From contig RKRR01000107.1 of the NCBI GenBank assembly GCA_007571305.1, forward strand, positions 5,638 to 69,637: 64,000 nucleotides of DNA, read 5' to 3'. This document shows, piece by piece, positions 1-64,000 of the stretch. Position 1 is the stretch's first letter, and each line of letters starts with the position of its first letter. A program made the translations under genes and the position numbers. Below the pieces are notes generated by a model. That model did not search any database and was not told where the DNA came from. It worked only from the letters and a program-made list of their open reading frames with translations. The stretch comes from Candidatus Poribacteria bacterium (GTDB lineage: Bacteria; Poribacteria; WGA-4E; WGA-3G).

Positions 1-62
1 CCTACACCGTTACTGGGAAAGGACATTGGGGAGGGTCTGAAACGACAATCAGGTGTTCATCA

Positions 63-704
63 CTAAGAAGTTGGCAACCTACGAATAGATGCATCAATGA
101 TATGCTGATGTCTCTCAGCGTTGAGTTCTTCATTTATGATTTTGCTGGCGGTATCAATCGCGAGTTCAGCGACAACGCCTCGCAGTTCCAAGATCGCTTC
201 GTTCTTTTCACGTTGAATTTCTGATCTGGCTCTTGCGACTTCGTCATCTGCCTCTTGTCGCGCTTGCGTGAGAATTTGCTGACGTTCAGCGTTTCCCTGT
301 TCAATCGCCGCTTGGATTTTGGCTTGTGCTTCGGTCTCAATATCGGCTAAGCGTTGGCGCGTCTCTGCGGTGATCCGGTCCAACTCTTCTCGATCAGCCC
401 TCAATTGTTCCGACTGCGTCGTGATTTCAGTGCGACGTTCCTCTAAAAGTCCGCCTACCTTGCCGAAGACAAATTTCCAAAGTACCAAGAGCACAACAAG
501 GAAACCGATGACTTGGATGATAATCGTCTTCGGATCGATGCCGAGCATTGCCAGAATCCCACCTTCGCCGGCCGGAACTTCAGCAGCGAACGCGCTGCTG
601 AGGCACATACCCATCAAAACGAAGCAGCATCCATATAGCATCATGTAGCGCGCCATTTGCAAGCGTCTCTTCCAAAGTGAAAGCCTATGTTTGATGTTTC
701 GCAT
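63..704 (-). CDS. atpF: F0F1 ATP synthase subunit b (start uncertain: ATG at 704 or 656)
   Basis: Single TM segment (IIIQVIGFLVVLLVLWKFVFGKV) followed by a long coiled coil (LEERRTEI...AELAIDTASKII); lies downstream of atpE. The ORF-track start at 866 runs through intergenic repeats. Confidence 0.9.
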   Translation of the reverse strand: MRNIKHRLSLWKRRLQMARYMMLYGCCFVLMGMCLSSAFAAEVPAGEGGILAMLGIDPKTIIIQVIGFLVVLLVLWKFVFGKVGGLLEERRTEITTQSEQLRADREELDRITAETRQRLADIETEAQAKIQAAIEQGNAERQQILTQARQEADDEVARARSEIQREKNEAILELRGVVAELAIDTASKIINEELNAERHQHIIDASIRRLPTS

Positions 705-897
705 AAATTTACCATACTCTGTTGTTGAAGCTGAGAAGTGGCTATCGGCTTTCAGCACTCGGAACGTTCCACTCTCGACTTTCGGTAAAAGGTTTTCGTT
801 CAACAAGTCTCTTTTACTGACTGTCGACGGCTGATTGCTGACAGTAAATCTTCTGACTGCCGACAACTAACGACCGACAACCATTCTTAGGAATATA

Positions 898-1203
898 TTA
901 ATTTCCGCCACTGACATCTGTTACAACTCGTTTCGCGTCTGCATCAATCATCCCTCTCAGCATCTCACCTTCAGGGAGTTTTGCTTGCAAGATAAAGAAC
1001 ATTAAAAGCGCATAGATAACGAGCGACTCGATGAGTGCCAAACCGATAATCATTGCGGTTTGGATACGCGGCGCGGCATCGGGTTGACGTGCAATCCCTT
1101 CAAGAGCAGTACTTGTTGCCCGACCTTGCGCTGTTGAGGCAAAAATAACAGCGATCGGCAAGCCCAAAGTTACACCAAACGCCAACATTGCTAAATAAAT
1201 CAT
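898..1203 (-). CDS. atpE: F0F1 ATP synthase subunit c
   Basis: Two hydrophobic helices, loop ARQP, ion-binding carboxylate in IESLVIY; AAGGAGG RBS upstream; about 27-aa polar C-terminal extension. Confidence 0.95.
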   Translation of the reverse strand: MIYLAMLAFGVTLGLPIAVIFASTAQGRATSTALEGIARQPDAAPRIQTAMIIGLALIESLVIYALLMFFILQAKLPEGEMLRGMIDADAKRVVTDVSGGN

Positions 1204-1254
1204 GAAATGTCCTCCTTGGACGGATAAGGGACAGTCTACACTTATCCCACAAAA

Positions 1255-2085
1255 TTAGTGATGCGCTTCATGCGCCTCTTCATCGTGCTCTATGAAAAGC
1301 ACGATATAGATAGATGTTAAGATGGTAAAAACGAATGCCTGCAGGAAGCCAGCAAACAGTCCGAAGAATAGCATAGGCACTTGCACCGGAATAATCGGTA
1401 TCGCATCTGCAATCAGTACGATAAGTCCGAGTTTCGTCAGTTCAATAACAACAGATTTTTCGCCAAAAATGTTTCCGAAAAGCCTGACAGCAAGTGAACC
1501 CGCACGCGATAATTGCGCAATTATCTCAAGCGGAAACATTAAAAAACCCATCAGCGGTGGATCACCGATGAGGTGCTTGAGATAACCGATTATCCCATTC
1601 TCTTTAATAGCGATAATTTGAACGCCTAACACGGCCGTCATGCCGAGCGCAAGCGTTGTATTCAAATCTGCTGTTGGTGGTTGAAGCCCCGGAATGACTC
1701 CAAGATAATTCAGGAAGAGAATGAAGATGAAGAAAGAGCCAACGAATGGAACATATTTTTTGCCGTGATCACCTAAAATACCCCCGAAGAAGTCCGTGAT
1801 ACTCCCCACAAACACCTCTAACAGGGTTTGTCCTTTCCCCTCAGGTATCCGTTTCAATTTCCGGGTGGCGAAAATAAAAAACAGCACCAAGACGAGAACA
1901 GCAAAGTATGTGTTGGGAATTAGATCGGGCTGATGCCACCGAGTCGGTTCAGGAATAATTTCATCCGGCAAAATTCTTGAAACCGGATAGAGCAAACTAC
2001 GGTGACCGTTCTCGGCTGCGAAACTCCCGGCTACTGCCGCCAAACTGAGTCCAACAACCAAGCAGATAAATGGTATTTTTTTCAT
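1255..2085 (-). CDS. atpB: F0F1 ATP synthase subunit a
   Basis: PTADLNTT, SLAVRLFGNI (essential Arg) and LQAFVFTILTSIYI motifs; multiple TM helices. Confidence 0.95.
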   Translation of the reverse strand: MKKIPFICLVVGLSLAAVAGSFAAENGHRSLLYPVSRILPDEIIPEPTRWHQPDLIPNTYFAVLVLVLFFIFATRKLKRIPEGKGQTLLEVFVGSITDFFGGILGDHGKKYVPFVGSFFIFILFLNYLGVIPGLQPPTADLNTTLALGMTAVLGVQIIAIKENGIIGYLKHLIGDPPLMGFLMFPLEIIAQLSRAGSLAVRLFGNIFGEKSVVIELTKLGLIVLIADAIPIIPVQVPMLFFGLFAGFLQAFVFTILTSIYIVLFIEHDEEAHEAHH

Positions 2086-2238
2086 GTTTTGTTGTATTTT
2101 AATGATTTAGAAACCTTTGAGTACCTGGGATTACTGGTTGGAATTCGATGAAAACGCTATGAAATGATGCCTTAAAGAGCATCATCTGTCTGCTTTACAT
2201 TTGGAGCAGCCCCCAAATTCCGCTCGTTAGAAAATGCA

Positions 2239-2646
2239 TCAAGACTGATTGGGATCCTTATTTGAAAGGATGGTCACCATCAAACCGATCGCTTTGATAA
2301 TGATGGCACCTTGTACTAAAGCAATTCCTCCAGCGAACGCGTATATATTCATCCAATCCATTTTAAACAAAAGATAAAGGAAGCCACCGAGTACTGTGTA
2401 TTTACCGATTGCAATGAAACCGAGCCAGTACTTCGTGCGCTTCGTTTTCCCGGGTCGAACAAGCCGCCGGACCACAAATTCGATGGACCAGAATAGACTC
2501 AGGCTGATAGCACTGCCGATGAGAAAACTGGGGAGCGCGTCGCGTTTAAATCCTAACAATGCTGCCGAAATGACTACTGTGAGACAGATTGTCACGATAT
2601 AGACATGGCGGATAAATCGGTCACCAATTTCCAAAACCGGACCCAT
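2239..2646 (-). CDS. atpI: ATP synthase protein I (4-TM)
   Basis: Four hydrophobic segments; position immediately upstream of atpB. Confidence 0.75.
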   Translation of the reverse strand: MGPVLEIGDRFIRHVYIVTICLTVVISAALLGFKRDALPSFLIGSAISLSLFWSIEFVVRRLVRPGKTKRTKYWLGFIAIGKYTVLGGFLYLLFKMDWMNIYAFAGGIALVQGAIIIKAIGLMVTILSNKDPNQS

Positions 2647-2697
2647 CCAAGCGACTCCTTTGTCAACATTACAGCAAATTACGATTGCTTTCAGATT

Positions 2698-2997
2698 TTA
2701 TCCTTCTTCAGTGTCCTTTGTTTGTTCTGAAGTGGCACGACGCTGTTGTTCCAGACGTTCGAGTTGGCGGTTCCAACGGGCTACCGAGCGAAACATCTCC
2801 ATGAATCCAGCGGCAACTCCCATTCCGAAACCGATGTAGGATCCAACTGCTGCATTGCCGAATTTTCCACCGAGCCACTTACCTCCGAAATAGCCGATAC
2901 AAATCGCGAGCGCAAGCGTTATCCCGATTGAAGCGAGGTCAAACATCCCTATGTTGTCATTTTTCAACTGTTTCAGTCGATCCCTAAATATAAACAT
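2698..2997 (-). CDS. AtpZ/AtpI-family (ATPase gene 1) 2-TM protein
   Basis: ASIGITLALAICIGYFGGKWLGGKFG...IGFGMGVAAGF pattern; first gene of the atp operon. Confidence 0.75.
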   Translation of the reverse strand: MFIFRDRLKQLKNDNIGMFDLASIGITLALAICIGYFGGKWLGGKFGNAAVGSYIGFGMGVAAGFMEMFRSVARWNRQLERLEQQRRATSEQTKDTEEG

Positions 2998-3061
2998 CGC
3001 TGTACCTTGAAAAAATGGAACATGTTCACAGATGGTAGCCTCTCATCACACAGCGGTATAT

Positions 3062-3090
3062 ATTATAACACGCAGATATAGGGAATGCAA
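3062..3090 (-). promoter_or_regulatory. sigma70-type promoter of the atp operon
   Basis: Minus strand TTGCAT (3085-3090), 17 nt, TATAAT (3062-3067). Confidence 0.7.
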
Positions 3091-3217
3091 AAAAAAATAG
3101 AATAACTTCTGAATTACAGGTTTGTTTGTTAAGAGGTAAGCAGAAAAGATTAAAGAGACTATGGTTACCGCTGTCTCAACTATCTACAAACAGATTTTTT
3201 TATCCCTCTACGTTTCA

Positions 3218-3338
3218 TAGTAAAACCCGTAAATAAGTTCATATTTGTAGCATAGGAGACCGTTGGTCTCCTGTGCCATCAGGTAACTTCATAGTTCACA
3301 CGACGCTACAAGTGTCCAAGTAATTACGGACTCTACTA
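3218..3338. mobile_element. MITE family A, copy 1
   Basis: 18-bp imperfect terminal inverted repeats (TAGTAAAACCCGTAAATA / TAATTACGGACTCTACTA), flanked by CA...CA; homologous to 30005-30124. Confidence 0.75.
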
Positions 3339-3391
3339 CAATATGATGGGAGTTTGATCGTTCCATCCAGAGAATATAGTAAGACTAAGAT

Positions 3392-4846
3392 CTATCTCAA
3401 TTGAATCAAGACTGCCCAATGATCCTCGGTTGGAGCAGATAATGTTATGCTATCTCCGAAGGGAATTTCCGATTCCTGTGTCCATTCACTTTTAGCGATA
3501 TTTAACCACCTTATTGCTACCATTTTGGGGTTTATCTCTTTACCTGTACTCAGCTTGGTATCAACCGAGCCGCCATTCGGGAAGTAGACAGCGTATTCGC
3601 GTCCTGGATTTGCGAAGGCATACGCTCCATTTTCTGCCCTGTTGGAAAGCAAATCATTGTGAGGCTCACAGAGAAAAATGTCCATGCTATCCGTAAGAAT
3701 TCGCATACTCTTGATGTGTGCTTGTGCCCTTTCGTTCAAGCCAATCCCGCTGTCGGGACGATGAAACCGAGCTGAGGCGAATCCGCCGAAAATATTTCGC
3801 CAAAACCGCTCCAACCCATCCTGTGTACTGCCGAATCGCCCGCCATCAGCACCGTAAATTTTAATGTTATTGATGGGACGGATCGGTGAAAGTTCTGCTC
3901 GAATTTCCTGGGCGTTATCCCAATGCCGCTGCCGCTTCTGATGATTATTCTGTGATATATCACAAAACGAGTAGGTCTCAGGATGGTCAAACGTTGCTTT
4001 ATGTTTCTCATGGGACAAATTCCATGGATCCCACATTTCTGTCGTTTCAACGCTTCGTCCGGCTGTTGCTGCCTGTTTCTGGATATACATTGCCCAATAT
4101 TCACCCCAGGCGGGCGTAACAGAAGTCTCGTTGTCCATGCAGTAGAGCACATGCCCGTACTGGAGCGTCTCGGAAAGAAGTTTATCTACAAATTTTTGTT
4201 GGTATTTCAAAACGATTTGCTGATTGCGCTCTTTCGGGACAGACCAGAAAAAATTGTTCTCCGTTGCAGTCGGGTGGCTTTTGACAACGGTGGGTAACCC
4301 TGTTTCTTCCGCAGTATAGTTGCTATTATTTTTCGGATTGAAAGGATTCGCATCCCAAGGCTCGCGGTAATAGTTGAAGGTCGCCCACACCTCAACTTGA
4401 ACGATAATATCCATCCCGTGGGTCCATACGATGAAGTTCCGAAAACGTCTCCAAAATTCATCATTCCATTGATTTAAGTCATATTGATCGCCAACCTTTT
4501 TGAAAGGCGGCACATCGCCTTCATCAACCCAACTCATCGTACTTCGTACATAATTGCCACCGACGGACTTCAGCAGTTCGAGATGCGCTTTGAGGTGCGA
4601 AATCTGAAATAGGTTATCTTCGACTGAACCTCCGATGAGCAGAATCGGCTCACCTTTATACTGCCAGTAACGTGGATTCTCTGTATAAATTTGGATTCGT
4701 TCTTTTTTCATTTTTGTATCTGCTTGGGATTTAGTTTCCGGTGCTGCTGCGTAAAAGAAAACAAATATGGACAGAACCAACACAAACTTGTGTGGTTTCC
4801 ACGGGTTTTGCATACAGTCGTCTTGGAAATGAGCCATAGGTATCAA
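3392..4846 (-). CDS. Secreted hypothetical protein, possibly a glycoside-hydrolase-like barrel with a C-terminal beta domain (DUF6298/DUF4038-like)
   Basis: N-terminal hydrophobic signal-like segment; NPRYWQYKGEPILLIGGS, NVLY-like VLYCMDNET and YAFANPGREYAVYFPNGG motifs recalled from this family. Start uncertain. Confidence 0.5.
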   Translation of the reverse strand: MIPMAHFQDDCMQNPWKPHKFVLVLSIFVFFYAAAPETKSQADTKMKKERIQIYTENPRYWQYKGEPILLIGGSVEDNLFQISHLKAHLELLKSVGGNYVRSTMSWVDEGDVPPFKKVGDQYDLNQWNDEFWRRFRNFIVWTHGMDIIVQVEVWATFNYYREPWDANPFNPKNNSNYTAEETGLPTVVKSHPTATENNFFWSVPKERNQQIVLKYQQKFVDKLLSETLQYGHVLYCMDNETSVTPAWGEYWAMYIQKQAATAGRSVETTEMWDPWNLSHEKHKATFDHPETYSFCDISQNNHQKRQRHWDNAQEIRAELSPIRPINNIKIYGADGGRFGSTQDGLERFWRNIFGGFASARFHRPDSGIGLNERAQAHIKSMRILTDSMDIFLCEPHNDLLSNRAENGAYAFANPGREYAVYFPNGGSVDTKLSTGKEINPKMVAIRWLNIAKSEWTQESEIPFGDSITLSAPTEDHWAVLIQLR

Positions 4847-4954
4847 TTTAGAGGAAGGGTGTTATATTGATGGGTTAATATAACGATTGTTTGTCTGAAC
4901 CGTGGATGACCATAGAGGCGAGAACGTTGTGTTCCCGCCTCTTTGCGTAGTTCA

Positions 4955-5755
4955 TTATTTTTTTAGAGCTGCCCATGTAGCGGTGAGTTTGTCGGTGGGA
5001 GAAACGTCGAAAGCCGCTTCCAATCCATCATCCATAATACTCTGAATCTCATCCTGACTTAGAACCACATTAAAAATAGCCACATCGTCAATGATGCCTC
5101 TGTATTTACCTGCATAACCGGAGCCGATGAGCAAATTAAGTCCGCTGGGGCTGGAATCCCCGCAGGGGTGCGCCCCACACTTTAACCATTTATCCTCAGA
5201 TGCAACCTCACCGTCTTTGTACATCTTATATTCGCGCTTTTTGACATTACGTGTCTCGGCCACGTGAATCCATTCATCATTCACGAAAGTACCAGGTACC
5301 GGTCTCCTGACCTCCACATACGGCTGGCAATTGCCACCACAATCGCCCCAATAAAAACTCAACCGACCGTCCGGTTCCTGTGTCAAGCAACCTTCGCCGC
5401 CATAAGATTTGCAAACGATGTTTTGACGACCCGAAGCTACGCTTTCAGGTCTAACCCAAAAAACAATTGTCACATCTCCGTGGAACTGAAGTGATTCATC
5501 ATTCCCCATATCCACATAAGAGGTGCCATCAAACTCAAGAGCCTTACCAAATTTACCATCCACCCACTTCGGTTTATTCGTGAGTGTCCCATCATTTCCA
5601 TTTCCTGATGAATCTTTTGCGGTATTTCCCTTACCTTCATCAAATTTCCATACGCCTACAATGGTGTCAGGGTCTAACACGGCATAACTTGAAGCGGCTA
5701 ACATCCCAACGATAAGTAGGATGACCCCGCCGATCCACAACAATCTGATCTTCAT
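4955..5755 (-). CDS. Secreted LamG-like jelly-roll protein with conserved C-terminal tail
   Basis: Signal peptide; VWKFDEGKGNTAKDSSGNGNDG, WVDGKFGKALEFDG, GIIDDVAIFN; tail VSPTDKLTATWAALKK. Confidence 0.85.
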   Translation of the reverse strand: MKIRLLWIGGVILLIVGMLAASSYAVLDPDTIVGVWKFDEGKGNTAKDSSGNGNDGTLTNKPKWVDGKFGKALEFDGTSYVDMGNDESLQFHGDVTIVFWVRPESVASGRQNIVCKSYGGEGCLTQEPDGRLSFYWGDCGGNCQPYVEVRRPVPGTFVNDEWIHVAETRNVKKREYKMYKDGEVASEDKWLKCGAHPCGDSSPSGLNLLIGSGYAGKYRGIIDDVAIFNVVLSQDEIQSIMDDGLEAAFDVSPTDKLTATWAALKK

Positions 5756-5788
5756 TTCGTTATTCCTCCTTAGTCCAGAGTTGCAGAA

Positions 5789-5817
5789 ATGATAAGGGGT
5801 TTCGCAAAAATTGTCAA
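5789..5817 (-). promoter_or_regulatory. sigma70-type promoter of the LamG gene
   Basis: Minus strand TTGACA (5812-5817), 17 nt, TATCAT (5789-5794); AAGGAGG RBS downstream. Confidence 0.7.
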
Positions 5818-5862
5818 GAAGAAAGAAGGCGGTCCTCCCCCCAACCTAAAGGATAATATTAA

Positions 5863-5984
5863 TAGGACTTACGCATGCTGCTCTTTTGTAGCATAACCTG
5901 TTAGGGTGTGCCGCGAGAACACTTGTCTTTTTTGAGGTTCTGCCTCTCACAAAGCGTCAGATGGTCAAAATTGCGTAAATCCTG
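5863..5984. mobile_element. MITE family B, copy 1
   Basis: 13-bp TIRs TAGGACTTACGCA / TGCGTAAATCCTG, 5-bp direct repeat ATTAA on both sides; reverse complement of 22793-22914 and 49748-49868. Confidence 0.8.
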
Positions 5985-5985
5985 A

Positions 5986-7254
5986 TTAATTCTCGGTCCG
6001 GAGTGCGTCAATAGGTGAAAGACGCGCCGCCCGCATCGCAGGGTAGACACCAAATCCCACACCCATGACAATCGAAAAAATAACAGAAGTCAATATCCAT
6101 GGAAGAGAAAGGACGACGGGCCACGCGTCCACAACAGGCACAATCCGCACCGCAAGCCATGCCATCCCATGTGCTGCGCCCCAACCGCCCGCGATGCCGA
6201 GCACCCCGCCGCATAAGCAGAGGCAGATCGCTTCTGTCAAGAACTGATAGAAGACATCAATCCGTTTCGCACCTACTGATTTCCGTAAGCCTATCTCGCG
6301 TGTTTTCTCACCGACAGAAACGAGACAGATATTCATAATGCCGATGCCGCTGACGAACAGCGAGAAACCCGCAATGCTGCCCAAAGTAATCTTTATCACC
6401 CTTTGGATGTGCTCCAGCCGCCCGAATGTCAGTTTCGGGATATAGTACTCAATAAAGTCGTCCTGCCCGCGGTGTCTTTTACGTAGGATATCCTTAACAG
6501 AAGCGATGATACTGTTAATATTGGCACCCTTTTGGAAAAAGACAATCATGTAATCAACGTAGCGAATGCCTGAAAGTCGTTGTTGATCTGTTGTCAATGG
6601 AACACAGACGGCATCATCCAAGGAATACTCCCAAGTGAGGCTACGACCCTTTGGTTTCATCACACCCACGACACGCATTCGTACTGGCTTTTGTCGCCAA
6701 TAACGATAATATCGGACCTTTATTTCCTCCCCGAGTGGGACTGCCTCTCCAAACAACTCAATGGCAACTTCTGCCCCCAAGACGCAGACCTGTGCTGCGG
6801 TCTCTATATCGTTTTCGGTGAGAAATCTACCGGTTTGTAGTTCCCAATTCATGCCGCGGGCATAGTTCGCAGTAACTGCTTCTATGAGTGCTCTAGCTTG
6901 GGTTCCATGTCGAGTGGTAACAAAGTTTTCAAAAGATTCGTGATTGGGTAAGACATATAAAACCTCGGGGCATTCCGCCTCAATAGCATAAGCGTCTTCA
7001 AGAGTATATCGTTCGGTAGTTCGCCGGAGCCGCCCGCGTTTGAGAATAGATGTGCGAGTGTAGAGTGTAAACTGATTTGCCCCACCAAGTTTTTCGATAT
7101 CTTCAGCGATGATTTTTTTTCCACCGTCGCCAATAGCAATCATGCACAGCACCCCCGCAACCCCGATAAAGATGCCGAGAATGGACAATCCCGCACGGAG
7201 TCTATTTTGCACAAGCGGCTTTACACCTGTCGTGATAGCCTCAAGAATATTCAT
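5986..7254 (-). CDS. MacB/FtsX-family ABC transporter permease
   Basis: NRLRAGLSILGIFIGVAGV, large periplasmic domain, SLFVSGIGIMNICLVSV, REIGLRKSVGA, GVYPAMRAARLSPIDALRTE. Confidence 0.9.
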   Translation of the reverse strand: MNILEAITTGVKPLVQNRLRAGLSILGIFIGVAGVLCMIAIGDGGKKIIAEDIEKLGGANQFTLYTRTSILKRGRLRRTTERYTLEDAYAIEAECPEVLYVLPNHESFENFVTTRHGTQARALIEAVTANYARGMNWELQTGRFLTENDIETAAQVCVLGAEVAIELFGEAVPLGEEIKVRYYRYWRQKPVRMRVVGVMKPKGRSLTWEYSLDDAVCVPLTTDQQRLSGIRYVDYMIVFFQKGANINSIIASVKDILRKRHRGQDDFIEYYIPKLTFGRLEHIQRVIKITLGSIAGFSLFVSGIGIMNICLVSVGEKTREIGLRKSVGAKRIDVFYQFLTEAICLCLCGGVLGIAGGWGAAHGMAWLAVRIVPVVDAWPVVLSLPWILTSVIFSIVMGVGFGVYPAMRAARLSPIDALRTEN

Positions 7255-8960
7255 CAGCTGACTTGTGGTCCTATAACCTTCAGAAACTCTTTATCATCCT
7301 TTACATCCGAAAATTCAGGGGTCTCAAGGAAAGTCGGGTAGTATGTATCCCAATTATCCGGTTGCGCCACATAGTAGTCCCGAGCGACCTTTAAATGATG
7401 TAGAGTCTTTTCTCGATCCTTCTCAGAAGCCCAGATGCTTGCAGCAAGTTGAAGGTGGGCATAATCGTTGTTATTTTCCAAATCAATGGCGACTTTCAGA
7501 AACCTTTTCGCCTCATCATACTTCCTCAACCACACCAGACAACAACCGACATCGTGAGCAAGCCACATAAGATGACCGAGATCTACAGGTTGCCCTGTCT
7601 CCCGTTTTTTTAATTCTCCTTCCATATACGCCCTCACTTCTGTAAAGATTTGATCGAAACGCTCCCAATCCTCCTGTCCACCATAGATGAGAAGTAGATT
7701 TTCTTTCGCAATTAACCAGAATTGAGAATAGTGATCCGAACCGGGTTCATTGTTAGCACGTTCCAACTTTTCTATTTCAAGGAGTGCTTCATCGAATCTG
7801 TCGTTGCATCGTAAGACATCTACTCCTGTTTGCAGGAACTCGCAGCGACTGTAGCAACTCACGTCAGGATTGTCTAAGCGTTCAGAGGCTTCATGATAAA
7901 GTTGAATCCAGTCATCAATACGACCTTCCGCCGCCCAACATCCATGCACATGCAAATTGGAAGCAGCCTCTAACACGTATTTATCTGACAAGTGCTGGCA
8001 CGTCCAACGGTAAAACTGAGAGTGTTCCTCAATCGCTTCTCGATGTCTTCCCAGAAAAGCGAGGCTATAAATCAATCCATCGTGCGCCCAGAAACGCTCG
8101 GTATTATCTGAAGTCTCATCCATATACTTACGGAGTAGAGGGATTCGCTTTTCCATTCCGAATTTGTCCATATACAGGTATATCTCATCCACAGCGAGAT
8201 GCATTAATTCGGGTGTGGTTTTACCCTTAAGTGCATCTTCAATCTCATTGCAGGCTTTTGTAAGAATATCCGATCTTGATGCGGGATCAGATTTCACATC
8301 TTCCATGAATGCATTGAACTTCGTGCGAATTTCTTCTAATTGTGTCATGATGTTCTCCTTCACGTTATCTGGTAATTCTAAGGAACCAAAGAATTCTGGA
8401 TTTAAGAGTTCTTGATCTGCTTGCAGACGCTTTCGAGCTCGCTGAAGTCGACTCGTAATTGTATTCACCGACACTCCCATGACTCTGGCGATCTCTCTCG
8501 TTGACATTTCGTCGAGATAGAAGAGTGTTACAACGGAGCGTTCATTCGCCGGTAGTTTTTCCAAAAGTCTTCTCACAAGTTCATGGTAATGCTCGATTCT
8601 CTCTGTCATCCGCTGTTCCGATATATGGTGGACATAAGAGGATTTCTCAATTTCTTTAGTAGGTGTGTCCTCCAAGGATTGCGTCACAGACCTTTGGCTT
8701 CGCATCCAATCAATACATAGCCGATTTGCGATGACATGGAGCCATCCAGCAAATTGATTGGGATTCTTGAGTGTCGGAAGTTTATTGTATGCCCTCAGGA
8801 AGGTGTCTTGCATGATCTCTTCCGCATGGTGAAAATCTTGGATCTTCCGCCATGCCAGGGCATGAATGCTTTTCTGGTACTTTTCGACTAAGATACCAAA
8901 CGCAGTGTCGTCACCCGATAAAAACTTGCCAATCAATCGAGCATCGTCTTCTCTTTCCAC
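7254..8960 (-). CDS. ECF sigma factor fused to a ~364-aa C-terminal helical-repeat (TPR-like) domain
   Basis: Sigma2 (AEEIMQDTFLRAY...FAGWLHVIANRLCIDW) and sigma4 (EIARVMGVSVNTITSRLQRARKRL) in residues 1-185; C-terminal helical repeats (YDEAKRFLKVAIDLENNNDYAHLQLA); GTG start with AGGAGG RBS; stop overlaps the permease ATG (TGATG). Confidence 0.85.
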   Translation of the reverse strand: MEREDDARLIGKFLSGDDTAFGILVEKYQKSIHALAWRKIQDFHHAEEIMQDTFLRAYNKLPTLKNPNQFAGWLHVIANRLCIDWMRSQRSVTQSLEDTPTKEIEKSSYVHHISEQRMTERIEHYHELVRRLLEKLPANERSVVTLFYLDEMSTREIARVMGVSVNTITSRLQRARKRLQADQELLNPEFFGSLELPDNVKENIMTQLEEIRTKFNAFMEDVKSDPASRSDILTKACNEIEDALKGKTTPELMHLAVDEIYLYMDKFGMEKRIPLLRKYMDETSDNTERFWAHDGLIYSLAFLGRHREAIEEHSQFYRWTCQHLSDKYVLEAASNLHVHGCWAAEGRIDDWIQLYHEASERLDNPDVSCYSRCEFLQTGVDVLRCNDRFDEALLEIEKLERANNEPGSDHYSQFWLIAKENLLLIYGGQEDWERFDQIFTEVRAYMEGELKKRETGQPVDLGHLMWLAHDVGCCLVWLRKYDEAKRFLKVAIDLENNNDYAHLQLAASIWASEKDREKTLHHLKVARDYYVAQPDNWDTYYPTFLETPEFSDVKDDKEFLKVIGPQVS

Positions 8961-9342
8961 GAAACTTCCTCCTAATGAACAGGTTGGATCGTGCTTGTTT
9001 TTGCCAAATGCGAAACTTTGTCAAATGAAGCAGCCCAGGGCGATTCGTACTCTCTGTTATTAAAGACGAAAGTTTAATGAAAAAACGTGCATCGTGATGA
9101 AAAAATGGGAAAACCTGAATTGTTTGGAAATTATTTTGTGGGGACAATTCTGGACGCACGATAAATCACCGATTGCGCAAATCTTGGACTGCTAACAGAT
9201 AGAGTTACCGCTGAAAGGCATTTTCGGGGGAATTGAAGTATGTGTAGGGAAGACTTATCTCTACAAGTCAGAACGCTTGCGCCCCTTACATCAATCAGAA
9301 ACGGTCACAAATGCTTCTTTGGGAACTGAGACAGTAGAAATA

Positions 9343-11316
9343 CTAAAAGGCGCGGATGACCTTAGCAACTAAACGCTGTTTGAATTCCGAGGCATTAGGA
9401 TCTCCCAGGATAATGAAAAAGTCAGTGCCGGCATATCCGGATCGGCGCAATGCGAAGTAGATATTAATGCCCTCTGCTTGCCAGATTAATCGGCTACCGA
9501 GACTTAATGCGGGACTGAAATCGTACGTGAGGGTTAAAATCTGTTGGTACCGCCTCTCAAAGTGCCACTGAATTTGGGAAGTCAATCCGACAGTGAAACC
9601 GTGGGTGCGGAGATTCAGATTCCCGCTGACGCGATGAATCCGCTCCCCTGCTTGCTCGCCACCTGTGTATCCAACATTGACATTATTAAACCGGTCTGAG
9701 GCGCGGAGACCCAAATTAACAGAGAAAAGGCTATCGGTGAATTCCTCAAATCTGCCACCTCTCCAGTCAGCCCCAAGTGCGATGTCACTATGGGTTAAAA
9801 GGTATGTGGCGATTGTAAACGTGCGACGAAAAAGTTCGCCTTCAGCGGTGTTAGAAGCATGCCCATAAAAGAAAATATTGGCACGCCGAAAAATTCCATC
9901 CCGCCATTCGTTATCAATTCGGACACGCATGGAAGCACCATGATATCCGGTGAAGGGGTGGTAGCCGAGTCTGTTCACAAAATCGGGATCGAAGAACAAT
10001 CCCGACACCGCTGCTTGAAGTAGCGAACCTTCGTAAAGGAACGTGGCAGCCCCTGCCCTACCCTCCGATTCACCCTCCCAAGTTTGACCGAAATGTGAGG
10101 ACACCGAAAACTTACCGTGGCGTATATTCCCTGAAAGATAACCGACATTGTTGGCTTTGGTATCACGGTGATGATGAGACAAAAACGCCGCGCTGATATT
10201 GGATGTCGCCGTGAGCGATTGTGAAGCTCGGAAGATAACATTCTGGTTGTTTCCATGATACGTGCTTAAGGTACCGACTGAGGTATTCTTGCCAATTTTT
10301 CCAAAGGCTTTCAATCCTGCATCCATATCCTCTACCCGCCGCGAGTGAAAAAAGTTCCGAAATTGATAGAGATTACCACCTTCTGAAAAGAACGGACGGC
10401 GATCCGGTACGTAGCGTTCACCGTAGGAGAAATCGATGCCTTCCACGGCTTGTTCAACATTATCAAAATCGGGATTCGCTGTTCCAATGAGTCGCAACTG
10501 TGGTGTAACTTCATAGCGGATATCCGCGCCTGCGCGGGCAGTGTATTCTCTCTCGTCGGCCTCCGCTTCCCGAATACCACCAATCAGATAGGGTAAAAAT
10601 TTGAGTTCACGTTTCCGAGGCGGTGGTAGCACATCAATCCAATGTCCATCGTTCTCTCGAAATTCATTCACCCCTAAATTACACCACCACGAACGTTCCC
10701 CAGTGCGCTGCTGTTCTCTGTCAATATTAATCCCCATCCGAACTGGTTTGGTTGTATCAGGATAATCCAACATCTGCCACGGTATCTCCATCTCTACAAT
10801 CCAGCCGTCTTCCACAATCTGTGCTGCAGCCTTCCATAGTCCGATCCACTCACTTTTTTCTGCACGTCCAGTAGCGAGATGTGCGTATTTCGTCCCGATT
10901 GGATTTACGATAAAGAAATTTCTGTCCGAAAACTGGTGTGTATGAAACGGATCAAGACTAAACGAAACCCAGTCCTCTCCGCGAATTCGGGTCTGATCTT
11001 TCGTTTGGCGCGCAACAATTTTATCGGGCATATCATCGTAAAGATGAAGTCCAACGTAAATAGCTTTGTCCGTATAAACAAGGCGGCCCATAGACTGATT
11101 TTTTGCTGGTTTTTCGGTGCGCTGATCAGTGAAACCGCTGGCTTGGGGTGCGTCTTGCCAGCAAACATCGTTGAGGACACCGTCAATGACAGGCGTTTGA
11201 TCTGTTTTGACGGCGCGGAGTTCTTTCTGCACAGTCTGTCCGTTTTCGGCTACCGACATTTGTAAGTCTGTGATTAAGGTGAACAATAGTGTGATAAGCA
11301 ATACTACCCTAGACAT
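9343..11316 (-). CDS. CBM9-like plus DUF5916 outer-membrane/secreted protein
   Basis: Signal peptide; PVIDGVLNDVCWQDAP, YVGLHLYD, GWIVEMEIPW, TANPDFDNVE, DRRPFFSEG motifs; beta-strand-rich C-terminus ending in F. Confidence 0.7.
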   Translation of the reverse strand: MSRVVLLITLLFTLITDLQMSVAENGQTVQKELRAVKTDQTPVIDGVLNDVCWQDAPQASGFTDQRTEKPAKNQSMGRLVYTDKAIYVGLHLYDDMPDKIVARQTKDQTRIRGEDWVSFSLDPFHTHQFSDRNFFIVNPIGTKYAHLATGRAEKSEWIGLWKAAAQIVEDGWIVEMEIPWQMLDYPDTTKPVRMGINIDREQQRTGERSWWCNLGVNEFRENDGHWIDVLPPPRKRELKFLPYLIGGIREAEADEREYTARAGADIRYEVTPQLRLIGTANPDFDNVEQAVEGIDFSYGERYVPDRRPFFSEGGNLYQFRNFFHSRRVEDMDAGLKAFGKIGKNTSVGTLSTYHGNNQNVIFRASQSLTATSNISAAFLSHHHRDTKANNVGYLSGNIRHGKFSVSSHFGQTWEGESEGRAGAATFLYEGSLLQAAVSGLFFDPDFVNRLGYHPFTGYHGASMRVRIDNEWRDGIFRRANIFFYGHASNTAEGELFRRTFTIATYLLTHSDIALGADWRGGRFEEFTDSLFSVNLGLRASDRFNNVNVGYTGGEQAGERIHRVSGNLNLRTHGFTVGLTSQIQWHFERRYQQILTLTYDFSPALSLGSRLIWQAEGINIYFALRRSGYAGTDFFIILGDPNASEFKQRLVAKVIRAF

Positions 11317-11376
11317 GATTCTCCCTCATTGTCCCGCGAGCTTCTACAGGTTCGCTCTTATAGATTCACTTGTATA

Positions 11377-11535
11377 ACCCAAATTGCTATGGACACAATT
11401 TTAGAAATTCATCTGCTCTTTTTTATTGAAAAACGTTCGGGATCCGCAGTATTTCGTAGCGTAGGAAACCTTTGGTCGCCTACGTCCGAAGCTGCACAAC
11501 CGAACAGGTGATGCGACAAAGGCGGCAACTTGGGT
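11377..11535. mobile_element. MITE family C (IS982-like ends), copy 1
   Basis: Ends ACCCAAATTG / CAACTTGGGT, flanked by TTGTATA / TTGTATG; full-length homology with 53926-54082. Confidence 0.75.
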
Positions 11536-11624
11536 TTGTATGGTAGAGTCCCTTAAGACGGAAAAAGGATAGCAAAAAATTCAAGAGAGTTATTGTTTAT
11601 CAGTTAAAGAGGTACTCTGTTTAA

Positions 11625-12845
11625 TCAAGGGATCTTTTGATGGAATTCCGCGATGCTTTTTTCAACACTTCGGAGTAGCATCTCATCGCTGAGGTGGAAC
11701 GCCTCGCGTATTGTGATCGGTAGTTTCTGTTTCGCCTCTATCGAATCGAGCAACTGCTGATTTTGCACGACAACGACAGAGTCAATACTTCCTCGAAGTT
11801 CCTGCAGACCACGTTTTGCTTGCTCCGCGCGACGTTGACCTTCAAAGTTGAATGGACACGTCACAACGCCGACTGCGAAAGCACCCTGTTCTTGAGCGAG
11901 AGATGCAATCAGAGGTGCGGCACCAGTCCCTGTTCCACCACCCATACCAGCGATAACAAAGACAATATCCGCATTCGCAACGATAGTGTAGAGTGTTTCT
12001 CTGTCCTCCTCAGCGGCTTCTCTACCTACCTCTGGATTCGCGCCCGAAAACCCTGGAGTGGTGTTTGAGCCGATCTGTACCCGTGTTGCTTCACGGTGCT
12101 TGTCTAGTGCTTGCATGTTTATATCCACGGCATAAAATTCAACACCTGTCAAACCGGCTGCAATCATGTGATTGACGGCGTTACCGCCCGCTCCACCGAC
12201 ACCAATAACCTTGATTTTGGTTTGGATGTTTTTGGATTCTTCTCGTTTGGATGACATAGGTCTCCCTTTTTTAGGCTCGACACCGAACTTCTTACGCAGG
12301 AGTTCACGTGTCTGTCTTAATTTCGTCTTGATTGTGCCTATCGCCAATCCGAGTTCAGCGTGGATCTCATTGATATTCCACAATTCCAAATAGTATAGGA
12401 CCGCAACGCGGCGCATTTTATCTGGGAGATGATGTATTGCTTCTCTCACCTCTTCGTAGAGTTCTGTTTCACGAAAGCGTGCGACAGCACCTTGATCAAT
12501 ATAATCCGTCAGATCTGCATAACTGGCAGAAATTTCATTCCCCAAACGCCCAACAGAAGCATAGTACCTCTTGCAAGCGTTATAAGCAATGCGATGTAGC
12601 CATCCACCGAAACTCTCAACGCTCTGTAGTCCGCCGATATTTTCCCAGACGGCTCTCCAAACGTCCATAAGGATTTCTTCAGCATCGCGGGGTTGTCTCG
12701 AATTTGCGATAATCACTTTCCAAATACGTGGACTATAACGCGACATCAGTTCCGCAAACGCCAGTTCATCACCGGCTTGTACAAGTTCGATGAGTTCTTC
12801 ATCTGTTAGAATGGTGTCCGTTGATAGATCGTATCGCATAAACAT
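11625..12845 (-). CDS. ECF sigma factor fused to an FtsZ N-terminal GTP-binding domain
   Basis: Residues 1-190: sigma2 (DAEEILMDVWRAVW...FGGWLHRIAYN) and sigma4 (EIHAELGLAIGTIKTKLRQTRELL). Residues 197-406: KIKVIGVGGAGGNAV, GANPEVG, AGMGGGTGTGAAP, PFNFEGQRR. Ends before the T7 loop (NVDFAD). Confidence 0.92.
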   Translation of the reverse strand: MFMRYDLSTDTILTDEELIELVQAGDELAFAELMSRYSPRIWKVIIANSRQPRDAEEILMDVWRAVWENIGGLQSVESFGGWLHRIAYNACKRYYASVGRLGNEISASYADLTDYIDQGAVARFRETELYEEVREAIHHLPDKMRRVAVLYYLELWNINEIHAELGLAIGTIKTKLRQTRELLRKKFGVEPKKGRPMSSKREESKNIQTKIKVIGVGGAGGNAVNHMIAAGLTGVEFYAVDINMQALDKHREATRVQIGSNTTPGFSGANPEVGREAAEEDRETLYTIVANADIVFVIAGMGGGTGTGAAPLIASLAQEQGAFAVGVVTCPFNFEGQRRAEQAKRGLQELRGSIDSVVVVQNQQLLDSIEAKQKLPITIREAFHLSDEMLLRSVEKSIAEFHQKIP

Positions 12846-12928
12846 TTCTCAATTAGATTTTAACCTTAAAGAGTAGACTTTTTCGGAGAGCGGTTTAAAA
12901 AAATCAAATTAACGACTTGTGCTAATTA

Positions 12929-13086
12929 ACCCAAGTTGCCACTTTGTAGCATAGGAAACCGTTGATCTCCTGTGCATCTTCATGCCGAAAATCACACGGA
13001 ATACGTCAAACTTTTGGAAAAAATGGAGGATCCTCACTGAAAACGGGTGTTCGTGTATCTGAAATCCTATAGGTAGCAACTTGGGT
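12929..13086. mobile_element. MITE family C, copy 2
   Basis: Perfect ends ACCCAAGTTG / CAACTTGGGT with 6-bp direct repeat TAATTA on both sides; lies between the two sigma-fusion genes. Confidence 0.8.
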
Positions 13087-13216
13087 TAATTAGTTTTGAG
13101 ACAGGATTTCAACTCGGTCTGAGACGTGTTAACCTCCTCGGAATACTTCCGAAACCCTCCTGGAGATGAATCAAGCGTTTTTGATGTATCAGGGTCAGGA
13201 ACATCGTTTCGCTTTG

Positions 13217-14938
13217 CTAAAGTTTCTTCGGCATGACGAAATAGACCTGCCCTTCTTCACCCATCGGTTTAATAAAAATAGGGTCCAATTCACCCGAGAA
13301 CTCCAGAGACAGAGCCTCCGTTTCAACGCGCTCGATTGCGTCTGTCAGCAACCGTGGATCAAAACCGATACGGATACTTCCAGTGCTGGATTCCACCTCT
13401 AACGTCTCCTGCTTTATATCCGGTTCAGTCGTCTCCGGAGAAATCCGAATTTGTTGCGCATCTATCTCCATACAAATAGTAGGATTTTCCGGATTTGTGA
13501 GCGGCGAGACCCTGCGTATTGCGTCCAAAAAACGCTCTCTCGGCACAACCGTCCGCCCTTTAAAAGATTCTGGAAAGAGTTTCTCATACTTTGGATATTC
13601 ACCGTCTACCAATCGCGTCGTTAATGTAGCGTGATCATCGGCAAAAAGGATTTCATCCTCAACGAGCGAAATCTTTACTTCTGGAGAACTGGCAAAATTT
13701 CGCTCAATTTCTCTGACAGCCTTGAGCGGGATGATGAATCCATTGCTCTCACCAGCTAGCCTGAAGGGTTCGCAATGCGCGATAGCAATTTGTTTGCCGT
13801 CGCATCCAACGACCTCAGTTCTGTCCTCAAAAAGTTTAAAATAAAGCCCGTTTAGAAATCGACGACGATTTTCCTCTCTGGACGCAGCAAATTCAGTCTT
13901 GTAGAGAACAGACCGCAGGGATTCTCCGTTAATAGTGAATGCCTCTTCGCCAACAGAGAGGAGTTCAGGGAACTCTTTATTGGGAAGTCCAATAATTTTG
14001 TAAACGTCTTCCTGACCTGTGATTTCAACCCTATCGCTCGTCGCCGCGAAGTCTATCGCTTTCTCAGCGGGCCACGTTTTAATGATATCCTCCAATTTTT
14101 GGAAAGAAACCACGATGGCTCCTTCCTCTTTGACTGTCCCTTCAACCTTCATTCTGATGCCGATTTCCGTGTCCGTCGCCATACACTCAATTGTGCTCCC
14201 TTCCGCATGGATGAGAACATTTGCGGTAATAGGTGAGGTATCCTGTCCACTTACGATACTCTGTAGCACTTGTAAGGAGTGCCAAAACTCATCTCTCTCT
14301 AAAGTTAATTTCATTCCAAAACCTCCGTTCAAATGATTTTGAGACCGATGTTCCCCTTCAATGGTGAGGTCTAACGCTTCTTGAATCATGAATTCATACT
14401 TCTTTAGTTGTTGCCGCGCACGGCGAAGACGACTTTTAATTGTATTTTCTGATACGCCTAAAAGACGACTTATCTCTGCGTACGTCATGCCTTCAAGGTA
14501 GTGAAACGTGATGACTGTTCGATTGCCTTCCTTCAACTTCGCAAGCAACTTTTCTACCAAGTCGCGTCGCGCGTCAGCAAAAGTTTTCGCGTATTCCTCC
14601 GCGATATATCGGGAATACGCCTCTGTTGCTACTTCGGTGCTGTCAGTGCCTTCCAACGGTTCGATGTGTCGATGGTTCTTTCGGAGCCAAGCGATACAGA
14701 GGCGATCCGTAATGACATAAAGCCATCTTGGAAACCGCGTCGGATCTTCCAAGGTTTCCAATTTCTGATACACCTGTAGGAAGGTTTCCTGCGTAATATC
14801 TTCGGCAATATGAAAATCCCGAATTTTCCGCCACGCGCGTGCGTGAACCTGTTTCTGGTATTTTCTCACCAAGTGCTCAAAGGCAATTGCGTCACCCGCA
14901 AGGATGCGTTGAATCAACACAATATCATCGTTTCTCAC
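13217..14938 (-). CDS. ECF sigma factor fused to a full-length DNA polymerase III beta clamp (DnaN paralog)
   Basis: Residues 1-190: sigma2 (IAEDITQETFLQVYQKL...WLYVITDRLC) and sigma4 (EISRLLGVSENTIKSRLRRARQQL). Residues 209-573 (365 aa): MKLTLER..., MATDTE, EFPEL, FAAS...RRFLNGLYF, DGKQIA, IIPLKAVRE, RLVDGEYPKYEKLFP, IGFDPRLL, FVMPKKL. Confidence 0.92.
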   Translation of the reverse strand: MRNDDIVLIQRILAGDAIAFEHLVRKYQKQVHARAWRKIRDFHIAEDITQETFLQVYQKLETLEDPTRFPRWLYVITDRLCIAWLRKNHRHIEPLEGTDSTEVATEAYSRYIAEEYAKTFADARRDLVEKLLAKLKEGNRTVITFHYLEGMTYAEISRLLGVSENTIKSRLRRARQQLKKYEFMIQEALDLTIEGEHRSQNHLNGGFGMKLTLERDEFWHSLQVLQSIVSGQDTSPITANVLIHAEGSTIECMATDTEIGIRMKVEGTVKEEGAIVVSFQKLEDIIKTWPAEKAIDFAATSDRVEITGQEDVYKIIGLPNKEFPELLSVGEEAFTINGESLRSVLYKTEFAASREENRRRFLNGLYFKLFEDRTEVVGCDGKQIAIAHCEPFRLAGESNGFIIPLKAVREIERNFASSPEVKISLVEDEILFADDHATLTTRLVDGEYPKYEKLFPESFKGRTVVPRERFLDAIRRVSPLTNPENPTICMEIDAQQIRISPETTEPDIKQETLEVESSTGSIRIGFDPRLLTDAIERVETEALSLEFSGELDPIFIKPMGEEGQVYFVMPKKL

Positions 14939-15348
14939 CGGACATCTCCCGAAAGGTCATTTTATCAAGGGAACTTATACAATTTCCATATCTCGTGAAA
15001 TAGGTGTGCCTATAAATCGCGAAGAGGCACCCTATCAATTGACTTCACCATAGTGACGCGAACTGAAAAAAAAAAGGGTGCATAATTCTGCATACTTGCT
15101 GTGTCGTGCCACTTTAGTTTCTTGTCTCAAAGGGGATTCATCGCTGAACAAGATGGATTTAGTGCCGACTGAAGTTTGGCTGAGGATGCCGTCCCAGTTC
15201 CATATCTGATGGGCTTCGCGAATGCCACACACGCATTCGCCGAGATGCCCTCCTCTATGAAACGAGAAGCCTACTATCGCTTGTGTGGGATAGCATGGAC
15301 TACCCAGCGACCCCACACAAGTACAGTGCGCGTTAGATAGATCATTCA

Positions 15349-16188
15349 TTAATCGGTTTCCTCGGATACAGGTTTGTCAGCCTCGTCTGCATTCAAGTAT
15401 CTGAGTGGACTTTCAATGCTGTATTCCCCTGATTCCTCAAGAAACTGCTGAATCAGATAGACATGCCCAGCACCGATAATTAATAGGATCCGGTCATTCG
15501 GAGATTCGGTGATACGCGTGAGGTTCACAAAAATCTGGAGATTCCAGGTATACCACAAATGCCCAACCCAATTGGCCCCTGGGTACTGATCGCCGAGTCC
15601 AACACGCGCAATTCGCAAGTACTGCTGATGATCAGCGAGTCTACCTTCAGGCTGATTGAGTCGTCTGTACATATCGGTTATCGGTTCGTATTTCTCAGGT
15701 TCAACCCAGATTGTGCCATCTGCATCCTGCGTAATTTTCCCTTCAGCCATAGGGGGTTGCCCCATGAGGTGCTCCTGATTATGTGCCTTTGCGAACTTGT
15801 CAGGGTCTACCAAATCCCAGTCAAAGTTCTCTGGAAAGAAACCATCGGGTTCCTGACGGTAATTTCGGAAATAATCAACACAGTAGAGTTTAGGGAGTCC
15901 CATCTGTTTTGCCAATCGAAATCCGATTTGGTCGCCTTCCCCACGTTTGAGTTGGTATGTGCCTTCCAGATAGCCATGATAGTTTGCGTTAATCTTAGCA
16001 TCAAACCTTTCATCTGCCTCAAGAGCTACCTTAGTGGGACGAAACGCTTTCAGCTGCGTCACCAGTTGTTCAATCTCGCGTTGGCGTTTGGGCGCGAGGA
16101 CATCATCCATTTTTGTATTGAATACATTGATTCCTGGATTTGCCAGATGGTCACTGCCGAGAATCATAAGTATCGGTTTTTGTGGCAT
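15349..16188 (-). CDS. DUF5694-like protein (stand-alone copy, putative TraB/Tiki-type hydrolase)
   Basis: MILGSDHLANPG, FRPTKVALE, QIGFRLAKQMG, WYTWNLQIFVNL, RILLIIGAGHV. ATG at 16188 follows AGGAG; the track start at 16278 overlaps the upstream gene. Confidence 0.7.
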   Translation of the reverse strand: MPQKPILMILGSDHLANPGINVFNTKMDDVLAPKRQREIEQLVTQLKAFRPTKVALEADERFDAKINANYHGYLEGTYQLKRGEGDQIGFRLAKQMGLPKLYCVDYFRNYRQEPDGFFPENFDWDLVDPDKFAKAHNQEHLMGQPPMAEGKITQDADGTIWVEPEKYEPITDMYRRLNQPEGRLADHQQYLRIARVGLGDQYPGANWVGHLWYTWNLQIFVNLTRITESPNDRILLIIGAGHVYLIQQFLEESGEYSIESPLRYLNADEADKPVSEETD

Positions 16189-16222
16189 TTGCGTAGTATC
16201 TCCTGTAGATAGATATGTCTGA

Positions 16223-17647
16223 TCATTGCTTAGGCTGTTCGGTATCCTCGGATGAAAGTGTCTCTGCCTCATCCGCATTCAAGTACTTCAGTGGACTCTC
16301 AACGATGTAGTCTCCCGATTCCTCAAGAAACTGCTGAATCAGATAGACATGCCCAGCGCCAATAATCAGTAGAATGCGATCATCGGTGGACTCAGTGATA
16401 CGCGTGAGGTTCACAAAATTCTTGAGATTATGTGCATACCACCAATGTGAAACCCAATTGGCACCTGGATATTGGTCTTTGAGCCCAATGCGTGCGGTTC
16501 GCAGATACGATTGATGTTGTACCCTACCCCATTCAGGCTGATTGAGCCGGATATACATGTCAATTAGGGGTTCATATTCCTCAGGTTCAACCCAGACTGT
16601 GCCATCTACGTCCGCCCGAACTCTCACTCCGCTTGAGGAGATGCTCCATAAGAGATGCTCCTGATTATGAGTCTCCGCAAACGTGGCGTAGTCCAGTAGA
16701 CTCTGATCAATTTGATCTAAAATCGGTCTCTGTTCCGGCCAATCAGCAACACAGTAAAGTTTCGGATGTCCCAGCTGTTTCGCTAACCGAAAGCCGATTT
16801 GGTTGTGCGAAATCCGTTTGAGTTCGTAATCGCCCTCCAAGTAGTCTTGATAATTGGCGTTAATCTCAGCATCAGATTTTTTGTCTGCATAGACGGCTAT
16901 CTTAGTGGGACGAAACGCTTTCAGCTGCGTCACCAGTTGTTCCATTTCGCGTTGGCGTTTGGGCGCGAGGACATCATCCATTTTTGTATTGAATACATTG
17001 ATTCCTGGATTTGTGAAGAGGTCACCACCCAAAATCATGACTGTCGCTTTTTGTCGTGTGTCATCTCTTTTCCACTGCCCCTTCAGCTTGTCGCCGAAAT
17101 CGATGTCCACCGCACCGAAATTGCTTAGATTTCCGAGCAATTCCTCAATGCGTTCTGGCTCGATCTCTCCGTAGATGTTGGCAAAGGTGGCTTCTCCAGA
17201 TCCTTTAGAGATGATGATAGCGAAAATCCCGTAGACCTTCTTTTCGTCAAACAGTAGATTGATCTCCACCGTTTCACTCTTTTCCTTAATCCTGACGAGG
17301 ACTTCCCACTGATCCTTTTTCAGTTTCTCCTTGAAATAACTAACTAATTTCCTTTCATCAATCCTTGCCTTATCGTAGGTGCGGACATAGATGCCATCTA
17401 ACATTTGGATCAGTTCGGCGACTTCGGGTTGATTGCTCACCGACTTGGTCACCAGATTGATGAGTTTCGCGGTCAGGTTAACTTCGACTTTTGCTTCAAT
17501 GGTCTCCGGAAAATCAAAGAGGATAAGCCCTTTTCTCTCTGTTTTATCCGAACTTTCTTGTTGTGCTGGTACTGTATTAATCAGTATAAACCATACAGGT
17601 AAAACAACTGATATCAATAATAGGATGGACTGTTTTTGCATTTTCAT
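16223..17647 (-). CDS. Secreted DUF4252-DUF5694 fusion protein
   Basis: Signal peptide; DUF4252-like block (KVEVNLTAKLI...LDGIYVRTY...WEVLVRIKE...FANIYGEI); C-terminal half is a near-duplicate of 15349-16188. Confidence 0.7.
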   Translation of the reverse strand: MKMQKQSILLLISVVLPVWFILINTVPAQQESSDKTERKGLILFDFPETIEAKVEVNLTAKLINLVTKSVSNQPEVAELIQMLDGIYVRTYDKARIDERKLVSYFKEKLKKDQWEVLVRIKEKSETVEINLLFDEKKVYGIFAIIISKGSGEATFANIYGEIEPERIEELLGNLSNFGAVDIDFGDKLKGQWKRDDTRQKATVMILGGDLFTNPGINVFNTKMDDVLAPKRQREMEQLVTQLKAFRPTKIAVYADKKSDAEINANYQDYLEGDYELKRISHNQIGFRLAKQLGHPKLYCVADWPEQRPILDQIDQSLLDYATFAETHNQEHLLWSISSSGVRVRADVDGTVWVEPEEYEPLIDMYIRLNQPEWGRVQHQSYLRTARIGLKDQYPGANWVSHWWYAHNLKNFVNLTRITESTDDRILLIIGAGHVYLIQQFLEESGDYIVESPLKYLNADEAETLSSEDTEQPKQ

Positions 17648-17659
17648 GTGTTCTACTCC

Positions 17660-18346
17660 TTAATTTGAATTGTCGTTTGTTTCTGTTTCTGACTTTGGGT
17701 CGTCCTCCAGTTCTCCCGAACTCACCGCTACTTTCAACCACTGGGGTGCATGCCCCTTTACCCAACCGCGAACATTTTCAAGAATCTCCACCTCAGAATT
17801 AGATTCCAGAAACTGTCCAAATAGAACACCGAGTTTCTGAAAGTCCATCTCTCCATAGATGTTCACGAAACTCGTTTCTTTGTCATTAGTGAACATGAGG
17901 AAAATGCCATGCACTATGCCCTGTTCCTCGGCATATAGCAGACTGAGGTCGAATTTGTCCTCGATTTTGACGAGACGTTCCCACTTTTTCGCTTCAAAGA
18001 TCTCTTGATAGTGGTCAATTACGTTCTTGAGATCTTCTGTTTCTTTATTATATGTGCGGATGGCAGCACCGTTCAGCATTTCGATATGCTCTGTCAAAAC
18101 GACCGACTTGTCTCCAGCAAGTTTCAGATGACTACCAGAAGTCATAAAGAGTTTGAAGAAGTCCCTATCCAAGTTAAATGCCATTTTAGGAAGCGGGGCA
18201 TCCGGCACATCCATCTCTATTTTGCCAAACATTACCTCTACTTCTGCTACGTTGTTCGTCTGGGCGAACCCATTACTGAAGGCGCAGCAGGCTGCGAAAA
18301 AAACGACACCCAGTAAAAGAAAAGTGAGGGGGAATCTTTCCATCAA
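17660..18346 (-). CDS. Secreted DUF4252-family protein
   Basis: Signal peptide; MAFNLDRDFFKL, LNGAAIRTY, WERLVKIE, FVNIYGEMD. Confidence 0.65.
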   Translation of the reverse strand: MMERFPLTFLLLGVVFFAACCAFSNGFAQTNNVAEVEVMFGKIEMDVPDAPLPKMAFNLDRDFFKLFMTSGSHLKLAGDKSVVLTEHIEMLNGAAIRTYNKETEDLKNVIDHYQEIFEAKKWERLVKIEDKFDLSLLYAEEQGIVHGIFLMFTNDKETSFVNIYGEMDFQKLGVLFGQFLESNSEVEILENVRGWVKGHAPQWLKVAVSSGELEDDPKSETETNDNSN

Positions 18347-19020
18347 TTTTCTCCTTTTTGGTGGGAGTGTTGACTCTTTTCAGTGTCAGGAACATTTTCG
18401 GGTAACCGGCTAAGGCTCTCCAAACTTCGCCGAATTGCTAATGAAATATTTTCTTTTTGTTTCAACACGCTGCGGGACGCGTTTTCAATCTGAACAAAGG
18501 GACGACCTGAAACTTCATCAATTCGTACATCAGGAAGCTTTTCATTGACAACGGCACCTGTTCTCTCTACCGCGTAGTTTAACTGACTGAGCGCATAGTT
18601 GAGGTCACGGGAGGCTTGCGTTATCCTCACATACTGCTGATACTGGTAGGTACCAAACAAAGCAACACCAATGAGAACTACCAAGGCACCTGCGCGAGTA
18701 AGTCGTGAAGTGATGTAATCCGAGAATGTGAACAACTGGAATATCCGTTGCAGCCATCTCGGTCCCCTGTTGGGATGCGTGCGAACATAAGCCGAAACAG
18801 CGTTGAAAATTTCTGGTGGTGGTTCCGGCATCGGAAGATCGTGTAATGCTTCATCTATTGCTTGTGCGAAGCGAACTTCATTTTGACAAGCCGAACAGAA
18901 CGCAATATGTGCCTTTACTGTCGCATGAATATCTGCATCCAATTCATCGGCGAGATACGCCTCTAAATTGTCCTGAATCTCCATACAAGATGAATCTCGG
19001 TGAAGCGGAAGATCCTTCAT
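18343..19020 (-). CDS. Zinc-binding (ZAS, zf-HC2) transmembrane anti-sigma factor
   Basis: C-x...LEAYLADEL...HIAFCSAC (HxxxCxxC), one TM helix (GALVVLIGVALFGTY); overlaps the sigma stop (ATGA). Confidence 0.85.
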   Translation of the reverse strand: MKDLPLHRDSSCMEIQDNLEAYLADELDADIHATVKAHIAFCSACQNEVRFAQAIDEALHDLPMPEPPPEIFNAVSAYVRTHPNRGPRWLQRIFQLFTFSDYITSRLTRAGALVVLIGVALFGTYQYQQYVRITQASRDLNYALSQLNYAVERTGAVVNEKLPDVRIDEVSGRPFVQIENASRSVLKQKENISLAIRRSLESLSRLPENVPDTEKSQHSHQKGEN

Positions 19021-19550
19021 CTGTTATTCCTCCAATAGGGACGTAGTAACTCCCGCAACCTTTTACGGGCACGGAATACAGTAGATTTTACGGTGCCTTC
19101 GGGTTGCTCTAAAACCTCAGCAATCTCCTTGAAACTCATGCTATTCATCTCCCGCATAACTATCACCGCTCGCATGTCCGGCGGCAATTTACGAATGGCA
19201 CACTGCACTGACTCCTTGAGTTCTTGCTGAAGTACAATCTCCTCTGGCGATGGCTGTGATTGATTGGAGTGTGTGTGCATTAAGGTTTCAAGCTCCGCAT
19301 CATCTCCTTCTGCCAAAGGCACCTGAAATTTGTTCCGCTTTAGCAGATTGAAACAGAGATTCTGCACACATTTTAGCAACCATGAACGGGCTGTCTTCGG
19401 ACGCAATTTGGTGCGGTGTTCCCATCCCTTAATAAATGTCTCCTGCGTTATATCCTCTGCATCTTCTCGATTTCCGAGTAGATAAAGAGCATGTTGGTAG
19501 ACTCGAGCCTTGTGTTCATGAACAAGCTCAAGAAATTCATCTTCAGTCAT
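19017..19550 (-). CDS. ECF RNA polymerase sigma factor (stand-alone)
   Basis: DAEDITQETFIKGW...WLLKCVQNLCFN and SFKEIAEVLEQPEGTVKSTVFRARKRL. Confidence 0.92.
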   Translation of the reverse strand: MTEDEFLELVHEHKARVYQHALYLLGNREDAEDITQETFIKGWEHRTKLRPKTARSWLLKCVQNLCFNLLKRNKFQVPLAEGDDAELETLMHTHSNQSQPSPEEIVLQQELKESVQCAIRKLPPDMRAVIVMREMNSMSFKEIAEVLEQPEGTVKSTVFRARKRLRELLRPYWRNNR

Positions 19551-19663
19551 ATTGCATCTCCGCGCATCTTGAGGTTGTTGTTACTACAAACGAGTTTCAA
19601 AATAGTTGCACTATTTTTATTTAAGATGCTCGGAGGTAGTTTAGGCAGGCCTAACTGAACGTG

Positions 19664-19688
19664 GTAGGTGCGGTTTTTCAACCGCACC
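19664..19688 (+). repeat. GTAG-type REP-like hairpin
   Basis: GTAG followed by perfect stem GGTGCGGTT-TTTC-AACCGCACC. Confidence 0.6.
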
Positions 19689-19747
19689 GAATTATATCAA
19701 GAAAGGGAGGTTCTGTGGTTGGTATAGAGAAGCGAATTTTAAAATTA

Positions 19748-20704
19748 TCACCATTGAAATACTGTCCCTAACACACGCATGGGTTCATCGCGAAGCCATC
19801 TATACATCTGGGGTGCTTCGTCAACACTCACCCGATGTCGGATAAGTGGCGCAATTTTGACAGAACCTTGGCGGAGCAATCGACAGAAATTTTCCAGATC
19901 GTCACAAGTGAAATGGCTGCATTGAAGGATACTGATCTCCTTATGTTGACCGATGTTAAAGGTGTAATTGACATCAAATCGTCCAGCGACTAAGAGCAAA
20001 CGCCCTCGAGGTTTGCAAGCCTGGATCATCGGTGTCACCATATCTGGAACACCAGCGAAATCCATCACAGCATCAAAGGAACCCTCCTGAATTTGAGAAT
20101 CCCATCCATCATCACTTGTATTGAGAATCTCCTCCGCTACACCCAATTCGCGGATCTTTTCCAGTCGAGATTCCTCAATGTCGCATACTGTGACGCGAGC
20201 TCCCATGGCATTGGCGATCTGCGCCGCAAACATACCGATGCAACCTTGTCCGACAATCAGTACTTTTTCTCCGATGCGCGGATCAACACGCCTGCAGCAG
20301 TGCATCGCGACACCAGAGATACCGAAAAGGGCAGCTTCACCAGGGTCAACGTCTTCTGGCAATTTGAGTAAGAGTCCATCTTCTGGAATGATGAACCTTT
20401 CAACATGGTTCACACTGGCATAGATGAGGTCCCCAATCTGAAGTTGTGTTACGTCCGGTCCTGTTTCAATGACTCTGCCTACGTTTTGGTATCCATCAGT
20501 GGTCGGCAACCTGCTATTGGAGGTTGAATAGTTCCCACCGATCAGTTGATTCCGTTCTGTACCGTTCGTAAGTCCCGTGAAGACAGCTTGACACAGCACT
20601 TCGTTTCCAGTAGGTGGTGCTGGCTCTTCCCAATTGGGGACAACAGTTTTCTCACGCCTTTCATCTGGTAATAATTTAACGACAAGTGCTCTCACAATTT
20701 TCAC
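19748..20704 (-). CDS. Zinc-binding alcohol dehydrogenase family (MDR) protein
   Basis: GYQNVGRVIETG, VLIVGQGCIG Rossmann motif, DAVMDFAG; GroES-like N-terminus. Confidence 0.85.
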   Translation of the reverse strand: MKIVRALVVKLLPDERREKTVVPNWEEPAPPTGNEVLCQAVFTGLTNGTERNQLIGGNYSTSNSRLPTTDGYQNVGRVIETGPDVTQLQIGDLIYASVNHVERFIIPEDGLLLKLPEDVDPGEAALFGISGVAMHCCRRVDPRIGEKVLIVGQGCIGMFAAQIANAMGARVTVCDIEESRLEKIRELGVAEEILNTSDDGWDSQIQEGSFDAVMDFAGVPDMVTPMIQACKPRGRLLLVAGRFDVNYTFNIGQHKEISILQCSHFTCDDLENFCRLLRQGSVKIAPLIRHRVSVDEAPQMYRWLRDEPMRVLGTVFQW

Positions 20705-20741
20705 TGCTCCTTAGAGAAATTTAATGTGTGATTCTCTGTTT

Positions 20742-20770
20742 AGACTACCCGAAACGTTTAGATTCGTCAA
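20742..20770 (-). promoter_or_regulatory. sigma70-type promoter of the dehydrogenase (divergent)
   Basis: Minus strand TTGACG, 17 nt, TAGTCT. Confidence 0.55.
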
Positions 20771-20822
20771 GGATTTTCAGAATCTTTGGATGCCATCGTG
20801 CGCGATTTTTGAAAAAAATCTG

Positions 20823-20851
20823 TTGACATAATGTCGAGTTCTTGATATAAT
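20823..20851 (+). promoter_or_regulatory. Consensus sigma70 promoter of the aldolase gene(s)
   Basis: TTGACA (20823-20828), 17 nt, TATAAT (20846-20851). Confidence 0.85.
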
Positions 20852-20937
20852 TTTCTAAACTTATTGCACCAAAATAAGTGGAAAGCGATTGTATCTATTT
20901 TTCATTTTTCACGTTACCTTACCAAGGAGAATTCGCA

Positions 20938-21816
20938 ATGCCGAAACGCGTTAATAAAGCGATTGAATTGTTAGCAGACGATCTGCCTGTCTTCTATACC
21001 GGCAGCCACACGGGCGCGGAGCTGAATTACGACGCGGGCCGCGCGATGGCAAACACTTGGGCAGACTATATCAATGTCGGCATGGAGCATGGAAGTTTCG
21101 ATCTCTCAGGATTGGATAGTTTCATGCGTGGCCTCGCCGATGGCGGTCCCACCAATAGCGGGCACCAAACCCCGGCTGTTATTGTTGAATTGCCTGTGGA
21201 CGGGATCAGTGCAGATGTGATACGCGCCAATGGCTGGCAGATGCGGCAGCTCCTCGCTCGCGGTGTGCACGGCTTGCTACTCTGTCACGCTGAATCCCCA
21301 GAAGCAGTAAAAGCATTTGTTGAAGCGTGCCGTTACCCATTCCAGACTATCGGTGTTGGCACACAATTAGATGTCGGAAGACGTGGTTCCGCAGGGCAAG
21401 GTTCTGCTGCACCTATTTGGGGCATCTCCGCTAACGAATACTTGGATGTCGCTGACCCGTGGCCTCTGAACCCGAACGGTGAACTTCTATTGGGTCTCAA
21501 ATTTGAGAACAAACGAGCCTTAGCGAACGTCGAGATCACAGCGCAGGTACCCGGAATAGCCTTCGCTGAATGGGGTCCCGGTGATATGAGCATGTCATTT
21601 GGATATAAAAATCCACCGAACCCCCGTCCCCAAGAATTGGAAGATGCCCGGAACCGCGTCTTTGACGCATGCAAGGTCTCCGGTATTGCGTTCTTGGAAA
21701 GCACTTCACCTGATACAATTAAGGCAAGCATTGACGCTGGGGTGCGGATCACCGGTGGCGGCGAAGAAGCCGCACGCATCGGACGGGCGTACGCCGGTAG
21801 AACAATGCCTGTCTGA
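20938..21816 (+). CDS. HpcH/HpaI aldolase/citrate-lyase family protein
   Basis: DYINVGMEHG, LLARGVHGLLL, LKFENKRALANV, EWGPGDMSMSFG; AAGGAG RBS before the ATG at 20938. Confidence 0.8.
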   Translation: MPKRVNKAIELLADDLPVFYTGSHTGAELNYDAGRAMANTWADYINVGMEHGSFDLSGLDSFMRGLADGGPTNSGHQTPAVIVELPVDGISADVIRANGWQMRQLLARGVHGLLLCHAESPEAVKAFVEACRYPFQTIGVGTQLDVGRRGSAGQGSAAPIWGISANEYLDVADPWPLNPNGELLLGLKFENKRALANVEITAQVPGIAFAEWGPGDMSMSFGYKNPPNPRPQELEDARNRVFDACKVSGIAFLESTSPDTIKASIDAGVRITGGGEEAARIGRAYAGRTMPV

Positions 21817-22017
21817 AACCTATCCATAGCAGTCAGGATCTACGCAGGATTACGAAATTCTATCCATCGGCCCGTGTTAGGAGCGAGCTCCCCTCGCCCG
21901 ACATCAAAATACAAGCTTGCGACACCGAAGCAAGCGACTCCATAAGGATAGAACATCGGAGTCTGAATTCACGTCGTTCTCCCGTAAGGTAAAATTAAAA
22001 AGAGGAAAATTAGAAAG

Positions 22018-22752
22018 ATGGCATTAACAGAGCAGGAAATGTTGGCGGAATTGCGCAAATATGATACGCCTTCAATCACAAACGTGGTTGCTACCTATCC
22101 TGGGAGTCCTCTCTGCCTTGGACTCTACAACCCATGGACAGAGAATTGGTATACGGATACAACCATTCGTTGTATGTATCCCGAACTTGGAGCCCTTGCC
22201 GGTTATGCGGTGACGTGCGTCTACGGCATCCCGGATCCGAACTATTCGGAAGTCTCCTTCATGGATGTCATTGATGCATTGGATGCCTCCAAGCAACCAA
22301 CAATCTTGGCATTTGAGCAGAAATTTCCACCCGAATTCGCGAATAAGGTGGGTTTAGCAGGTGGGAACATGACGGCGGCAATGAAATCAGTCGGTTGTCT
22401 GGGGGCGATCTCGAATGGTCCGTCGCGTGATATCGACGAAATTCGGCCAATGGAATTCCAGTATCTGTTAAGCGGCATCACACCCGGGCACGGTGCGATG
22501 GCGGTTCAAGCTGTCAATGTGCCTGTCTCAATCGCGGGGATGGATGTCGCACCCGGTGAGATTATTCACATGGACGAGAACGGCGCGTGCAAATTCCCAG
22601 GGGATAAGTTGGAGGCGGTCCTGACGAACGTCAAGGCATTGCTTGAAGAAGAGGGCGACCGGATTGGGAAATTGCTTTCAGGTCCCAAAACGGCAAAACA
22701 GGTCCGGGCGATTTTCAGTGGACATTCCTATGCCGAAGATGACGAAGAGTAG
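22018..22752 (+). CDS. RraA-like / HMG-CHA aldolase family protein
   Basis: LRKYDTPSITN, AGYAVT, GGNMTAAMKSVGCLGAISNGPSRDIDEI, VAPGEIIHMDENG. Confidence 0.85.
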   Translation: MALTEQEMLAELRKYDTPSITNVVATYPGSPLCLGLYNPWTENWYTDTTIRCMYPELGALAGYAVTCVYGIPDPNYSEVSFMDVIDALDASKQPTILAFEQKFPPEFANKVGLAGGNMTAAMKSVGCLGAISNGPSRDIDEIRPMEFQYLLSGITPGHGAMAVQAVNVPVSIAGMDVAPGEIIHMDENGACKFPGDKLEAVLTNVKALLEEEGDRIGKLLSGPKTAKQVRAIFSGHSYAEDDEE

Positions 22753-22792
22753 ATACATTTTGTAACTGGCAAATGCCGTTTTTTAACTGAAG

Positions 22793-22914
22793 CAGGACTT
22801 ACGCGATTTTGACCATCTGACGTTTTGTGAGAGGGAGAACCCGAAAAAACACAGATATTCTCGTGGCACAACCTCATAGGTTCTGCTACAAAAGAGCAGC
22901 ATGCGTAAGTCCTA
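22793..22914. mobile_element. MITE family B, copy 2
   Basis: CAGGACTTACGCG / TGCGTAAGTCCTA ends; colinear with 49748-49868; target duplication degraded (TGAAG / TAGAG). Confidence 0.8.
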
Positions 22915-22950
22915 TAGAGATGATAGCGAAAATAAGGAGGTTACTAAAAA

Positions 22951-23643
22951 ATGAAAAGCAGATTTATGCGTTTGGTAGTATGCGCCATTGGAGTTCTTCT
23001 TATGGCACAATTTGCTACTGCCTTAGACAAAATCGAAGGTCCCTGGTATTGGATGATCACCGAAAGCCCTGCTGGGGGAGGTGGTGCTGCTGTAACAGAT
23101 GAGGACGGTATCGATGAAGCAACAAAAGGGAAATTGACCGAGGAAGATGTCGCAGAACAGGGCATCACAAAGGATATTCTGAAAGTCAAATTTGCCGAAA
23201 ACTACAAATGGACAGAGGGAGAAATTGCTGCAGTCGGCGGAAACAATATCAACGACATGCTTATAAAGATTAAGTTGGGACCCGGCGGCGATGTCAATGA
23301 CCACTGTTCCTACGCTGTAATCAACGCAGTATCAAAAGTCACGAAGAAAGGCGTTGAAGCTCGTGTCGGCAGTGATGACTCCGTTAAAGTCTGGATGAAC
23401 GGTGAAGAAGTTCACAAAAACGCAGTCAACCGCGGTGCTGGCGACTTCCAGGATACATTTGAGGTCGATATAAAGAAAGGCGATAATGTGTTCATGGTTA
23501 AAGTGTGTGAGCGCGGCGGTGGTTGGAGCATGTTCGCCGGTATCGACGCTTCTTTGGAGTACAATCTGGAGTTCAAAGGACTTCCTGTTGAGCCTACCGG
23601 TAAATTAGCAACGCAGTGGGCAGAAATCAAACGTTCTTACTAA
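22951..23643 (+). CDS. Secreted protein with one uncharacterised beta-sandwich-like domain and the conserved C-terminal tail
   Basis: Signal peptide; IEGPWYWMI, VGSDDSVKVWMNG, NRGAGDFQD, ERGGGWSMF; tail VEPTGKLATQWAEIKRSY. Confidence 0.75.
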   Translation: MKSRFMRLVVCAIGVLLMAQFATALDKIEGPWYWMITESPAGGGGAAVTDEDGIDEATKGKLTEEDVAEQGITKDILKVKFAENYKWTEGEIAAVGGNNINDMLIKIKLGPGGDVNDHCSYAVINAVSKVTKKGVEARVGSDDSVKVWMNGEEVHKNAVNRGAGDFQDTFEVDIKKGDNVFMVKVCERGGGWSMFAGIDASLEYNLEFKGLPVEPTGKLATQWAEIKRSY

Positions 23644-23909
23644 ACTGGTATTTTTAGCCGATATTACTGTTCTGGCATCTCGCAATTCGGAACTGTTTTT
23701 ATCGGCTAAAACCCCACAAAGTTTTTTGTGCTTGATTTAATTGTGGTATATTTGTTAAATTCATTTAAAGAGGTTGTCCTATCTCTAATCGTGTCGGGTC
23801 ATATTGCAACCTTGATCCGTGATTGAGGTGCGACCGGACCTGCGGGGACGGGCAACACTAATTTCACTTAGTTTGATTTAAAAGTAAAAAAATTAACTGG
23901 AGGATTTTC

Positions 23910-25133
23910 ATGTATAGAAAATTGTTCACAATTGGGCTTGCATGCCTCATAGCACTCTTTGTCATGGTGCAAGGGGCCGATGCTCAAGATAAAATTACTG
24001 GTCCCTGGCTCTGGATGATTGCCCCGACCGAAGCAGGTCAAGGCGGCGCGGCTGCTACCGATATCGATTCGCTAGCTGAAGCCAGTGGCGGCGATGTTAC
24101 CGAAGAGATGATCGCAAACAACGGTGCCAACGAAGGCGACACAGTCGGTGATTTGGCATGGACACTCGGCGAGATTTCTGAAACCGGTGGCAACAACGTC
24201 AATGATACCGTCACTGACATCGGCTTGGGCGAAGGTGATGTCAACGACCATTCGTCTTATGCGCTCATCACGCTTGAATCTGCCTCTGATCAAGATGGCG
24301 TGGATATGAGAGTCGGTAGTGATGACTCTGTCAAAGTCTGGCTCAACGGTGAAGTGGTTCATACAAATGCCGTTAACCGCGGTGCTGGTGACTTTCAAGA
24401 CACATTCCAAGTGGACATAAAGCAAGGCGATAACCTCTTGCTCGTGAAGGTCAGTGAACGCGGTGGTGGTTGGAGCATGTTCGCCGGTGTCGATGCCGAC
24501 GTGACGGCTGTCTTTAAACCCGCCACTCCCGGTGTCGCTGGGAAAATTACTGGTCCCTGGCTCTGGATGATTGCCCCAACCGAAGCAGGTCAAGGCGGCG
24601 CAAATTCGACTGATATCGACTCACTCGCTGAAGCCAGTGGTGGTGCGGTTACCGAAGATATGGTCGCTACACATGGTGCGCATGCAGGCGATGCTGTCGG
24701 TGATTTGGCATGGACAATCGGTGAGATTTCCGAAACTGGCGGCAACAACGTCAACGATCTCGTCAATGAGATTGGATTAGGTGAAGGCGATGTCAACGAT
24801 CATTCGGTTTATGGTATAGTTATCCTTAACGCCGAGGAAGATCAGAGTGGTGTTCCGGCGAAAGTCGGTAGTGATGACTCTGTCAAAGTCTGGCTCAACG
24901 GTGAAGTGGTTCATACAAATGCTGTGAACCGCGGTGCTGGTGATTTCCAAGATGATTTCAAAGTGAACCTCGTCGCGGGTCCGAATATCCTGATGGTGAA
25001 GGTCAGTGAACGCGGCGGTGGTTGGAGTCTTTTCGCTGGTGTCGGTGGCACATGGAGTATCGGCGATACTTTCGTTTCTGTCGAACCTGCGGGGAAGCTC
25101 TTCACAACTTGGGGTAGCCTGAAAGCCAAGTAA
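23910..25133 (+). CDS. Secreted protein with two tandem copies of the same domain and the conserved C-terminal tail
   Basis: Signal peptide; 184-aa internal repeat; tail VEPAGKLFTTWGSLKAK; GGAGG RBS. Confidence 0.8.
   Translation: MYRKLFTIGLACLIALFVMVQGADAQDKITGPWLWMIAPTEAGQGGAAATDIDSLAEASGGDVTEEMIANNGANEGDTVGDLAWTLGEISETGGNNVNDTVTDIGLGEGDVNDHSSYALITLESASDQDGVDMRVGSDDSVKVWLNGEVVHTNAVNRGAGDFQDTFQVDIKQGDNLLLVKVSERGGGWSMFAGVDADVTAVFKPATPGVAGKITGPWLWMIAPTEAGQGGANSTDIDSLAEASGGAVTEDMVATHGAHAGDAVGDLAWTIGEISETGGNNVNDLVNEIGLGEGDVNDHSVYGIVILNAEEDQSGVPAKVGSDDSVKVWLNGEVVHTNAVNRGAGDFQDDFKVNLVAGPNILMVKVSERGGGWSLFAGVGGTWSIGDTFVSVEPAGKLFTTWGSLKAK
23991..25050 (+). repeat. Intragenic tandem duplication, 552-bp period
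   Basis: AAAATTACTGGTCCCTGGCTCTGGATGATTGCCCC at 23991 and 24543; GTCGGTAGTGATGACTCTGTCAAAGTCTGGCTCAACGGTGAAGTGGTTCATACAAATGC identical in both units. Confidence 0.9.
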
Positions 25134-25189
25134 GATTTGGTCTTATCAGATATAGGATAGATTTTAGAATTACGTTGACAAGCGGCATC

Positions 25190-25213
25190 GGCGAGGTTTC
25201 TAACCTCGCCTAC
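25190..25213 (-). repeat. GTAG-type REP-like hairpin
   Basis: Minus strand GTAG followed by stem GGCGAGGTT-AGA-AACCTCGCC. Confidence 0.6.
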
Positions 25214-25383
25214 CGCGATAGGGTGTATGTTTGGGATTGGGTCTCCCGACTCCCTACGAAGACTTTTCATATATTTTTAGAATTTTTACCATAGGATGGA
25301 GTTTGGTGATTTCCAATATCGCGATGCGAATCATACCTACCGAAATTAAATAAAAATAGATAGAAACTGAAACAGGATAAAAA

Positions 25384-26661
25384 ATGGATAACGTCTTTGA
25401 AGCCTTAAATGAGCGGGGGTTTATCAAACAGACCACAAACGTTGAACAGGTCGCTCGCTTGTTAGGTGAAGAGCAGGTCACCTACTATGTCGGCTTTGAT
25501 CCGACAGCACCGAGTCTGCATGTAGGGAGTCTTGTCCCCATAATGGCGATGGCACACCTGCAACGCGCCGGGCACAAACCGCTCGCAATTATCGGGGGCG
25601 GCACGACGATGATTGGTGACCCAACAGACAAAACTGAAATGCGTCCGATGTTGTCGCAGGAGCAAATTTCGGCGAATGGCAAAAGCATCCTTATGCAATT
25701 GCAACGCTACTTAAATCTTGATGATGGAATAGCAAATAACGAGAGATCCCAGACTGCATCAAAAGCGGGAAAATTTCTCAACAACGCTGACTGGTTGCTG
25801 TCTGTAAATTACATCGAATTTCTACGCGATATTGGCAAACACTTCCGGGTTAATGAGATGATTAAGGCAGAAGGCTATCGGCAACGTCTTGAACGCGAAC
25901 TCGGTCTCTCATTTCTGGAATTCAATTATCAACTCCTTCAAGCATACGACTACTTGTGTCTTTTTCAGAAGTACGGGTGCCGTCTCCAACTCGGTGGGGA
26001 CGACCAGTGGGGTAATATTCTTGCTGGTGTTGAGCTCGTCCGTCGAGTTGAAGGCGAACGTGTTCACGCAGTCACTTTTCCACTTCTCACTACGGCAAGC
26101 GGCGCGAAGATGGGAAAAACCGCAGGCGGTGCAGTTTGGCTTGATGCTGAGCGGACATCACCATACGAATTCTATCAATACTGGATTAACGTGGACGACC
26201 GAGATGTCTCACGATTCTTAGCATATTTCACTTTCCTTCCAATGGAGGAGATTCGACAACTCAGTAATTTGGAAGATGAAGCAATTCGGGAGGCGAAGAC
26301 AGTCCTCGCGTACGAATCGACAAAACTTGCTCACGGAAAAACAGAAGCGGACAAAGCCCAAGCAGCCTCACGTGCTGCGTTTGGTGGTGGAAACCTTGAT
26401 GCAGCCGCGATGCCGACTTCGGTTATCACACCAGAACGACTTGACAGCGGGATTCCAATCATGGAGTTGTTCCATGAGGTTGGATTGGCAAATTCACGCA
26501 GCGAAGCTCGACGGCTTGTTCAGCAGGGCGGTGCCTACATTAACGAAAAACAGTACCGTGCGATAGATATAGTCGTTGGTAGCGACTTGCTTGAGAAAAA
26601 TGCTCTGCTTCTCCGTGCGGGCAAGAAACGTTATCATAGAATTGTTTTAAAAGAGAATTAA
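25384..26661 (+). CDS. tyrS: Tyrosine--tRNA ligase
   Basis: YVGFDPTAPSLHVGS (HIGH), QLLQAYDY, LGGDDQWGNI, KMGKT (KMSKS), C-terminal S4-like domain. Confidence 0.97.
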   Translation: MDNVFEALNERGFIKQTTNVEQVARLLGEEQVTYYVGFDPTAPSLHVGSLVPIMAMAHLQRAGHKPLAIIGGGTTMIGDPTDKTEMRPMLSQEQISANGKSILMQLQRYLNLDDGIANNERSQTASKAGKFLNNADWLLSVNYIEFLRDIGKHFRVNEMIKAEGYRQRLERELGLSFLEFNYQLLQAYDYLCLFQKYGCRLQLGGDDQWGNILAGVELVRRVEGERVHAVTFPLLTTASGAKMGKTAGGAVWLDAERTSPYEFYQYWINVDDRDVSRFLAYFTFLPMEEIRQLSNLEDEAIREAKTVLAYESTKLAHGKTEADKAQAASRAAFGGGNLDAAAMPTSVITPERLDSGIPIMELFHEVGLANSRSEARRLVQQGGAYINEKQYRAIDIVVGSDLLEKNALLLRAGKKRYHRIVLKEN

Positions 26662-26753
26662 TACTAACCACGAAATTTCATCACTAGCACATTATTATAA
26701 AACGGCTATCAGTGTATTTTTCCATAAGTACCGATAACCAGAGAGGTATGAGT

Positions 26754-29700
26754 ATGACGGTTGATAATCCGAAAGAGGTTGATGAAGAGGCAACCTCTCT
26801 AAAGCAATCGGACACAGGCAAGCGGTTGGGACTCACGTTCACACCCTATTTTACCGAACCTGGCGTTCATCCTTACGGTGTGTTGGAATGGGAACGCCGC
26901 GACGCAGTCATCTACAACGAAAAGGGTGATGTCATCTTTAAGCAGGAGCAGGTTGAAATCCCGGCAGACTGGACGCAGCTCGCGACAGATATTGCGTCAT
27001 CGAAATATTTCCGAAAAGCCGGAGTTCCCGGTGCACAATCGGAGGACAGTGTTCGCCAATTAGTTACCCGTGTGGCGCGGACGCTCCGTCGCGCAGGCGA
27101 AGAATTCGGTGGATATTTTGCTACCCCCGAAGACGCACAGACATTTGAGATGGAATTGACGCATATCCTCGTTACACAACGGGGTGCTTTCAACTCGCCT
27201 GTTTGGTTTAATTGCGGCTTGTGGCATGAATACGGTATTGAGGGAGGTGGAGGCAACTACTATTGGGACCGAGATTCACAGGAAGTCAAGGTCACTACGA
27301 ATGCGTATGAACACCCGCAAAATTCCGCCTGCTTCATTCAAAGCGTTGATGATTCTCTGGACTCTATGTTGGAGCTTCAGAAATCTGAAGTGCGTCTCTT
27401 TAAATATGGCAGTGGCACAGGCTCCAACTTCAGCAAAGTTCGCGCGAGGAGTGAGCTCCTCTCCGGCGGTGGCGAGAGTTCGGGGGTACTATCATTCCTC
27501 GAAGGCTTCGATCGATGGGCAGGCAGTATCAAATCTGGCGGCACCACAAGGCGAGCAGCGAAAATGGTTATCCTCGACATGGATCACCCAGAAATCGCTG
27601 ATTATATTGATTGGAAGCTCCGCGAAGAGGATAAAGCAAAAGCACTCATCGCGGCGGGATATCCAGCCGATTTCAATGGTGAAGCATACAGCACCGTTAG
27701 TGGACAGAACAGCAATAACTCTGTCCGGATCCCGGATGCGTTCATGAATGCCTACTTACAAGGAGATTCATGGAGAACTACTTACCGGACGAATGGTGAA
27801 GTTGCTGACGAATATGATGCCAGAACACTGATGGAAAAGATCGCCTATGCCGCTTGGGCATGCGCGGATCCCGGTGTCCAGTTTGACAGCACTATTCAGA
27901 AATGGCATACATGTAAGAACACGGATAGGATTAACGCCAGCAACCCCTGCAGCGAATACCTCTTCTTAGACGACTCTGCTTGTAATCTTGCCAGTATCAA
28001 CCTTGCCAAGTTCTTAAGAGATGATGATAGTTTCGACATTGAAGGTTTCCGTGCTACCGTCCGTGTGTTTGTCACTGCGATGGAAATTATAGTTAGTCTC
28101 TCCTCATACCCGACGAAAGATATAGCGCAACGTTCTGAGGAATACCGTCCCATTGGACTCGGCTATGCGAATTTGGGCGCGCTCTTGATGCGTTTAGGTA
28201 TCCCTTACGACAGTGATCAAGCGTGTGTCTATGCGAGTGCTATCACTGCTATCCTGAGCGGACAGGGGTACCACACAAGTGCAGAGATCGCCGAGAGCAT
28301 CGGGGCTTTTGATGGCTACGCGAAGAATCGAGACTCGATGTTAGATGTGATGCGGCTGCACCGCGATGCCGCCCATGATATTGACCCGATCGCATGTCCG
28401 CCGGATCTTTTAGAAGCAGCAAAGACAGATTGGAACACCTGCCTCGAAAAAGGTGAACAGTGGGGCTATCGAAATTCCCAAATTAGTGTCATCGCTCCGA
28501 CCGGAACGATCTCCTTTTTGATGGATTGCGACACAACGGGAATTGAACCGGAGTTTGCTCTCGTCAAATTCAAAAAGTTGGCAGGTGGTGGATACATGAA
28601 GATTGTCAACCAGAGCGTTCGAGATGCCCTGCACAACTTAGATTACACACTCCAGCAGACAGAGGCGATTATTACATATATTGTCGGAACAGGCACTTTT
28701 GAAGGGACACCGAACATCAACGCGGATACATTGAAGCGGAAAGGCTTCACCCCGGAGGACATCGCCCGCGTTGCAGAGATGTTACCGAGTGCGTTCGACC
28801 TGAACCTCGCTTTTGCCCCGGGATTCCTCGGAGAAGCGTGTCTTGAGCGGTTAGGTATCACCGAAGAAGAAGCAGCAGATTCTAGCTTTGATCTCCTTTC
28901 TGCAATTGGATTTAGCGAAGATGAAATTAGTATCGCTGAAGAAGTCATCTGTGGTACAGGCACGGTTGAGGGTGCCCCGCATCTCTCACCGACACACTAC
29001 GCCGTTTTCGATTGTGCTGTCCAATGTGGGAAGCATGGGACTCGTTATATAAATCACATGGGGCCCTTGAAAATGATGGCGGCTGTGCAACCCTTTATCT
29101 CTGGTGCTATCTCCAAGACTGTCAACGTCCCACACGACGCAACGGTGGATGACATCAAGACGTTATACTTGGAAGCGTGGCGACGCGGTGTCAAATGTCT
29201 CGCCGTTTATCGTGATGGTAGCAAAGGCAGCCAACCGCTTTCAACCCGAAGCCAACAGGATGCGGAGAGTGAAACCGATGAGGCTATTGCAGATGCTCTC
29301 ACTGAACGTCCCATCAGAAAACGTCTCTCAGACACGCGTACTTCTCTAACGCACAAATTTAGCGTCGGTGGTCATGAAGGCTACATTCATGTTGGGTTTT
29401 ATGAAGATGGTAGCCCCGGAGAAGTCTTCCTTCGCATGAGTAAAGAAGGGACAGCCGTTTCTGGACTAATGGATTCTGTTGCGGTCCTCACCTCTATTGC
29501 GTTGCAGTACGGTGTGCCATTAGAATCACTCGTTAATAAATTCAGTCACGTCCGGTTTGAACCGTCAGGCTTTACACCGAACCCCGACATCCCGATAGCG
29601 AAGTCGATTATAGATTACGTTTTCCGGTGGCTCGGCACACAGTTTCTCGATCAGGAACCACAGAAAGAATCCAACGTCATAGATATGGATGGAGAGATGG

Positions 29701-29891
29701 TCCCTCCCAAGGAACTGCACCCTTATGGACATGACAGTAAGGGAGAAACGGATTCATGGTTGGCGCATGAGAAGCAAATTTCGCTGCAACATGCAGATGC
29801 CCCGCCGTGTTTTGAATGTGGTTCCCTTATGGTGAGAAGCGGTGTCTGCTATCGCTGTGCGAATTGCGGCGCAACGAGCGGATGTTCCTAA
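26754..29891 (+). CDS. nrdJ: Adenosylcobalamin-dependent (class II) ribonucleotide reductase with C-terminal TSCPD domain
   Basis: AFNSPVWFN, SACFI, SNPCSEY, ACNLASINL, IAPTGTISF, GAISKTVN, YRDGSK; C-terminal CFECG...CANCGATSGCS. Start 26754 or 26748 after GAGG. Confidence 0.95.
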   Translation: MTVDNPKEVDEEATSLKQSDTGKRLGLTFTPYFTEPGVHPYGVLEWERRDAVIYNEKGDVIFKQEQVEIPADWTQLATDIASSKYFRKAGVPGAQSEDSVRQLVTRVARTLRRAGEEFGGYFATPEDAQTFEMELTHILVTQRGAFNSPVWFNCGLWHEYGIEGGGGNYYWDRDSQEVKVTTNAYEHPQNSACFIQSVDDSLDSMLELQKSEVRLFKYGSGTGSNFSKVRARSELLSGGGESSGVLSFLEGFDRWAGSIKSGGTTRRAAKMVILDMDHPEIADYIDWKLREEDKAKALIAAGYPADFNGEAYSTVSGQNSNNSVRIPDAFMNAYLQGDSWRTTYRTNGEVADEYDARTLMEKIAYAAWACADPGVQFDSTIQKWHTCKNTDRINASNPCSEYLFLDDSACNLASINLAKFLRDDDSFDIEGFRATVRVFVTAMEIIVSLSSYPTKDIAQRSEEYRPIGLGYANLGALLMRLGIPYDSDQACVYASAITAILSGQGYHTSAEIAESIGAFDGYAKNRDSMLDVMRLHRDAAHDIDPIACPPDLLEAAKTDWNTCLEKGEQWGYRNSQISVIAPTGTISFLMDCDTTGIEPEFALVKFKKLAGGGYMKIVNQSVRDALHNLDYTLQQTEAIITYIVGTGTFEGTPNINADTLKRKGFTPEDIARVAEMLPSAFDLNLAFAPGFLGEACLERLGITEEEAADSSFDLLSAIGFSEDEISIAEEVICGTGTVEGAPHLSPTHYAVFDCAVQCGKHGTRYINHMGPLKMMAAVQPFISGAISKTVNVPHDATVDDIKTLYLEAWRRGVKCLAVYRDGSKGSQPLSTRSQQDAESETDEAIADALTERPIRKRLSDTRTSLTHKFSVGGHEGYIHVGFYEDGSPGEVFLRMSKEGTAVSGLMDSVAVLTSIALQYGVPLESLVNKFSHVRFEPSGFTPNPDIPIAKSIIDYVFRWLGTQFLDQEPQKESNVIDMDGEMVPPKELHPYGHDSKGETDSWLAHEKQISLQHADAPPCFECGSLMVRSGVCYRCANCGATSGCS

Positions 29892-29913
29892 TTTTCTGTT
29901 TCAACAGATTATC

Positions 29914-29945
29914 GGCGCGCTTTACAAGCGCGCCTCTTTTTTTTC
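29914..29945 (+). terminator. Rho-independent terminator after nrdJ
   Basis: GGCGCGCT-TTACA-AGCGCGCC followed by TCTTTTTTTT. Confidence 0.8.
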
Positions 29946-29949
29946 GATC

Positions 29950-30184
29950 CTATTTTTTATTTAAAAAGGTCAGGAGCCCCAGCAGTTCGTAGCGTCCGTT
30001 GTTATAGTAGAATCCGACAATAAATTTACACTTGTAGCATAGCCTGTTAGGCTGTGCCATCAGAACATATCACTTCATAGCCCACACGATGCTACAAGTG
30101 TCCAAGTAATTACGAAATCTACTATAACCTGCGCCCGAAGCTGCACAACCTAACAGGCTATGCTACATCACTGACAACTTGGGT
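29950..30184. mobile_element. 5'-truncated MITE family C copy interrupted by a family A MITE
   Basis: Right end CAACTTGGGT at 30175-30184; internal sequence matches the other C copies on both sides of the insertion. Confidence 0.65.
30005..30124. mobile_element. MITE family A, copy 2 (nested)
   Basis: TAGTAGAATCCGACAATA / TAATTACGAAATCTACTA ends flanked by TA...TA; the uninterrupted site GTTGT-TA-ACCTGCG is present at about 30823-30836 on the minus strand. Confidence 0.85.
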
Positions 30185-30257
30185 TATCTATAGAAGGACT
30201 CTCCGAATTCCAACTCTTACTGACCGCTGATGGCTGATTGCCCACATACCAATTTCA

Positions 30258-30286
30258 TTGCTTTAAGCGAATAGATAGGTTATAAT
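30258..30286 (+). promoter_or_regulatory. sigma70 promoter of rnpB
   Basis: TTGCTT, 17 nt, TATAAT directly upstream of the RNA. Confidence 0.8.
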
Positions 30287-30296
30287 AGAAAGACTT

Positions 30297-30645
30297 GAGT
30301 TGAGTAGATGGTTGCGTCCCGATCGGAATCTTACCATCGGGATGAGGAAAGTCCGGACTCCACAGGGCAGGATGCTGGGTAACACCCAGGAGCGGCGACG
30401 CTATGGAAAGTGCAACAGAGAGTAGACTACAACGCCTCAAAGCGTTGTACAGGTGAAACGGTGCGGTAAAAGCGCACCAGTCCATAAGGTGACTTATGGA
30501 GCTCGGTAAACCCCATCTGGAGCAAGGTAAATGAGGGAATATACAGGTGTGCCCATCTCGTCCCCAGGTAACCGCTTGAGGTGGATGGTAACATCCATCC
30601 CAGATGAATGACCATCATATACAGAATCCGGCTTATTCTCAACTC
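30297..30645 (+). ncRNA. rnpB: RNase P RNA (bacterial type A)
   Basis: GAGGAAAGTCCGGACTCC, GGAAAGTGCAACAGA, GGTGAAACGGTGCGGTAAAAGCGCACC, GGTAAACCCC, ACAGAATCCGGCTTA; P1 pairing GAGTTGAG / CTCAACTC. Confidence 0.97.
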
Positions 30646-30771
30646 AAGTCTTCATTTTGTTTATCGCAAAGTTCAGAATTGCGCAGTCAAGTGCCACTTC
30701 GGATATTCCTGCTGAACTGCTCGCGATCGTTGTTGTTTTCTTTTGAACGTGAGGATGTATTTCATAGAGTA

Positions 30772-30865
30772 ACTCAAGTTACCACCTTTGTAGCATAACC
30801 TGTTAGGTTGTGCGTCTTCGCACGCAGGTTAACAACGGACGCTACGAAACGCTGCGGATCCTGAG
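30772..30865. mobile_element. Partial MITE family C copy (reverse orientation)
   Basis: Degenerate end ACTCAAGTTA, REP core, and GGATCC-containing body matching the other C copies. Confidence 0.6.
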
Positions 30866-30871
30866 CGTGTT

Positions 30872-32467
30872 TCAAGAGTTCGCTGTTTTTTCTTTTCCGT
30901 ATCCACCGCCACCCGGCGTTTCTATCCGAATGACATTACCCTCGCGAGTAGAAACGGATACCTTGCCGGCTAAGAGTTGTTCCTCTCCGTCAGAAATTAG
31001 AACGTTGCACCCTGGAGTTCCCGGTTTCCCTCCTTGTAAGCCGTAGGGGCCCCGTGTTCGGCGTTCTGAAAGGATAGTGACCTCCGCGTCTGTCAGAAGT
31101 CGCAGTGCCCGAATGACACCTGCACCGCCTCGGAATTTCCCCGTACCACCTGTTCCACGTCGAATTGCATACGCCGCCACCTGCATCGGATAGTTCGTCT
31201 CAATTGCCTCTATAGGTGTGTTCATCGTATTGGTCATGTGCGTATGGATGGCATCAATCCCGTCTCGACCTGGGCGTGCCCCCATCCCCCCTGCAATCGT
31301 CTCGTAATAAGTAAATTCCTTCCCACGCGAAACATCATATCCTCCTATCGTGAGATTATTCATGGTCCCGGAACTCGCAGCGGGAATCTGATCAGGACAG
31401 GCTTGCGCCAATGCTCCGAGCAGAACATCAACAATACGTTGTGATGTTTCGACATTTCCTCCTGCAACCGCCGCCGGAAACTTTGCGTTCACAACGGTTC
31501 CCGCGGGTGCGACGACTCGGATCGGCTCTAAACATCCAGCATTGGCAGGAACGTCTGCCCCAGCAATACAGCGAAAGGCATAAAAAACAGCGGAGAGCGT
31601 GATCGCGTAAATCGCGTTAACTGAACCTCGGGCCTGTTGAGCCGTGCCAGTGAAATCGACGAGGGCGGTGTCATCCTCAATCTCAATCGCAACCCGTATC
31701 TCAATAGGTTCATCAGTGATGCCGTCATTATCAAGCATATCAACGTATGTATAACATCCATTCGGGATTTCTCGAAGGCGTGCCCGAACCATCCGACTCG
31801 CATACGCTCGCAGTTCCTGCATGTATTCCGTAATCTCTGGTGCGCCATATTTACCCATCATCTCCCGGAGTCGCCGTTCACCGACCCGGTTTGCTGCCAC
31901 CTGTGCTTCCATATCACCGCGACGTTCCTCAGGTGTGCGGACATTCGCGAGAATCAGCTCCCAGAGATCGGTGTCCAATTCTCCACCTCGGATGAGCTTA
32001 ATGGGTGGAATTCGGATACCTTCCTGAATTACACTCGTCGCAATAGGCATTGAACCGGGGGTCATTCCACCTACATCTGCGTGATGTGCGCGATTCGCCA
32101 CAAAGAAGACAGGACGAGCTTCTGCCCCATCCATATCCTCATTTGAGAAGATAGGTGCGACGAGCGTGATATCCGGTAAATGGGTCCCACCGCGGTATGG
32201 ATCATTAAGAGCAATCATATCGCCGGGTGCCATTTCTGTATGGGCAATAGCCGCGAGCACCGAAAGTGGCATAGAGCCGAGATGCACAGGAATATGCGCG
32301 GCTTGTGCAACCATCTTACCGGTATTATCAAACACGGCACATGAAAAATCAAGTCGTTCCTTGATGTTGGGTGAGAACGCCGTACACTGTAGTGTTACAC
32401 CCATTTCCTCGGCAACCGAGGTCAGCATATTTTTGTAAAGTTCTAATTTGATAGGATCTGTGTTCAT
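30872..32467 (-). CDS. Hydantoinase B / 5-oxoprolinase beta-subunit family protein
   Basis: SPNIKERLDFSCA, HIPVHLGSM, NDPYRGGTHLPD, RAHHADVGG, GNVETSQR, THMTNTMNTP, ETPGGGGYG. ATG at 32467; the track start at 32533 lies inside the IS remnant. Confidence 0.92.
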   Translation of the reverse strand: MNTDPIKLELYKNMLTSVAEEMGVTLQCTAFSPNIKERLDFSCAVFDNTGKMVAQAAHIPVHLGSMPLSVLAAIAHTEMAPGDMIALNDPYRGGTHLPDITLVAPIFSNEDMDGAEARPVFFVANRAHHADVGGMTPGSMPIATSVIQEGIRIPPIKLIRGGELDTDLWELILANVRTPEERRGDMEAQVAANRVGERRLREMMGKYGAPEITEYMQELRAYASRMVRARLREIPNGCYTYVDMLDNDGITDEPIEIRVAIEIEDDTALVDFTGTAQQARGSVNAIYAITLSAVFYAFRCIAGADVPANAGCLEPIRVVAPAGTVVNAKFPAAVAGGNVETSQRIVDVLLGALAQACPDQIPAASSGTMNNLTIGGYDVSRGKEFTYYETIAGGMGARPGRDGIDAIHTHMTNTMNTPIEAIETNYPMQVAAYAIRRGTGGTGKFRGGAGVIRALRLLTDAEVTILSERRTRGPYGLQGGKPGTPGCNVLISDGEEQLLAGKVSVSTREGNVIRIETPGGGGYGKEKTANS

Positions 32468-32475
32468 TGTATCTA

Positions 32476-33195
32476 ACTGGAGTTTGATAAATAAGAGAAA
32501 TATTTTTGTATAAAGAGACCCTTTTGGTATCATGAAGTTATCCGATTTCTATACCCAAAAGGAGTTCTCTCGTGAGTATTGTATCACTTTTCTGCAAGTA
32601 GACGACTTTTTTCTCCTGTATGAAGCATATATCCGCCGACACTGCCTTCCGAGCGAGGCGGCTTCTGAAACCCGGGGGTGTTCGAGATACCTCCATTCGA
32701 GCGAAGTGATGACGATCTTGATCGCTTTTCATCAAAGGAACTATCGGACATCGAAACACTTTTCTCTCAAACACGTCTGCGTTTATTGGCCTGAGGCGTT
32801 TCCGAACCGGATGAGTTATTCTGGGCTCGTGCAGTGAAGGAAAGAAGTTTTGATACTTTTACGGTTTTATCTTCCCACGCGCCTCGGTGCCTGTAGCGGG
32901 GTGTCCTTCGTGGACTCAACACGGTTGTGGGTCTACGAGAACAAGCGGATTGCCTCACATAAGGTTTTCGCAGGGAAAGCGGATGCTCGTTGAATCAGTG
33001 ATCCGGGAACTGAAAATACAGATGCAGTTAGAACACACCCAGCATAGATGTTTTGAAAACTTCCAAGTCCATGTGTTCTCTGCTTTGATTGCTTATCAAA
33101 TGCTAGAGAACAAACCCTCGTTGAACTTCCATGAACTTCAGCAAAGCAAGGACTTCCCTATACTCAGCAACTACTAACTTTTTTCAAACTCACGT
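32476..33195 (+). mobile_element. IS982-family insertion sequence remnant
   Basis: Imperfect TIRs ACTGGAGTTTGATAAA (32476) / TTTTTCAAACTCACGT (to 33195) enclosing a degraded transposase; 720 bp, shorter than the roughly 1 kb typical of IS982. Confidence 0.7.
32572..33177 (+). pseudogene. IS982-family transposase pseudogene
   Basis: VDDF, SEVMTILIAFHQRNYRTSKHF, GVSFVDST, KRIASHKVFAG and VESV...LEHTQHR...SALIAY...KPSL segments; frameshift near the GTG start, in-frame TGA at 32835, and most of the catalytic core deleted. Confidence 0.8.
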
Positions 33196-33292
33196 TATAA
33201 AAGAGTGCGCAAGACTCCATATTAGACAAGTTAAAAACAAACAACGGGCATCACTGTCCGTTGTTTGTTATTTGCAGTCTGTTGCGGTGAGA

Positions 33293-33754
33293 TCATTTCT
33301 GCTCAAATTCCTTAAGGAATCCGATAAACTCCCGACGATGTTTTTCTTCATCGGCGAGGAGTTTGATACAGAGGTCTTGTGTGACGTAGTCTACTCCATC
33401 GCACATGCGGATAATCTTATTGTATTGGTCGCACGCGAGATTCTCTGTCTCAATAACCCCTGTGATCGTTGAAACAATATCTGTTGAATCTTCCGGTGGC
33501 TGAAGTGATGCCTGCTCCGCTTTAAAACCGAACGACCCCGGCACTCTACCGCCGATTTCTTTGATACGTTGTGCCAATTCTTGGGCATGTGTTAGTTCTG
33601 CTTCGATGTCTGTTGCAAGAGACTTCTTAATTTCTTCAGCGCGGATACCGTCCAAATCGACAGAAATCGCAATATAGTTGATGGTTGCCTCTACCTCAAG
33701 CCAATAGGCACGGGTGAGTTCTTTAATGATTGCGTTGCTTGTTACTTGATTCAT
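33293..33754 (-). CDS. Ferritin-like (bacterioferritin/DPSL-type) di-iron protein
   Basis: LEVEATINY, EAELTHAQELAQRIKEIGG, ETENLACDQY, DEEKH four-helix-bundle ligands. Confidence 0.85.
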   Translation of the reverse strand: MNQVTSNAIIKELTRAYWLEVEATINYIAISVDLDGIRAEEIKKSLATDIEAELTHAQELAQRIKEIGGRVPGSFGFKAEQASLQPPEDSTDIVSTITGVIETENLACDQYNKIIRMCDGVDYVTQDLCIKLLADEEKHRREFIGFLKEFEQK

Positions 33755-34334
33755 GGTGTGTCTCCTATGTAGAGGGTTATATTCTAATTAAACTGATATT
33801 TCTCAAAAGCACTCGGAAGTCAGTATCTATCAAGAGTCTCTCAATACGCGGTTATGAAATGCTACTTGATAGACCTCTATTCTGTGAAAAAATGCCTTGT
33901 TTTCAATAAAAAAATAGAATGAAATCGCCCATTAAATGGGTTTTTTATTCGTATCTCGTATTGATGTTATTAGGTTTAGAGGCATTAGAAAACTTCACTC
34001 CCGTAAAATGTGTGAGTTTGTTTTCACGAAGTCAATGGCCATAGGGATAAAAAGTTGAATTTGTCCTTATTTTTCACATGGGTCGAGCAATTGTGAGAAA
34101 TATCAGAATCAACATTTAAAAGTTACTTGCATTTTAACACCTTGTCTTACTAACATGCAAGGAGAGATTCGTTAGGATACGGGCATTCAGTTCTTTTGTA
34201 GGGACGGTGGAAACACCTAAACAAAACACTTCTATTCCCAACATATCCCTCATAAGAGTTCCTCAACTCACAATTCTGTCTGTGAATAAAGAAAATCTCG
34301 AAAACTCAACGATCCCACGTTAGGAGGACTACAC

Positions 34335-35300
34335 ATGAAAAAAGTCAATATTGCCCTAATCGGCGCGGGCGGGATGGCGAACAGTGTCCACTACCCGTCG
34401 CTTAGAGAGTGTGAAGATGTCAATCTTGTTGGATTATGTGATATGGTCCCATCAAAACTTCAGGCAACAGCGGAACGTTTTGAGATTGAGGAAACATTCA
34501 CTGACTATAAACAGATGCTTGAGAAGACGAGCCCTGACGCGGTATATATCCTAATGCCGCCGCAACATCTATTCCCGCTTGTCATCCACTGTCTCTCACA
34601 ACAGCACCACGTCTTTATTGAGAAACCCCCGGGTGTCACACTTCACCAAACCAAGGAAATGGCACGCGCCGCAGAGAAAAACGACTGTAAGTCAATGGTA
34701 GGTTTCAATCGTCGCTTTATCCCACTCTTGCGAGAGGTCAAAACAATCGTCGAAAAGCAAGGTACGATCATTCAGTGCATGTCAACCTTCCACAAAAATA
34801 CACCGGACGCACGTTATTACGACGGTGTGATAGACGTTTTAACATGTGATGCAATTCATGCCGTGGATGCCCTCCGATGGCTTGGCGGCGGTGAAGTGAA
34901 AGCCGTTGCGAGCGACATCAACAGTTTCTACTCCGAACGCGAAAACAGTTTCAACGCGCTTGTTAAATTTACCAGTGGTGCATCAGGTTATCTGTGCACC
35001 AACTGGGCAGTTGGAGGGCGTATCCATACATTTGAGATGCATGCGCGTGAGATTTCCGCCTATATCAACCCCGACCCCGGCGGACGCGCCATCCTTCATA
35101 CACCGAATGGCACAACTGAAATCACCCCTGAAGATGCCGCTGGATCCGATGCCTCACACAGGGCTTACGGATTTTATGGAGAAAGCAGACATTTCGTCGA
35201 CTCTATTCAACAGAACCAGCAACCGTTAACCTGCTTCGAGGACGCGGTCAAGACGATGGAACTCGTGACGGCTATCTATCAAAACCGGATAGATACTTGA
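34335..35300 (+). CDS. Gfo/Idh/MocA-family oxidoreductase
   Basis: IALIGAGGMA, HVFIEKP, VGFNRRF, DAIHAVDALRWL; AGGAGG RBS. Confidence 0.92.
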   Translation: MKKVNIALIGAGGMANSVHYPSLRECEDVNLVGLCDMVPSKLQATAERFEIEETFTDYKQMLEKTSPDAVYILMPPQHLFPLVIHCLSQQHHVFIEKPPGVTLHQTKEMARAAEKNDCKSMVGFNRRFIPLLREVKTIVEKQGTIIQCMSTFHKNTPDARYYDGVIDVLTCDAIHAVDALRWLGGGEVKAVASDINSFYSERENSFNALVKFTSGASGYLCTNWAVGGRIHTFEMHAREISAYINPDPGGRAILHTPNGTTEITPEDAAGSDASHRAYGFYGESRHFVDSIQQNQQPLTCFEDAVKTMELVTAIYQNRIDT

Positions 35301-35321
35301 ACAACCAGACCGTAAAACAGA

Positions 35322-35350
35322 TTGGCACGTTTCTTGCTACGCATTATAAT
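35322..35350 (+). promoter_or_regulatory. sigma70-type promoter at the head of the dcw cluster
   Basis: TTGGCA (35322-35327), 17 nt, TATAAT (35345-35350), 22 nt upstream of the rsmH ATG. Confidence 0.65.
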
Positions 35351-35372
35351 AGTTAGGCCACTCGTGAAAGCC

Positions 35373-36332
35373 ATGGATACACACCACATATCAGTTTTAT
35401 GTAATAAAGTGATTGACTTTCTCAGTCCAAAATCGGATGGTGTCTACATAGATGGCACTGTCGGATTAGGGGGACACAGTGCTGCTATTTTAGAGGCTTC
35501 TGCACCGAATGGACGTGTGATCGGAATTGATTTAGATGTCGAGGCTCTCACTATCGCAGAAGGTAGATTCCACATCTTTGGGGATCGCTATTCTTTCATC
35601 AACGGTAATTTTGCTGAGATGGATGCCTTACTGGCAAAACACTCGGTTCCTGCCGTAGACGGTATCCTGCTGGACTTAGGGGTGTCTTCCCTACAATTGG
35701 ACACACCACACCGTGGTTTCAGTTTTAATCATACGGGTCCGTTAGATATGCGCATGAATTCACGGCAGATGTTAAATAACGAGCAGGAAGCGGAAACCCT
35801 TACAGCTATGCAGGTAGTGAACAACAGTCCAATGGATGTCCTCATTGATATTTTCAAACGGTATGGCGAAGAACGATTTGCGAAACGGATTGCCCATCGG
35901 ATTATACAAACGAGACAAGAAACACCAATAACGACGACAACACAACTCGCAGAGATTGTCAAGAGAACCGTTTCTAAGGGTGTATTCAAGATCCATCCTG
36001 CGACTCGTGTATTTCAGGCACTTCGCATTTATATCAACTCCGAATTGGAAAATCTTGAGATGGGTTTGGACGCTGCGATACAGCTTTTGAAACCGGGCGG
36101 TTGCCTGTGCGTTATTACGTTTCATTCGCTTGAAGATAGAATAGTCAAACACCGTTTCCAGACATGCGCACGGGCGTGTGTCTGTCCACCGAAAACGCCG
36201 ATCTGTATTTGTGAACACACTGCATCTTTGGAAATTCTCACGAAGCGTCCTATATTACCAGGTGCTGTTGAAGTTCAACATAACCCGCGAGCACGGAGTG
36301 CTAAATTGCGCGTCGCTCGCAAATTGTTTTGA
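35373..36332 (+). CDS. rsmH: 16S rRNA m4C1402 methyltransferase
   Basis: HISVL, DGTVGLGGHS, LLDLGVSSLQLD, PLDMRM, HPATRVFQALRI, ITFHSLEDRIVK, NPRARSAKLR. Confidence 0.96.
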   Translation: MDTHHISVLCNKVIDFLSPKSDGVYIDGTVGLGGHSAAILEASAPNGRVIGIDLDVEALTIAEGRFHIFGDRYSFINGNFAEMDALLAKHSVPAVDGILLDLGVSSLQLDTPHRGFSFNHTGPLDMRMNSRQMLNNEQEAETLTAMQVVNNSPMDVLIDIFKRYGEERFAKRIAHRIIQTRQETPITTTTQLAEIVKRTVSKGVFKIHPATRVFQALRIYINSELENLEMGLDAAIQLLKPGGCLCVITFHSLEDRIVKHRFQTCARACVCPPKTPICICEHTASLEILTKRPILPGAVEVQHNPRARSAKLRVARKLF

Positions 36333-36529
36333 CGGCGATTTTTGGTTAAACCCTTTCATCTTTGCGAAAGTAGATGAATTTTACAATTATGATGTATCTT
36401 AACCACAATATCCAACGTTGAAATAAGAAAGTTCTGCCACCTAAATAAATACGCGCGGAAAAGTTATAAAAGGGATGTAGGGTTGAAGTATAGCGTCCGT
36501 TCTCTAACGCCATTTAGGTAGTTAAATAG

Positions 36530-36856
36530 ATGCAAACATTACATAACAGTCATTCGGCACGCATTACGAATACAGAAGACCCAAAACCGAAAAAAAGATT
36601 CCCGTTAGCGTATATTGTTCTGGTGTTATCTTTCTGTACCTTCGCTGGCAGCATCTGGTTCTCATCTTACGCCAAGAAGGTTGCTTTGCAACGACAACCT
36701 ACTTACGAGAGACAGAAGCGTCAAGTTCAGGACGAAATTCATCAACTTGAACTGAAAGAATCAACTTTAACTGGCGTGCAAAGGATTCGGAAAATCGCGA
36801 CTGAATTCGGAATGGTTGAACCTACAGAAGTCTCACAGGTAGTCTGGGATAAATAG
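36530..36856 (+). CDS. ftsL: Cell division protein FtsL (putative)
   Basis: 108 aa, single TM plus coiled coil, RIRKIATEFGMVEP; located between rsmH and ftsI. Confidence 0.7.
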   Translation: MQTLHNSHSARITNTEDPKPKKRFPLAYIVLVLSFCTFAGSIWFSSYAKKVALQRQPTYERQKRQVQDEIHQLELKESTLTGVQRIRKIATEFGMVEPTEVSQVVWDK

Positions 36857-36919
36857 TTTAAACTTTCAAGGCTAAGGTGCCTTTTTTCCTCTACTGGAAG
36901 GTCCTCAAATCTATATTAA

Positions 36920-38710
36920 TTGAACATGAAAAACAATTCGCATTTATCTATTCGCCGACTGATTTTCGTGCTTATTATTTTACAAGTGGGTTTTCTGTTA
37001 TTGGTTGGTAAACTGTTCAAAGTACAGATTTCCAGCGATGCTGAACATCAGGGACCAACTGGTCACCCTTGGATCTCTCCGCGCACAGCAGCAATAAAAC
37101 GAGGCAAAATTCTGGACAGACATGGGAATGTTTTAGCCCTGAGTCGTCACAGCCTCTCTGTCTATGCTGATCCGATGTATATGAAAACCGAGCCGAATGA
37201 AGCAGCGCGCAGACTCGCTCCTATTTTAGGTGTTCCCGAATCTGAACTACTTACCCAACTTCGCCGCAAAGATAAGCGATTTGTATGGCTCAAAAAGGAT
37301 ATGGATTACGAACGACTTGACGAAATTCGGGCAATTGAGAAAGATATCCGCGGCATAAAGCACGAGGTCGAACAGCAACGTACCTATCCGAAAGGGAAAC
37401 TCGCCGCCCAAGTCATTGGACATATAAACGATCAAAATATGGGTGAGGGAATTGAGTATCAGTACAACAATTACCTCTTGAACGCGAGGGAGCGACAAGC
37501 AGCACAGCGGGCAGTAGCCGTCCGTAATGAACCCATAAACTTGCTAACCAACGGGGACTCTACTGACGACTATGGGTATAGTGTCGTCTTGACCCTTGAC
37601 GAATATATTCAGTTCGTCGCGGAAAAAGAATTAGCAGCAGCGTGCCGAAAATGGAACGCTCCACGGGGTACAGTCATCGTCTTGGCATCAAAAACGGCAG
37701 AGATATTAGCACTCGCCAGTTACCCGTCGTACGATTTGAATCATTACACGCTCGGAAGCGAGCAAGCAAAGAGGAATCTCGGTGTTTGGTTTGCGTATGA
37801 ACCCGGTTCGATTTTTAAAATCGTTGCATCCTCCGCTGTCCTGAACGAGAGTATTATGAGTCCCGAATCAACGGTTTTTTGCGAGAATGGACGGTATCGA
37901 CTCTCAAATGGTAGAATCATCAGCGACGTATCGGGAAAAGGATGGCTTACCTTAAAACAAGTCCTCCACAAATCCAGTAATATCGGTATGATTAAAGTTG
38001 TGAAGGAATTGGGATATGAGAACTTCAGTGCTTACATCGACAAGTACGGCTTTGGACGATCCACCGGTGTAGATCTGCCCTACGAACACAGTGGCAGTCT
38101 TTATGCCGTGAAATATTGGGATACGCATTCCCTTGGTGCCGTGCCCTTCGGACAAGGAATTATGGTGACACCCCTCCAGATGGTAAGCGCGTTAAACGTC
38201 CTTGCGAACGGCGGAAAACTTCTCCGTCCGTACATTACCCGGGAGATTCGGGACAATAACGGAAAGGTGATTGAAAAGAAATATCCTATTGAAGTCCGAC
38301 AGGTCATCCGTCCGATGGTAGCGAAACAGATGGCAGAGATACTTGTTGGCGTGGTTGAAGAGGGGAGTGGCAGGCGGGCACGTGTTGAAGGATATCGCGT
38401 GGCAGGAAAAACTGGAACAGCCCAAAAAGCCGAGAAACATGGGAGAGGCTATGCGGGAAAAGAGATCATGTCCTTTATGGGATTCCTACCAGCAGAGAAT
38501 CCTATGGTATCAATAATTGTCATGCTCGATGAACCGAGAGGGGCACGTTTCAGTGGACAAATCGCCGGGCCCCTATTTCAGCAAGTTGCTGCCCAAACAA
38601 TGCAATACTTGAAGCAAACTGAGCTCTTCGGACCTGAACCTCAAAGATCCTTCGACTTTTCACCTGTTGTGACAAAACAATCACCGACGCTGAGAGGAGA
38701 GGGGCTGTGA
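36920..38710 (+). CDS. ftsI: Class B penicillin-binding protein (division transpeptidase)
   Basis: RGKILDRHG, RTYPKG, YEPGSIFK (SxxK), KSSNIG (SxN), GKTGTAQK (KTG). Confidence 0.93.
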   Translation: MNMKNNSHLSIRRLIFVLIILQVGFLLLVGKLFKVQISSDAEHQGPTGHPWISPRTAAIKRGKILDRHGNVLALSRHSLSVYADPMYMKTEPNEAARRLAPILGVPESELLTQLRRKDKRFVWLKKDMDYERLDEIRAIEKDIRGIKHEVEQQRTYPKGKLAAQVIGHINDQNMGEGIEYQYNNYLLNARERQAAQRAVAVRNEPINLLTNGDSTDDYGYSVVLTLDEYIQFVAEKELAAACRKWNAPRGTVIVLASKTAEILALASYPSYDLNHYTLGSEQAKRNLGVWFAYEPGSIFKIVASSAVLNESIMSPESTVFCENGRYRLSNGRIISDVSGKGWLTLKQVLHKSSNIGMIKVVKELGYENFSAYIDKYGFGRSTGVDLPYEHSGSLYAVKYWDTHSLGAVPFGQGIMVTPLQMVSALNVLANGGKLLRPYITREIRDNNGKVIEKKYPIEVRQVIRPMVAKQMAEILVGVVEEGSGRRARVEGYRVAGKTGTAQKAEKHGRGYAGKEIMSFMGFLPAENPMVSIIVMLDEPRGARFSGQIAGPLFQQVAAQTMQYLKQTELFGPEPQRSFDFSPVVTKQSPTLRGEGL

Positions 38711-40188
38711 AGCTTCATGAACTGCTCCGCGGAATTCACATTACCAAGAGTTCTGGATCGCTGGATGTTGATATTACCGGTGTTGTCAGTGACAATCGGA
38801 AAGTCGAAGTTGGTAATGCTTTCGTCTGTTATCAAGGCATCACCGTGGATATCCACAACTTCATTCCAGATGCACTTCAAAAAGGAGCGGTAGTTGTCAT
38901 TGGTGAAAAACCAATAACAACTTTAGAGACACAAGGAAAACTGATTACCTATGTGCAAGTTCCTTGTGGGCGCCGGGCGATGTCCTTGATTGCCGCCAAT
39001 TGGCATGGAAACCCTGCAAAACGTCTTAAACTCATCGGTATTACAGGCACGAACGGTAAAACTTCAACCGCACACCTCATACATGCCATACTCAAGGCAA
39101 GTGGGCGAAAAACAGCACTCATCGGAACAGTCGGACACCGGTACACGAACACCCAAGGCGAAGAAGAAATACTCCCTGCTGCTCTCACAACTCCCGATGC
39201 GTTTGCACTTCACGCTCTTTTCAAGCAGTTCACTGAAGACAACGTAGAATATGTTACGATGGAAACCTCCTCACAAGGTTTAGCACTGCAGCGATTAGCA
39301 GGGCTCACCTTCGATACCGCCGTTTTTACCAACTTCACCCAGGACCATCTGGATTACCATCAGACGATGGAAGCGTATCTAAGGGCGAAACTGATGTTGT
39401 TCGAGCAACTCGATAAGAAAGGAGTTGCGATTTTAAACAGCGACTCACCGGTAGCAGAGCGCATTGTCGACGCTTGCTCTGGTTCGCGGTCTTTGGTGTA
39501 CGGACGTGGTGAAAAAGCGGATCTATATGCCGAGGATATTGATTTTTCTCATCATCGCTTGGCATTTACAGCGGTTACACCAGAGGGGCGAATCCCTACT
39601 ACGTTACGACTACTCGGAGAATATAACCTTTACAACGCCCTTGCTGCCCTTGCTGTTGGACTCCGTTACGATTGTCCAATTTCAGCAATTCAGGAGGGCC
39701 TTGCCCGTACCATAGTTCCCGGTCGGTTTGAACTTATTGATCAAGGACAAGATTTTGCTGTCATCGTTGACTATGCGCATACTCCTGATGGCTTAGGAAA
39801 TGTACTGACTGCCGCCAAACGCGTCGCTGAACGTAATTTGATTTGTGTTTTCGGATGCGGTGGCGATAGGGATAACGGAAAGCGTCCTAAGATGGGAAAT
39901 ATCTCCACCCAAATTGCGGATTATACCGTGATTACTTCTGACAATCCGCGCACCGAAGACCCTGATGAAATCATCACACAAATTGTGTCAAATTTACCAC
40001 ATGACACCAAATATATGTGTATTCCAGAGAGACGAGACGCTATTCACCACGCAATCGCGATGGCAAAATCCGGTGATGTTGTTGTAATCGCCGGGAAAGG
40101 ACACGAGGATTACCAAGAAATTAATGGCAAAAGATTTCCATTTGACGATAGGATCGTGGCTTCAGATTTTTTAACGATGCGCGTCTAA
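38707..40188 (+). CDS. murE: UDP-MurNAc-dipeptide--diamino acid ligase
   Basis: GITGTNGKTST, METSSQGL, NFTQDHLDYH, VDYAHTPDG, GCGGDRD, DNPR (meso-DAP-type motif), AGKGHE. Confidence 0.96.
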   Translation: MKLHELLRGIHITKSSGSLDVDITGVVSDNRKVEVGNAFVCYQGITVDIHNFIPDALQKGAVVVIGEKPITTLETQGKLITYVQVPCGRRAMSLIAANWHGNPAKRLKLIGITGTNGKTSTAHLIHAILKASGRKTALIGTVGHRYTNTQGEEEILPAALTTPDAFALHALFKQFTEDNVEYVTMETSSQGLALQRLAGLTFDTAVFTNFTQDHLDYHQTMEAYLRAKLMLFEQLDKKGVAILNSDSPVAERIVDACSGSRSLVYGRGEKADLYAEDIDFSHHRLAFTAVTPEGRIPTTLRLLGEYNLYNALAALAVGLRYDCPISAIQEGLARTIVPGRFELIDQGQDFAVIVDYAHTPDGLGNVLTAAKRVAERNLICVFGCGGDRDNGKRPKMGNISTQIADYTVITSDNPRTEDPDEIITQIVSNLPHDTKYMCIPERRDAIHHAIAMAKSGDVVVIAGKGHEDYQEINGKRFPFDDRIVASDFLTMRV

Positions 40189-40209
40189 ACTGCCGCTGCA
40201 TTAAAATAA

Positions 40210-41040
40210 AAATGCAGATTTCCAACTGTTAAGCAACGTGCTTCAGGTCAGGAACAAGAAATTAAAAACACGGAAATTAACAACCTCAACATCTCATATC
40301 AGGTTGCTGGGGAGGGCGATGTAGTTTTCCTCCTGCACGGCTGGGGTGGGGAAGCTGCAAGTTTTCAACCGGTTTTTGATTGGCTCACACAATCTCATAA
40401 AGTCTATGCACTTGATTTACCGGGGTTCGGTAAGAGTCAGATTCCACCTACCGCGTGGAATACCTTCGACTATGCGCAGTTCGTTATAGCGTTTTTGGAA
40501 AAGTTTTGTATTCCAAAAGCTCACTTCATCGGTCACTCCTTTGGCGGTAGAGTTTCTATTATCGTCTCAGCGGAATACCCTGAAAAAGTCGATAAACTCA
40601 TCTTGGTTGACAGCGCGGGCATCAAGCCGCGTCGAACCATAAAATACCATCTTCGCGTAGGTTTGGCAAAAATCGGTAAATTGCTTCGCCGATGCGGGAA
40701 ATACGGTGTTCTCGTTGCAGACGCGATGTCCGCACGCGTCGGTTCCAAAGACTATCAGAATGCTGGAGATATGCGAGGCACGTTTGTTAAAGTCGTGAAT
40801 CAAGACCTGCGCTCGCTTTTGCCTCGGATAACAGCTTCAACACTGTTAATTTGGGGTGAACACGACAAGGATACACCCGTGTCTTTCGGACAAATTATGG
40901 AAAAAGAAATACCTGACGCAGGATTAGTAGTCCTAAAGGAAGCGGGACATTTTTCGTACCTTGATAAGTTCCCACAGTTTTGCCGAATTGTCGCAAGTTT
41001 CCTGAAAATCGCAAATGCTTCGGACCAGCGACAGATATAA
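40210..41040 (+). CDS. Alpha/beta-hydrolase (open frame from 40210; no ATG/GTG/TTG before the domain)
   Basis: In-frame translation gives LLHGWGG, ALDLPGFGKS, GHSFGG (nucleophile), WGEHDKDTP, AGHFSY. The track start (TTG 40495) cuts off the N-terminal third of the fold. Confidence 0.8.
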   Translation, partial: KCRFPTVKQRASGQEQEIKNTEINNLNISYQVAGEGDVVFLLHGWGGEAASFQPVFDWLTQSHKVYALDLPGFGKSQIPPTAWNTFDYAQFVIAFLEKFCIPKAHFIGHSFGGRVSIIVSAEYPEKVDKLILVDSAGIKPRRTIKYHLRVGLAKIGKLLRRCGKYGVLVADAMSARVGSKDYQNAGDMRGTFVKVVNQDLRSLLPRITASTLLIWGEHDKDTPVSFGQIMEKEIPDAGLVVLKEAGHFSYLDKFPQFCRIVASFLKIANASDQRQI

Positions 41041-41042
41041 TA

Positions 41043-41160
41043 ACCCAAGTTGCTACTCATAAGCTTTTAGGTATGTAGAGACCGTTTTCAAGTCATTGAG
41101 GATCCGCTTTATGCACAGGAAACCAACGGTCTCCTATGCTACACAACTGGCAACTTGCGT
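41043..41160. mobile_element. MITE family C, short copy
   Basis: ACCCAAGTTG / CAACTTGCGT ends flanked by TATAATA / TATAACA. Confidence 0.75.
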
Positions 41161-41273
41161 TATAACATTGATAGAAAGTGCTTAAAGTCTGTAGAGTTGT
41201 AAAATGGTAGCGTTAGACGAACTTTCAAACTTCAGAACACTTCACAACTTTCTTTTCAAGGGAAATTAGAAAA

Positions 41274-42920
41274 GTGGAAATGATGAGTACTGTATTTTTT
41301 TATTTTCTGACGTTAACCTGTTTGGTAAGGGCTGTCGTCAGGACAACGCGTGGACTCCATATACTCCAACTCGATGGTTATAAAACGGGTCGGTACCTGA
41401 AGTGGATAGGTCAGCACCTGAAGAATTGTTTTGAAACGAAAGAGATTCTCGTTGTTGGTGGGATTCTCATCCTAACGGCGTTCTACCCCCACTATAATGA
41501 TACGTGGCTGTTTCCAGTGCTGTGCGTGGCTTGGGGCGGATTTCAAATCTACATGAGCACGCGACGGCAAAAGGTTGAAGCAAAAAAGCCTCTCGTCTAC
41601 ACGGCACGAGCGAAACGGGTATTTGGGTTCTCAATCTGTTTACTCATTGGCATCGCGGCAACGCTGGTGCTAACAGCAAAGGCCAGTCCGTGGCGAATCG
41701 CAATCTTCCTCTTTAGCGAAGTAACCGTCATTAATTTAACAATTGCTAACCTCCTTATCTATCCGTTGGAACGTACGATAAATGGAGGGTACCTCCTCTC
41801 AGCAAAAAAACGAATCAAGACGTTCCAGCCCAAAGTTATCGGGATTACAGGAAGTTACGGCAAGACCAGTACCAAATATATTCTACATCAGATTTTGTCC
41901 GCAAAATTTAACACGTTGATGACACCTGATAGTTACAATACACCCATGGGCATCTGTAAGGTCATCCGTGGGGACCTTACCGCCGAGCATGAAATATTTA
42001 TCGTTGAAATGGGTGCTTACAAACGTGGCGACATCCGAGAACTGTGTAACTTAGCATCCCCCCACATCGGCATTCTCACAGCCGTTGGACCTCAGCACTT
42101 AGAACGATTCAAAAGTATTGAGAATATTGCCAAAACGAAATATGAATTGATTGAGTCGCTCCCTCCAGGCGGACTCGCAGTCTTCAATTGCGATAATGAA
42201 ATCTGCGCTGGACTTGCCGATAAACGGGAACATGGTGGGAACGCAGTGCGCCGATATGCGACAGAACCCTTTCCTGTAGCCTCGGCTTCCGAACGTGCTG
42301 AGTTAACTGCCACGAACATTCAACACACCGACGTGGGGCTCGCTTTCACAATACACACATCTATCGGTACAGCAGAAATTCGGACACAACTTTTGGGCAG
42401 ACATAACGTATCCAACATCCTCGCTGCAACTGCAGTTGCAATAGAATGCGGAATGACACTTGAGGAAATTCAGATAGCAATCACTCAGGTTGCTCCCGTA
42501 CCACACCGCTTGCAATTGACCTCCAGTGAAGGCAGCGTAACCATCATTGACGATAGTTTCAACTCGAATCCGATCGGCGCGAAAGCGGCACTTGAAGTCC
42601 TCACTGAGATCCAAGGGGGTAAAAAGGTATTAGTAACACCTGGGATGATAGAACTTGGCGAAAGGGAATACGAAGAAAATAAGCGTCTCGGAGAACACGC
42701 AGCCGATATCTGTGATTTGGTCATTTTAGTGGGACCCAAGCGGACTATCCCGATTTTAGACGGTTTGAAAGCCGCTCAATATCCAAACCAGCAAATCATT
42801 GTCGCACTCGACCTCGAAGAAGTCAAACAACACTTAGCAACACAGGTGCAAGCCGGCGATGTTGTCCTTTTTGAAAACGACCTTCCGGATAACTACAACG
42901 AGGAAAGAGTTGCCTCGTAA
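41274..42920 (+). CDS. murF: UDP-MurNAc-tripeptide--D-Ala-D-Ala ligase with N-terminal membrane domain
   Basis: About 165-aa hydrophobic N-terminus (LQLDGYK, PLVYTARAKR); GITGSYGKTSTK, SYNTPMG, FIVEMGA, IIDDSFNSNPIG, TPGMIELG, LFENDLPDNY. Confidence 0.9.
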   Translation: MEMMSTVFFYFLTLTCLVRAVVRTTRGLHILQLDGYKTGRYLKWIGQHLKNCFETKEILVVGGILILTAFYPHYNDTWLFPVLCVAWGGFQIYMSTRRQKVEAKKPLVYTARAKRVFGFSICLLIGIAATLVLTAKASPWRIAIFLFSEVTVINLTIANLLIYPLERTINGGYLLSAKKRIKTFQPKVIGITGSYGKTSTKYILHQILSAKFNTLMTPDSYNTPMGICKVIRGDLTAEHEIFIVEMGAYKRGDIRELCNLASPHIGILTAVGPQHLERFKSIENIAKTKYELIESLPPGGLAVFNCDNEICAGLADKREHGGNAVRRYATEPFPVASASERAELTATNIQHTDVGLAFTIHTSIGTAEIRTQLLGRHNVSNILAATAVAIECGMTLEEIQIAITQVAPVPHRLQLTSSEGSVTIIDDSFNSNPIGAKAALEVLTEIQGGKKVLVTPGMIELGEREYEENKRLGEHAADICDLVILVGPKRTIPILDGLKAAQYPNQQIIVALDLEEVKQHLATQVQAGDVVLFENDLPDNYNEERVAS

Positions 42921-43004
42921 CATCGGCTGCCAAACTTTGCTCTGTAACCATGTCCTCAAAGTCTTCCGAATTACCAGTTCGGCAATTGGAGTGGAGGCAA
43001 AAAA

Positions 43005-44204
43005 ATGTCAAAATACAATGTAGCCCTTATATTTGGTGGATGCACACCTGAACACGAAGTTTCAATCGTAACAGCACACCAAGTCCGCATCGCTTTAGAG
43101 GAAAACCATCAGGTTATTCCTATCTATGTTACGAAAAATGGCGACTGGTTAACCGGCGATGCCCTTCGCGACTTGTCCACCTTTACTGATGGAAATTTAC
43201 CACATCCATCCGACTTTGACAAAGTCAGCGTTGAATTTCATCCGAACCCACAATTTGTTGTTACCGCCAAACATTGGCTTGGTCAGAACGTTAGGAAAAG
43301 GACTGTTCTGCCGGTAGATGTCGTCTTCCCATCCATACACGGCATGCATGGCGAAGATGGAACGCTTCAAGGGTTACTTGAACTTATGAACCTGCCTTAC
43401 GTCGGTGCGCGAGTCGTTGGTTCCGCTGTTGGCATGGATAAAGTCATGATGAAGGCGATTCTTAGAGACAACGGACTGCCAGTACTTCCCTATTTATGTT
43501 GGAACCATCATGATTCGGAGACACGCAGTGAGGAACTCATCAAACAGGTGGAAGCATTGCTTTCTTACCCATTGTTTGTTAAGCCTGCAATGAGCGGCTC
43601 AAGCATCGGGGTCAGCCATGTTAAAAATCAGGATGAACTTCGCACCGCTGCGGAAGTTGCGGGGCATTATTCACGCAGAATTCTGGTCGAAAAAGCGGTT
43701 GAGAATCCTCTCGAAATCAATTGCGCTGTAATGGGGATGGACGATCCAACCGCTTCTGTCTGTGAGCAACCTGTGACACAGGCAAATTTTCTCAGCTTCG
43801 ACGATAAATACATCCATCAGAATCGAGAATCATCAGGAATGGCAGGGGCAGAGCGGAGAATTCCTGCACCCATTTCAGAAGAATTGACGTTACATATACA
43901 ACATCTTGCGACACATACTTTTCGTGTCTTAGATTGTGCCGGTGTCGCGCGTATTGATTTTCTCGTAGATGCAAACGAGAACGTTTACGTGAATGAAATC
44001 AACACCATTCCTGGGTCATATAGTTACTACTTGTGGACGCACCAAGGCATTGAGTTTCCGCAACTTGTATCGGATCTCATCGATTTAGCATTTACAGCAC
44101 ATGCAGAGAAAAATGCGCTAACCTATACATACACGACGAACCTCCTAAGCCAAGCAGGCGCGAGTCTTGTCAAACTGAAGAAGAGTGATAAGTTAAATCT
44201 TTAA
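43005..44204 (+). CDS. ddl: D-alanine--D-alanine ligase family protein
   Basis: FGGCTPEHEVS, HGMHGEDG, MDKVMMK, KPAMSGSSIG, SFDDKY, RIDF, NEINTIPGS. Confidence 0.9.
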   Translation: MSKYNVALIFGGCTPEHEVSIVTAHQVRIALEENHQVIPIYVTKNGDWLTGDALRDLSTFTDGNLPHPSDFDKVSVEFHPNPQFVVTAKHWLGQNVRKRTVLPVDVVFPSIHGMHGEDGTLQGLLELMNLPYVGARVVGSAVGMDKVMMKAILRDNGLPVLPYLCWNHHDSETRSEELIKQVEALLSYPLFVKPAMSGSSIGVSHVKNQDELRTAAEVAGHYSRRILVEKAVENPLEINCAVMGMDDPTASVCEQPVTQANFLSFDDKYIHQNRESSGMAGAERRIPAPISEELTLHIQHLATHTFRVLDCAGVARIDFLVDANENVYVNEINTIPGSYSYYLWTHQGIEFPQLVSDLIDLAFTAHAEKNALTYTYTTNLLSQAGASLVKLKKSDKLNL

Positions 44205-44343
44205 ATTATGGATATTTGACTGTGCTCCATTACATTCCGCACAGGTTCACGCCAAGACCACACAGAGTCTTTACAGTCCTCGTGCCTTTGAAAAACCGTC
44301 GCGGAACGCAGTGGCGCGGCGAGAGTTTGGCCATAATTAAAAA

Positions 44344-45447
44344 ATGTTTTATCATCTCCTATATGAGAATCTCGTTGAAGTTTTTTCGCCATTCAACATA
44401 TTTCGCTACATCAGTATCCGAGCGATTTATGCAACGGCAACATCGCTGGTTATAGCACTTGTCTTGGGACCGTTCATGATAAATCGGTTCAAACAGCTTC
44501 AGATCGGCGAGCATATACGCGAAGAAGGACCAAGATCCCACCAGAGCAAAGCAGGAACTCCAACAATGGGAGGCGTGCTTATTATCATTTCTGTCCTGAT
44601 ATCGGTAGCGTTCTGGTCACGTTTAGATCAACCGTACATCTACTTGATGATTTTGACAATGCTCGGGTTCGGTGGACTCGGATTCTTAGATGACTACAGC
44701 AAATTGGTAAAACAACAATCCTTAGGACTTCGAGGTTGGCATAAGATTGGACTTCAAACAGTAGGAGCATTGGTGATTGCTACTTATCTTTATCAGTGGG
44801 GGCCTGCACACACTGGAGATCTCACAACACGGACATCGCTGGCACTTCCTTTCTTTAAAGATATTCACCCAAATTTAGGCATCCTGTTTATCCCTTTCGC
44901 AACACTAGTCATCGTTGGAACCTCCAATGCAGTCAATCTTACAGACGGGATGGATGGATTAGCAATTGGGTGTACCCTGTTTGTTGCGGGAACCTTAGGT
45001 ATCGTCGGGTACATGACAAGCCACAGTGAGATTGCCGCGTACCTGAACATCTTTCACCTACCAGTAGGGGGAGAAGTTACTACAGTTTTCTGTGCAGCGT
45101 TAGTCGGGGCGGGATTGGGATTTCTATGGTATAATGGGCATCCTGCGCAAGTCTTTATGGGAGACACTGGCTCGCTGGCACTCGGTGCTACACTTGGAAC
45201 GGTGGCGGTGCTTATAAAGCAGGAATTTCTACTCCTGATAGTCGGTGCCATTTTCGTTGTTGAAGCATTATCGGTTATCATCCAAGTTTGGTCATTCCGT
45301 ACATTTGGCAAACGTGTATTCAAAATGTCTCCTATTCACTACCACTTCCTGCTCTCAGGGTGGAAGGAATCCAAAATTGTCATCCGATTTTGGATTGTCG
45401 GACTTATTTTGGTATTAATCGCTTTAAGCACACTGAAACTTCGGTGA
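44344..45447 (+). CDS. mraY: Phospho-MurNAc-pentapeptide transferase
   Basis: KAGTPTMGG, GFLDDY, SNAVNLTDGMDGL, FMGDTGSLALG, FKMSPIHYHF. Confidence 0.97.
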   Translation: MFYHLLYENLVEVFSPFNIFRYISIRAIYATATSLVIALVLGPFMINRFKQLQIGEHIREEGPRSHQSKAGTPTMGGVLIIISVLISVAFWSRLDQPYIYLMILTMLGFGGLGFLDDYSKLVKQQSLGLRGWHKIGLQTVGALVIATYLYQWGPAHTGDLTTRTSLALPFFKDIHPNLGILFIPFATLVIVGTSNAVNLTDGMDGLAIGCTLFVAGTLGIVGYMTSHSEIAAYLNIFHLPVGGEVTTVFCAALVGAGLGFLWYNGHPAQVFMGDTGSLALGATLGTVAVLIKQEFLLLIVGAIFVVEALSVIIQVWSFRTFGKRVFKMSPIHYHFLLSGWKESKIVIRFWIVGLILVLIALSTLKLR

Positions 45448-45552
45448 GGAATAGCAGTCAGTCGTCAGCAGTTCAGTAGTTCGTGTGGCAGTGGCGGATG
45501 TTTTACTGCCACAAGTGAGTGCCTGAAAGCCGATAGCTGACACCCGACGACT

Positions 45553-46995
45553 ATGATACAATTACAAGGAAAGCGGGTTACAGTTTTTGGCTTGAATCGA
45601 AGCGGGATCGCTGCTGCGAAATTATTATATTCGCGGGGGGCCGTTGTTACGCTTACAGACACGCGTTCTCGTGAAGCCCTCTCAGCAGAAATTGCTGCGC
45701 TCACTGACAGCAGGGATTCGAACACCCGTAATCCGTATCGAACATATTTTAGCGGACATCCTTTGGAATGCATTGCAGATGCAGATTTTATAGTGGTTTC
45801 CCCAGGTGTACCGCTTGACATTCCGATTTTGTGCGAGGCGCGGTCGAGAAACCTCCCAATTCTTGGAGAATTGGAGGTCGCCGCGAGCGTATGTCCGGCA
45901 ACCATTGTCGCTATCACTGGAACGAAAGGTAAATCAACAACGACACTGCTCACGGCTGCTATACTAAAAGCCAGTGGTAGATTCCCAAACGTTCGTATTG
46001 CTGGCAACATCGGCGTGCCATTGGCAGCGGAGGTTCAATGCCTTACAAGTCGAGATATAGTTGTCGTTGAAGCAAGCAGTTTTCAGTTGGAAAGCACCGT
46101 GACCTTTCATCCAAAGATTAGCGTCGTGCTTAATTTATCACGTGACCACTTGGACAGACATGGAACAATGTCTGCCTATCGCGAGGCAAAACAGAAAATC
46201 TCCGCCAACCAGACAATTGGAGACTGGATAATTCTCAACGATTCAGAGGCATCTGTCAAAGATTTCGCAGCATCAACATCAGCCGAAGTGATCTATTTTA
46301 CAGACAAAGGTCCTCCCGAAAATTTGTCGTTCTCAGGAACATTTAGAGAGGGGGCAGGACTTTTCGCGCAGCAAAATGGGATACGCGAGAAAATATGTGA
46401 CATCGCGGACATTCCACTCCCAGGAACACACAATGTACAGAATGTCCTCGCCGCTATCGCTGTAGGGCAGATTTTTGGTATCACAGGGGCAGAAATTCGA
46501 GAAGGACTTCAACGCTTTGATGGGGCACATCCCGCTTTATCTCATGCTTTTGAATTGGTGCGGACCTTAGAGGGTGTCCGCTTCATAAACGATTCAAAAG
46601 CGACAAACGTGGCGGCGGTCAAAGCCGCCCTTGAATCGTTAGGAGACTCTCAAATTTTACTCATAATGGGAGGATACGACAAAGGTAATGATTACACACC
46701 GTTGCGTGAAGTCGTTCAAACTCAGGTGAAAGGCGCGGTAATGCTCGGAGAGCACACGCAACAGATTGAGAAGACTCTCGCCGATACCACGAAAATCATG
46801 AAAGCGGAAACAATGTCAGAAGCTGTGCAGATGGCACATAAACATGCATCACCAGGTGATGTTGTCTTGTTGTCCCCGGCAAATGCAAGTTTTGACATGT
46901 ATTCCGATTACAAAGCAAGAGGGAACGATTTTAAAGAAGCAGTTGCCCTGCTCCAACCCAAAGGCACCGCTCGAGAACCAAAACAGCATGTCTGA
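45553..46995 (+). CDS. murD: UDP-MurNAc-L-Ala--D-glutamate ligase
   Basis: GLNRSG, VVSPGVP, AITGTKGKSTT, EASSFQLE, DHLDRH, NDSKATN, GGYDKG, LLSPANASFD. Confidence 0.96.
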   Translation: MIQLQGKRVTVFGLNRSGIAAAKLLYSRGAVVTLTDTRSREALSAEIAALTDSRDSNTRNPYRTYFSGHPLECIADADFIVVSPGVPLDIPILCEARSRNLPILGELEVAASVCPATIVAITGTKGKSTTTLLTAAILKASGRFPNVRIAGNIGVPLAAEVQCLTSRDIVVVEASSFQLESTVTFHPKISVVLNLSRDHLDRHGTMSAYREAKQKISANQTIGDWIILNDSEASVKDFAASTSAEVIYFTDKGPPENLSFSGTFREGAGLFAQQNGIREKICDIADIPLPGTHNVQNVLAAIAVGQIFGITGAEIREGLQRFDGAHPALSHAFELVRTLEGVRFINDSKATNVAAVKAALESLGDSQILLIMGGYDKGNDYTPLREVVQTQVKGAVMLGEHTQQIEKTLADTTKIMKAETMSEAVQMAHKHASPGDVVLLSPANASFDMYSDYKARGNDFKEAVALLQPKGTAREPKQHV

Positions 46996-47089
46996 GAAGT
47001 TTTTCTAATTATGGGCTCATGGACTGCCCCTTAGGGAGGGAACATCAAGGTTCAACCTTAAGTTTAAAAAAATCGCAAGGAAAATAAAA

Positions 47090-48355
47090 ATGGCACGCAA
47101 TTACCAAAGCTCTGCCCGTAGCAATAGGAACCGTAAATCCAAACCAAAATCTGGATTCAGATGGACAAACACGCGAGTCTATTCCGTTGCAGAGGACCAA
47201 CAGAAACAGGTAGTAGAACCACCTCCCCCGCAAAGATCAGGAGGGATGGATAAAGGATTGATTGGTATTACGTTCTGCCTTATTGCGATAGGTATTCTGA
47301 TGGTATACAGTGCAAGCCATCTTCTCTCTTCAAGACACTATGATGGTTATAGTTATCGCTATTTACAGATACACATCATTGCCTGTGGGATCGGTTTTGT
47401 TGGTATGTTCCTTGCTTCCTACCTACCTTACAGGTTCTATGCGAGGTTCGCAAACTTTTTCTTACTCCTCGCTTTCATAGGTTTATTGCTGGTTTTCGTC
47501 CCAGGTTTAGGTACAAGCGTACAAGGGGCAGAAGGTGGTAGATTTAAACGTTGGATCAATATAGGATTGCCCATCAATTTTCAACCCGTGGAATTTGCGA
47601 AAATAGCGTTGGTTATGCACGTCGCAAATTTCATAAGCCGCAATCCAGAACGTGTCAAGAGTTTTTTCAACGGCGTACTTCCGAACATCTTAATTGTAGG
47701 TATCGCTTTTGGTCTTGTGTACCTCCAACCCGATTTCGGTTCGGCGTTCTTACTCGTAGTAACCGTCTGTATCGTGCTATTTGTCGGCGGTATGCGTATC
47801 TGGCACGTGCTAACACTTGGCGGCACAGGCGGTGTTCTCCTCGGTTTGCTTATAGTGCGGGATTCATATAAACTAAAGCGGCTCATGGATTATCTGGCAA
47901 TGTTGAAATCTCCTGATGCGACGAACTATCAGTTAACACGTTCATTGGACGCTCTCGAAAGTGGGGGACTCCTCGGTTTAGGAATCGATAGTAGCCTTCA
48001 GAAAATATCACGTCTTCCGTACCCACACACAGATTTTATTTTTGCAGTGTTAGGTGAAGAATTCGGATTTATCGGTACCGTGACTGTGACGTTTATCTTT
48101 ATGCTTTTTATATGGCGAGGACTTCACATTGCCCGACATGCAAGCGACCTCTTCGCTTCTTTGCTCGCTACCGGAATGACGACACTCATCGGCCTCCAAG
48201 CATTCATTAACATTGGTGTTGCGACAGGTTTATTGCCAACAAAAGGGATCACATTGCCATTTATCAGTTACGGAGGTTCATCAATCGTGCTAAGTCTGGT
48301 GAGCGTCGGGATCCTTTTGAATATATCACGCAGCAGCAGTAAAAACATAGAATGA
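47090..48355 (+). CDS. ftsW: SEDS peptidoglycan polymerase FtsW
   Basis: MVYSAS, FQPVEFAK, QPDFGS, LPYPHTDFIFAVLGEEFG, LPTKGITLPFISYGGSS. Confidence 0.95.
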   Translation: MARNYQSSARSNRNRKSKPKSGFRWTNTRVYSVAEDQQKQVVEPPPPQRSGGMDKGLIGITFCLIAIGILMVYSASHLLSSRHYDGYSYRYLQIHIIACGIGFVGMFLASYLPYRFYARFANFFLLLAFIGLLLVFVPGLGTSVQGAEGGRFKRWINIGLPINFQPVEFAKIALVMHVANFISRNPERVKSFFNGVLPNILIVGIAFGLVYLQPDFGSAFLLVVTVCIVLFVGGMRIWHVLTLGGTGGVLLGLLIVRDSYKLKRLMDYLAMLKSPDATNYQLTRSLDALESGGLLGLGIDSSLQKISRLPYPHTDFIFAVLGEEFGFIGTVTVTFIFMLFIWRGLHIARHASDLFASLLATGMTTLIGLQAFINIGVATGLLPTKGITLPFISYGGSSIVLSLVSVGILLNISRSSSKNIE

Positions 48356-48441
48356 CCTCAAACGAAATAAGGGGCTCGTTTGACGAGAGCCGATAAAGTT
48401 GAGAGCCAAAACACCACGTCTGAAACAAAACGGAATGGAAC

Positions 48442-49695
48442 ATGAAACCCCAAACCGATCTCATCGAACCACAAGGCACATTAAAAACATCCAAGTGTTA
48501 CGATAGAAATTTATCAGAAAGCAACGACCGAAACGCATTGGCACTGCAACGGTGCTCGACACAGAAAAAAATCGTTATCGCGGGCGGGGGAACAGGCGGT
48601 CATATCTATCCCGCGATTGGTATTGCTCAAGCACTGCAGTGCTTAGATGCCAACGTGGATATTGCGTTCATTGGGGGTTCGAACAAGTTGGAATCAACGC
48701 TTGTTCCACAGCATGGGTTCCGGTTCTTGCCTATTTCGGTTGCTGGGTTTCCGCGTCGCCTCACTTTACAGTGGTTCCCAACGATTTGGAAGGTATTTCA
48801 TGGACTGATTCAGTCATTGCGATATATGAAGGCGTTGAAACCAGATATCGTTATAGGAACGGGAGGATATGTTTCAGGTCCGGTACTGTTAGCCGGTCTC
48901 CTGTGCAAAATTCCGATTGCTATCCAAGAGCAGAATGCTTCTGTTGGCTTAACAAACGGTATATTGGCACGATGGGCAGATGTCGCCTATCTCGCTATGG
49001 AATCGACTCGTGAGCACAATTCGTTCCGACGAACCACACATATAGAGATAACAGGGAATCCTATTCGTCCTGCAATCGCGGCATTTCCGAGGTGTGAGGA
49101 AACCTACAGAAATTTCGGGTTGCATCCAGATCGGAAAACTATTTTTGTGATGGGTGGAAGCCAAGGTGCTCATGCTATCAATGAAGCGATTGTAGATGCC
49201 CTACCACACTTCATAGAATATGCCGATCAGATCCAGATAGTTCATCAAACAGGCGCGATGGAAGTGGGAAAGGTTCAAGACGCGTATGATCGGACACTCG
49301 CTTCGCATGAAGGATTCCTATACTGTGTCAAACCCTTCTTTGATACTGTTGAGGAAATTTATAGTATCGCAGACGTAATGGTGTGCAGAGCAGGAGGAAT
49401 GACTGTTGCTGAGGTCACTGCATGTGGTATCCCTGCAATTTTCATACCCTTACCGTCGCAAACCGGAAACGATCAAGTATTAAACGCTCACACGGTTGCA
49501 GAAAAGGGAGCGGCTGTTGTACTTGAACACGGTACCTTCACAGTAGAGGTGTTGGTTAAAAACCTAACCAAAATCATCCTGGACAGAAATACGCATGAAC
49601 GGATGGTAACCGCAAGTCAAGCACTCGGTAAACCAAATGCCAGCAATGACATTGCCGAGTCGATTCTTTCAAGAATCGTCCTCAGCAATCAGTGA
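48442..49695 (+). CDS. murG: Lipid II GlcNAc transferase
   Basis: AGGGTGGHIYP, GTGGYVSGP, QEQN, TGNPIR, GGSQGA, RAGGMTVAE. Start uncertain. Confidence 0.95.
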   Translation: MKPQTDLIEPQGTLKTSKCYDRNLSESNDRNALALQRCSTQKKIVIAGGGTGGHIYPAIGIAQALQCLDANVDIAFIGGSNKLESTLVPQHGFRFLPISVAGFPRRLTLQWFPTIWKVFHGLIQSLRYMKALKPDIVIGTGGYVSGPVLLAGLLCKIPIAIQEQNASVGLTNGILARWADVAYLAMESTREHNSFRRTTHIEITGNPIRPAIAAFPRCEETYRNFGLHPDRKTIFVMGGSQGAHAINEAIVDALPHFIEYADQIQIVHQTGAMEVGKVQDAYDRTLASHEGFLYCVKPFFDTVEEIYSIADVMVCRAGGMTVAEVTACGIPAIFIPLPSQTGNDQVLNAHTVAEKGAAVVLEHGTFTVEVLVKNLTKIILDRNTHERMVTASQALGKPNASNDIAESILSRIVLSNQ

Positions 49696-49747
49696 GCGGT
49701 TAAAAGAGGACTGCTCCTTGTCTGCCTCAACCGCTCTTTCAATCGAA

Positions 49748-49868
49748 CAGGACTTACGCAATTTTGACCATGGGACGTTTTGTGAAAAGGAAAACCCAAA
49801 AAACACAAATGTCTTTGTGGCACAACCTAACAGGTTATGCTACAAAAAAGCAGCATGCGTAAGTCCTA
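49748..49868. mobile_element. MITE family B, copy 3
   Basis: CAGGACTTACGCA / TGCGTAAGTCCTA ends with 5-bp direct repeat TCGAA on both sides. Confidence 0.85.
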
Positions 49869-50012
49869 TCGAATCTTAACGACTTTACTGCCTACGAATA
49901 TGACAACTATTCTTCTGACTGCTATTAAAACCGTACAAGTTACAGAAAACTATCAACCGGATGGAAACTCCGCCTGTAATGGAAGGCGGTCAGAGGAGCC
50001 ATCATTGAAAAG

Positions 50013-51377
50013 ATGTTTGGAAAAACACGACATATCCATATCATTGGTATAGGAGGTGCCGGATTAAGCGGCATCACCGAGATTCTATTGGATCTTGGAT
50101 TCCAGGTAACAGGCTCAGATATCCATAAGTCATATACCACGGAACATTTGCGTGGACGGGGAGCAACCATCTATTACGAGCATGCCGCATCACATATACA
50201 GGGTGCCGATGTCGTCGTTTTTTCCCCCGCTATTCCACCTGACAATCCAGAACTCCTCGCTGCAGAAACGCAGAAAATCCCAATTGTCAGGGGAGCGGAG
50301 ATGTTGAACGAAATTACCCGAATGCGCTATAGTGTTGCTGTCAGCGGAACACACGGAAAGACAACCACAACAGCTATGACTTCAACAGTCCTTGCCAGTC
50401 TTGATCCGACGGTCATTGTCGGTGGGAAACTCATGAATGGCAGTCATGCTCGAAGTGGCAAAGGCGATGTTATGGTAGTTGAAGCAGATGAGGCATACGG
50501 CTCAATTGAGATGTTTTATCCGACTGTTGCTGTTGTTACGTCAGTTGATGCCGATCATTTGGATTATTACAATAGCGTTGATGAGATTGGTGAAACCTTC
50601 CTCAAATTCATCAATAAGGTCCCGTTTTACGGCACCGCGGTCCTCTGTTTAGATGCTGAGAATATTCAGAAGTTTATTCCGCGGATTGAGAAACGTTATA
50701 TTACTTATGGGCTCGAAACGCGAGCGGATCTGGTTGCTGAAGGCATTACGGTGGAAGGCCCCACATCTCGTTACCGAGTTCGCAAAAATGGACACCTATA
50801 TGGCGAAATTCACTTAAAAATGCCGGGCCGCCATAATATTTCTAATTCTTTGGCAGCAACAGCCGTTGGACTTGAACTTGAGATTCCGTTCGATCAAATT
50901 CAGGAGAGTCTTGAATCATTCCAGGGTGTACATCGCCGCTTTGAAATACTTGGCGAAGTGAATAACATCATTGTCGTTGACGATTATGCCCATAATCCAG
51001 CGAAGTTGAAAGCTGCATTGAGCGGTGCGCGCGACGGTTACAAGCGTCGTATCGTCGCTGTTTTTCAGCCACATCGCTACCAACGGGTCAGAGATTTAGC
51101 AGATGAGTTTTCTCGCTCTTTTTATCAGGCGGATGTCCTCATTGTCACCTCAATCTATAGTGCTGGTGAGGAACCTATTGAAAACGTCACGGCTGAAAAA
51201 CTGGCAGAAGCGATACGATCACACGGACATCGCGATGTCTATTACGTACCTGACACAGATCAGATTCAGGACGTTCTGATAAAAATAACACAACCAGAAG
51301 ATATTGTCATTACGCTTGGGGCAGGAGACATCAGTAAAGTAGGACACGAGTTCTTAAATAGACTTCAGGGGGAATAG
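50013..51377 (+). CDS. murC: UDP-MurNAc--L-alanine ligase
   Basis: IGIGGAGLSG, SGTHGKTTTT, VEADE, DADHLDYY, DDYAHNP, FQPHRY, LGAGD. Confidence 0.96.
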   Translation: MFGKTRHIHIIGIGGAGLSGITEILLDLGFQVTGSDIHKSYTTEHLRGRGATIYYEHAASHIQGADVVVFSPAIPPDNPELLAAETQKIPIVRGAEMLNEITRMRYSVAVSGTHGKTTTTAMTSTVLASLDPTVIVGGKLMNGSHARSGKGDVMVVEADEAYGSIEMFYPTVAVVTSVDADHLDYYNSVDEIGETFLKFINKVPFYGTAVLCLDAENIQKFIPRIEKRYITYGLETRADLVAEGITVEGPTSRYRVRKNGHLYGEIHLKMPGRHNISNSLAATAVGLELEIPFDQIQESLESFQGVHRRFEILGEVNNIIVVDDYAHNPAKLKAALSGARDGYKRRIVAVFQPHRYQRVRDLADEFSRSFYQADVLIVTSIYSAGEEPIENVTAEKLAEAIRSHGHRDVYYVPDTDQIQDVLIKITQPEDIVITLGAGDISKVGHEFLNRLQGE

Positions 51378-51471
51378 TTATCATGCTTTGCAGTAAGAAC
51401 AGTTTTCAGTTAAAAGAGGCTCTTGAGAGTCCTTATCCCTCTTGCAACTGCCGACTGATAACTGAAAATTC

Positions 51472-52446
51472 ATGACAAAGTCTTCGTTCTTTGGTAAAAA
51501 GCGCAATGAGCATATACGGCAAACTTCAATGCCGGCGCGACGGCTTGGTAAACATCCGAACGCCAAAATATACATGTGGCGGCGTATCATTCTCGTCATC
51601 GCGCTTCTTGTTACTTTATCGTTCGCTGGAAAAATAGTCCTCGGTTTTTTTAGTGCTGAATACATTTCACTTGAACTTTCAGGGAATATACACTATAATG
51701 ATATACAAAACTAGGATAAATTAGGCGAGAAGTTAGAAAATATCGGCACAGATTCCGAAGAACGGACAGCTGACTATTTGAAGGAGAACTTGAGTTACAT
51801 TAAAGAGGTACATGTCGTTAAACACGTGATGAAGCGAATACTCACTATTGAAGTCACGGAACGTGAACCTTTTGCTCTCCTGGGGTTCGGTAATACCTCG
51901 CAGATTTCTCAATCGCATATATTCAGGGTACAGACATTAGGTGATAAACCATCCACTGCCAGTGCGTTTCCCAATAGTGATATTTCGTTTTTTCTCATAG
52001 ATAGCGAAGGACATGTACTAAAAAATATAGAAGTTAAAGAAACAGATCAATGGAGATCCGAAGGGCTTGAAGAAATGGCGATACTCTCGGTAGTGAGCAA
52101 TGAACTACCGAGAATTGGTACTGCCGTTCAGAGGAGCGAGGTTCAATTGGGATTAGAGATTTTAAAGACTGCCCTGCTTCAGGAACCAGGACTCGCGACA
52201 CAAATACAGATTATCGACGCAAGTGATTTTCAAAAAATCAAGATACAGATTGACGCGCTACCTGTCCCTGTATGGATTGCTGGAGATGCGATCGAATCTG
52301 GGCTTCATCATACTGACTTGCTCTTAAAACAGCACAAAACTCGGATTCTTGAACTTATTGATGAGATCCCGAGTGTGAAAAAGTCGTATCTTGACGTAAG
52401 ATACCAAGATACACTTTACTTCGGGGGTTATACTGAAGGCAAGTAG
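51472..52446 (+). pseudogene. ftsQ: FtsQ/DivIB-like gene interrupted by an in-frame TAG at 51712-51714
   Basis: The two track ORFs (51472-51714, 51778-52446) are in the same frame. Read through: basic N-terminus, one TM, POTRA-like LELSGNIHY...YIKEVHVVK...LTIEVTEREP, C-terminal YLDVRY. Located between murC and ftsA. The stop may be a sequencing error. Confidence 0.7.
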
Positions 52447-52545
52447 TGCTATCCTTATAACATCTATAGGGAATTTAGAATATCGGCTCTGCACCTGTTT
52501 AAGGTTCCCCATGACTCCTAAAGAAAAGGAGGTGAAAACATTTAA

Positions 52546-53772
52546 ATGCCAAAACAAAATATCATCGCAGGACTTGATATCGGTTCGAGCAAAATTTCGG
52601 TAGTTGTTGGGAATACACCGCACGGAGGCACCGAAAAAATAGGAATTATCGGGGTTGGTCACGCGCCTTCCCAAGGCCTCCGCAGGGGAGTTGTTGTTGA
52701 CATCAACCAAACAGCCGAGGCCATCCGTAAAGCCATTTCCAGTGCCGAATTGATGGCAGGCGTGAAAATAGACTCTGTCTGCGTCGGTATTTCCGGCGAG
52801 CATGTTATTGGGCAAACGTCCCATGGGGTTGTTTCCGTAGCAAATACTGAGATTTCGCAGGATGATGTTGACCGAGCAATGATAGCGGCAAAAGCAATCT
52901 CCATTCCCGCAGACAGGGAAATGTTGCATGTCATCCAACAGAATTTCGTCGTTGATGCCCAGAGTCGTATTCGGGAACCTATCGGCATGTCAGGAGCGCG
53001 TCTTGAAGCTTATGCCTATATTATTACAGGTGGCACAACGGCTATTCAGAATTTGCTCAATAGTATAGAGAAAGCAGGCGTGCCTATAGTTGAGACGCTT
53101 GTCGCTGCGCCCCTCGCGGCAATACAAGCTACCATCTCAAAGGATGAACGTGAAGTCGGCATCGCACTCGTTGATATTGGTGATGGAACAACTGAAATTA
53201 TCATTTATAAAGAGGATTCTATCGAACATACAGCAGTCATCCCTGTTGGAGGCCAGCACATTACCAACGACATTGCGCAATACTTAAAAGTCACCCTTCC
53301 AGAAGCGGAGGAACTTAAACTGCACCGAGGTTGTGCTTGGACAGAATTAGTGGATTCCGATGATGTTAGATCTATCCCCGTCGCGAGCAATTCAACCCCA
53401 CCGCGTTTCATCGACCGGATTGAGCTTGCTCAAATTATCGAGTACCGTATGGCTGAAATTTTGGACGCAATCAGTGACGAATTAGGTGATATTCCGCTTC
53501 CAGGTGGACTCGTGCTCACTGGTGGTACAGCCCTCATGGACGGCTTGCAAGAACTCGCTGAAGTTATACTTCAGTTGCGCGTCCAGATTGGATATCCGCG
53601 CGGCTTGCAAGGCTTGACCGATCGGGTGAACCATCCGATGTACTCGACAGGAATAGGACTCGCTCTTTACGGTGAAACGCTGCGGCGGTTAGAACATGAA
53701 CACAAAGCACGTCATGGAGGGAACGCCTTTGGATCATTCCTGCAACGCATCAAAGAATGGTTTGGCTATTAA
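52546..53772 (+). CDS. ftsA: Cell division protein FtsA
   Basis: GLDIGSSK, GLRRGVVVDI, PIGMSG, LVDIGDGTT, LTGGTA, STGIGL; C-terminal amphipathic FLQRIKEWFGY. Confidence 0.96.
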   Translation: MPKQNIIAGLDIGSSKISVVVGNTPHGGTEKIGIIGVGHAPSQGLRRGVVVDINQTAEAIRKAISSAELMAGVKIDSVCVGISGEHVIGQTSHGVVSVANTEISQDDVDRAMIAAKAISIPADREMLHVIQQNFVVDAQSRIREPIGMSGARLEAYAYIITGGTTAIQNLLNSIEKAGVPIVETLVAAPLAAIQATISKDEREVGIALVDIGDGTTEIIIYKEDSIEHTAVIPVGGQHITNDIAQYLKVTLPEAEELKLHRGCAWTELVDSDDVRSIPVASNSTPPRFIDRIELAQIIEYRMAEILDAISDELGDIPLPGGLVLTGGTALMDGLQELAEVILQLRVQIGYPRGLQGLTDRVNHPMYSTGIGLALYGETLRRLEHEHKARHGGNAFGSFLQRIKEWFGY

Positions 53773-53925
53773 GCGTCTGTCGTATTACTTGATAGGACGA
53801 ATCCACTTACGCCGAACTTGCTGTAATGTTTGACTTAACTCCGCTAATAGCGTATAATTTAATGTGAAAAGGGCATTCATAAGTTATTCAGGAACCTCGG
53901 TCTGGAGATTGAGGCTATAATGATA

Positions 53926-54082
53926 ATATAAGTTGCTACGGACACAATTTTAGAGGTTCATCTGCTATTTTTCATTGGAAAACGTTCAGGATCCGCAATC
54001 TTTCGTAGCATAAGGGGACCGTCAGCCTGCGCCCGTAGATGCACAACCTTACAGGTTATGCTACAGAACTGGCAACTTGGGT
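53926..54082. mobile_element. MITE family C copy between ftsA and ftsZ
   Basis: Degenerate left end ATATAAGTTG, right end CAACTTGGGT, perfect 8-bp direct repeat TAATGATA (53918-53925, 54083-54090). Confidence 0.8.
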
Positions 54083-54137
54083 TAATGATAGGAGGAATTA
54101 GGTTGCTGTGTCTTTGTTACAGTAACTGAAATCTAAG

Positions 54138-55424
54138 ATGATAGAATTCGAACAGGAAGAATTTGAAAGTCTACGCGCAAGAATTAAAGTTATTGGGGTC
54201 GGTGGAGCAGGTGGAAACGCCGTGAAACGTATGATTGAGGCAGGACTTACCGGCATAGAATTTTATGCTGTCAATACTGACCAACAAGCACTCTTGACCT
54301 GCCTTGGTGCCACCCAAATCCAGATTGGTGTTAACACCACCGAAGGCTTAGGTTCCGGTGCAGATCCCGAGATTGGCAAAAAAGCCGCCGAAGAAAACAA
54401 AGAGGATCTTCAAATTATCGTAGAGAATGCAAATATGGTATTCATCACCGCTGGTATGGGAGGCGGTACTGGGACCGGTGCTGCACCGCTGATTGCTACA
54501 CAAGCAAAAGAACGTGGAGCACTTACTATCGGTGTCGTGACCCGTCCTTTCAACTTTGAGGGACAACGCCGTTCTAACACCGCCGAAGAAGGACTTGAGA
54601 AACTCCGGGCAGCCGCTGATTCCGTAATTGTTGTACCAAACCAACGTCTCATCGACACGATGGACAGAAAACTTCCTATCCGAGAAGCATTTCGTCTGGG
54701 AGACCAGATTCTCTTACATGGTGTTAAAAGCATATCCGACATCGTCACTGAATCAGGTGAAATTAACGTTGACTTTGCCGATGTTGAATCTATTATGCGC
54801 AACGCAGGAAGCGCATTGATGGGCATGGGGCACGCGACGGGGGACAACCGCGCTGAAATCGCCGCACAGCAGGCGACCAATTCACCCCTACTTGAACAAA
54901 CTAGTATTGCCGGTGCCGTCGGTATGATCGTGAACATTACCGCCCCTCCCGATTTCATGATGCACGAACTCGATGATGCTATGGGTGTCATTCAGGATAC
55001 CGCCCCTGATGCCCAAATTATTTTCGGGCTTGTCTACAAAGATGAATTGGAAGTTGAAGATGAAGTGCTTGTAACTGTCATTGCAACAGGGTTCGATGGT
55101 GGTGGAGGGAATGCCTACATAGATGACAGAAACACCTCGGCACGACAGAATGACACAGCTCCCTATCAAAGGCAACCACAAGGTTTGCCACCAAGTTCCA
55201 GCAGGGCGCGGCGGAGTATAGGCAGAACGCGATCCGATAGAGCGAGGGTTCCTGGTCAGGGACGAAGGGCAAATGCCGAACCCTCCGTAGAAGAGGATAA
55301 GGCACCCCAAAACAATCAGCAGAAACCTGTCCGAGGAAGAGATCAAGACTCAGGGCAACGTCAAACAGATTGGGAAATTCCCGCTTTTCTGCGCGTTCAA
55401 AAAAGACCAAGAAACGATAAATAG
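54138..55424 (+). CDS. ftsZ: Cell division protein FtsZ (canonical)
   Basis: GVGGAGGNAV, NTD, GLGSGADP, GGGTGTG, NVDFADV (T7 loop), VTVIATG, C-terminal core WEIPAFLR. Confidence 0.98.
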   Translation: MIEFEQEEFESLRARIKVIGVGGAGGNAVKRMIEAGLTGIEFYAVNTDQQALLTCLGATQIQIGVNTTEGLGSGADPEIGKKAAEENKEDLQIIVENANMVFITAGMGGGTGTGAAPLIATQAKERGALTIGVVTRPFNFEGQRRSNTAEEGLEKLRAAADSVIVVPNQRLIDTMDRKLPIREAFRLGDQILLHGVKSISDIVTESGEINVDFADVESIMRNAGSALMGMGHATGDNRAEIAAQQATNSPLLEQTSIAGAVGMIVNITAPPDFMMHELDDAMGVIQDTAPDAQIIFGLVYKDELEVEDEVLVTVIATGFDGGGGNAYIDDRNTSARQNDTAPYQRQPQGLPPSSSRARRSIGRTRSDRARVPGQGRRANAEPSVEEDKAPQNNQQKPVRGRDQDSGQRQTDWEIPAFLRVQKRPRNDK

Positions 55425-55639
55425 GGGCTCCCTCTCACTGACTCCTATCATTTGTATTTTTTTTACTGTAACTCCTGATTTTCTGATTGAGATTCCTTGA
55501 AAACTAACGCCGTACCGCGTTTTGATAACAGGGCGCGGCGTGTCCCGTTTTTCATTTTTCGTTTGCAAACACAATTCTTCGCGCGGTCTCTCGCTCACGG
55601 GCATATTTCAAGTCAACTCCGCTATACCTGAGGCAAACA

Positions 55640-57364
55640 GTGAATTTACATCAACATTACCAACATTTGCGCAGTGAAGAACACGGTGCACATAACAATT
55701 TCAGAAAGCCCAATAGATTCGCGCTGGTCTACCCGAGCACGTATGCTCTTGGTATGTCAAGTCTCGGCGTTCAGGTTATGTACGCAACTCTCAACAGTCG
55801 AGCGGACACCGCTTGCGAACGCGTTTTTATTCCCGAACCTGGCTACCTTCGAAAACTCACCTCTCAAAAAAAGGCTCTTTTCTCGTTTGAGACGCAGACC
55901 GCCTTGAACCACTTTGACATCATCGGGTTTTCAGTCTCCTTTGAATCAGATTATGTGAACATTCCGCGCACGTTAGAGTTGGCGAACATACCACCGCTCG
56001 CTGAAGCGCGAACAGAATGGGATCCGCTCGTCATTGCTGGTGGGATTAATATCTCCTACAATCCAGAACCGATTGCCGACTTCGTTGATGTTTTTGTCAT
56101 TGGTGAAGCCGAACTTGTTATCCATCAACTCATGGCACATTTCGACGAGTGGAAAAAATCTGGAGCACTGAAGAGCGAACTGCTTGAAACGCTCGCAACC
56201 GTTCCAGGGCTTTACGTGCCGAGTTTTTACGACGTAACTTACCGCGACGATGGTACGATAGATGCCATCTCCCCAAAGCCCAATGTACCGCCTCAGATCC
56301 GTGCAGGAGCTGTCCCAAAACTTGACGATGTCGAAACCTGCACGCACATCCACACACCCAATACAGAATTCGCGAATGCACATCTCATTGAAATTGTCCG
56401 TGGCTGCGGGAGACAGTGCCGTTTCTGTGTCGCAGATTATGCCCGTCGATGGCCGAGACACCGCTCTGTAGAGAGCACACTTGCACTTGCGGAACGTGCC
56501 CGCGGCATTACAGATAGAATCGGACTCGTCGGAGCCTCTATTTCTGACCATCCACAGATAGACGAAATCGCTACGGGTCTCGTCGAACATGGATTTCGTA
56601 TCTCCTGCGCTTCACTCCGCGCTGAGACCGTTCGTACGCCGCTGCTCGACGCACTCGCAGACAGTGAACAAGGTACCATCACTATCGCCCCAGAGGTCGC
56701 GACTGAAGAACTTCAAAAGGTTGTCAATAAAGCTATTCCGCGTGAACGCCTTTACTATGTTTTTGAGGAAGCATTGAAAAGGGATATCCTCAACCTTCGC
56801 CTATACTTCCTCATTGGTGTCCCTCACGAAACACCAGCAGATGTGGAAGCCATTGTTGATATGGCAAAGGAGATGCGAACCATACTTCTCCCGCATGCCA
56901 AGCGAACGGGGAAAATAGCCCGAATTAGTTTTACCATCTCACCTATGGTGCCGAAACCACATACACCTTTCCAGTGGGTAGCGATGGAACCTCCGAAGAC
57001 CATCTCTCGGAAACTTGATTTCCTGAAACGCGAAATTAATCAGCTTGGAAGCATAAAAGTTGGCTCCGCAAGTGCCAGACTCGCGCACCAAGAAGCCGTC
57101 TTTGCACGCGGGGATCGGCGACTTGGAAAAGTCATCCTTGAACTTGCGCAAGGTGTTCCATGGAACCAAGCCTTTCGCAAACACGAATTAGTCCCACATT
57201 TTTATGCGACACGTCAACGTCCACTGCACGAAGTCAATCCGTGGGATCATCTTGATCTCAACGTTAAACCGCAATTTTTACAACTTGAGTTCCACAAGCA
57301 TGAAAAAGGTTTTACCACCAGTGAATGCGATACGGCTGTTTGTAAAAAGTGTGGTGCTTGCTAA
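55640..57364 (+). CDS. Radical SAM protein (TIGR03960-like)
   Basis: YPSTYALGMSSLG, RGCGRQCRFC (CxxxCxxC), TIAPE, YFLIGVP, VPKPHTPFQW, terminal CxxxxCxxCGAC. Confidence 0.85.
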   Translation: MNLHQHYQHLRSEEHGAHNNFRKPNRFALVYPSTYALGMSSLGVQVMYATLNSRADTACERVFIPEPGYLRKLTSQKKALFSFETQTALNHFDIIGFSVSFESDYVNIPRTLELANIPPLAEARTEWDPLVIAGGINISYNPEPIADFVDVFVIGEAELVIHQLMAHFDEWKKSGALKSELLETLATVPGLYVPSFYDVTYRDDGTIDAISPKPNVPPQIRAGAVPKLDDVETCTHIHTPNTEFANAHLIEIVRGCGRQCRFCVADYARRWPRHRSVESTLALAERARGITDRIGLVGASISDHPQIDEIATGLVEHGFRISCASLRAETVRTPLLDALADSEQGTITIAPEVATEELQKVVNKAIPRERLYYVFEEALKRDILNLRLYFLIGVPHETPADVEAIVDMAKEMRTILLPHAKRTGKIARISFTISPMVPKPHTPFQWVAMEPPKTISRKLDFLKREINQLGSIKVGSASARLAHQEAVFARGDRRLGKVILELAQGVPWNQAFRKHELVPHFYATRQRPLHEVNPWDHLDLNVKPQFLQLEFHKHEKGFTTSECDTAVCKKCGAC

Positions 57365-57417
57365 CACTGATAACCGACTGCTAACTGCTGGCAACTCTTA
57401 AGAAGGAGGAATTCACT

Positions 57418-58194
57418 GTGCGCAAATATGAAAAATTTATAGGCGGACTCGTCGCAATATGCATCCTATTCACCCTTACGACCCCTTTATATGCTGGGTT
57501 AGACGACAAATCCCTCGTCTTATACCTTTCCTTTGATGAAGGGAAGGGCGCGAAGGCCGCTGATGGCTCTGTCCATGGTCATGATGGCGAATTTGTCCAA
57601 AATCCCACATGGGTAGATGGACAGTTCGGCAAAGCATTGGAGTTTGATGGAACCAAGGGAGAACACGTCATCGTGCCTATCAACGATACCTTACAGCTCA
57701 GAGAACAATTCTCTGTTGCTTTTTGGGTGAAACGCGGGAAAGCCCAAATTCGGGACTGGAATTACATGGTGGCAGCCGGCTCCTTGAAATGGGCAACGAT
57801 TTTTCAGAATGGTAGCAGCAAAACTTTTTTCTGGTCAACTTCTGGCGGTGCCTGGGCCCAGAAAGCCGTCAGCACCGATATCCAACCCGAAGACTGGGTG
57901 CACATGACAGTCACACATGATACCAAATCAAAAGTGGTCATCTATAATGATGGGAAAGAAGCGGGTGGTGGACCTAAACCGCCTCCGGTTGATGAAATTG
58001 ACGGTTCTATTATGGTTGGAGCCCGCCATCCCGGTCAAGAGTTTTTTACCGGTGTGATTGACGAGGTGTATCTCTTTAATCGAATCATTACACAAGCAGA
58101 AATCGATGAGATTATAAATGGCGATTTCCTGCCAGTGGAACCCGCAGAGAAACTCGCAACGACATGGAGCAGCATTAAAACTGATCGCGATTAG
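57418..58194 (+). CDS. Secreted LamG-like jelly-roll protein with conserved C-terminal tail
   Basis: Signal peptide; LYLSFDEGKG, WVDGQFGKALEFDG, FTGVIDEVYLFNR; tail VEPAEKLATTWSSIK; AAGGAGG RBS. Confidence 0.85.
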   Translation: MRKYEKFIGGLVAICILFTLTTPLYAGLDDKSLVLYLSFDEGKGAKAADGSVHGHDGEFVQNPTWVDGQFGKALEFDGTKGEHVIVPINDTLQLREQFSVAFWVKRGKAQIRDWNYMVAAGSLKWATIFQNGSSKTFFWSTSGGAWAQKAVSTDIQPEDWVHMTVTHDTKSKVVIYNDGKEAGGGPKPPPVDEIDGSIMVGARHPGQEFFTGVIDEVYLFNRIITQAEIDEIINGDFLPVEPAEKLATTWSSIKTDRD

Positions 58195-58249
58195 AAATAC
58201 GCTTGATAAGGGCGGAGCAAACGCCGCCCTTGCACCAATGGGAAAGCGT

Positions 58250-59398
58250 ATGTTAAAATATCTCGCCATATTCATCCTTTGTAGTGTCTCTGCAAAAACC
58301 GCTTTATCCGATCCTTCACGAGCTGAAGAGCATTATAAGAGTGCCACTGCCTACCACCATCTCGGAGAATTCGAGCGAGCCATCTCCGAATACAGACAAG
58401 CCATCGCGCTTAACCCAAATTCCCCCGTTATCTACAACAGACTCGGTGTCGCATATTCCGAACTGAAGCAATACGATGCCGCACTCGATGCTTATCAGAC
58501 GGCACTTGCGTTGTCTCCCATGACGACTGAGCTACACTATAATGTAGGACTGGTTCACCTTAAGCAAGGCGATCTCCCGCGTGCCCTTGGGGTATTCAAA
58601 TATGCGATTACTCTCGACGCGGCGTGGGAAGCCCCCTATACAGCACTCGGTGAGGTCTACCTGAAGCAAGACAACCTTGGACAAGCCGCTCACGCCTATA
58701 AACAAGCCACACGTCTCAATCCAAATGGAAATTCGAGTGCCTTTTTGGGATTAGGTAAGGTCTATGCAAGGCAGGAACGTTGGGATGACGCAATCACCGC
58801 TGTTGAAAAGGCAATTGAAATCCAAGTAGATAACACTGAAGCACATTATCAACTTGCCCAAATTTATATCAAACGCGGCGAAAAGAAAAAAGCCGCCTCA
58901 GCGATGGCATTCTTCAAAGTCCTCCGTCAAACAGACCCACTTCTTCAAGAAGCCGAAATATGGGTGAAAAGACACCCCGATGACGCAAGAGGATATAACA
59001 ATCTTGGTATTGTTTATCTCGCACGTCGTCGTTCTGAGGACGCAATTGCCAGTTACAAACGCGCCATTTCTCTCGCCCCTAATTTAGCCACAGCACACTA
59101 CAATTTGGGACATGCCTATCATAAGCAAGGAAAAATGAATCTCGCTACCGCGGCTTACCAACAAGCACTCACCATCGACACCACACTTGCAATTGCGCAT
59201 AATAATGTCGCTGTCTGCTATATAGAATCGGGGATAGATTTGGATCAAGCACTCTCCCATGCTCGAACCGCTGTTCGCCTTGCTCCGACTGAGGCGAATT
59301 ATTGGGATACGCTTTCGCAAGTTTGTACCACGCTTGGGTTGGAACATGAGGCACAACACGCACGTGAAAAAGAAAAAAAATACACGAACGAACAATGA
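58250..59398 (+). CDS. Secreted tetratricopeptide-repeat protein
   Basis: Signal peptide MLKYLAIFILCSVSAKTALS; about 9-10 TPRs (e.g. AISEYRQAIALNPNSPVIYNRLGVAY). Start 58250 or 58238. Confidence 0.9.
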   Translation: MLKYLAIFILCSVSAKTALSDPSRAEEHYKSATAYHHLGEFERAISEYRQAIALNPNSPVIYNRLGVAYSELKQYDAALDAYQTALALSPMTTELHYNVGLVHLKQGDLPRALGVFKYAITLDAAWEAPYTALGEVYLKQDNLGQAAHAYKQATRLNPNGNSSAFLGLGKVYARQERWDDAITAVEKAIEIQVDNTEAHYQLAQIYIKRGEKKKAASAMAFFKVLRQTDPLLQEAEIWVKRHPDDARGYNNLGIVYLARRRSEDAIASYKRAISLAPNLATAHYNLGHAYHKQGKMNLATAAYQQALTIDTTLAIAHNNVAVCYIESGIDLDQALSHARTAVRLAPTEANYWDTLSQVCTTLGLEHEAQHAREKEKKYTNEQ

Positions 59399-61086
59399 GA
59401 CACTTCTGCTATATTATCTTCTTTTTTCTCTTGAGCGTACCTACTTCCGCAGAAGTCCAATTCGTTGACACGACTGCCATTGCAGGAATCACATTTCGGC
59501 ATGTTGATGGCAGAACTGGGGAAAAATATCTCATCGAAACACTCGGTTCCGGCGCAGTTTTTTTGGATTTCGATGCGGACGGGGTACTGGATATTTATGT
59601 AGTGAACGCTACATACATCCCGCCACCAACGACCGAGAAAACCTCGCAAGTACATCCCCCACTTCCAGAAAATAAACTCTATCGAAACAACGGGAACGGC
59701 ACTTTTACTGATATTACAGACAATGCGGGGGTTGGAGATACCGGCTATGGTGTCGGATGTGCAGCCGCCGATGTCAATAATGACGGTTATCCCGAAATTT
59801 ATGTAACCAACTACGGACGCAACCGCCTTTATTACAACAACGGTGATGGTACTTTTACAGATGTGACGCAAATAGCCGGAGTTGGTGATGAACGCTGGGG
59901 AACAAGTTGTGCCTTTCTGGATTACGACTTAGATGGGGATGTTGATCTATACGTCGTCAATTACATGAAATTCTCTATTGCAGAGAACGAATGGTGGGAA
60001 ACTCAGGGTATTAGAACATATTGCAGCCCTACAGATCAGATTGCCGGCAGCCACTTCGTAAGCGAGCCTGATATCCTTTATCGCAACAATGGAGACGGGA
60101 CCTTCACAGATGTCACCGACACTGCGGGAATCTCACATCGTGCCCTCGGTCTCGCAGTCGCAGTCGGAGATTACGATAACAACGACTATCCAGACCTGCA
60201 CATCGCCAACGATATGGAAGCAGACCTCTTTTACCACAACAACGGTGATGGCACCTTTACCGAAACTGCCGATTTCACCGGAACAGGATACGATGAAAAC
60301 GGCTTCCCTGGCAGTGGTATGGGAAATGCATTCGGTGATTATAACAACGATGGTTATCTTGACCTCGTTGTCAGCAACGCCTCTGGACTGCCTGCGGTCC
60401 TCTATCGAAACGAAAACGCTGCGTTTTTTACCGATGTTTCTTTTCTCTCAGGAATTGGAACAGGGACACTCCCCTACTTTAAATGGGCGGTCGAATTTTT
60501 AGACTATGACAACGACGGCCTCCTTGACATCTTCGTCGCGAACGGACATCTGCAAGAGAACATCTCACTCTTTTCAGAGAGCACTTATCCGCAGACAGAT
60601 TTGATTTTCCGCAACAGGCGTAGGCAGGACGGCACATATCATTTCATTGACGCGTCTACCGAGGTAGCCTTGGCAAAACTCCCCAAAAAAGTCAGCCGCG
60701 CCGCAGCGTTTGGTGATTATGACAATGATGGAGACATCGATATTTTTCTCAACAATTCCAATCAACATGCAACGCTCCTCCGAAATGAGGGCGGTAATAG
60801 CAACCACTGGTTGACAATCCAGCCCATCGGGACCCAAAGCAACACGTCCGGTATTGGCACAAAAATAGTTGTGAAAGTGCGGAATTTGTCTCTTACCAAA
60901 GAAGTCAGGAGCGGCGCGAGTTACCTTTCACAAAGCGACCTCCGTGTCCACTTTGGATTGGGAAAGAATTCAGTGGTGGAAGCCCTTGAAATTCACTGGC
61001 AGAGCGGACTTACAGAGCAGTTCTCCAATGTGAAGTCGAATCAATTTCTTCGTATTAAAGAGGGACAGGGGATAATCAACAAGTGA
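59395..61086 (+). CDS. CRTAC1-like FG-GAP repeat protein with ASPIC/UnbV domain
   Basis: Repeated DxDxDGxxDI/L and LYxNNGDGTFTD motifs; C-terminal SGASYLSQSDLRVHFGLG; overlaps the TPR gene stop (ATGA). Confidence 0.92.
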   Translation: MRHFCYIIFFFLLSVPTSAEVQFVDTTAIAGITFRHVDGRTGEKYLIETLGSGAVFLDFDADGVLDIYVVNATYIPPPTTEKTSQVHPPLPENKLYRNNGNGTFTDITDNAGVGDTGYGVGCAAADVNNDGYPEIYVTNYGRNRLYYNNGDGTFTDVTQIAGVGDERWGTSCAFLDYDLDGDVDLYVVNYMKFSIAENEWWETQGIRTYCSPTDQIAGSHFVSEPDILYRNNGDGTFTDVTDTAGISHRALGLAVAVGDYDNNDYPDLHIANDMEADLFYHNNGDGTFTETADFTGTGYDENGFPGSGMGNAFGDYNNDGYLDLVVSNASGLPAVLYRNENAAFFTDVSFLSGIGTGTLPYFKWAVEFLDYDNDGLLDIFVANGHLQENISLFSESTYPQTDLIFRNRRRQDGTYHFIDASTEVALAKLPKKVSRAAAFGDYDNDGDIDIFLNNSNQHATLLRNEGGNSNHWLTIQPIGTQSNTSGIGTKIVVKVRNLSLTKEVRSGASYLSQSDLRVHFGLGKNSVVEALEIHWQSGLTEQFSNVKSNQFLRIKEGQGIINK

Positions 61087-61107
61087 GAAATGAGACAGGA
61101 ACAGGGG

Positions 61108-62055
61108 TTATAGGTTAACAAGCCAATTAACGAATGAGGCGACTTGATCGGGGTTTGTCAAGTTTGCCGCATTCTTGAGGGCTCCCTCCTCAAGTTGATT
61201 CCAGATTTCTTGTGCCATGTTATTGGCAATAACAGCTCCAATAAAAAAGAGATCAGGTGATAGGTTCTGATTGGCAAAAGCAGTCTTGATGCGTGTTAAG
61301 GCAGTTTGTGCTGTCTTCCAATGTTCATCTGCTCCCGCTGGATCTATCCCACCCTTCAATTCACCGAAAGCAATAAATCTCCCAGGAATTTTGTAGATCC
61401 CGGACTTTATCTCCTCTGGTGGACAGTCAAGCAAGCACATATCTATATTCTTTCTTATAAGTGGAATTGTGCGATTGTAAATCAGGGTTCGTGTTTCGTC
61501 GAGCTTTTTCCAACTCAGTGCTTTGAGATTCAATTCTATGTCCGTATTATCACTACTCCCTGTAATCCATGTGTCGCTTACAGCGTTAAGCCATTGATAA
61601 GTTGTTCCAGTTAACGTCAGGGCAGAAATGATGGCTCGGGTAACTTTTCTTTCTGCCAGTTTGCCTGCGATGTTCCGCATCGAACCACCTAACGAGTCCC
61701 CACGTGTCAACAGAAATCGATAAACCAATTCCTCAACAAAATTCGTGCCTGCTGGCTCTAAAAATTTCTCTATAAAGCCTTGAATAGCGGCTGTTTTATC
61801 AGTTTCTTCCGTGTGATGAGTCGCTTTCTCTGAAAATCCTGATGCAGTTAGTAATGCTGTTTGTATCCCTTCGATTTTCAGTAAGTCGTTAGGGCGTTCA
61901 GCAGACATTGCTGAAACTTTCAACGCACGCGCTTGCTCTACAACAGGGGTTGCTTGGCGACTCTTTTCTAGAGCTAATGCCACAAAACCAGCGCGAATTT
62001 CCTCAGGAGCCGTTACGAGATCCGCTTTCGTAGATAAGTGTCGAAGATATGACAT
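61108..62055 (-). CDS. Type II restriction endonuclease, AvaI/BsoBI family
   Basis: RAGFVALALEK, YRFLLTRGDSLGGSMRN, IDMCL, FGELKGGIDPAGADEHWKTA; ATG overlaps the methylase stop. Confidence 0.85.
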   Translation of the reverse strand: MSYLRHLSTKADLVTAPEEIRAGFVALALEKSRQATPVVEQARALKVSAMSAERPNDLLKIEGIQTALLTASGFSEKATHHTEETDKTAAIQGFIEKFLEPAGTNFVEELVYRFLLTRGDSLGGSMRNIAGKLAERKVTRAIISALTLTGTTYQWLNAVSDTWITGSSDNTDIELNLKALSWKKLDETRTLIYNRTIPLIRKNIDMCLLDCPPEEIKSGIYKIPGRFIAFGELKGGIDPAGADEHWKTAQTALTRIKTAFANQNLSPDLFFIGAVIANNMAQEIWNQLEEGALKNAANLTNPDQVASFVNWLVNL

Positions 62056-63485
62056 CACCTTTTTCTCCAGACATATACACACTTCCGAAGTGGCACGCGC
62101 CCATACGTCCCCATTTGCTGGCTACTATTTCCCTTTTTCCCAGGCACAACCAAGATCTTCTCAACCTCAAAGCCGACGGATCGTGCAATATCGGACAAAA
62201 TCATGTCTACAGAGATGCTTACGCCGGCATATCGGACATTGTCATTTACCATAAAGAGGCGGGCGTTTGGTTTTAAGACACGAGCGCATTCACCGATGAT
62301 ACACGCCATTTCAGAAAAATATCCACGAACCATTCGTGGAATGCCGTTGTTATTTAATGTACCCGCTGTTTTTTCGTGCTGGAGATAACTATTTATTGCC
62401 TGTAGCAACTTCTGTTGGTTAACTACTTCGATAAAAGATACCCACTGCGGGCAGATTTTCAGTAAATCCTTTTCGCGGTTTTCCACGGTGCAACTCAACA
62501 TCTCTTGCCTCAAATGAGAGACCTCCGCTTGCGTCAACTCTAACATAGCGAGTTCAAGGGCATAAGTCCGAGTGTAATCGTAACGGTTGCAATAAGGAGG
62601 TGAAGTTATAACCGCGGCGTAAGCAGCCGTTTCAAGGGTCGGAAGAACTTCAAGACATGAGCCTTCAAACAACCGAATATCCTTCACAGACCGTTTGGCA
62701 GGGAAAAGCGTTACCGGCATCTGAACATCGCGGATATCCCATAAAACTTCTTTGAGCTTGGCGGTTATAGCAGTATCAAAAGCAAAAATTTCACCTTTAT
62801 TAAAAACTTTTGTCCCCGGTCGTCGCTTACCGGAACGAGCGTCCCAGCGTAGGTACTGCCCATCTTTTTGAGTGTAACTAACGCTCTCTAAAACACATAG
62901 AAGTGCCAATCTTAAGATTGCTTGAATTTTCTCATTTTCCTGTTGAAGGGCCCCTCTGTACCGCTCAATCGCTTCTATCGTTTCTGGTGGATAAGCGTTC
63001 TCCGTAATCCGGATGGTGCTAAACGGAACCCTTTTTGGAGATTCCTTCCAAGGTAAGGAGGCTATCCAGTGTTCAAGTGTAACGATGTCATGAGATGTCA
63101 GTTCTCTTTCTGACAAGAGACGCGTACGGATAATCTCCTGACCTATAGGCAATAACTCTACACCATCAGCAGAAATTCCTTGGGAACTTGCGGCAAACAA
63201 GGTTGTACCTATTCCTGCAAATGGATCAAGCACCTTTCCTGATATTTTCCCCCCATAACTACAAAGAAAATACTCAACAAGCCCTGCTGAAAAGGCCTCT
63301 TTGTATTTGTACCAACTATAGGCAGGTTCACCTTTGTTTCCCTGAAAACTGACAACTTTCCGAGATAAAAATGGGGCTACCGAGAATTGGGTTTTAAAGT
63401 CTTTGGCGAGTTCAGTGTCCAGTGCAACGATTTGGTCGAGTAGTTCGGTAGTTTCTGGCTGAATTTCGTTTTTTTGAGATGTCAT
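62055..63485 (-). CDS. Amino-DNA methyltransferase (probably m4C), partner of the endonuclease
   Basis: WYKYKEAFS, motif I VLDPFAGIGTT, motif IV ITSPPY, YDYTRTYALEL, NSSQQMG. Confidence 0.88.
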   Translation of the reverse strand: MTSQKNEIQPETTELLDQIVALDTELAKDFKTQFSVAPFLSRKVVSFQGNKGEPAYSWYKYKEAFSAGLVEYFLCSYGGKISGKVLDPFAGIGTTLFAASSQGISADGVELLPIGQEIIRTRLLSERELTSHDIVTLEHWIASLPWKESPKRVPFSTIRITENAYPPETIEAIERYRGALQQENEKIQAILRLALLCVLESVSYTQKDGQYLRWDARSGKRRPGTKVFNKGEIFAFDTAITAKLKEVLWDIRDVQMPVTLFPAKRSVKDIRLFEGSCLEVLPTLETAAYAAVITSPPYCNRYDYTRTYALELAMLELTQAEVSHLRQEMLSCTVENREKDLLKICPQWVSFIEVVNQQKLLQAINSYLQHEKTAGTLNNNGIPRMVRGYFSEMACIIGECARVLKPNARLFMVNDNVRYAGVSISVDMILSDIARSVGFEVEKILVVPGKKGNSSQQMGTYGRVPLRKCVYVWRKR

Positions 63486-63493
63486 CAGGACCT

Positions 63494-64000
63494 TTACGTA
63501 TCATCACCAGGGATCTCTGGCCAATTGTGATCCGGCGAATATCCTAAATCCTCTGCTGCCTGTCTCCACGCGAAACGGGAATCTGCACGACCCGCGACAG
63601 CGTTATAAGCACCATACTGCACCGTTTTAGTTTCAATTGCGCGTGCAACACACTGCGCAACATCTCTTGGATCTACGTAAACGAACCAAGGATCCTTCAC
63701 AACTTCAGGGGCTGTCGGTCCCGGATTCTGTCCGTCTCCATCTATGACACCCGGACGGACATGGATAACATCCAACCCATGTGCTTGATGATACGCGGCA
63801 CAGATCTGCTCGCCGAGATACTTCGCCAACGCATAGTACAGATCCCCAGGACCGAACTGGAAGTCATCGTCTACCTCGTAAGGTAACTTTGCGTTTGGGG
63901 CAGGAGGGCACGCCGAAATACTTGAGATATTAACCAATTTTTTCACACTTTGCTTTACACAGGCTTCTGCGACGTTCCATGTCCCTTTCACCATAACATC
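63494..64000 (-). CDS. NAD-dependent epimerase/dehydratase (extended SDR), 5'-truncated by the window edge
   Basis: GTWNVAEAC, VNISSIS, YALAK (YxxxK), VDPRDVA. Confidence 0.85.
   Translation of the reverse strand, partial: DVMVKGTWNVAEACVKQSVKKLVNISSISACPPAPNAKLPYEVDDDFQFGPGDLYYALAKYLGEQICAAYHQAHGLDVIHVRPGVIDGDGQNPGPTAPEVVKDPWFVYVDPRDVAQCVARAIETKTVQYGAYNAVAGRADSRFAWRQAAEDLGYSPDHNWPEIPGDDT

Follow-up and report, generated by a model that had tools for sequence, protein, structure and literature searches.

ECF sigma factor fusions of Candidatus Poribacteria carry a conserved ribosome-binding motif and start codon at the junction with their partner domains

In a 64,000-nucleotide stretch of DNA (hereafter the window) from Candidatus Poribacteria, which are uncultivated sponge symbionts, we found three genes, all on the minus strand, in which an ECF sigma factor is joined in frame to a long C-terminal domain that is conserved among the orthologs (Table 1). 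Pfam domain identification assigned Sigma70_r2 together with Sigma70_r4_2 or Sigma70_ECF to all three, the sigma parts consisting of sigma2 and sigma4 domains only, without sigma1 or sigma3, and Foldseek matched the sigma parts to SigE/RseA, SigW and AlgU. The sigma domain of the FtsZ fusion is only about 26-28% identical to those of the other two. A tblastn search identified four sigma domains in the window, the remaining one belonging to a stand-alone gene, so that the claim of the initial annotation, that a junction motif is present in all three sigma fusions, does cover every fusion in the window. Neither rRNA nor tRNA genes were found in the window, RNase P RNA being the only such RNA detected.

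Table 1. Fusion genes, junction motifs and the sigma/anti-sigma operon used for comparison, in window coordinates.
Feature	Position	Strand	Description
ECF sigma-DnaN fusion gene	13217..14938	-	573 aa; GTG start at 14938; ORF and Pfam; sigma2/sigma4 ~8-180, variable linker ~181-208, complete three-domain beta-clamp paralog 209-573
SD-like GGAGGT	14321..14326	-	codons GGA GGT, Gly206-Gly207; spacer tttgga, 6 nt to ATG
Internal in-frame ATG, M209, sigma-DnaN	14312..14314	-	equivalent to Met1 of a 365-aa beta clamp
ECF sigma-FtsZ(N) fusion gene	11625..12845	-	406 aa; ORF and Pfam
SD-like AAGGGAG	12262..12268	-	codons AAA GGG AGA; spacer acct, 4 nt to ATG
Internal in-frame ATG, M197, sigma-FtsZ	12255..12257	-	13 residues ahead of the FtsZ IKVIGVGG motif
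ECF sigma-TPR-like fusion gene	7254..8960	-	568 aa; GTG start, AGGAGG SD
SD-like AAGGAG	8355..8360	-	Lys201-Glu202; spacer aacatc, 6 nt to ATG
Internal in-frame ATG, M205, sigma-TPR-like	8346..8348	-	within the conserved peptide motif NL(K)EN(I/V)M
Comparator: stand-alone ECF sigma gene	19017..19550
Comparator: zf-HC2 anti-sigma gene	18343..19020
Comparator: sigma/anti-sigma junction	19017..19033	-	GGAGGA-ataacag-ATGA; ATG overlaps the TGA stop

The partner in sigma-DnaN has the three-domain fold of a beta sliding clamp, with DNA_pol3_beta, _2 and _3 all present (Pfam, residues 209-571). Residues 209-573 align end to end with solved clamps (clamp residues 1-365 against E. coli beta 1-366, E = 9e-29; best match 7e-41), which bears out the earlier reading of the internal ATG as the natural first residue of a 365-aa clamp. 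The setting expected of the replicative clamp gene, a single copy in a dnaA-dnaN-recF type context, was not found: the gene is flanked by DUF5694 genes, by a further sigma fusion and by ABC permeases. Two fused DnaN paralogs occur in one genome (L013 and L039, both in OY764073.1), and free paralogs are found elsewhere. The partner in sigma-FtsZ contains a Tubulin/FtsZ GTPase domain (residues 210-369; Pfam Tubulin, 5.7e-42), aligns to residues 14-200 of S. aureus FtsZ and retains an intact tubulin signature, GGGTGTG (GMGGGTGTGAAP in the translation); M197 corresponds in position to the native FtsZ N-terminus. The T7 loop and the C-terminal subdomain, which FtsZ requires for its polymer GTPase activity, are missing, and so is a C-terminal tail, as the protein stops about 10 residues past the H7-equivalent helix, and the identical truncation recurs in >120 homolog clusters, all of about 405 aa. 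Judged by its sequence, this partner derives from FtsZ but does not itself qualify as one. The partner of the 568-aa protein gave no match to Pfam TPR and is TPR-like only by its predicted fold, an all-helical repeat solenoid over residues ~198-531 (AF2; pLDDT 74 overall, >85 over ~270-500) for which Foldseek returned the TPR solenoids of LGN/APC at a TM of ~0.5.

All three fusions are old, and in Poribacteria they are conserved at full length. Sigma-DnaN is represented by >120 full-length homolog clusters at 67-86% identity and by 42 Poribacteria loci, down to 55% identity, in all of which the frame is open across the junction, while sigma-FtsZ was found at 19 syntenic loci and sigma-TPR-like in >120 homolog clusters. 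Linker indels among the fusion orthologs stay in frame. An assembly or annotation artefact was rejected, since >100 independent assemblies, including complete chromosomes of 5-6 Mb, share the fusions. The junction was also found in two further partner families, with wHTH (n=54) and PD40/S9 peptidase (n=9) domains.

Each of the three junctions in the window carries an SD-like string followed, after 4-6 nt, by an in-frame ATG, with exactly the sequences and positions first described. The true gene starts in the window are preceded by AGGAGG, GGAGG or AAGGAG, 4-10 nt upstream, a range within which the junction spacings fall. The placement of these start codons, described in the initial annotation as lying exactly at the junction, is exact in sigma-DnaN and good in sigma-FtsZ, where the ATG lies near the native N-terminus, but only approximate in the TPR-like gene, where M205 sits 7 residues into a predicted helix (198-224; AF2). 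Anti-SD duplex energies, for which the organism's own 16S anti-SD sequence is absent from the window, were -10.2, -8.4 and -8.8 kcal/mol at the DnaN, FtsZ and TPR-like junctions, respectively. Out of 302 internal in-frame ATGs in the 41 CDS of the window, just six (2%) had an energy of <= -7.9 kcal/mol, and three of these six are the junction ATGs. Around the junctions, the mRNA has less structure than is average for the gene (z +0.7 to +1.4). No sigma70-type promoter-like site was found inside the sigma-coding parts, the total number of matches being below shuffle expectation, which makes a shared mRNA the simplest reading.

In the ortholog alignments (DnaN, FtsZ, wHTH and TPR-like), a start codon stands at the junction column in 100% of the aligned sequences. 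The codon is ATG at 38/38 aligned DnaN loci and 20/20 FtsZ loci, and Met is found in 119/120 protein clusters of either family. Where the Met is replaced, the codon is GTG in two of three sequenced cases, among them the TPR-like Met-to-Val variant, which is thereby still a start codon; the sole DnaN exception is ATA. The junction is the strongest of 579 alignment columns in sigma-DnaN (mean anti-SD energy -8.64, against a gene-wide mean of -2.12, sd 1.95), and it has the best mean energy of the gene in the wHTH family as well (-8.66). In sigma-FtsZ it ties for strongest (-9.17) with two adjacent columns, only the junction column having a start codon, and in the TPR-like family (-8.8) it ranks second, behind the true 5' start. 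Ten non-sigma families from the same loci served as controls; in their 4128 columns, with 52 conserved start-type columns, SD-preceded ones occurred only at true N-termini and none was internal.

The SD-like strings persist while the residues that they encode change. Among the linker variants, HEG is encoded as GAG GGT and NRG as AGG GGT, both retaining the SD, and in the TPR-like ortholog DNAs all fused sequences but one have AAG GAG, the exception (L082) having GAG GAG, a K-to-E change which also keeps it. The FtsZ junction residues vary widely (RGR, RGG, RGE, RRG, RRR, RGV and others) within a stretch that remains purine-rich. Some FtsZ variants, namely RWR, RER, SER and RWG, weaken the SD to -4.9 to -6.4; these lineages, like the one DnaN lineage with ATA, point against two products.

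Synonymous sites speak most clearly in sigma-DnaN. Its junction Gly is encoded by GGA in 94% of the sequences, against a genome-wide share of 27%, and of its 14 conserved Gly columns only two, both at the junction, reach at least 90% GGA. Third-base conservation of at least 0.9 was seen in only 10% of 90 four-fold columns, compared to 0.94 at the SD Gly. As four-fold site identity to the window gene drops to 0.33-0.5 in the deep clades (saturation ~0.26), GGA GG(T/A) has persisted in these lineages despite near-saturated synonymous divergence. Fisher tests on thinned lineages were significant for DnaN (p values of 0.004 to 9e-5), marginal for FtsZ (0.028) and TPR-like (0.02-0.06) and not significant for wHTH (0.11-0.18). 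When the six codons ahead of the ATG were resampled synonymously in each sequence, the result was only p = 0.06-0.25, a weakness due to the junction peptides themselves, since GG, GD, KGE, KE and RGR give SD-like strings under most codon choices and the mean energies of the synonymous null are already -6.1 to -6.5 in three families. Three further lines of evidence were discarded: Arg AGR fixation at the FtsZ junction, as 6/23 conserved Arg columns likewise show at least 90% AGR; conservation of the junction Met, as several structural Mets are equally conserved (99-100%); and GAG preference at the TPR-like junction, as the related sigma-BNR fusion family prefers GAG there too without having an SD.

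Taken together, the ribosome-binding site and the ATG conserved at these junctions suggest that each gene probably makes two nested in-frame products, the fusion (sigma-X) and the free partner (X). The proposal of two products in the initial annotation thereby gains comparative support, from the conservation of SD and ATG, the top or near-top rank of the junction among anti-SD sites, the absence of such sites in the controls and the persistence of the motif in sigma-DnaN through near-saturated synonymous change; the production of the free partner is our inference from these patterns. The alternative to be taken most seriously, though we consider it clearly less probable, is that SD and ATG are relics of the fusion event, kept by protein constraint, and that the full-length protein alone is made in meaningful amounts. 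The linker would need residues that are small or charged (Gly-Gly, Lys-Glu, Arg-Gly-Arg) as well as the first hydrophobic residue of the partner, and several of the above results agree with this: random codons for the same peptide already give energies of about -6, the strict synonymous tests are marginal outside DnaN, other Mets are as conserved as the junction Met, and descent from the 5' UTR of a free gene is documented (see below). It also agrees with the sigma-BNR family, which keeps the NLxENIM motif, Met included, without an SD. The start function is therefore least certain at the TPR-like junction, and the caveat originally attached to this gene, that its junction may be a conserved protein linker, was well placed, NL(K/T)ENIM being conserved. 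What a relic does not readily explain is that substitutions in the linker (G to E, G to R, K to E, and among R/G/E/W/V) mostly leave the purine SD intact, that GGA stays fixed while other Gly columns drift, that sigma lineages unrelated to each other have their best anti-SD match of the entire gene at the junction, that the control families have no such internal site, and that Met replacements lean to GTG.

Very unlikely, in our estimate, is a reading in which the partner is the main product and sigma a rarely translated upstream extension of dnaN-, ftsZ- and TPR-like genes. The internal initiation region does not look weaker than the one at the 5' end, having an ATG and an SD of -8.6 to -9.2, equal to or stronger than the SD of the 5' start (-4.9 to -10.2), where GTG is frequent. 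Against this, the sigma domains are highly conserved, with many invariant columns, and the frame of the linker is kept in all orthologs, which requires selection on the fused protein. Least probable of all is an elongation pause, in which the SD-like string would slow the ribosome so that sigma folds first and the ATG would be incidental, as the location of the SD at the domain boundary in every family would fit it, but the constant distance of 4-7 nt to a start codon with 100% conservation, the GTG replacements and the homology to a real 5' UTR would go unexplained, and SD-induced pausing in vivo is itself disputed.

The origin of the junctions could be traced further. Free DnaN paralogs, the sister group of the fused clade, have a 5' UTR homologous to the junction (aataGGAGcacttggaATG), and the SD-spacer-ATG homologous to the DnaN junction is their only initiation region. 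One and the same sigma-plus-linker is joined at the ATG to DnaN, wHTH, S9-peptidase or WD40 partners, and this sigma occurs in >100 clusters at 50% identity with partners of 400-1280 aa. Since sigma and linker are homologous among the fusions to DnaN, wHTH and S9 peptidase, these represent, with the others, only two to three independent junction types and not five. We also found a chimera of the FtsZ-type sigma with a DnaN module that carries its own SD-ATG. The homologous 5' UTR, the partner swaps and the chimera support, as an account of origin, the other possibility raised in the initial annotation, i.e. that the junctions are scars of a modular process in which a downstream gene was captured with its ribosome-binding site. 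This capture and the two-product reading concern origin and maintenance, respectively, and are therefore not rivals: considering the further families, the homologous UTR and the swaps at the ATG, capture explains how the junctions arose, and their retention is best accounted for by selection for a second product.

The sigma/anti-sigma operon in the same window, a translationally coupled junction, is a close counterpart. Its SD lies in the final codons of sigma, 7 nt before the ATG of the regulator, in the same SD-spacer-ATG arrangement as at the fusion junctions, and the fused partner takes the slot of the downstream regulator. The operon has a stop codon (the ATGA overlap) and a change of frame, whereas the fusions have neither, so that a covalent sigma-X would be made as well.

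In the two-product reading, an ECF sigma factor is fused in frame to diverse partners through a linker of 20-30 residues, the final ~15 nt of which would act as a translation-initiation region, in which an SD is followed after 4-7 nt by an ATG that coincides with the native N-terminus of the partner or lies near it. The sigma gene may have lost its stop codon and been read through the ribosome-binding site of the downstream gene. One mRNA would then have two starts, sigma-X being made from the 5' start, often a GTG, and free X from the internal ATG, at which ribosomes would initiate. The arrangement may have been retained because free X is needed beside sigma-X. Beta clamps are head-to-tail dimers, filament contacts are made through the FtsZ domain, and dimerization or binding to other proteins is usual for TPR and wHTH domains. 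The likeliest, if speculative, role of X is that of the anti-sigma or regulatory slot, where free X might compete or co-assemble with tethered X, an interplay that could set the amount of sigma sequestered or tethered. The clamp dimers bearing a single sigma and the titrating decoy suggested in the initial annotation are likewise speculative.

A more far-reaching version, which we regard as improbable, is that a sigma/anti-sigma operon has been turned into a general two-in-one gene, in which a hub domain, tethered or free, couples ECF transcription to replication or division. The stronger internal start would then make the free hub domain, which would co-assemble or compete with the tethered copy, and the ratio of internal to 5' initiation would set the stoichiometry; coupling might occur through clamps loaded on DNA, the situation in late transcription of T4, or through the Z-ring or GTP state. 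In phage T4, gp45, the sliding clamp, serves as an activator of the late sigma factor gp55. Sigma-DnaN resembles this system in physically tying a sigma factor to a sliding clamp, although T4 uses separate proteins and a clamp-binding tail, and the Poribacteria gene a covalent fusion to a predicted beta-clamp paralog.

Nested in-frame products are known from T7 gene 4A/4B, ClpB, IF2 and CheA. They have also been described for phage endolysins, which are made as a full-length chain and a free C-terminal domain from an internal SD and start (PMC9430671), and for Cas8 genes, which also make Cas11 (PMC11899642), while in-frame internal starts of E. coli have been mapped by retapamulin Ribo-seq (10.1101/520783). 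Common to these nested genes and the fusions is an internal start, in frame and provided with an SD of its own, where two domains meet; in the fusions, too, the short product would equal the C-terminal domain of the long one. In the endolysin and Cas systems both products join one complex, whereas the two products of the Poribacteria fusions are predicted; the fusions also differ from nested genes in that the host gene is a transcription factor fusion and that the arrangement recurs with several partner families within a single sigma clade.

[quoted passage not shown] Like the Poribacteria fusions, these combine a minimal sigma2-sigma4 protein with a long in-frame C-terminal domain that stands in for a separate anti-sigma factor. 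ECF42 has a TPR-rich extension, while that in the window lacks Pfam TPR and resembles it by predicted fold. Beta clamp, FtsZ GTPase, wHTH, WD40 and S9 peptidase partners, as well as an internal start, go unmentioned in the ECF classification literature searched, and our literature search yielded nothing relevant on Poribacteria sigma fusions or nested sigma/anti-sigma genes; within that literature, sigma-clamp and sigma-FtsZ fusions are undescribed.

If the internal starts work, genome annotation misses one protein per fusion gene, and the regulation of a large and expanding ECF clade would hinge on how much partner is tethered and how much is free, a ratio built into the gene itself. Fusions of sigma to a clamp or to FtsZ suggest direct links of alternative sigma activity to replication or division. 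Lastly, the junction documents a probable route of domain accretion, by loss of a stop codon over a downstream ribosome-binding site and subsequent swaps of partners at the ATG.

All three fusion proteins carry an ECF-type sigma factor at the N-terminus (Pfam Sigma70_r2 and Sigma70_r4_2), and a tblastn search of the window with the sigma domains found a single further sigma gene, a stand-alone one, which confirms that these are all of its fusions. Residues 209-571 of the 573-aa protein hold all three beta-clamp domains (Pfam), and residues 209-573 match solved clamps end to end; the domain is of the DnaN-family fold, in a context and copy number unlike those of a replicative dnaN. The 406-aa protein has an FtsZ/tubulin GTPase domain at 210-369 (Pfam). 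Since the T7 loop and the C-terminal subdomain are absent, this is an FtsZ-derived domain and not an FtsZ. The last 360 residues of the 568-aa protein gave no Pfam match; they were modeled as an all-helical repeat (AlphaFold, 38 homologs) resembling TPR solenoids, e.g. LGN and APC subunits (Foldseek, TM ~0.5), so that "TPR-like" is used here as a fold-level label only.

To score Shine-Dalgarno (SD) strength, the stretch between -18 and -4 (15 nt) was paired with the anti-SD tail ACCUCCUUA. Canonical SDs (AGGAGG, GGAGG, AAGGAG) precede the window's true gene starts by 4-10 nt. Out of 302 internal in-frame ATGs in 41 window CDS, six (2%) reached -7.9 kcal/mol, and three of these six are the junction ATGs, whose motifs and positions, read directly in the window sequence, are as initially annotated. 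That the ATG sits exactly at the domain junction holds for DnaN, where residue 209 falls on Met1 of E. coli beta; M197 lies 13 residues ahead of IKVIGVGG, the start position of native FtsZ proteins, and the fit is loose for the TPR-like gene, where M205 is 7 residues into a predicted helix (198-224). No sigma70-type promoter-like sites were found inside the sigma-coding parts, and mRNA structure near the junctions was somewhat below the gene average (z +0.7 to +1.4).

Positions of features in the window and in homologous loci fetched from other genomes (L numbers); energies are in kcal/mol
Feature	Sequence	Position	Strand	Remarks
Sigma-TPR-like gene	window	7254-8960	minus	568 aa ORF
TPR-like junction ATG	window	8348	minus	AAGGAG-aacatc-ATG; M205; -8.8
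Sigma-FtsZ gene	window	11625-12845	minus	406 aa ORF
FtsZ junction ATG	window	12257	minus	AAGGGAG-acct-ATG; M197; -8.4
Sigma-DnaN gene	window	13217-14938	minus	573 aa ORF
DnaN junction ATG	window	14314	minus	GGAGGT-tttgga-ATG; M209; -10.2
Sigma70-like promoter match	window	14959-14988	minus	TGGAAA-18-TAAAAT, extended TG; 20 nt upstream of sigma-DnaN GTG start; consensus match only
Classical ECF operon	window	15349-19550	minus
DUF5694	window	15349-16278	minus	ECF operon
DUF4252+DUF5694	window	16223-17647	minus	ECF operon
DUF4252	window	17660-18346	minus	ECF operon
zf-HC2 anti-sigma	window	18343-19020	minus	ATGA overlap with sigma
Stand-alone sigma	window	19017-19550	minus	first gene of ECF operon
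MacB/FtsX-type and ABC2 permease genes, DUF5916/CBM9 gene	window	5986-7254, 9343-11316	minus	
RNase P RNA, class A	window	30296-30650	plus	complete, 298 bits
Sigma-TM-BNR/sortilin arrays	L072, L074, L076	~3300-19600		three to four tandem genes, ~900-1150 aa each
Short sigma-DnaN subfamily	L026, L028, L029, L031, L032, L038	matches from 10001		455-461 aa
Tandem free DnaN paralogs	L165	6001-8867		373 and 368 aa; 6.07 Mb contig
Sigma-DnaN chimera	L166	4001-5410		469 aa; low-coverage (3x) contig
Unfused TPR-like homolog	L008	19921-21096		60% identical to fused partner

By scanning one genome per species, homologs were found solely in Candidatus Poribacteria MAGs, many of them complete chromosomes of 5-6 Mb. 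Each fusion has >120 homolog clusters of equal length and architecture, and synteny of the three is seen in many genomes. In 42/42 sigma-DnaN loci the junction Met is preceded by >200 open codons, and indels in the linker stay in frame, which argues that the fused protein is under selection and rules out an assembly artifact. The DnaN junction nearly always reads GGA G(G/A)T TTT GGA ATG (n=42), and residue changes keep the purine run (HEG as GAG GGT, NRG as AGG GGT). FtsZ junctions have AGA GGG AGA AC(T/C) ATG or a single-base variant (n=20, plus 6 variants). They encode many different residues (RGR, RGG, RGE, RRG, RRR, RGV, RWR, RER, SER), most of them with an SD, though it is weaker, at -4.9 to -6.4, in RWR, RER, SER and RWG. 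TPR-like junctions read AAG GAG AA(T/C) AT(T/C) ATG (n=12), with GAG GAG in one sequence, where the SD survives the K-to-E substitution. The junction Met is seldom replaced; in the DNAs retrieved, the replacements are one ATA (DnaN) and two GTG (TPR-like and wHTH families). The short sigma-DnaN subfamily, matched by the query just to about residue 440-458, appears to consist of clamp paralogs without most of domain III and retains GGA GG(T/C) ... ATG.

When anti-SD energy was averaged per column of a codon alignment for each family, the junction was the strongest column of the DnaN gene (-8.64; gene-wide column mean -2.12, sd 1.95, 579 columns) and of FtsZ (-9.17, tied with two adjacent columns), and in the TPR-like family (-8.8) it was second only to the true 5' start. 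A single internal column per family had 100% start codons, namely the junction. As a control, ten families of non-sigma orthologs taken from these loci were treated likewise (4128 columns, 52 conserved start-type): a mean <= -7.5 was seen in two of the 52 start-type columns, both real N-termini, and in none that was internal.

Codon shares across the loci are GGA 27%, AAG 33%, GAG 34% and AGR 21%. The SD glycine of sigma-DnaN is GGA in 94% of sequences; only two of its 14 conserved Gly columns exceed 90% GGA, both adjoining the junction, and a third-base conservation of 0.9 is reached by only 10% of its 90 conserved four-fold columns. With lineages thinned to near-independence and synonymous codons resampled, Fisher p was 0.004 (6 lineages) to 9e-5 (11 lineages). 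These results point to constraint on the SD at synonymous positions in sigma-DnaN; the test is weak for FtsZ (0.028), TPR-like (0.02-0.06) and wHTH (0.11-0.18), because most ways of coding the peptides KGE, RGR and KE already give SD-like strings, with synonymous null means of about -6 for three families. As the junction Met is also no more conserved than several structural Mets, the case is carried more by profile rank, controls, family recurrence and substitution behavior than by synonymous sites alone.

A sigma-domain HMM identified 156 sigma ORFs in 76 loci and the window, nearly all with a long C-terminal extension. Clustering of the extensions gave partners of the wHTH (HTH_20; n=54; AAA GGA GA(A/T) ATT AAC ATG, -8.7), DnaN (n=40; GGA G(G/A)T TTT GGA ATG), FtsZ (n=19; AGA GGG AGA AC(T/C) ATG type), PD40 + S9 peptidase (n=9; CAA GGA GAA ATT AGT ATG, -8.5), TPR-like (n=5; AAG GAG AA(T/C) AT(T/C) ATG) and WD40 (n=1; wHTH-type linker) types. 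The same kind of junction thus extends to the wHTH and peptidase fusions and is missing from the remaining family, a BNR/sortilin ectodomain behind a TM helix (n=21), in which the peptide NLTENIM(R/Q)EI, with its conserved Met, has no SD (energies -3 to +0.6). It serves as a natural negative control. In its tandem arrays, NLTENIM is found in every gene and a junction SD in none. Among 1.8 billion representatives, searched without a profile, >100 clusters at 50% identity join this sigma to partners 400-1280 aa long; the family in which the feature recurs is large.

The suggestion that the junctions are scars of modular capture is supported as to their origin. The stand-alone sigma of the window ends ...tGGAGGAataacagATGA, with an SD within the last codons and the anti-sigma ATG overlapping its TGA stop, and the fusion junctions share this layout, minus the stop. 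Two tandem free DnaN paralogs on a probable Poribacteria chromosome, which share 53% and 48% identity with the fused domain, are sister to the entire fused clade (neighbor-joining tree); they have an in-frame TAA five codons upstream, and codon-for-codon homology links their 5' UTR aataGGAGcacttggaATG to AAC GGA GGT TTT GGA ATG of the fusion. Rather than dnaA, their neighbors are a TnpB-like fragment (Cas12f1-like_TNB) and a type I restriction HsdR gene. Sigma and linker up to the SD are homologous among DnaN, wHTH, S9 and WD40 fusions. The chimera joins an FtsZ-type sigma, with a remnant junction now GTG (GGAAGAatt GTG), to a DnaN module without clamp domain I that has its own junction, AGAGGGGA-ttttgaa-ATG (AGAGGGGAttttgaa ATG). 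Taken together, this points to the RBS of a downstream gene, taken in by capture, as the source of the junctions; partner swaps at or close to the ATG followed. For the unfused TPR-like homolog, which has no sigma domain upstream, the ORF start is either an ATG that follows GAGGGAGAA or a hydrophobic TM-like segment.

Capture leaves retention unexplained, because a neutral SD should have decayed synonymously in the deep sigma-DnaN clades, where four-fold identity to the window is 0.33-0.5 (saturation ~0.26) and GGA GG(T/A) is still kept. The most likely reading, which we consider probable, has ribosomes initiating at the junction. The proposal of two products per gene has partial, comparative support from profile rank, controls and recurrence, as a prediction from sequence. 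One mRNA would yield sigma-X and free X, X being the partner, from each fusion gene. The internal start has a fixed ATG and an SD of -8.6 to -9.2, against an often GTG 5' start with -4.9 to -10.2, so free X could equal or exceed the fusion. X may stand where an anti-sigma or a regulatory extension would be, with free X competing or co-assembling with tethered X.

That the motif is instead a relic held by protein constraint seems rather unlikely given its retention in sigma-DnaN, and is strongest for the TPR-like gene. There NLKENIM is homologous to the SD-less NLTENIM, so the initial caveat of a conserved protein linker is valid for this one gene of the three; its Met belongs to the protein motif, and its SD is created by Lys (AAG) alone. 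The strong internal start would also suit a partner that is the chief product behind an optional sigma leader, an improbable arrangement beside the selection on the fused protein. A folding pause at the junction, for which an SD-like string could serve without the invariant start codon, is the least probable.

Nested in-frame genes are mechanistically the closest parallel to these putative starts. T7 gene 4A/4B, ClpB and IF2 are examples. Phage endolysins are made as a full-length chain and a free binding domain that then multimerize (PMC9430671), Cas8 genes also make Cas11 (PMC11899642), and in-frame internal starts have been mapped in E. coli (10.1101/520783). In architecture, each fusion gene is an ECF sigma carrying a C-terminal extension; ECF41, ECF42 and ECF238 have such extensions, there with a regulatory role (PMC8999054). 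No mention of clamp or FtsZ partners was found in the ECF classification papers searched, nor any paper on such fusions in a literature search. T4 gp55-gp45, like sigma-DnaN, ties a sigma to a sliding clamp, a resemblance only.

As for the neighborhood, the RNase P RNA is the only Rfam match in the window, which has no tRNA or rRNA genes. In the ECF operon, the two ORFs with a DUF5694 part are paralogous in that part and overlap by 56 nt. Here and in homologous loci, the sigma fusions are interleaved with permease genes (MacB/FtsX-type, ABC2) and with a DUF5916/CBM9 gene, the latter present in duplicate in many genomes. Base 7254 is common to the sigma-TPR stop and the FtsX start.

Follow-up and report, generated by a model that had tools for sequence, protein, structure and literature searches.

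Candidatus Poribacteria conserve ECF sigma factors fused to FtsZ or the sliding clamp, an apparently undescribed design

What are the closest described systems to a sigma factor that carries a replication or division protein at its C terminus? The nearest precedent appears to be the clamp-activated or clamp-tethered transcription of phages T4 and Mu (PMC7892883, PMC2988020, PMC12867686). The association is noncovalent in both (gp55, gp33, and gp45 in T4; MuC and the host clamp in Mu), whereas the sigma-DnaN protein considered here is a covalent fusion. Among ECF sigma factors, classification 2.0 recognizes 19 groups in which a C-terminal extension substitutes for the anti-sigma factor (PMC7826278). 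We found no description of sigma-FtsZ or sigma-DnaN fusions in the ECF literature searched, in keeping with an earlier, sequence-only reading of this DNA, which knew of no ECF group built on replisome or divisome proteins.

Poribacteria are an uncultured phylum, associated for the most part with sponges. In the window (the whole 64-kb stretch of DNA that was analyzed), four ECF sigma genes lie at 7254-19550 on the minus strand, each as one uninterrupted ORF (Table 1). The ORFs and the Pfam and NCBIfam domain calls agree on this co-oriented cluster, which the sequence-only reading had already proposed, and no further sigma ORF was found across the 64 kb. The four differ in type: a helical-repeat (TPR-like) fusion, an FtsZ GTPase fusion, a fusion to a complete DnaN, and a classical sigma/zf-HC2 anti-sigma pair. 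A hydropathy scan detected no TM segments in the three fusions, and by Pfam and synteny no anti-sigma gene adjoins any of them; the FtsZ and DnaN fusions had been described in just these terms. In three of the four sigmas, a fused cytoplasmic domain takes the place of the usual anti-sigma partner. The island is a chromosomal set specific to Candidatus Poribacteria, and its four ECF sigma genes are most likely each separately autoregulated.

Table 1. Positions of genes, protein parts, promoters, and other elements in the window
Feature	Position	Strand	Basis or detail
MacB/FtsX-type ABC permease	5986..7254	-	Pfam MacB_PCD + FtsX
Sigma-TPR-like: ECF sigma + 380-aa cytoplasmic helical-repeat (weakly TPR/PPR-like) extension, 568 aa	7254..8960	-	Pfam
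Type A ECF-type promoter of sigma-TPR-like gene	9063..9096	-	PWM; GATGCACGTTTT-N-CTTTCGTCTTTAAT
Secreted DUF5916/CBM9 protein, conserved downstream neighbor of sigma-FtsZ(N)	9343..11316	-	Pfam, signal peptide, synteny
Sigma-FtsZ(N) fusion, 406 aa	11625..12845	-	Pfam, NCBIfam, relatives
Sigma-FtsZ(N), FtsZ GTPase domain through helix H7	aa 210-406 = nt 11628-12218	-
Sigma-FtsZ(N), flexible linker	aa 189-209	-	disordered in AF2
Sigma-FtsZ(N), ECF sigma part	aa 1-188 = nt 12282-12845	-
Sigma-FtsZ(N)/sigma-DnaN spacer, 371 bp	12846-13216
Type B ECF-type promoter of sigma-FtsZ(N)	12866..12902	-	TTTTTTTAAACCG-N17-CTCTTTA, ~55 nt upstream of ATG
MITE-like 172-bp element, 21-nt terminal inverted repeats	12922..13093	.	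inside 371-bp spacer
Sigma-DnaN fusion, 573 aa	13217..14938	-	Pfam, NCBIfam, relatives
Sigma-DnaN, complete three-domain beta-clamp paralog	aa 209-573 = nt 13220-14314	-
Sigma-DnaN, linker	aa 186-208	-
Sigma-DnaN, ECF sigma part	aa 1-185 = nt 14384-14938	-
Type A ECF-type promoter of sigma-DnaN	15053..15087	-	AGAATTATGCAC-N17-CGCGTCACTAT, ~144 nt upstream of start codon
Three envelope genes downstream of sigma/anti-sigma pair	15349..18346	-	Pfam; signal/TM segments
DUF5694 gene	15349-16278	-	Pfam
DUF4252+DUF5694 gene	16223-17647	-	Pfam
DUF4252 gene	17660-18346	-	Pfam
zf-HC2 anti-sigma, one TM helix (aa 107-125)	18343..19020	-	Pfam PF13490; hydropathy scan
Classical ECF sigma, 177 aa	19017..19550	-	Pfam Sigma70_r2 + r4_2; NCBIfam ECF models
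Type C ECF-type promoter of classical sigma operon	19585..19610	-	conserved footprint; GTGCAAC-N12-CGTTTGTAGTA
Canonical FtsZ, 428 aa, end of dcw cluster (36920-55424)	54138..55424	+	Pfam Tubulin + FtsZ_C

How much of FtsZ does the sigma-FtsZ(N) fusion keep? Pfam places Sigma70_r2 at aa 33-98, r4 at aa 131-185, and the Tubulin/FtsZ GTPase domain at aa 210-369 (E 5.7e-42), and finds no FtsZ_C domain. The fused part stops exactly at the end of helix H7; it has no T7 loop, C-terminal domain, or C-terminal membrane-tether peptide, and the GTP pocket and “top” polymer face are retained. All family members share this end point ahead of the T7 loop, and several FtsZ motifs are invariant in 77 sequences: T1 GGAGGNA, T4 GGGTG(T/A)G, NPE, PFxFEGxRR, and the H7 F/D. 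An AF2 monomer model shows two independent domains joined by a flexible, disordered linker (pTM 0.45). The fused domain is 60% identical to aa 5-202 of the window's own FtsZ (BLASTP), and identity to native FtsZ runs at 60-66%, polymer-face loops included. That canonical ftsZ lies downstream of genes for FtsA, MurC, FtsW, MurD, MraY, MurF, MurE, and FtsI (Pfam), and its orthologue P0431 likewise has a dcw context. The canonical FtsZ is the parent paralog of the fused domain.

The sigma-DnaN fusion carries Sigma70_r2 (aa 23-90), r4_2 (aa 126-178), and DNA_pol3_beta domains 1, 2, and 3 (aa 209-571), and it scores 229 bits against TIGR00663 of NCBIfam, where the cutoff is 138. Its clamp shares 53% identity with a free-standing DnaN from a Poribacteria chromosome (P0243). 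Both fused domains derive from the phylum's own dnaN and ftsZ and are thus true paralogs of housekeeping genes, which still exist. The fused clamp keeps most peptide-cleft residues and the C-terminal MPxxL; its DNA-contacting Arg24 has been replaced by Asp or Gln, and it varies at His175/Arg176 and at the dimer-interface Ile272, so ring formation or DNA loading may be altered. The AF2 monomer model of this protein is unusable (pLDDT 49). In the sigma lineage to which it belongs (type A), a single TM helix follows sigma4 directly in 95 of 101 sigma-domain relatives, and the many other C-terminal partners are mostly a TM helix plus a periplasmic propeller. DnaN is therefore one conserved capture among many and no unique invention, and the identity of a partner need not mean that its pathway is sensed.

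The remaining genes of the island resemble more familiar arrangements. In the sigma-TPR-like protein, Sigma70_r2 (aa 24-90) and r4_2 (aa 127-179) form a sigma domain 48% identical to that of sigma-DnaN, and dN/dS is 0.16 for the sigma part and 0.23 for the extension. Its TPR label is weakly supported: Pfam TPR_14 and TPR_2 matches stay below threshold (15/41 orthologues), and a profile picked up PDB entries of designed PPR and TPR solenoids. The start of the MacB permease overlaps the sigma-TPR-like stop codon, so the two are probably cotranscribed, and the order of this sigma gene then MacB is kept at many loci. The anti-sigma start overlaps the stop codon of the classical sigma, and synteny of this pair with the three envelope genes is conserved across Poribacteria loci. 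The island's neighbors are envelope and ABC-transport genes, as in ordinary ECF stress regulons; cell-cycle genes are not among them, and no defence genes are recognizable in the island by Pfam or synteny. The spacer between the FtsZ and DnaN fusions had been read as containing a MITE, and its length and the element within it stand: the inverted repeats (12922-12942 and 13073-13093) are 95% complementary. However, the window has a single further half-site (54069-54089, with 3 mismatches), and neither half-sites nor the element itself turned up at related loci, which have two ABC-2 permease genes at its position. The identification as a MITE is plausible, though shown only in part.

How far do the fusions extend beyond this genome? 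Clustering at 90% identity gives at least 120 full-length clusters for each. We found 126 relatives in GTDB species genomes; of 80 loci kept, all 75 that are named are Poribacteria. Sigma-FtsZ(N) is encoded in roughly 65 of the 80 GTDB species genomes that were fetched, and sigma-DnaN is confined to a subclade of ~21 among them; fusion junctions are intact in 66 short-form and 21 sigma-DnaN ORFs. No relatives turned up in viral collections. Both halves of both proteins are under purifying selection (dN/dS 0.14-0.29), with medians of 0.15 for the sigma and 0.17 for the FtsZ part of sigma-FtsZ(N) and of 0.14 for the sigma and 0.29 for the DnaN part of sigma-DnaN. The fusions are thus neither singletons nor under relaxed selection, an outcome that the sequence-only reading had named as fatal to it, and a synteny check found the DUF5916/CBM9 neighbor of sigma-FtsZ(N) conserved at Poribacteria loci. 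Its further concern, random and nonconserved capture, applies in part: the type-A lineage does have many partners, but the FtsZ and DnaN fusions are conserved. Relatives also carry further combinations: sigma-FtsZ-DnaE (with the N-terminal 880 aa of DnaE), DnaN-FtsZ fusions without an output domain, and a sigma/anti-sigma/DnaN operon at loci L060-L063. DnaN paralogs are in this way joined to three ECF lineages—type A in sigma-DnaN, type B in P0246, and type C in the L060-L063 operon.

Do the fusions function as sigma factors? Every sigma gene has a class-specific, conserved ECF-like -35/-10 promoter upstream, which makes it most likely that the fusions act as real sigma factors. The type B promoter, common to short and long FtsZ fusions, is present in 66/66 short-form and 13/14 long-form orthologues; in 1.54 Mb of Poribacteria loci, 71 of 71 occurrences lie upstream of type-B sigma genes, and none were detected elsewhere in that sequence. 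Its PWM score in the window is 36.4 vs. 1.9 for the next best match. The type A promoter of sigma-DnaN (16 of 21 orthologues) is likewise the sole strong match to its PWM in the window (36.4 vs. 12.6); ORF 15035-15349, which overlaps it and has no homologue at other loci, is probably no gene. The type C footprint precedes 15 of 20 orthologues of the classical sigma operon and, at other loci, also stands upstream of DUF5694 and DUF5916 genes (the latter at 10 other loci). For the fusion sigmas, no target promoters beyond their own genes were found in the window, dcw cluster included, or in the 1.54 Mb of related loci.

How might such proteins work? Our preferred reading, held tentatively and at a little under an even chance, is that they are one-component autoregulated sigmas in which whatever the fused paralog binds sets the sigma's availability to RNA polymerase or its place in the cell; the tether would run to native clamps or to the pool of native FtsZ. 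The sequence-only reading of the fused paralogs as direct sensors of replication and division status is supported in part, for their paralogy and conservation; the sensing itself is a prediction. The GTP-loaded top face of FtsZ(N) would bind a native FtsZ monomer, or the end of a filament, at its T7 face and permit no further extension; sigma-FtsZ(N) would accordingly join the FtsZ pool in a GTP-dependent manner, cap filaments while docked, and make sigma activity depend on division or GTP state. The module of sigma-DnaN is expected to assemble into a ring, alone or together with native DnaN, or else to engage clamp partners by way of a peptide cleft that is largely intact; clamps that have been loaded at replication forks, or behind them, would then hold the sigma. 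Fusions of the form sigma-TM-periplasmic sensor are the closest sigma relatives, and they suggest a family-wide logic of tethering the sigma to a structure by its C terminus; the membrane anchor would here have been exchanged for a replisome clamp, an FtsZ pool, or a helical-repeat scaffold.

The same domains could instead be self-contained regulatory extensions, as in ECF41, ECF42, and ECF56, that fold onto sigma2/sigma4 or respond to a small ligand (in FtsZ(N), GTP; in the clamp cleft, a peptide or metabolite), the paralog being a convenient ligand-binding fold and native FtsZ and the replisome uninvolved. The fusions do resemble the 19 ECF groups (PMC7826278) and have neither anti-sigma nor TM helix, the GTP pocket is invariant, one sigma lineage accepts many different partners, and the neighbors are ordinary envelope genes. 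Yet the AF2 model of sigma-FtsZ(N) shows no confident interdomain packing across its disordered linker, the resemblance to native FtsZ extends to the polymer-face loops, and convenience of fold alone hardly explains recruitment of DnaN by three ECF lineages and its fusion to FtsZ, alongside the DnaE fusions; we regard this explanation as doubtful. We also consider it unlikely that the output falls on division or replication, with the sigma as an RNAP/DNA-targeting handle that brings an FtsZ capper, clamp, or polymerase to transcribing RNAP or the nucleoid, whether as a nucleoid-occlusion-like division inhibitor or in managing transcription-replication encounters. The GTPase site of FtsZ filaments forms upon subunit association (PMC8936486), and FtsZ(N) is without the whole bottom face, so its truncation point and the interface geometry predict that it should terminate filaments; moreover, the long paralog combines sigma and full FtsZ with a DnaE that retains PHP (HLHNHS) and catalytic (PDIDID) motifs. 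Against such a handle, tightly conserved class-specific own promoters are a hallmark of autoregulated promoter-specific sigmas, and purifying selection is strongest at the sigma2/sigma4 DNA-recognition regions.

Could the fused domains be integrated decoys, mimicking FtsZ, DnaN, and DnaE as frequent targets of phage-encoded inhibitors that, once bound, would free or activate the sigma and so turn on a protective program? One might infer as much from a partner set of essential host machines (FtsZ, clamp, Pol III alpha) and from paralogs that keep binding surfaces (GTP face, clamp cleft) and lose catalytic or structural completeness. The idea is quite improbable, however, given an island with envelope and transport neighbors in place of recognizable defence genes and DnaN-FtsZ fusions that could signal through no output domain; the lack of viral relatives has no direct bearing on it. 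Misassembly, read-through between neighboring genes, or neutral fusions that are being lost would fit a few odd copies—a frameshifted sigma-DnaN (L008), truncated long forms (L069 and P0466), and P0246, which has no clamp domain I and sits on a 3x-coverage contig—but is scarcely credible when dozens of independent assemblies, closed 5-6.6 Mb long-read chromosomes and a single-cell genome among them, share identical junctions, and when both halves are under purifying selection and end points and promoters are conserved.

Sigma factors fused to FtsZ or to the sliding clamp are, then, a conserved and apparently undescribed design of Poribacteria. Through them, transcription could directly read replication and division, or act upon them.

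What kind of sigma factors does the minus-strand island encode? The sequence-only reading had counted four co-oriented ECF sigma genes, and ECF domains were indeed found in four minus-strand ORFs between 7254 and 19550; an HMM built on these four sigma domains returned no further sigma ORF in the 64-kb window. All of them (4/4) score above threshold for Pfam Sigma70_r2 and Sigma70_r4_2 in the group 4 (ECF) layout, with sigma2 and sigma4 domains only and neither sigma1.1 nor sigma3, and reach 66–102 bits against a cutoff of 42.9 for NCBIfam TIGR02937 (sigma70-ECF). Among the matches in the PDB are SigW, RpoE, and SigH. In three of the proteins, the fusions, sigma4 is followed by an extension of 200–390 aa (i.e., more than 50 aa). 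As had been proposed, none of the three contains a TM-like segment or has a neighboring anti-sigma, the only zf-HC2 anti-sigma of the island being paired with the classical sigma. The label "sigma-TPR" is weak: the extension matches TPR_14 and TPR_2 only below threshold, in 15/41 orthologues of this sigma-TPR-like protein, and its profile matches helical-repeat solenoids in the PDB (designed PPR and BBS4).

Genes and gene fusions of the sigma island, the dcw cluster, and related Poribacteria loci (L-numbers, loci fetched from other genomes or records; P-numbers, protein homologues from searches).
Feature	Location	Strand	Description
sigma-TPR-like, 568 aa	window 7254–8960	minus	ECF sigma + 380-aa extension
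sigma-FtsZ(N), 406 aa (short form)	window 11625–12845	minus	ECF sigma + Tubulin/FtsZ GTPase domain (PF00091, aa 210–369, E 5.7e-42), without FtsZ_C
sigma-DnaN, 573 aa	window 13217–14938	minus	ECF sigma + three DNA_pol3_beta domains, aa 209–571
zf-HC2 anti-sigma	window 18343–19020	minus	one TM helix; partner of classical sigma
classical ECF sigma, 177 aa	window 19017–19550	minus	followed by zf-HC2 anti-sigma
dcw cluster	window 36920–55424	plus	complete cluster: FtsI, MurE, MurF, MraY, MurD, FtsW, MurG?, MurC, FtsA, FtsZ; 17–41 kb from sigma island
canonical ftsZ	window 54138–55424	plus	end of dcw cluster (FtsI at 36920)
sigma-FtsZ-DnaE, ~1430 aa (long form)	L064:9992–14299	plus	type-B sigma + full FtsZ (Tubulin + FtsZ_C) + Pol III alpha cut after HhH
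DnaN-FtsZ fusion P0247, 706 aa	L082:8001–10121		DnaN aa 1–386, Tubulin 393–550, FtsZ_C 610–706
P0246	L083:8001–9410		type-B sigma + clamp without domain I; TatD/permease locus, elsewhere home of sigma-FtsZ-DnaE
sigma (type C)/anti-sigma/DnaN operon	L060:306–2465; L060–L063		sigma 175 aa, zf-HC2 138 aa, divergent DnaN 389 aa

How much of FtsZ is retained in the short form? The fused domain aligns with S. aureus FtsZ residues 12–200, ending inside helix H7, and with the window's own FtsZ over residues 5–202, including the N-terminal peptide, at 60% identity and 80% similarity. It stops right before the T7 loop, at about residue 202 of canonical FtsZ, and this end point is identical in all 77 family members of the fusion; the T7 synergy loop, the C-terminal domain, and the FtsA/ZipA-binding C-terminal peptide are all absent. 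Because the domain ends there and matches only positions 7–200 of 353 in the ftsZ model TIGR00065 (224 bits, below the cutoff of 295), the fused part is, on its sequence, an FtsZ half-domain and not an FtsZ. Motifs T1, T4, T5, and T6 and the H7 residues are invariant among the 77 members. From these nucleotide-pocket motifs and the common end point, we predict that the FtsZ(N) module is able to bind GTP and that its "top" longitudinal face is available for contacts. An AF2 model of sigma-FtsZ(N) (pLDDT 67.5, pTM 0.45) gives two independent domains with a disordered linker (190–206), their packing being uninformative.

Canonical Poribacteria FtsZ is a protein of 430–441 aa with the C-terminal peptide DWEIPAFLRV, encoded in a MurD-FtsW-MurG-MurC-FtsA-FtsZ cluster. 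The fused FtsZ(N) is 60–66% identical to it vs. 47–53% to the FtsZ of other phyla. The dcw cluster and the sigma island are again ~30 kb apart in record OX638316.1, and their proximity fits an origin of FtsZ(N) by local duplication.

The extension of sigma-DnaN includes all three clamp domains (PF00712, PF02767, and PF02768), scores 229 bits (cutoff 138) over positions 1–365 of 367 in the dnaN equivalog model TIGR00663, and covers the entire E. coli beta (1–366) at 24% identity. Most residues of the binding cleft are kept (L155, G174, L177, P242, R246K, V247L, M362, and P363), as is the C-terminal MPxxL. By contrast, position 24 has Asp or Gln instead of Arg, His175/Arg176 are variable, and Ile272 is not conserved. 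An AF2 model of sigma-DnaN was unusable (pLDDT 49), the alignment probably being too shallow. The nearest standalone clamp is the Poribacteria DnaN P0243 (373 aa), which is 53% identical; together with the identity of FtsZ(N) to canonical FtsZ, this bears out the earlier view of both fused domains as paralogs. The P0243 gene adjoins a second clamp gene, and Arg24 is kept in both products. A Poribacteria chromosome (L081:8001–10867) carries a tandem pair of standalone dnaN genes whose products (373 and 368 aa) are 73% identical; the pair lies away from dnaA, with a type I restriction HsdR gene and a TnpB fragment as neighbors. Of 171 phage records matching the sigma-DnaN query, 48 are from Arthrobacter phages. 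Genes 73–74 of Arthrobacter phage Zucker (ON645346.1; L206:1288–2760) are a small tandem-HTH gene and then a phage beta clamp gene; the HTH protein is weakly sigma4-like, and its gene ends 6 nt before the clamp gene in the same frame. This pair may represent a further DNA-binding factor paired with a clamp.

Are the fusions stable genes or accidents of one assembly? Clustered at 90% identity, full-length matches to sigma-FtsZ(N) and to sigma-DnaN number at least 120 clusters each. Among the matches listed, identities are 73–86% for sigma-FtsZ(N) (400–419 aa) and 67–86% for sigma-DnaN (568–591 aa), and those that carry a name at the source are annotated as "DNA polymerase III beta subunit" or, from Candidatus Poribacteria bacterium, as "sigma-70 family RNA polymerase sigma factor." Counting one genome per GTDB species, sigma-FtsZ(N) has 126 relatives. 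The fusions are not singletons. We retained 80 of the 126; every locus with a taxon name was from Poribacteria (75/75), and the set includes closed chromosomes of 5–6.6 Mb, sponge MAGs, and the single-cell genome WGA-3G. The junction is continuous in 66 short-form and 21 sigma-DnaN ORFs of the retained loci, and the possibility that the fusions are artefacts is effectively excluded. Within these loci sigma-FtsZ(N) occurs throughout, and sigma-DnaN is limited to the clade nearest the window. When 1.84 billion representatives were searched exhaustively with phmmer, sigma-DnaN fell into one single 50% cluster, and the only other full-length sigma-plus-clamp architecture was one odd 469-aa protein. 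A viral origin was considered and rejected: the fusions have no relatives in IMG/VR, and neither sigma-FtsZ(N) nor sigma-DnaN is matched over 80% or more of its length by any phage record.

Median Nei–Gojobori dN/dS over species pairs was 0.14 for the sigma part, 0.21 for the linker, and 0.29 for the DnaN part of sigma-DnaN; the corresponding values for sigma-FtsZ(N) were 0.15, 0.59 (linker), and 0.17 (FtsZN), and those for sigma-TPR-like were 0.16 (sigma) and 0.23 (extension). Values this low in the sigma and fused domains alike (0.14–0.29) reflect purifying and not relaxed selection and show that both halves are maintained. Variants were also seen at single loci: a tandem duplicate of sigma-FtsZ(N) (L036, 5850–7139 and 9953–11287), an additional ORF for FtsZ(N) alone (L038:11554–12192), and a sigma-DnaN gene with a frameshift (L008:1925–3690).

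The island is chromosomal, and the window also holds genes for ATP synthase subunit a, tyrS, and a class II ribonucleotide reductase besides the dcw cluster. Core gene order is kept across loci: an ADH-like gene; sigma/anti-sigma/DUF4252/DUF5694; in some loci MacB, sigma-DnaN, and two ABC-2 permease genes; sigma-FtsZ(N); DUF5916; one or two sigma-TPR-like genes; and MacB. The two permease genes (~3.3 kb; L001:6700–9871) split sigma-DnaN from sigma-FtsZ(N) in most relatives; the window lineage has lost both and carries a MITE-like element in a 371-bp spacer (12846–13216) instead. The sequence-only reading had called this element a MITE. A 172-bp element with 21-nt inverted termini is present; the window has just one further half-site, and related loci have none. 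Upstream of sigma-DnaN, we considered a 104-aa ORF (15035–15349, minus) as a small regulator and rejected it; no homologue exists in other loci, and the ORF runs across the conserved promoter of sigma-DnaN, so that it is unlikely to be a gene.

Three lineages of sigma domain can be told apart: type A, comprising sigma-DnaN and sigma-TPR-like (48% identical); type B, comprising the short and long FtsZ fusions, whose sigma domains are related at 59% identity; and type C, the classical sigma. More than 100 clusters (50% identity level) match in the type-A sigma domain alone, at 50–63% identity, and 95/101 type-A relatives examined have a single TM helix at about aa 220–240. In these proteins, the sigma is followed by a linker of ~30 aa, the TM helix, and then BNR/Sortilin, WD40, transglutaminase core, or unknown domains; one TM-type gene was located in a Poribacteria chromosome. 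Since type-A relatives are mostly of this one-TM kind, the versions with cytoplasmic DnaN or helical repeats derive from a sigma family that is tethered to the membrane. Members of the type-A expansion (P0258–P0385) have the TM directly after sigma4 and long extracytoplasmic parts, with lengths up to 1279 aa. An LPxxxxENIM motif next to sigma4 is found in sigma-TPR-like proteins and in one TM-type member examined (L065:17706–20903, minus).

Which promoters might these sigma factors recognize? Phylogenetic footprinting of upstream regions uncovered bipartite motifs, predicted ECF-type promoters with ECF-like −35/−10 elements, that are specific to each class and kept across 14–66 orthologous upstream regions per class. 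The type-B promoter (TTTTTTTAAACCG-N17-CTCTTTA; search form TTTAAACC-N18-CTCTTTA) lies ~57 nt before the ATG and is present in 66/66 short and 13/14 long FtsZ fusions. Type A (ATGCAC-N15-17-CGTC) precedes sigma-DnaN (16/21) and sigma-TPR-like genes, and type C (GTGCAAC-N12-CGTTTGTAGTA) precedes the classical sigma. Each motif occurs once in the window, before its own gene (PWM 33–36 vs. ≤12.6 elsewhere). The Poribacteria loci, 1.54 Mb in total, contain 71 type-B sites, every one of them upstream of a type-B sigma gene; type-C sites are also found upstream of DUF5916 and DUF5694 genes. Such predicted promoters are the hallmark of ECF sigma factors under autoregulation. When the window and the 1.54 Mb of related loci were scanned by regex and PWM, no targets of the sigma fusions emerged beyond their own promoters, and the scans gave no support to sigma-FtsZ(N) driving the dcw cluster or ftsZ in the window. 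In a metagenome-wide scan for the type-B promoter, 1/120 was genuine among the matches listed, and nearly all were chance matches. The leader of sigma-DnaN is long (~110 nt) and in most species opens with the palindrome TCACTATAGTGA, which overlaps the −10 element and may be an operator or an RNA stem.

Fusions of this kind extend beyond the island. The long form, sigma-FtsZ-DnaE, also occurs in L065–L068, L071–L077, L079, and L080; 14 or more species genomes carry it, at a chromosomal site other than the island. Its DnaE part scores 1036 bits, above cutoff, for the DnaE1 model NF004226 (positions 3–885 of 1146) and retains the PHP motif HLHNHS and the catalytic PDIDID. The promoter is of type B, as in the short form, and the neighbors are unrelated (TatD, permease, and TnpB fragments). 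A truncated long form was seen at L069:9779–11791, and P0466 is similar. The short form is not a simple truncation of the long one, as its FtsZ(N) is closer to canonical FtsZ (60–66%) than to long-form FtsZ (50%). A split intein behind the cut DnaE was likewise rejected: the ORF stops after HhH, there is no intein segment, and the remaining dnaE is not downstream. The DnaN-FtsZ fusion P0247, which has a gene for a sigma54-dependent activator downstream of it, belongs to a cluster of 18 members, and several of these lie on contigs of Mb size. In P0246, the sigma is 57% identical to that of the FtsZ fusions and has a type-B promoter; known from a single contig at 3x coverage, this protein may be a product of assembly or decay. 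Finally, the sigma/anti-sigma/DnaN operon lies directly upstream of the usual sigma/anti-sigma/DUF4252 block in a clade without sigma-DnaN, and its DnaN likewise lacks Arg24 (L060, L062, and L063). It is not the direct unfused ancestor of sigma-DnaN: its sigma is 53% identical to the classical sigma vs. 27% to that of sigma-DnaN, and its DnaN is only 26–29% identical to the fused one. Clamp paralogs are thus attached to three different ECF lineages, and paralogs of FtsZ, DnaN, and DnaE are also fused to one another.

How do these proteins relate to known systems? ECF classification 2.0 recognizes 19 groups with fused regulatory C-terminal extensions, which are SnoaL-like in ECF41, ECF56, ECF294, and ECF295, TPR in ECF42, Cys-rich in ECF238, multi-TM in ECF263, and DUF1835 in ECF264 (PMC7826278). 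The island fusions resemble them in their sigma2+sigma4 core, more than 50 aa after sigma4, the lack of a cognate anti-sigma, and likely positive autoregulation; they differ in their partners, an FtsZ GTPase half and whole beta-clamp paralogs, and the main texts examined of the ECF classification papers mention neither FtsZ nor clamp extensions. Compared with ECF42, the sigma-TPR-like extension is about twice the usual length and its TPR matches are sub-threshold. Planctomycetes reportedly have sigma-TM-WD40/propeller fusions, named "ECF01-Gob" by Jogler et al. in 2012. The sigma domains of sigma-DnaN and sigma-TPR-like are 50–63% identical to those of the membrane-anchored type-A clusters described above, but the two window proteins have no TM, and cytoplasmic DnaN or helical repeats replace the anchor and periplasmic sensor.

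For the clamp, the closest parallels are in phages. T4 late transcription uses the sigma-like factor gp55 with gp33 and the gp45 clamp, and Mu uses MuC with the host beta clamp; in both, a specificity factor tethered to a sliding clamp couples transcription to replication (PMC7892883, PMC2988020, PMC12867686). The phage tether is a short clamp-binding peptide motif that acts noncovalently on a working replisome clamp, whereas here, as far as sequence tells, a cellular ECF sigma sits covalently at the N terminus of a dedicated clamp paralog without Arg24. Among FtsZ inhibitors, SulA binds the T7 face, and MciZ and MipZ are end-cappers. Like these, a fragment offering only the GTP face should, by geometry, bind the native T7 face and block elongation; SulA, MciZ, and MipZ, however, are unrelated folds without a transcription domain, whereas here the FtsZ half is fused to a sigma. 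In sporulating Bacillus, sigma-F is released by SpoIIE, which associates with FtsZ at the polar septum. Sigma activity would similarly be tied to the FtsZ ring here, but through a single polypeptide with an ECF sigma in place of a multiprotein partner-switching cascade acting on a group-3 sigma. In the literature searched on ECF factors, FtsZ, DnaN, and Poribacteria, we found no description of a cellular sigma fused to a clamp paralog or an FtsZ half-domain.

We are nearly certain of the description itself: an ECF core, own promoters, no anti-sigma or TM helix, a GTP pocket, a clamp fold, paralogy, and purifying selection. A mechanism in which the fused domain acts as tether or sensor is put forward more tentatively, as possible but somewhat doubtful. 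In such a mechanism, the fused domain would dock the sigma onto assemblies of its native partner. FtsZ(N) would bind the T7 face in a GTP-dependent manner, on FtsZ monomers or at filament ends, and permit no further extension, consistent with the geometry of the filament interface (PMC8936486) and the concept of filament end-capping (PMC9897490). Sigma availability would then follow FtsZ/GTP state, or division might be affected in turn. The DnaN fusion could support clamp-tethered transcription, with T4 and Mu as nearest precedents, or alternatively the sigma could be sequestered on clamps. Caution is advised by two observations: Arg24 has been lost, and the neighboring genes are of envelope type.

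Three rival explanations concern what is fused to what end. The fused domain could be a self-contained ligand-sensing extension, in which case the invariant nucleotide pocket would serve the sigma without any contact to native FtsZ. The relation could also be reversed, with the sigma serving to direct an effector of division or replication to its target, or the fused domains could be integrated decoys for phage effectors. Beyond the docking mechanism stands a broader reading, which we consider unlikely on present evidence, of an interlinked module of FtsZ, clamp, and Pol III alpha paralogs wired to ECF sigmas, in which single polypeptides couple promoter choice by RNA polymerase to the assembly state of the replisome and Z-ring. 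Its pieces are observed: sigma-FtsZ(N), sigma-DnaN, sigma-FtsZ-DnaE, DnaN-FtsZ, and the sigma/anti-sigma/DnaN operon.

Several points follow for ECF biology. Core proteins of the replisome and the divisome can serve as C-terminal extensions of ECF factors, a membrane anchor is exchanged for cytoplasmic scaffolds in one ECF lineage, and single-domain annotation names hide such fusions. Sigma-FtsZ-DnaE and DnaN-FtsZ are Rosetta-stone hints of a connection between FtsZ and the replisome. The system is small (406 and 573 aa, with predicted promoters) and thus tractable in E. coli or in vitro. Signals from replication and division reach transcription mostly via cascades, such as DnaA/CtrA, SpoIIE-sigma-F, and SOS-SulA, and to our knowledge direct links from clamp to RNA polymerase come only from phages T4 and Mu. 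Fused ECF extensions and phage clamp-activated transcription are already known; should a coupling to replication or division prove real, regulatory logic of this sort would be novel in cells. A family of sigma factors, selected across the phylum and covalently joined to a clamp paralog or a polymer-face-only FtsZ fragment, would then be the first direct link of this kind in cells, and, should the module reading be true, a one-component cell-cycle checkpoint that is the cellular counterpart of phage clamp-activated transcription.

Follow-up and report, generated by a model that had tools for sequence, protein, structure and literature searches.

The window (the whole 64-kb stretch of Poribacteria DNA that was analysed) contains a minus-strand open reading frame encoding an ECF-type sigma factor fused to the N-terminal, GTP-binding domain from a diverged paralogue of FtsZ. 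The initial annotation had proposed this identity, and it is confirmed at the sequence level by Pfam matches to sigma-70 regions 2 and 4 and to the FtsZ GTPase domain, and by BLASTP. The fusion is referred to here as sigma::FtsZ-N; its features, and two further genes that bear on its interpretation, are as follows.

11625..12845, minus strand: sigma::FtsZ-N coding sequence, 406 amino acids from the first ATG; stop codon at 11627-11625
12867..12902, minus strand: ECF-type promoter, with a -35 element of a T-tract plus AAACC (12902-12892), an 18-nt spacer and a -10 element CTCTTTA (12873-12867)
12552..12749, minus strand: sigma-70 region 2 (amino acids 33-98; Pfam PF04542), dN/dS 0.15
12291..12455, minus strand: sigma-70 region 4 helix-turn-helix (amino acids 131-185; Pfam PF08281 and PF04545)
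12219..12290, minus strand: flexible linker (amino acids 186-209; pLDDT < 50)
12268-12261, minus strand: Shine-Dalgarno-like AAGGGAGA, conserved, within the linker
12257-12255, minus strand: in-frame ATG (M197), putative internal start of a free 210-amino-acid FtsZ-N
11628..12218, minus strand: FtsZ N-terminal GTPase domain to helix H7 (amino acids 210-406; Pfam PF00091, E 6e-42)
13217..14938, minus strand: fusion of an ECF sigma with DnaN (full beta-clamp), sigma::DnaN, 573 amino acids, the next gene to sigma::FtsZ-N
54138..55424, plus strand: resident full-length ftsZ at the end of the dcw cluster, a parent-like paralogue and presumed binding partner

Translation of sigma::FtsZ-N is likely to begin at M3 (ATG 12839-12837), giving a protein of 404 amino acids; this is the start used by most orthologues and by the database copy (P0001). 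The first 190 amino acids have Pfam matches to regions 2 and 4 only, with region 1.1 and sigma-3 absent, and the protein scores 66.4 bits against the TIGR02937 sigma70-ECF model (cut-off 42.9). The extension after sigma-4 is 220 amino acids long and contains the Tubulin/FtsZ GTPase match (amino acids 210-369, E 6e-42). AF2 run on the family alignment predicted the FtsZ-N fold with confidence (pLDDT 84-94) and gave no confident packing of the sigma part against FtsZ-N (pTM 0.49; sigma-4 pLDDT < 45). In public databases proteins of this kind are labelled only as 'sigma-70 family RNA polymerase sigma factor', 'DNA polymerase III subunit beta' or 'hypothetical protein'.

The FtsZ half is 60% identical to the resident FtsZ over 203 amino acids (BLASTP, E 2e-55; amino acids 200-401 against 5-202), at the lower end of the 60-65% first estimated by hand, and it matches FtsZ chains in the PDB with an E of 2e-50. 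Its score against the TIGR00065 ftsZ model is 223.6 bits, under the 295.2 cut-off. With canonical FtsZ (TIGR00065) it shares the N-terminal GTPase domain, loops T1-T6, helix H7 and the GGGTG(T/S)G signature; GVGGAGGNA, GMGGGTGTG and PFNFEGQRR are intact in the window copy, and the GGGTGTG, GGAGGNA and PFNFEGQRR motifs listed in the initial annotation are all present in the alignment to the resident protein. The fusion stops at about position 203 of E. coli FtsZ, short of the T7 synergy loop (NxDxxD); that loop, the C-terminal subdomain (PF12327), the linker and the FtsA-binding tail are missing, and no Pfam match to FtsZ_C was found in sigma::FtsZ-N. No remnant of the FtsZ C-domain lies downstream either, tblastn of 9000-13300 having returned a lone chance match of 11 amino acids (E=2), in agreement with what had been seen by eye. 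The bottom face of FtsZ is wholly absent from the FtsZ half. FtsZ paralogues that lack the C-terminal tail only, such as the magnetosome FtsZm, are known; unlike these and unlike canonical FtsZ, the FtsZ half lacks the T7 loop and the whole C-terminal subdomain as well as the linker and tail. Judged from its sequence, it cannot activate GTP hydrolysis in a neighbouring subunit or homopolymerise.

Across the family the nucleotide pocket (T1, G-box, T5, N165 and D186) is conserved, as are the top-face residues F137 (100%) and I178 (96%; I/L178). T110 of the G-box is alanine in 67% of the truncated family, which also has a 2-amino-acid insertion in the H6-H7 loop on the top face. Position 200, at the exposed end of H7, is isoleucine in 91% of native FtsZs and histidine in 73% of the truncated fusions, with L/L/I retained in the full-length FtsZ fusions; we count this polar replacement in favour of the capping model described below. 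In the window copy NTD of the T2 loop is changed to DIN and the T3 loop is one residue short, as the initial annotation had reported, and its nucleotide handling may differ. The weight placed on these changes was not sustained, as in the family alignment the consensus is NTD (N 90%, T 76%, D 86%) with a T3 loop of full length; the changes are private to the window genome, and we rejected them as a family-defining adaptation.

Poribacteria are a sponge-associated bacterial phylum. A search of other genomes for the architecture, as suggested in the initial annotation, uncovered a phylum-wide family with orthologues in at least 49 Poribacteria species genomes: GTDB species genomes, among them complete chromosomes and one single-cell genome, contained 49 truncated and three triple-fusion loci, and the full architecture was found in more than 120 protein clusters at 73-86% identity. 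The sigma/FtsZ junction is intact in approximately 50 species genomes from independent assemblies, closed long-read chromosomes among them, with no stop or frameshift at the junction. The sigma half has a dN/dS of 0.15 and the FtsZ half one of 0.17, far from the value near 1 that the initial annotation had named as telling against a functional FtsZ half; both halves are shown to be under purifying selection. Its view of the FtsZ half as a diverged paralogue and not a mis-assembly is upheld by the shared junction and the dN/dS of 0.17.

The same sigma clade is joined elsewhere to WD40 propellers, full FtsZ, FtsZ plus DnaE, DnaE, and domains 2-3 of DnaN, with several paralogues per genome. The WD40 propeller is the commonest C-terminal module of the clade, and the WD40-carrying paralogues are 54-65% identical in the sigma part. 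Sister modules can be incomplete, the DnaN module lacking domain 1 and the DnaE module its C-terminal part. The sigma::DnaN fusion next to sigma::FtsZ-N belongs to a different sigma clade (approximately 27% identical to the sigma part of sigma::FtsZ-N); its DnaN part is a whole clamp, with a score above the DnaN equivalog cut-off, and the two fusions are syntenic in closer relatives. The neighbours of sigma::FtsZ-N on both sides vary among orthologues (DUF5916, FtsX-like, sig568, orf484 and LamG), and no anti-sigma gene adjoining it was seen among the ortholog neighbourhoods examined; at one related locus (L045) a sigma, a zf-HC2 anti-sigma and a DnaN-like protein are encoded by three consecutive genes. 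A nearby 568-amino-acid sigma was considered as another housekeeping-protein fusion and rejected, its extension being TPR/alpha-solenoid-like.

The Shine-Dalgarno-like sequence and ATG in the linker are present in all family members that can be aligned at the junction, both FtsZ- and WD40-fused, despite differing amino acids, and form the sole in-frame instance of such a pair within the open reading frame. Linker dS is 0.35 compared with 0.81-0.85 elsewhere in the gene, and the trough in synonymous variation at the internal ATG equals that at the true start. A stand-alone homologue (P0141) at a syntenic site begins exactly at the position of the internal ATG, so that one lineage retains the free FtsZ half alone, without sigma. 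Given the constrained linker and this lineage, the half-FtsZ is probably made both fused and free. Among the fusions examined, those with FtsZ, WD40 and whole DnaN each keep a putative internal translation start for the module; in the window sigma::DnaN this is GGAGG-N8-ATG at the start of DnaN. The arrangement resembles translationally coupled sigma/anti-sigma operons, in that the FtsZ module occupies the position of the anti-sigma gene and has its own Shine-Dalgarno and ATG, but differs from them in having no stop codon between the parts and no similarity of the FtsZ module to any anti-sigma domain.

The ECF-type promoter of the window copy, TTTTTTAAACC-N18-CTCTTTA, lies approximately 56 nt upstream of the M3 start codon. 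The form TTTTTTAAACC-N18-CTC(T/A)T(T/A)A precedes all of the orthologues (51/51), at 56-58 nt from the start in 50 of the 51 and at 172 nt, after an insertion, in the other (L006); the same type of promoter is also found upstream of the WD40-fused paralogues. Its conservation at the gene's own 5' end points to autoregulation, the promoter presumably being recognised by the gene's own sigma. The motif, also written as TTTAAACC-N18-CTC(T/A)T(T/A)A, has a single match in the 64-kb window, at sigma::FtsZ-N itself, and none in the dcw/ftsZ cluster (36.9-55.4 kb); direct control of that cluster by this sigma was therefore rejected. The region 11300-13300 yielded no sigma-70-type promoter. Across 1.45 Mb of Poribacteria loci, the ECF-type motif occurred only upstream of family members, apart from duplicated copies and a few chance-like matches; an extra copy in L012 reflects promoter duplication around a 530-bp insertion, and L011 has a similar extra copy. 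An exact-pattern scan of metagenome contigs gave 120 matches, all but one of which were due to chance in AT-rich DNA. With the motif absent from the dcw cluster and from the rest of the window, and almost restricted to the family in 1.45 Mb, no division-related regulon is visible. The phylum-wide family, this promoter, the internal start, the swapping of C-terminal modules and the adjacent sigma::DnaN all go beyond the initial annotation of the fusion.

ECF sigmas are known to be regulated by C-terminal extensions, and the groups concerned (ECF41, ECF42, ECF56, ECF57 and others; PMC8999054) resemble sigma::FtsZ-N in several ways: a large C-terminal domain is appended to a sigma-2/sigma-4 core, no anti-sigma is encoded separately, and a conserved group-specific promoter stands upstream of their own gene. 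The WD40-like extension of ECF57 is shared by the nearest paralogues of sigma::FtsZ-N but not by sigma::FtsZ-N itself. In ECF57 of Planctomycetes two conserved cysteines link sigma-2 and sigma-4 (PMC8999054); the sigma part of the family alignment has one invariant cysteine only, C91. Sigma::FtsZ-N is unlike the known extended ECFs in that it is extended by one half of a cytoskeletal GTPase, a copy of the FtsZ of the cell itself, and in that the junction keeps an internal ribosome-binding site and start codon. FtsZ, tubulin and pol III modules are absent from the 2021 ECF re-classification (PMC7826278) and from the review of non-canonical ECFs (PMC8999054); our literature search found no published description of the fusion and no Poribacteria paper on these sigmas.

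The roles of GTP sensor, FtsZ tether and capper or division inhibitor are all plausible for such a domain. The model that we favour, and hold tentatively at somewhat less than an even chance, is that of a one-component ECF sigma regulated by its C-terminal extension, the FtsZ N-domain, which would bind GTP and would bind or cap the resident FtsZ. The sigma would drive its own promoter, and translation would yield sigma::FtsZ-N plus free FtsZ-N. The FtsZ-N module would bind GTP or GDP and, through its top (nucleotide) face, would dock on the bottom (T7, plus-end) face of the resident FtsZ, whether of a subunit or at a filament end. As the module lacks a bottom face, it could not be extended, and so would cap. 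The resident FtsZ would be the sequestering partner of the sigma, in the position usually held by an anti-sigma, so that sigma availability would be tied to the FtsZ pool or the state of the Z ring. In the reverse direction, auto-induction would flood the cell with plus-end cappers and slow division. SulA, MciZ and MinC act on this bottom (plus-end) face, where capping makes treadmilling filaments disassemble (PMC11938149); the same paper cites Du et al. (2018) for FtsZ mutants engineered to cap at the bottom face. By homology FtsZ-N should occupy the same plus-end surface as MciZ, SulA, MinC-N and these mutants and block growth; unlike MciZ, SulA and MinC-N it derives from FtsZ itself and is covalently joined to a sigma, and its binding and capping are predicted.

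Several observations weigh against the capping model. No division-related regulon is visible from the motif scans. The truncated family has the 2-amino-acid H6-H7 insertion on the top face and, in 67%, alanine at T110; the window copy has the altered T2 and T3 loops; and AF2 gave no confident packing between the domains (pTM 0.49). The sister modules (WD40, DnaE and DnaN fragments) also call for a logic more general than FtsZ capping.

A wider reading, which we regard as doubtful, is that of a sigma-factor system that senses the cell cycle directly: two ECF clades would have captured pieces of divisome and replisome paralogues, and docking on the native machines would make sigma availability report machine occupancy, resulting in division- and replication-coupled expression. 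One clade, with one promoter type, would have repeatedly taken FtsZ, FtsZ plus DnaE, DnaE and DnaN fragments, and the second a whole DnaN; the modules would plug into Z-ring ends, clamps and polymerase, with no classical anti-sigma needed. Late transcription in phage T4 works through gp55 (sigma), gp33 and gp45 (sliding clamp) (PMC2988020, PMC7892883), and in phage Mu it goes through the beta clamp (PMC12867686). These are precedents for promoter recognition physically tied to the replication machine, and are nearest to sigma::DnaN and sigma::FtsZ::DnaE. The T4 and Mu link is non-covalent, via clamp-binding motifs, whereas that in Poribacteria is a covalent fusion in a cellular genome; and the phage partner is a replication protein, whereas that of sigma::FtsZ-N is a division protein.

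FtsZ-N might instead have been exapted purely as a guanine-nucleotide sensor in cis, a GTP/GDP or (p)ppGpp switch that gates sigma-2/sigma-4 and never touches FtsZ. The conserved nucleotide pocket, the precedent of other ECFs whose activity is modulated in cis by a C-terminal extension (PMC8999054) and the absence of the promoter motif from any division gene in the window are all consistent with this. However, F137 and I178 are conserved (100% and 96%) though unneeded for nucleotide binding, the window copy tolerates T2 and T3 changes that touch the gamma-phosphate site, and the sister modules WD40, DnaN and DnaE are not nucleotide sensors. Further, the persistence of free FtsZ-N without sigma in one lineage indicates a sigma-independent role for the domain, and we consider a sensor acting solely in cis to be unlikely.

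Distinctly unlikely, in our view, is a growth-arrest switch with FtsZ-N as its effector and the sigma serving mainly for positive autoregulation. Fused and free dominant-negative fragments (FtsZ-N, and DnaN domains 2-3 and truncated DnaE in the sisters) would accumulate and division would stop, in a dormancy or abortive-infection-like arrest. That the motif stands almost only before family genes would fit, as would the incompleteness of the FtsZ, DnaN and DnaE modules noted above, the internal start for a free module, the stand-alone FtsZ-N lineage and the potency of plus-end cappers as inhibitors (PMC11938149). The commonest module of the clade, however, is a WD40 propeller, which is no obvious poison; the clamp of the window sigma::DnaN is complete and above the DnaN equivalog cut-off; there is no match to known defence-system proteins; and phylum-wide constitutive retention, with a sigma-half dN/dS of 0.15, argues for a role of the sigma beyond its own expression.

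Very improbable, though not without points in its favour, is an integrated decoy or guard, whereby copies of phage-targeted host proteins (FtsZ, sliding clamp, DnaE) or generic WD40 sensors would bind a phage inhibitor and thereby release or activate the sigma for a response. FtsZ, DnaN, DnaE and WD40 are indeed swapped on a common sigma scaffold that has a single promoter type, and there are multiple paralogues per genome. A comparison with known anti-phage defence families (PADLOC) nevertheless gave no meaningful match, and the neighbouring genes that were examined included none recognised as a defence gene; selection is purifying and not diversifying; SulA, MciZ and MinC use the bottom face (PMC11938149), which is absent from the FtsZ fragment; and the copy is just 60% identical to the resident FtsZ. 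Finally, a mis-assembly, or an ftsZ-duplication pseudogene read through from the sigma gene, has nothing to recommend it beyond the unusual architecture and the T2/T3 changes peculiar to the window genome and was rejected as having virtually no chance of being correct, given the junction shared by approximately 50 independent species genomes, the more than 120 clusters, the dN/dS of 0.17 and the confidently predicted FtsZ-N fold (AF2).

If the FtsZ half still binds FtsZ, sigma::FtsZ-N would be, to our knowledge, the first natural transcription initiation factor built from a piece of the division machinery. The favoured model would, if true, provide a direct route from Z ring assembly state or GTP level to promoter choice, and a natural plus-end capper derived from FtsZ itself; the wider reading would amount to a covalent cellular counterpart of clamp-coupled transcription by T4 gp55-gp45. 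The family also offers concrete tools, in the form of a defined promoter/sigma pair, a 210-amino-acid FtsZ fragment predicted to cap, and a putative internal start giving two products per open reading frame. Together with its sigma::DnaN, sigma::DnaE and sigma::FtsZ::DnaE relatives, sigma::FtsZ-N points to a general and undescribed coupling of transcription with replication and division in an uncultured phylum, whose division machinery may be linked directly to gene expression.

The sigma::FtsZ-N gene (11625..12845 (-)) encodes a protein of 406 amino acids in which the two parts of an ECF sigma factor are followed by the N-terminal GTPase domain of FtsZ, with the following Pfam matches:

aa 33-98: Sigma70_r2
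aa 131-185: Sigma70_r4
aa 210-369: Tubulin/FtsZ GTPase domain (E 6e-42)

BLASTP aligned aa 200-401 with aa 5-202 of the resident FtsZ at 60% identity (203 residues, E 2e-55), which bears out the initial annotation of a sigma factor joined to a diverged FtsZ paralogue (about 60-65% identity by hand). The resident ftsZ (54138-55424) lies 3' of ftsA and closes a complete dcw cluster. The fusion protein ends at about position 203 of E. coli FtsZ, immediately ahead of the T7 loop, the numbering being approximate. Pfam gave no FtsZ_C match, and a search 3' of the gene found no remnant of the FtsZ C-domain; the stop before the T7 loop and the lack of a downstream ftsZ remnant were read correctly from the sequence, as were the intact signature motifs and, in the window copy, a T2 of DIN in place of NTD and a T3 shortened by one residue. 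sigma::FtsZ-N belongs to the ECF sigma superfamily, scoring 66.4 against an NCBIfam cut-off of 42.9, and its architecture is that of ECFs with C-terminal extensions, the function of the extension being putative. It is not itself an FtsZ, since it fails on three defining features; the score against the FtsZ equivalog model was 223.6 (cut-off 295.2).

Among 5.8 billion proteins searched, at least 120 clusters share the sigma and FtsZ architecture at 73-86% identity and 88-100% coverage (nearly all at least 97%), the few that are named being 'sigma-70 family RNA polymerase sigma factor [Candidatus Poribacteria bacterium]'. GTDB species genomes contained 79 related loci, all in Poribacteria or unnamed MAGs: 49 encode the fusion of about 400 amino acids (56-83% identity), the architecture that the initial annotation had proposed to look for elsewhere, and among their genomes are closed long-read chromosomes and a single-cell genome (WGA-3G); three encode a triple fusion (sigma::FtsZ::DnaE); and in 27 the match is confined to the sigma part. 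Across 699 ortholog pairs dN/dS (Nei-Gojobori) came to 0.15 in the sigma half; in the FtsZ half it was 0.17, far from the value near 1 named beforehand as evidence against a functional FtsZ half. sigma::FtsZ-N is a conserved gene family and no accident. With HMMER, no more than a handful of distinct clusters (50% identity) among 1.84 billion representatives combined sigma and FtsZ: the main family, a 1425-aa form, a 595-aa form and one distant protein of 456 aa. The last (P0143; L080 660-2030, on the 2-kb contig SDBU01138900.1) is 35% identical overall, has a sigma part that differs from that of the main family, and its FtsZ reads into unrelated sequence exactly where T7 would lie; it could have arisen by a separate fusion or be a deep relative.

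Conservation in the FtsZ half was assessed by aligning 49 fusions with 94 native FtsZ representatives. The family keeps G17, G19, G22 and N24 of T1, the NTD residues (90%, 76% and 86%), most of T3, and the G-box, but with alanine at T110 in 67%. Also kept are P134, F135, F137, E138 and G139; N165 and D186 (both 100%); and F182. F137 and I178, residues of the top polymerisation face, are among those retained. The DIN T2 and shortened T3 are private to the window genome rather than family features. The H6-H7 loop carries a 2-aa insertion in the fusion family, and position 200, at the exposed end of H7, is isoleucine in 91% of native FtsZs, histidine in 73% of truncated fusions and L, L and I in the full-length ones; this polar end suggests re-surfacing once the C-domain had been lost. 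AlphaFold2 folded the FtsZ half with pLDDT 84-94 but did not place the sigma domains with confidence (pTM 0.49).

At the junction, every alignable family member, whether fused to FtsZ or to WD40, has an in-frame ATG in the linker, 6-9 nt behind a purine-rich stretch resembling a Shine-Dalgarno (SD) sequence (AGAGGGAGA, AGAGGAGGAG or GAAGGAG), while the amino acids encoded there vary (RGRT, RGGT, GVRI, RGKT, GGGI, QGDI, RGGV). In the window gene these elements lie as follows:

12268-12261 (-): internal SD
12257-12255 (-): internal ATG (M197)

M197 is the sole in-frame internal ATG with an SD core in the ORF; an SD precedes 16 of 28 crude gene starts of the window genome. The dS of the linker is 0.35 as against 0.81-0.85 in the two domains, and a sliding count of synonymous differences falls more than 2 standard deviations under the mean in two troughs, one at codons 1-12 (the true start) and one at codons 185-200. 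The neighbouring sigma::DnaN fusion also carries GGAGG-N8-ATG, the ATG being the first codon of the DnaN module. Further, in one poribacterial lineage (P0141; L083 5001-5639, loci L083-L086, 'hypothetical protein' MCY4403903.1), represented by 17 contigs in JGI, ENA, NCBI and Logan data, the sigma part has been lost at the syntenic site and a stand-alone FtsZ-N of 212 aa with intact GTP motifs is kept. It begins at the linker ATG behind the remnant '...GAA CCA TAA AGG GTA ATT ATG', in which only the last sigma codons are left and the SD and ATG now form the gene start. Because the SD and ATG are conserved, dS dips there and P0141 stands alone, the FtsZ half is probably made both fused and free, with a role independent of sigma.

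The motif TTTTTTAAACC-N18-CTC(T/A)T(T/A)A lies upstream of all 51 orthologs examined, triple fusions included, at 56-58 nt from the start codon in 50; in L006 an insertion shifts it to 172 nt. It is kept even beside unrelated DNA farther upstream, also precedes the WD40-fused paralogs, and occurs once in the 64-kb window:

12902-12892 (-): -35 element of the sigma::FtsZ-N promoter
12873-12867 (-): -10 element

No sigma-70-type promoter was predicted near the gene, and no other target gene of the motif was found in the window or in related Poribacteria DNA. ECF groups that regulate themselves typically have such a conserved promoter of their own, which points to recognition by the encoded sigma.

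Locus L012 (9421-9990) has a second promoter copy about 530 bp upstream, as does L011 (8930). The L012 copies bracket an inserted segment, which seems to hold a small predicted ORF on the opposite strand and by which the promoter was apparently copied. Just upstream of the window promoter is an element of about 170 nt (12922-13093) with 21-nt inverted repeats at its ends (CTAATTAACCCAAGTTGCCAC); related ACCCAAGTTGC and GGTTTCCTAYGCTAC pieces border sigma::FtsZ-N and reappear near ftsZ, the further positions being 11453-11536, 41043 and 54082. The repeats resemble a family of the MITE or REP kind.

The same sigma clade carries other modules. The 27 sigma-only loci match up to the linker (54-65% identity), and most run on into WD40 propeller proteins of 830-900 aa; these 27 paralogs (L053-L079), often several per genome, each lie behind the same promoter (TTTAAACC-N18-CTCT(A/T)TA) and have the same linker SD and ATG. 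WD40-like extensions have been described for group ECF57 (PMC8999054). The remaining forms are:

sigma::full-length FtsZ: 595 aa, FtsZ_C present, on an 814-kb contig
sigma::FtsZ::DnaE: 1425-1442 aa, three genomes; L049 10007-14290, L050 and L051 (OZ244889.1, RHO1_bin_11, PCPOR2a), single ORF of 1427-1442 aa
sigma::DnaE without FtsZ: P0129, L082 1130-4388, on a frameshifted long-read contig
sigma::DnaN domains 2-3: P0128, L081 8001-9410, five members from independent sources, domain 1 deleted

In the triple fusions a full-length FtsZ with FtsZ_C and an intact T7-like motif precedes a pol III alpha part made up of PHP, palm, finger and HhH domains, without the OB fold and C-terminal part; their T3 loop and F137 equivalent are degenerate, and their promoter is that of the window gene. 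L081 shares its gene order (TatD, BPD_transp_2, then sigma) with the triple-fusion locus. Because the linker and first FtsZ residues are alike in truncated and full-length forms, the comparison suggests a single fusion event followed by loss of C-terminal parts.

The sigma::DnaN neighbour (13217-14938 (-)) has an ECF sigma of a different clade, about 27% identical to that of sigma::FtsZ-N (r2, aa 23-90; r4, aa 126-180), and a complete three-domain beta clamp (aa 209-571) that passes the DnaN equivalog cut-off. This fusion is also conserved, in at least 120 clusters (67-86% identity) whose fullest annotation is 'DNA polymerase III beta subunit'. Closer relatives have it 3-5 kb upstream of sigma::FtsZ-N, and more distant genomes have a row of separate genes for sigma, zf-HC2 anti-sigma and a DnaN-like protein. 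By analogy sigma::DnaN may act like the clamp-coupled transcription of T4 gp55 and gp45 (PMC2988020, PMC7892883). The ECF re-classification (PMC7826278), a review of non-canonical ECFs (PMC8999054) and the open-access full-text literature do not mention sigmas fused to FtsZ, DnaN or DnaE, an absence that is not proof. From 3 to 20 kb the window is one island in which ECF systems lie together with DUF5916/CBM9 and LamG proteins; it includes:

7254-8960 (-): ECF sigma, 568 aa, with a TPR/alpha-solenoid-like C-terminal extension of about 380 aa
5986-7254 (-): MacB/FtsX-type permease gene, sharing one base with the preceding
15349-19550 (-): conventional ECF module (sigma, 177 aa; zf-HC2 anti-sigma, 225 aa; two DUF4252 proteins; two DUF5694 domains)

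In other genomes several paralogs of the 568-aa sigma surround sigma::FtsZ-N.

An ECF sigma is normally followed by the gene for its anti-sigma, with translational coupling between the two; in sigma::FtsZ-N half an FtsZ takes that place in frame, and this half keeps the nucleotide pocket and top face and has lost T7 and the bottom face. With its pocket kept, the fused half might serve as a nucleotide sensor in cis, which we consider unlikely. Rather less likely still is a growth-arrest switch in which the fragments, such as the free FtsZ half, would be the effectors, and an integrated decoy for phage inhibitors is improbable. An artefact is hardly credible for so widespread a family.

The reading we favour, tentatively and at somewhat less than even probability, concerns the bottom (plus-end) face of FtsZ, the target of SulA, MciZ and MinC, the blocking of which effectively disassembles treadmilling filaments (PMC11938149); bottom-face capping mutants are attributed there to Du et al. 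(2018). Against this reading, no regulon linked to division can be seen, there is the insertion in the H6-H7 loop, T110A is frequent, and the WD40, DnaE and DnaN modules demand a more general logic. On the capping model, sigma::FtsZ-N may act like the plus-end cappers of FtsZ: the FtsZ-N half would bind GTP and dock on the bottom face of the resident FtsZ, the sigma would thereby be tethered or sequestered and would follow the state of the FtsZ pool, and upon auto-induction of the gene fused and free FtsZ-N would cap the filaments.
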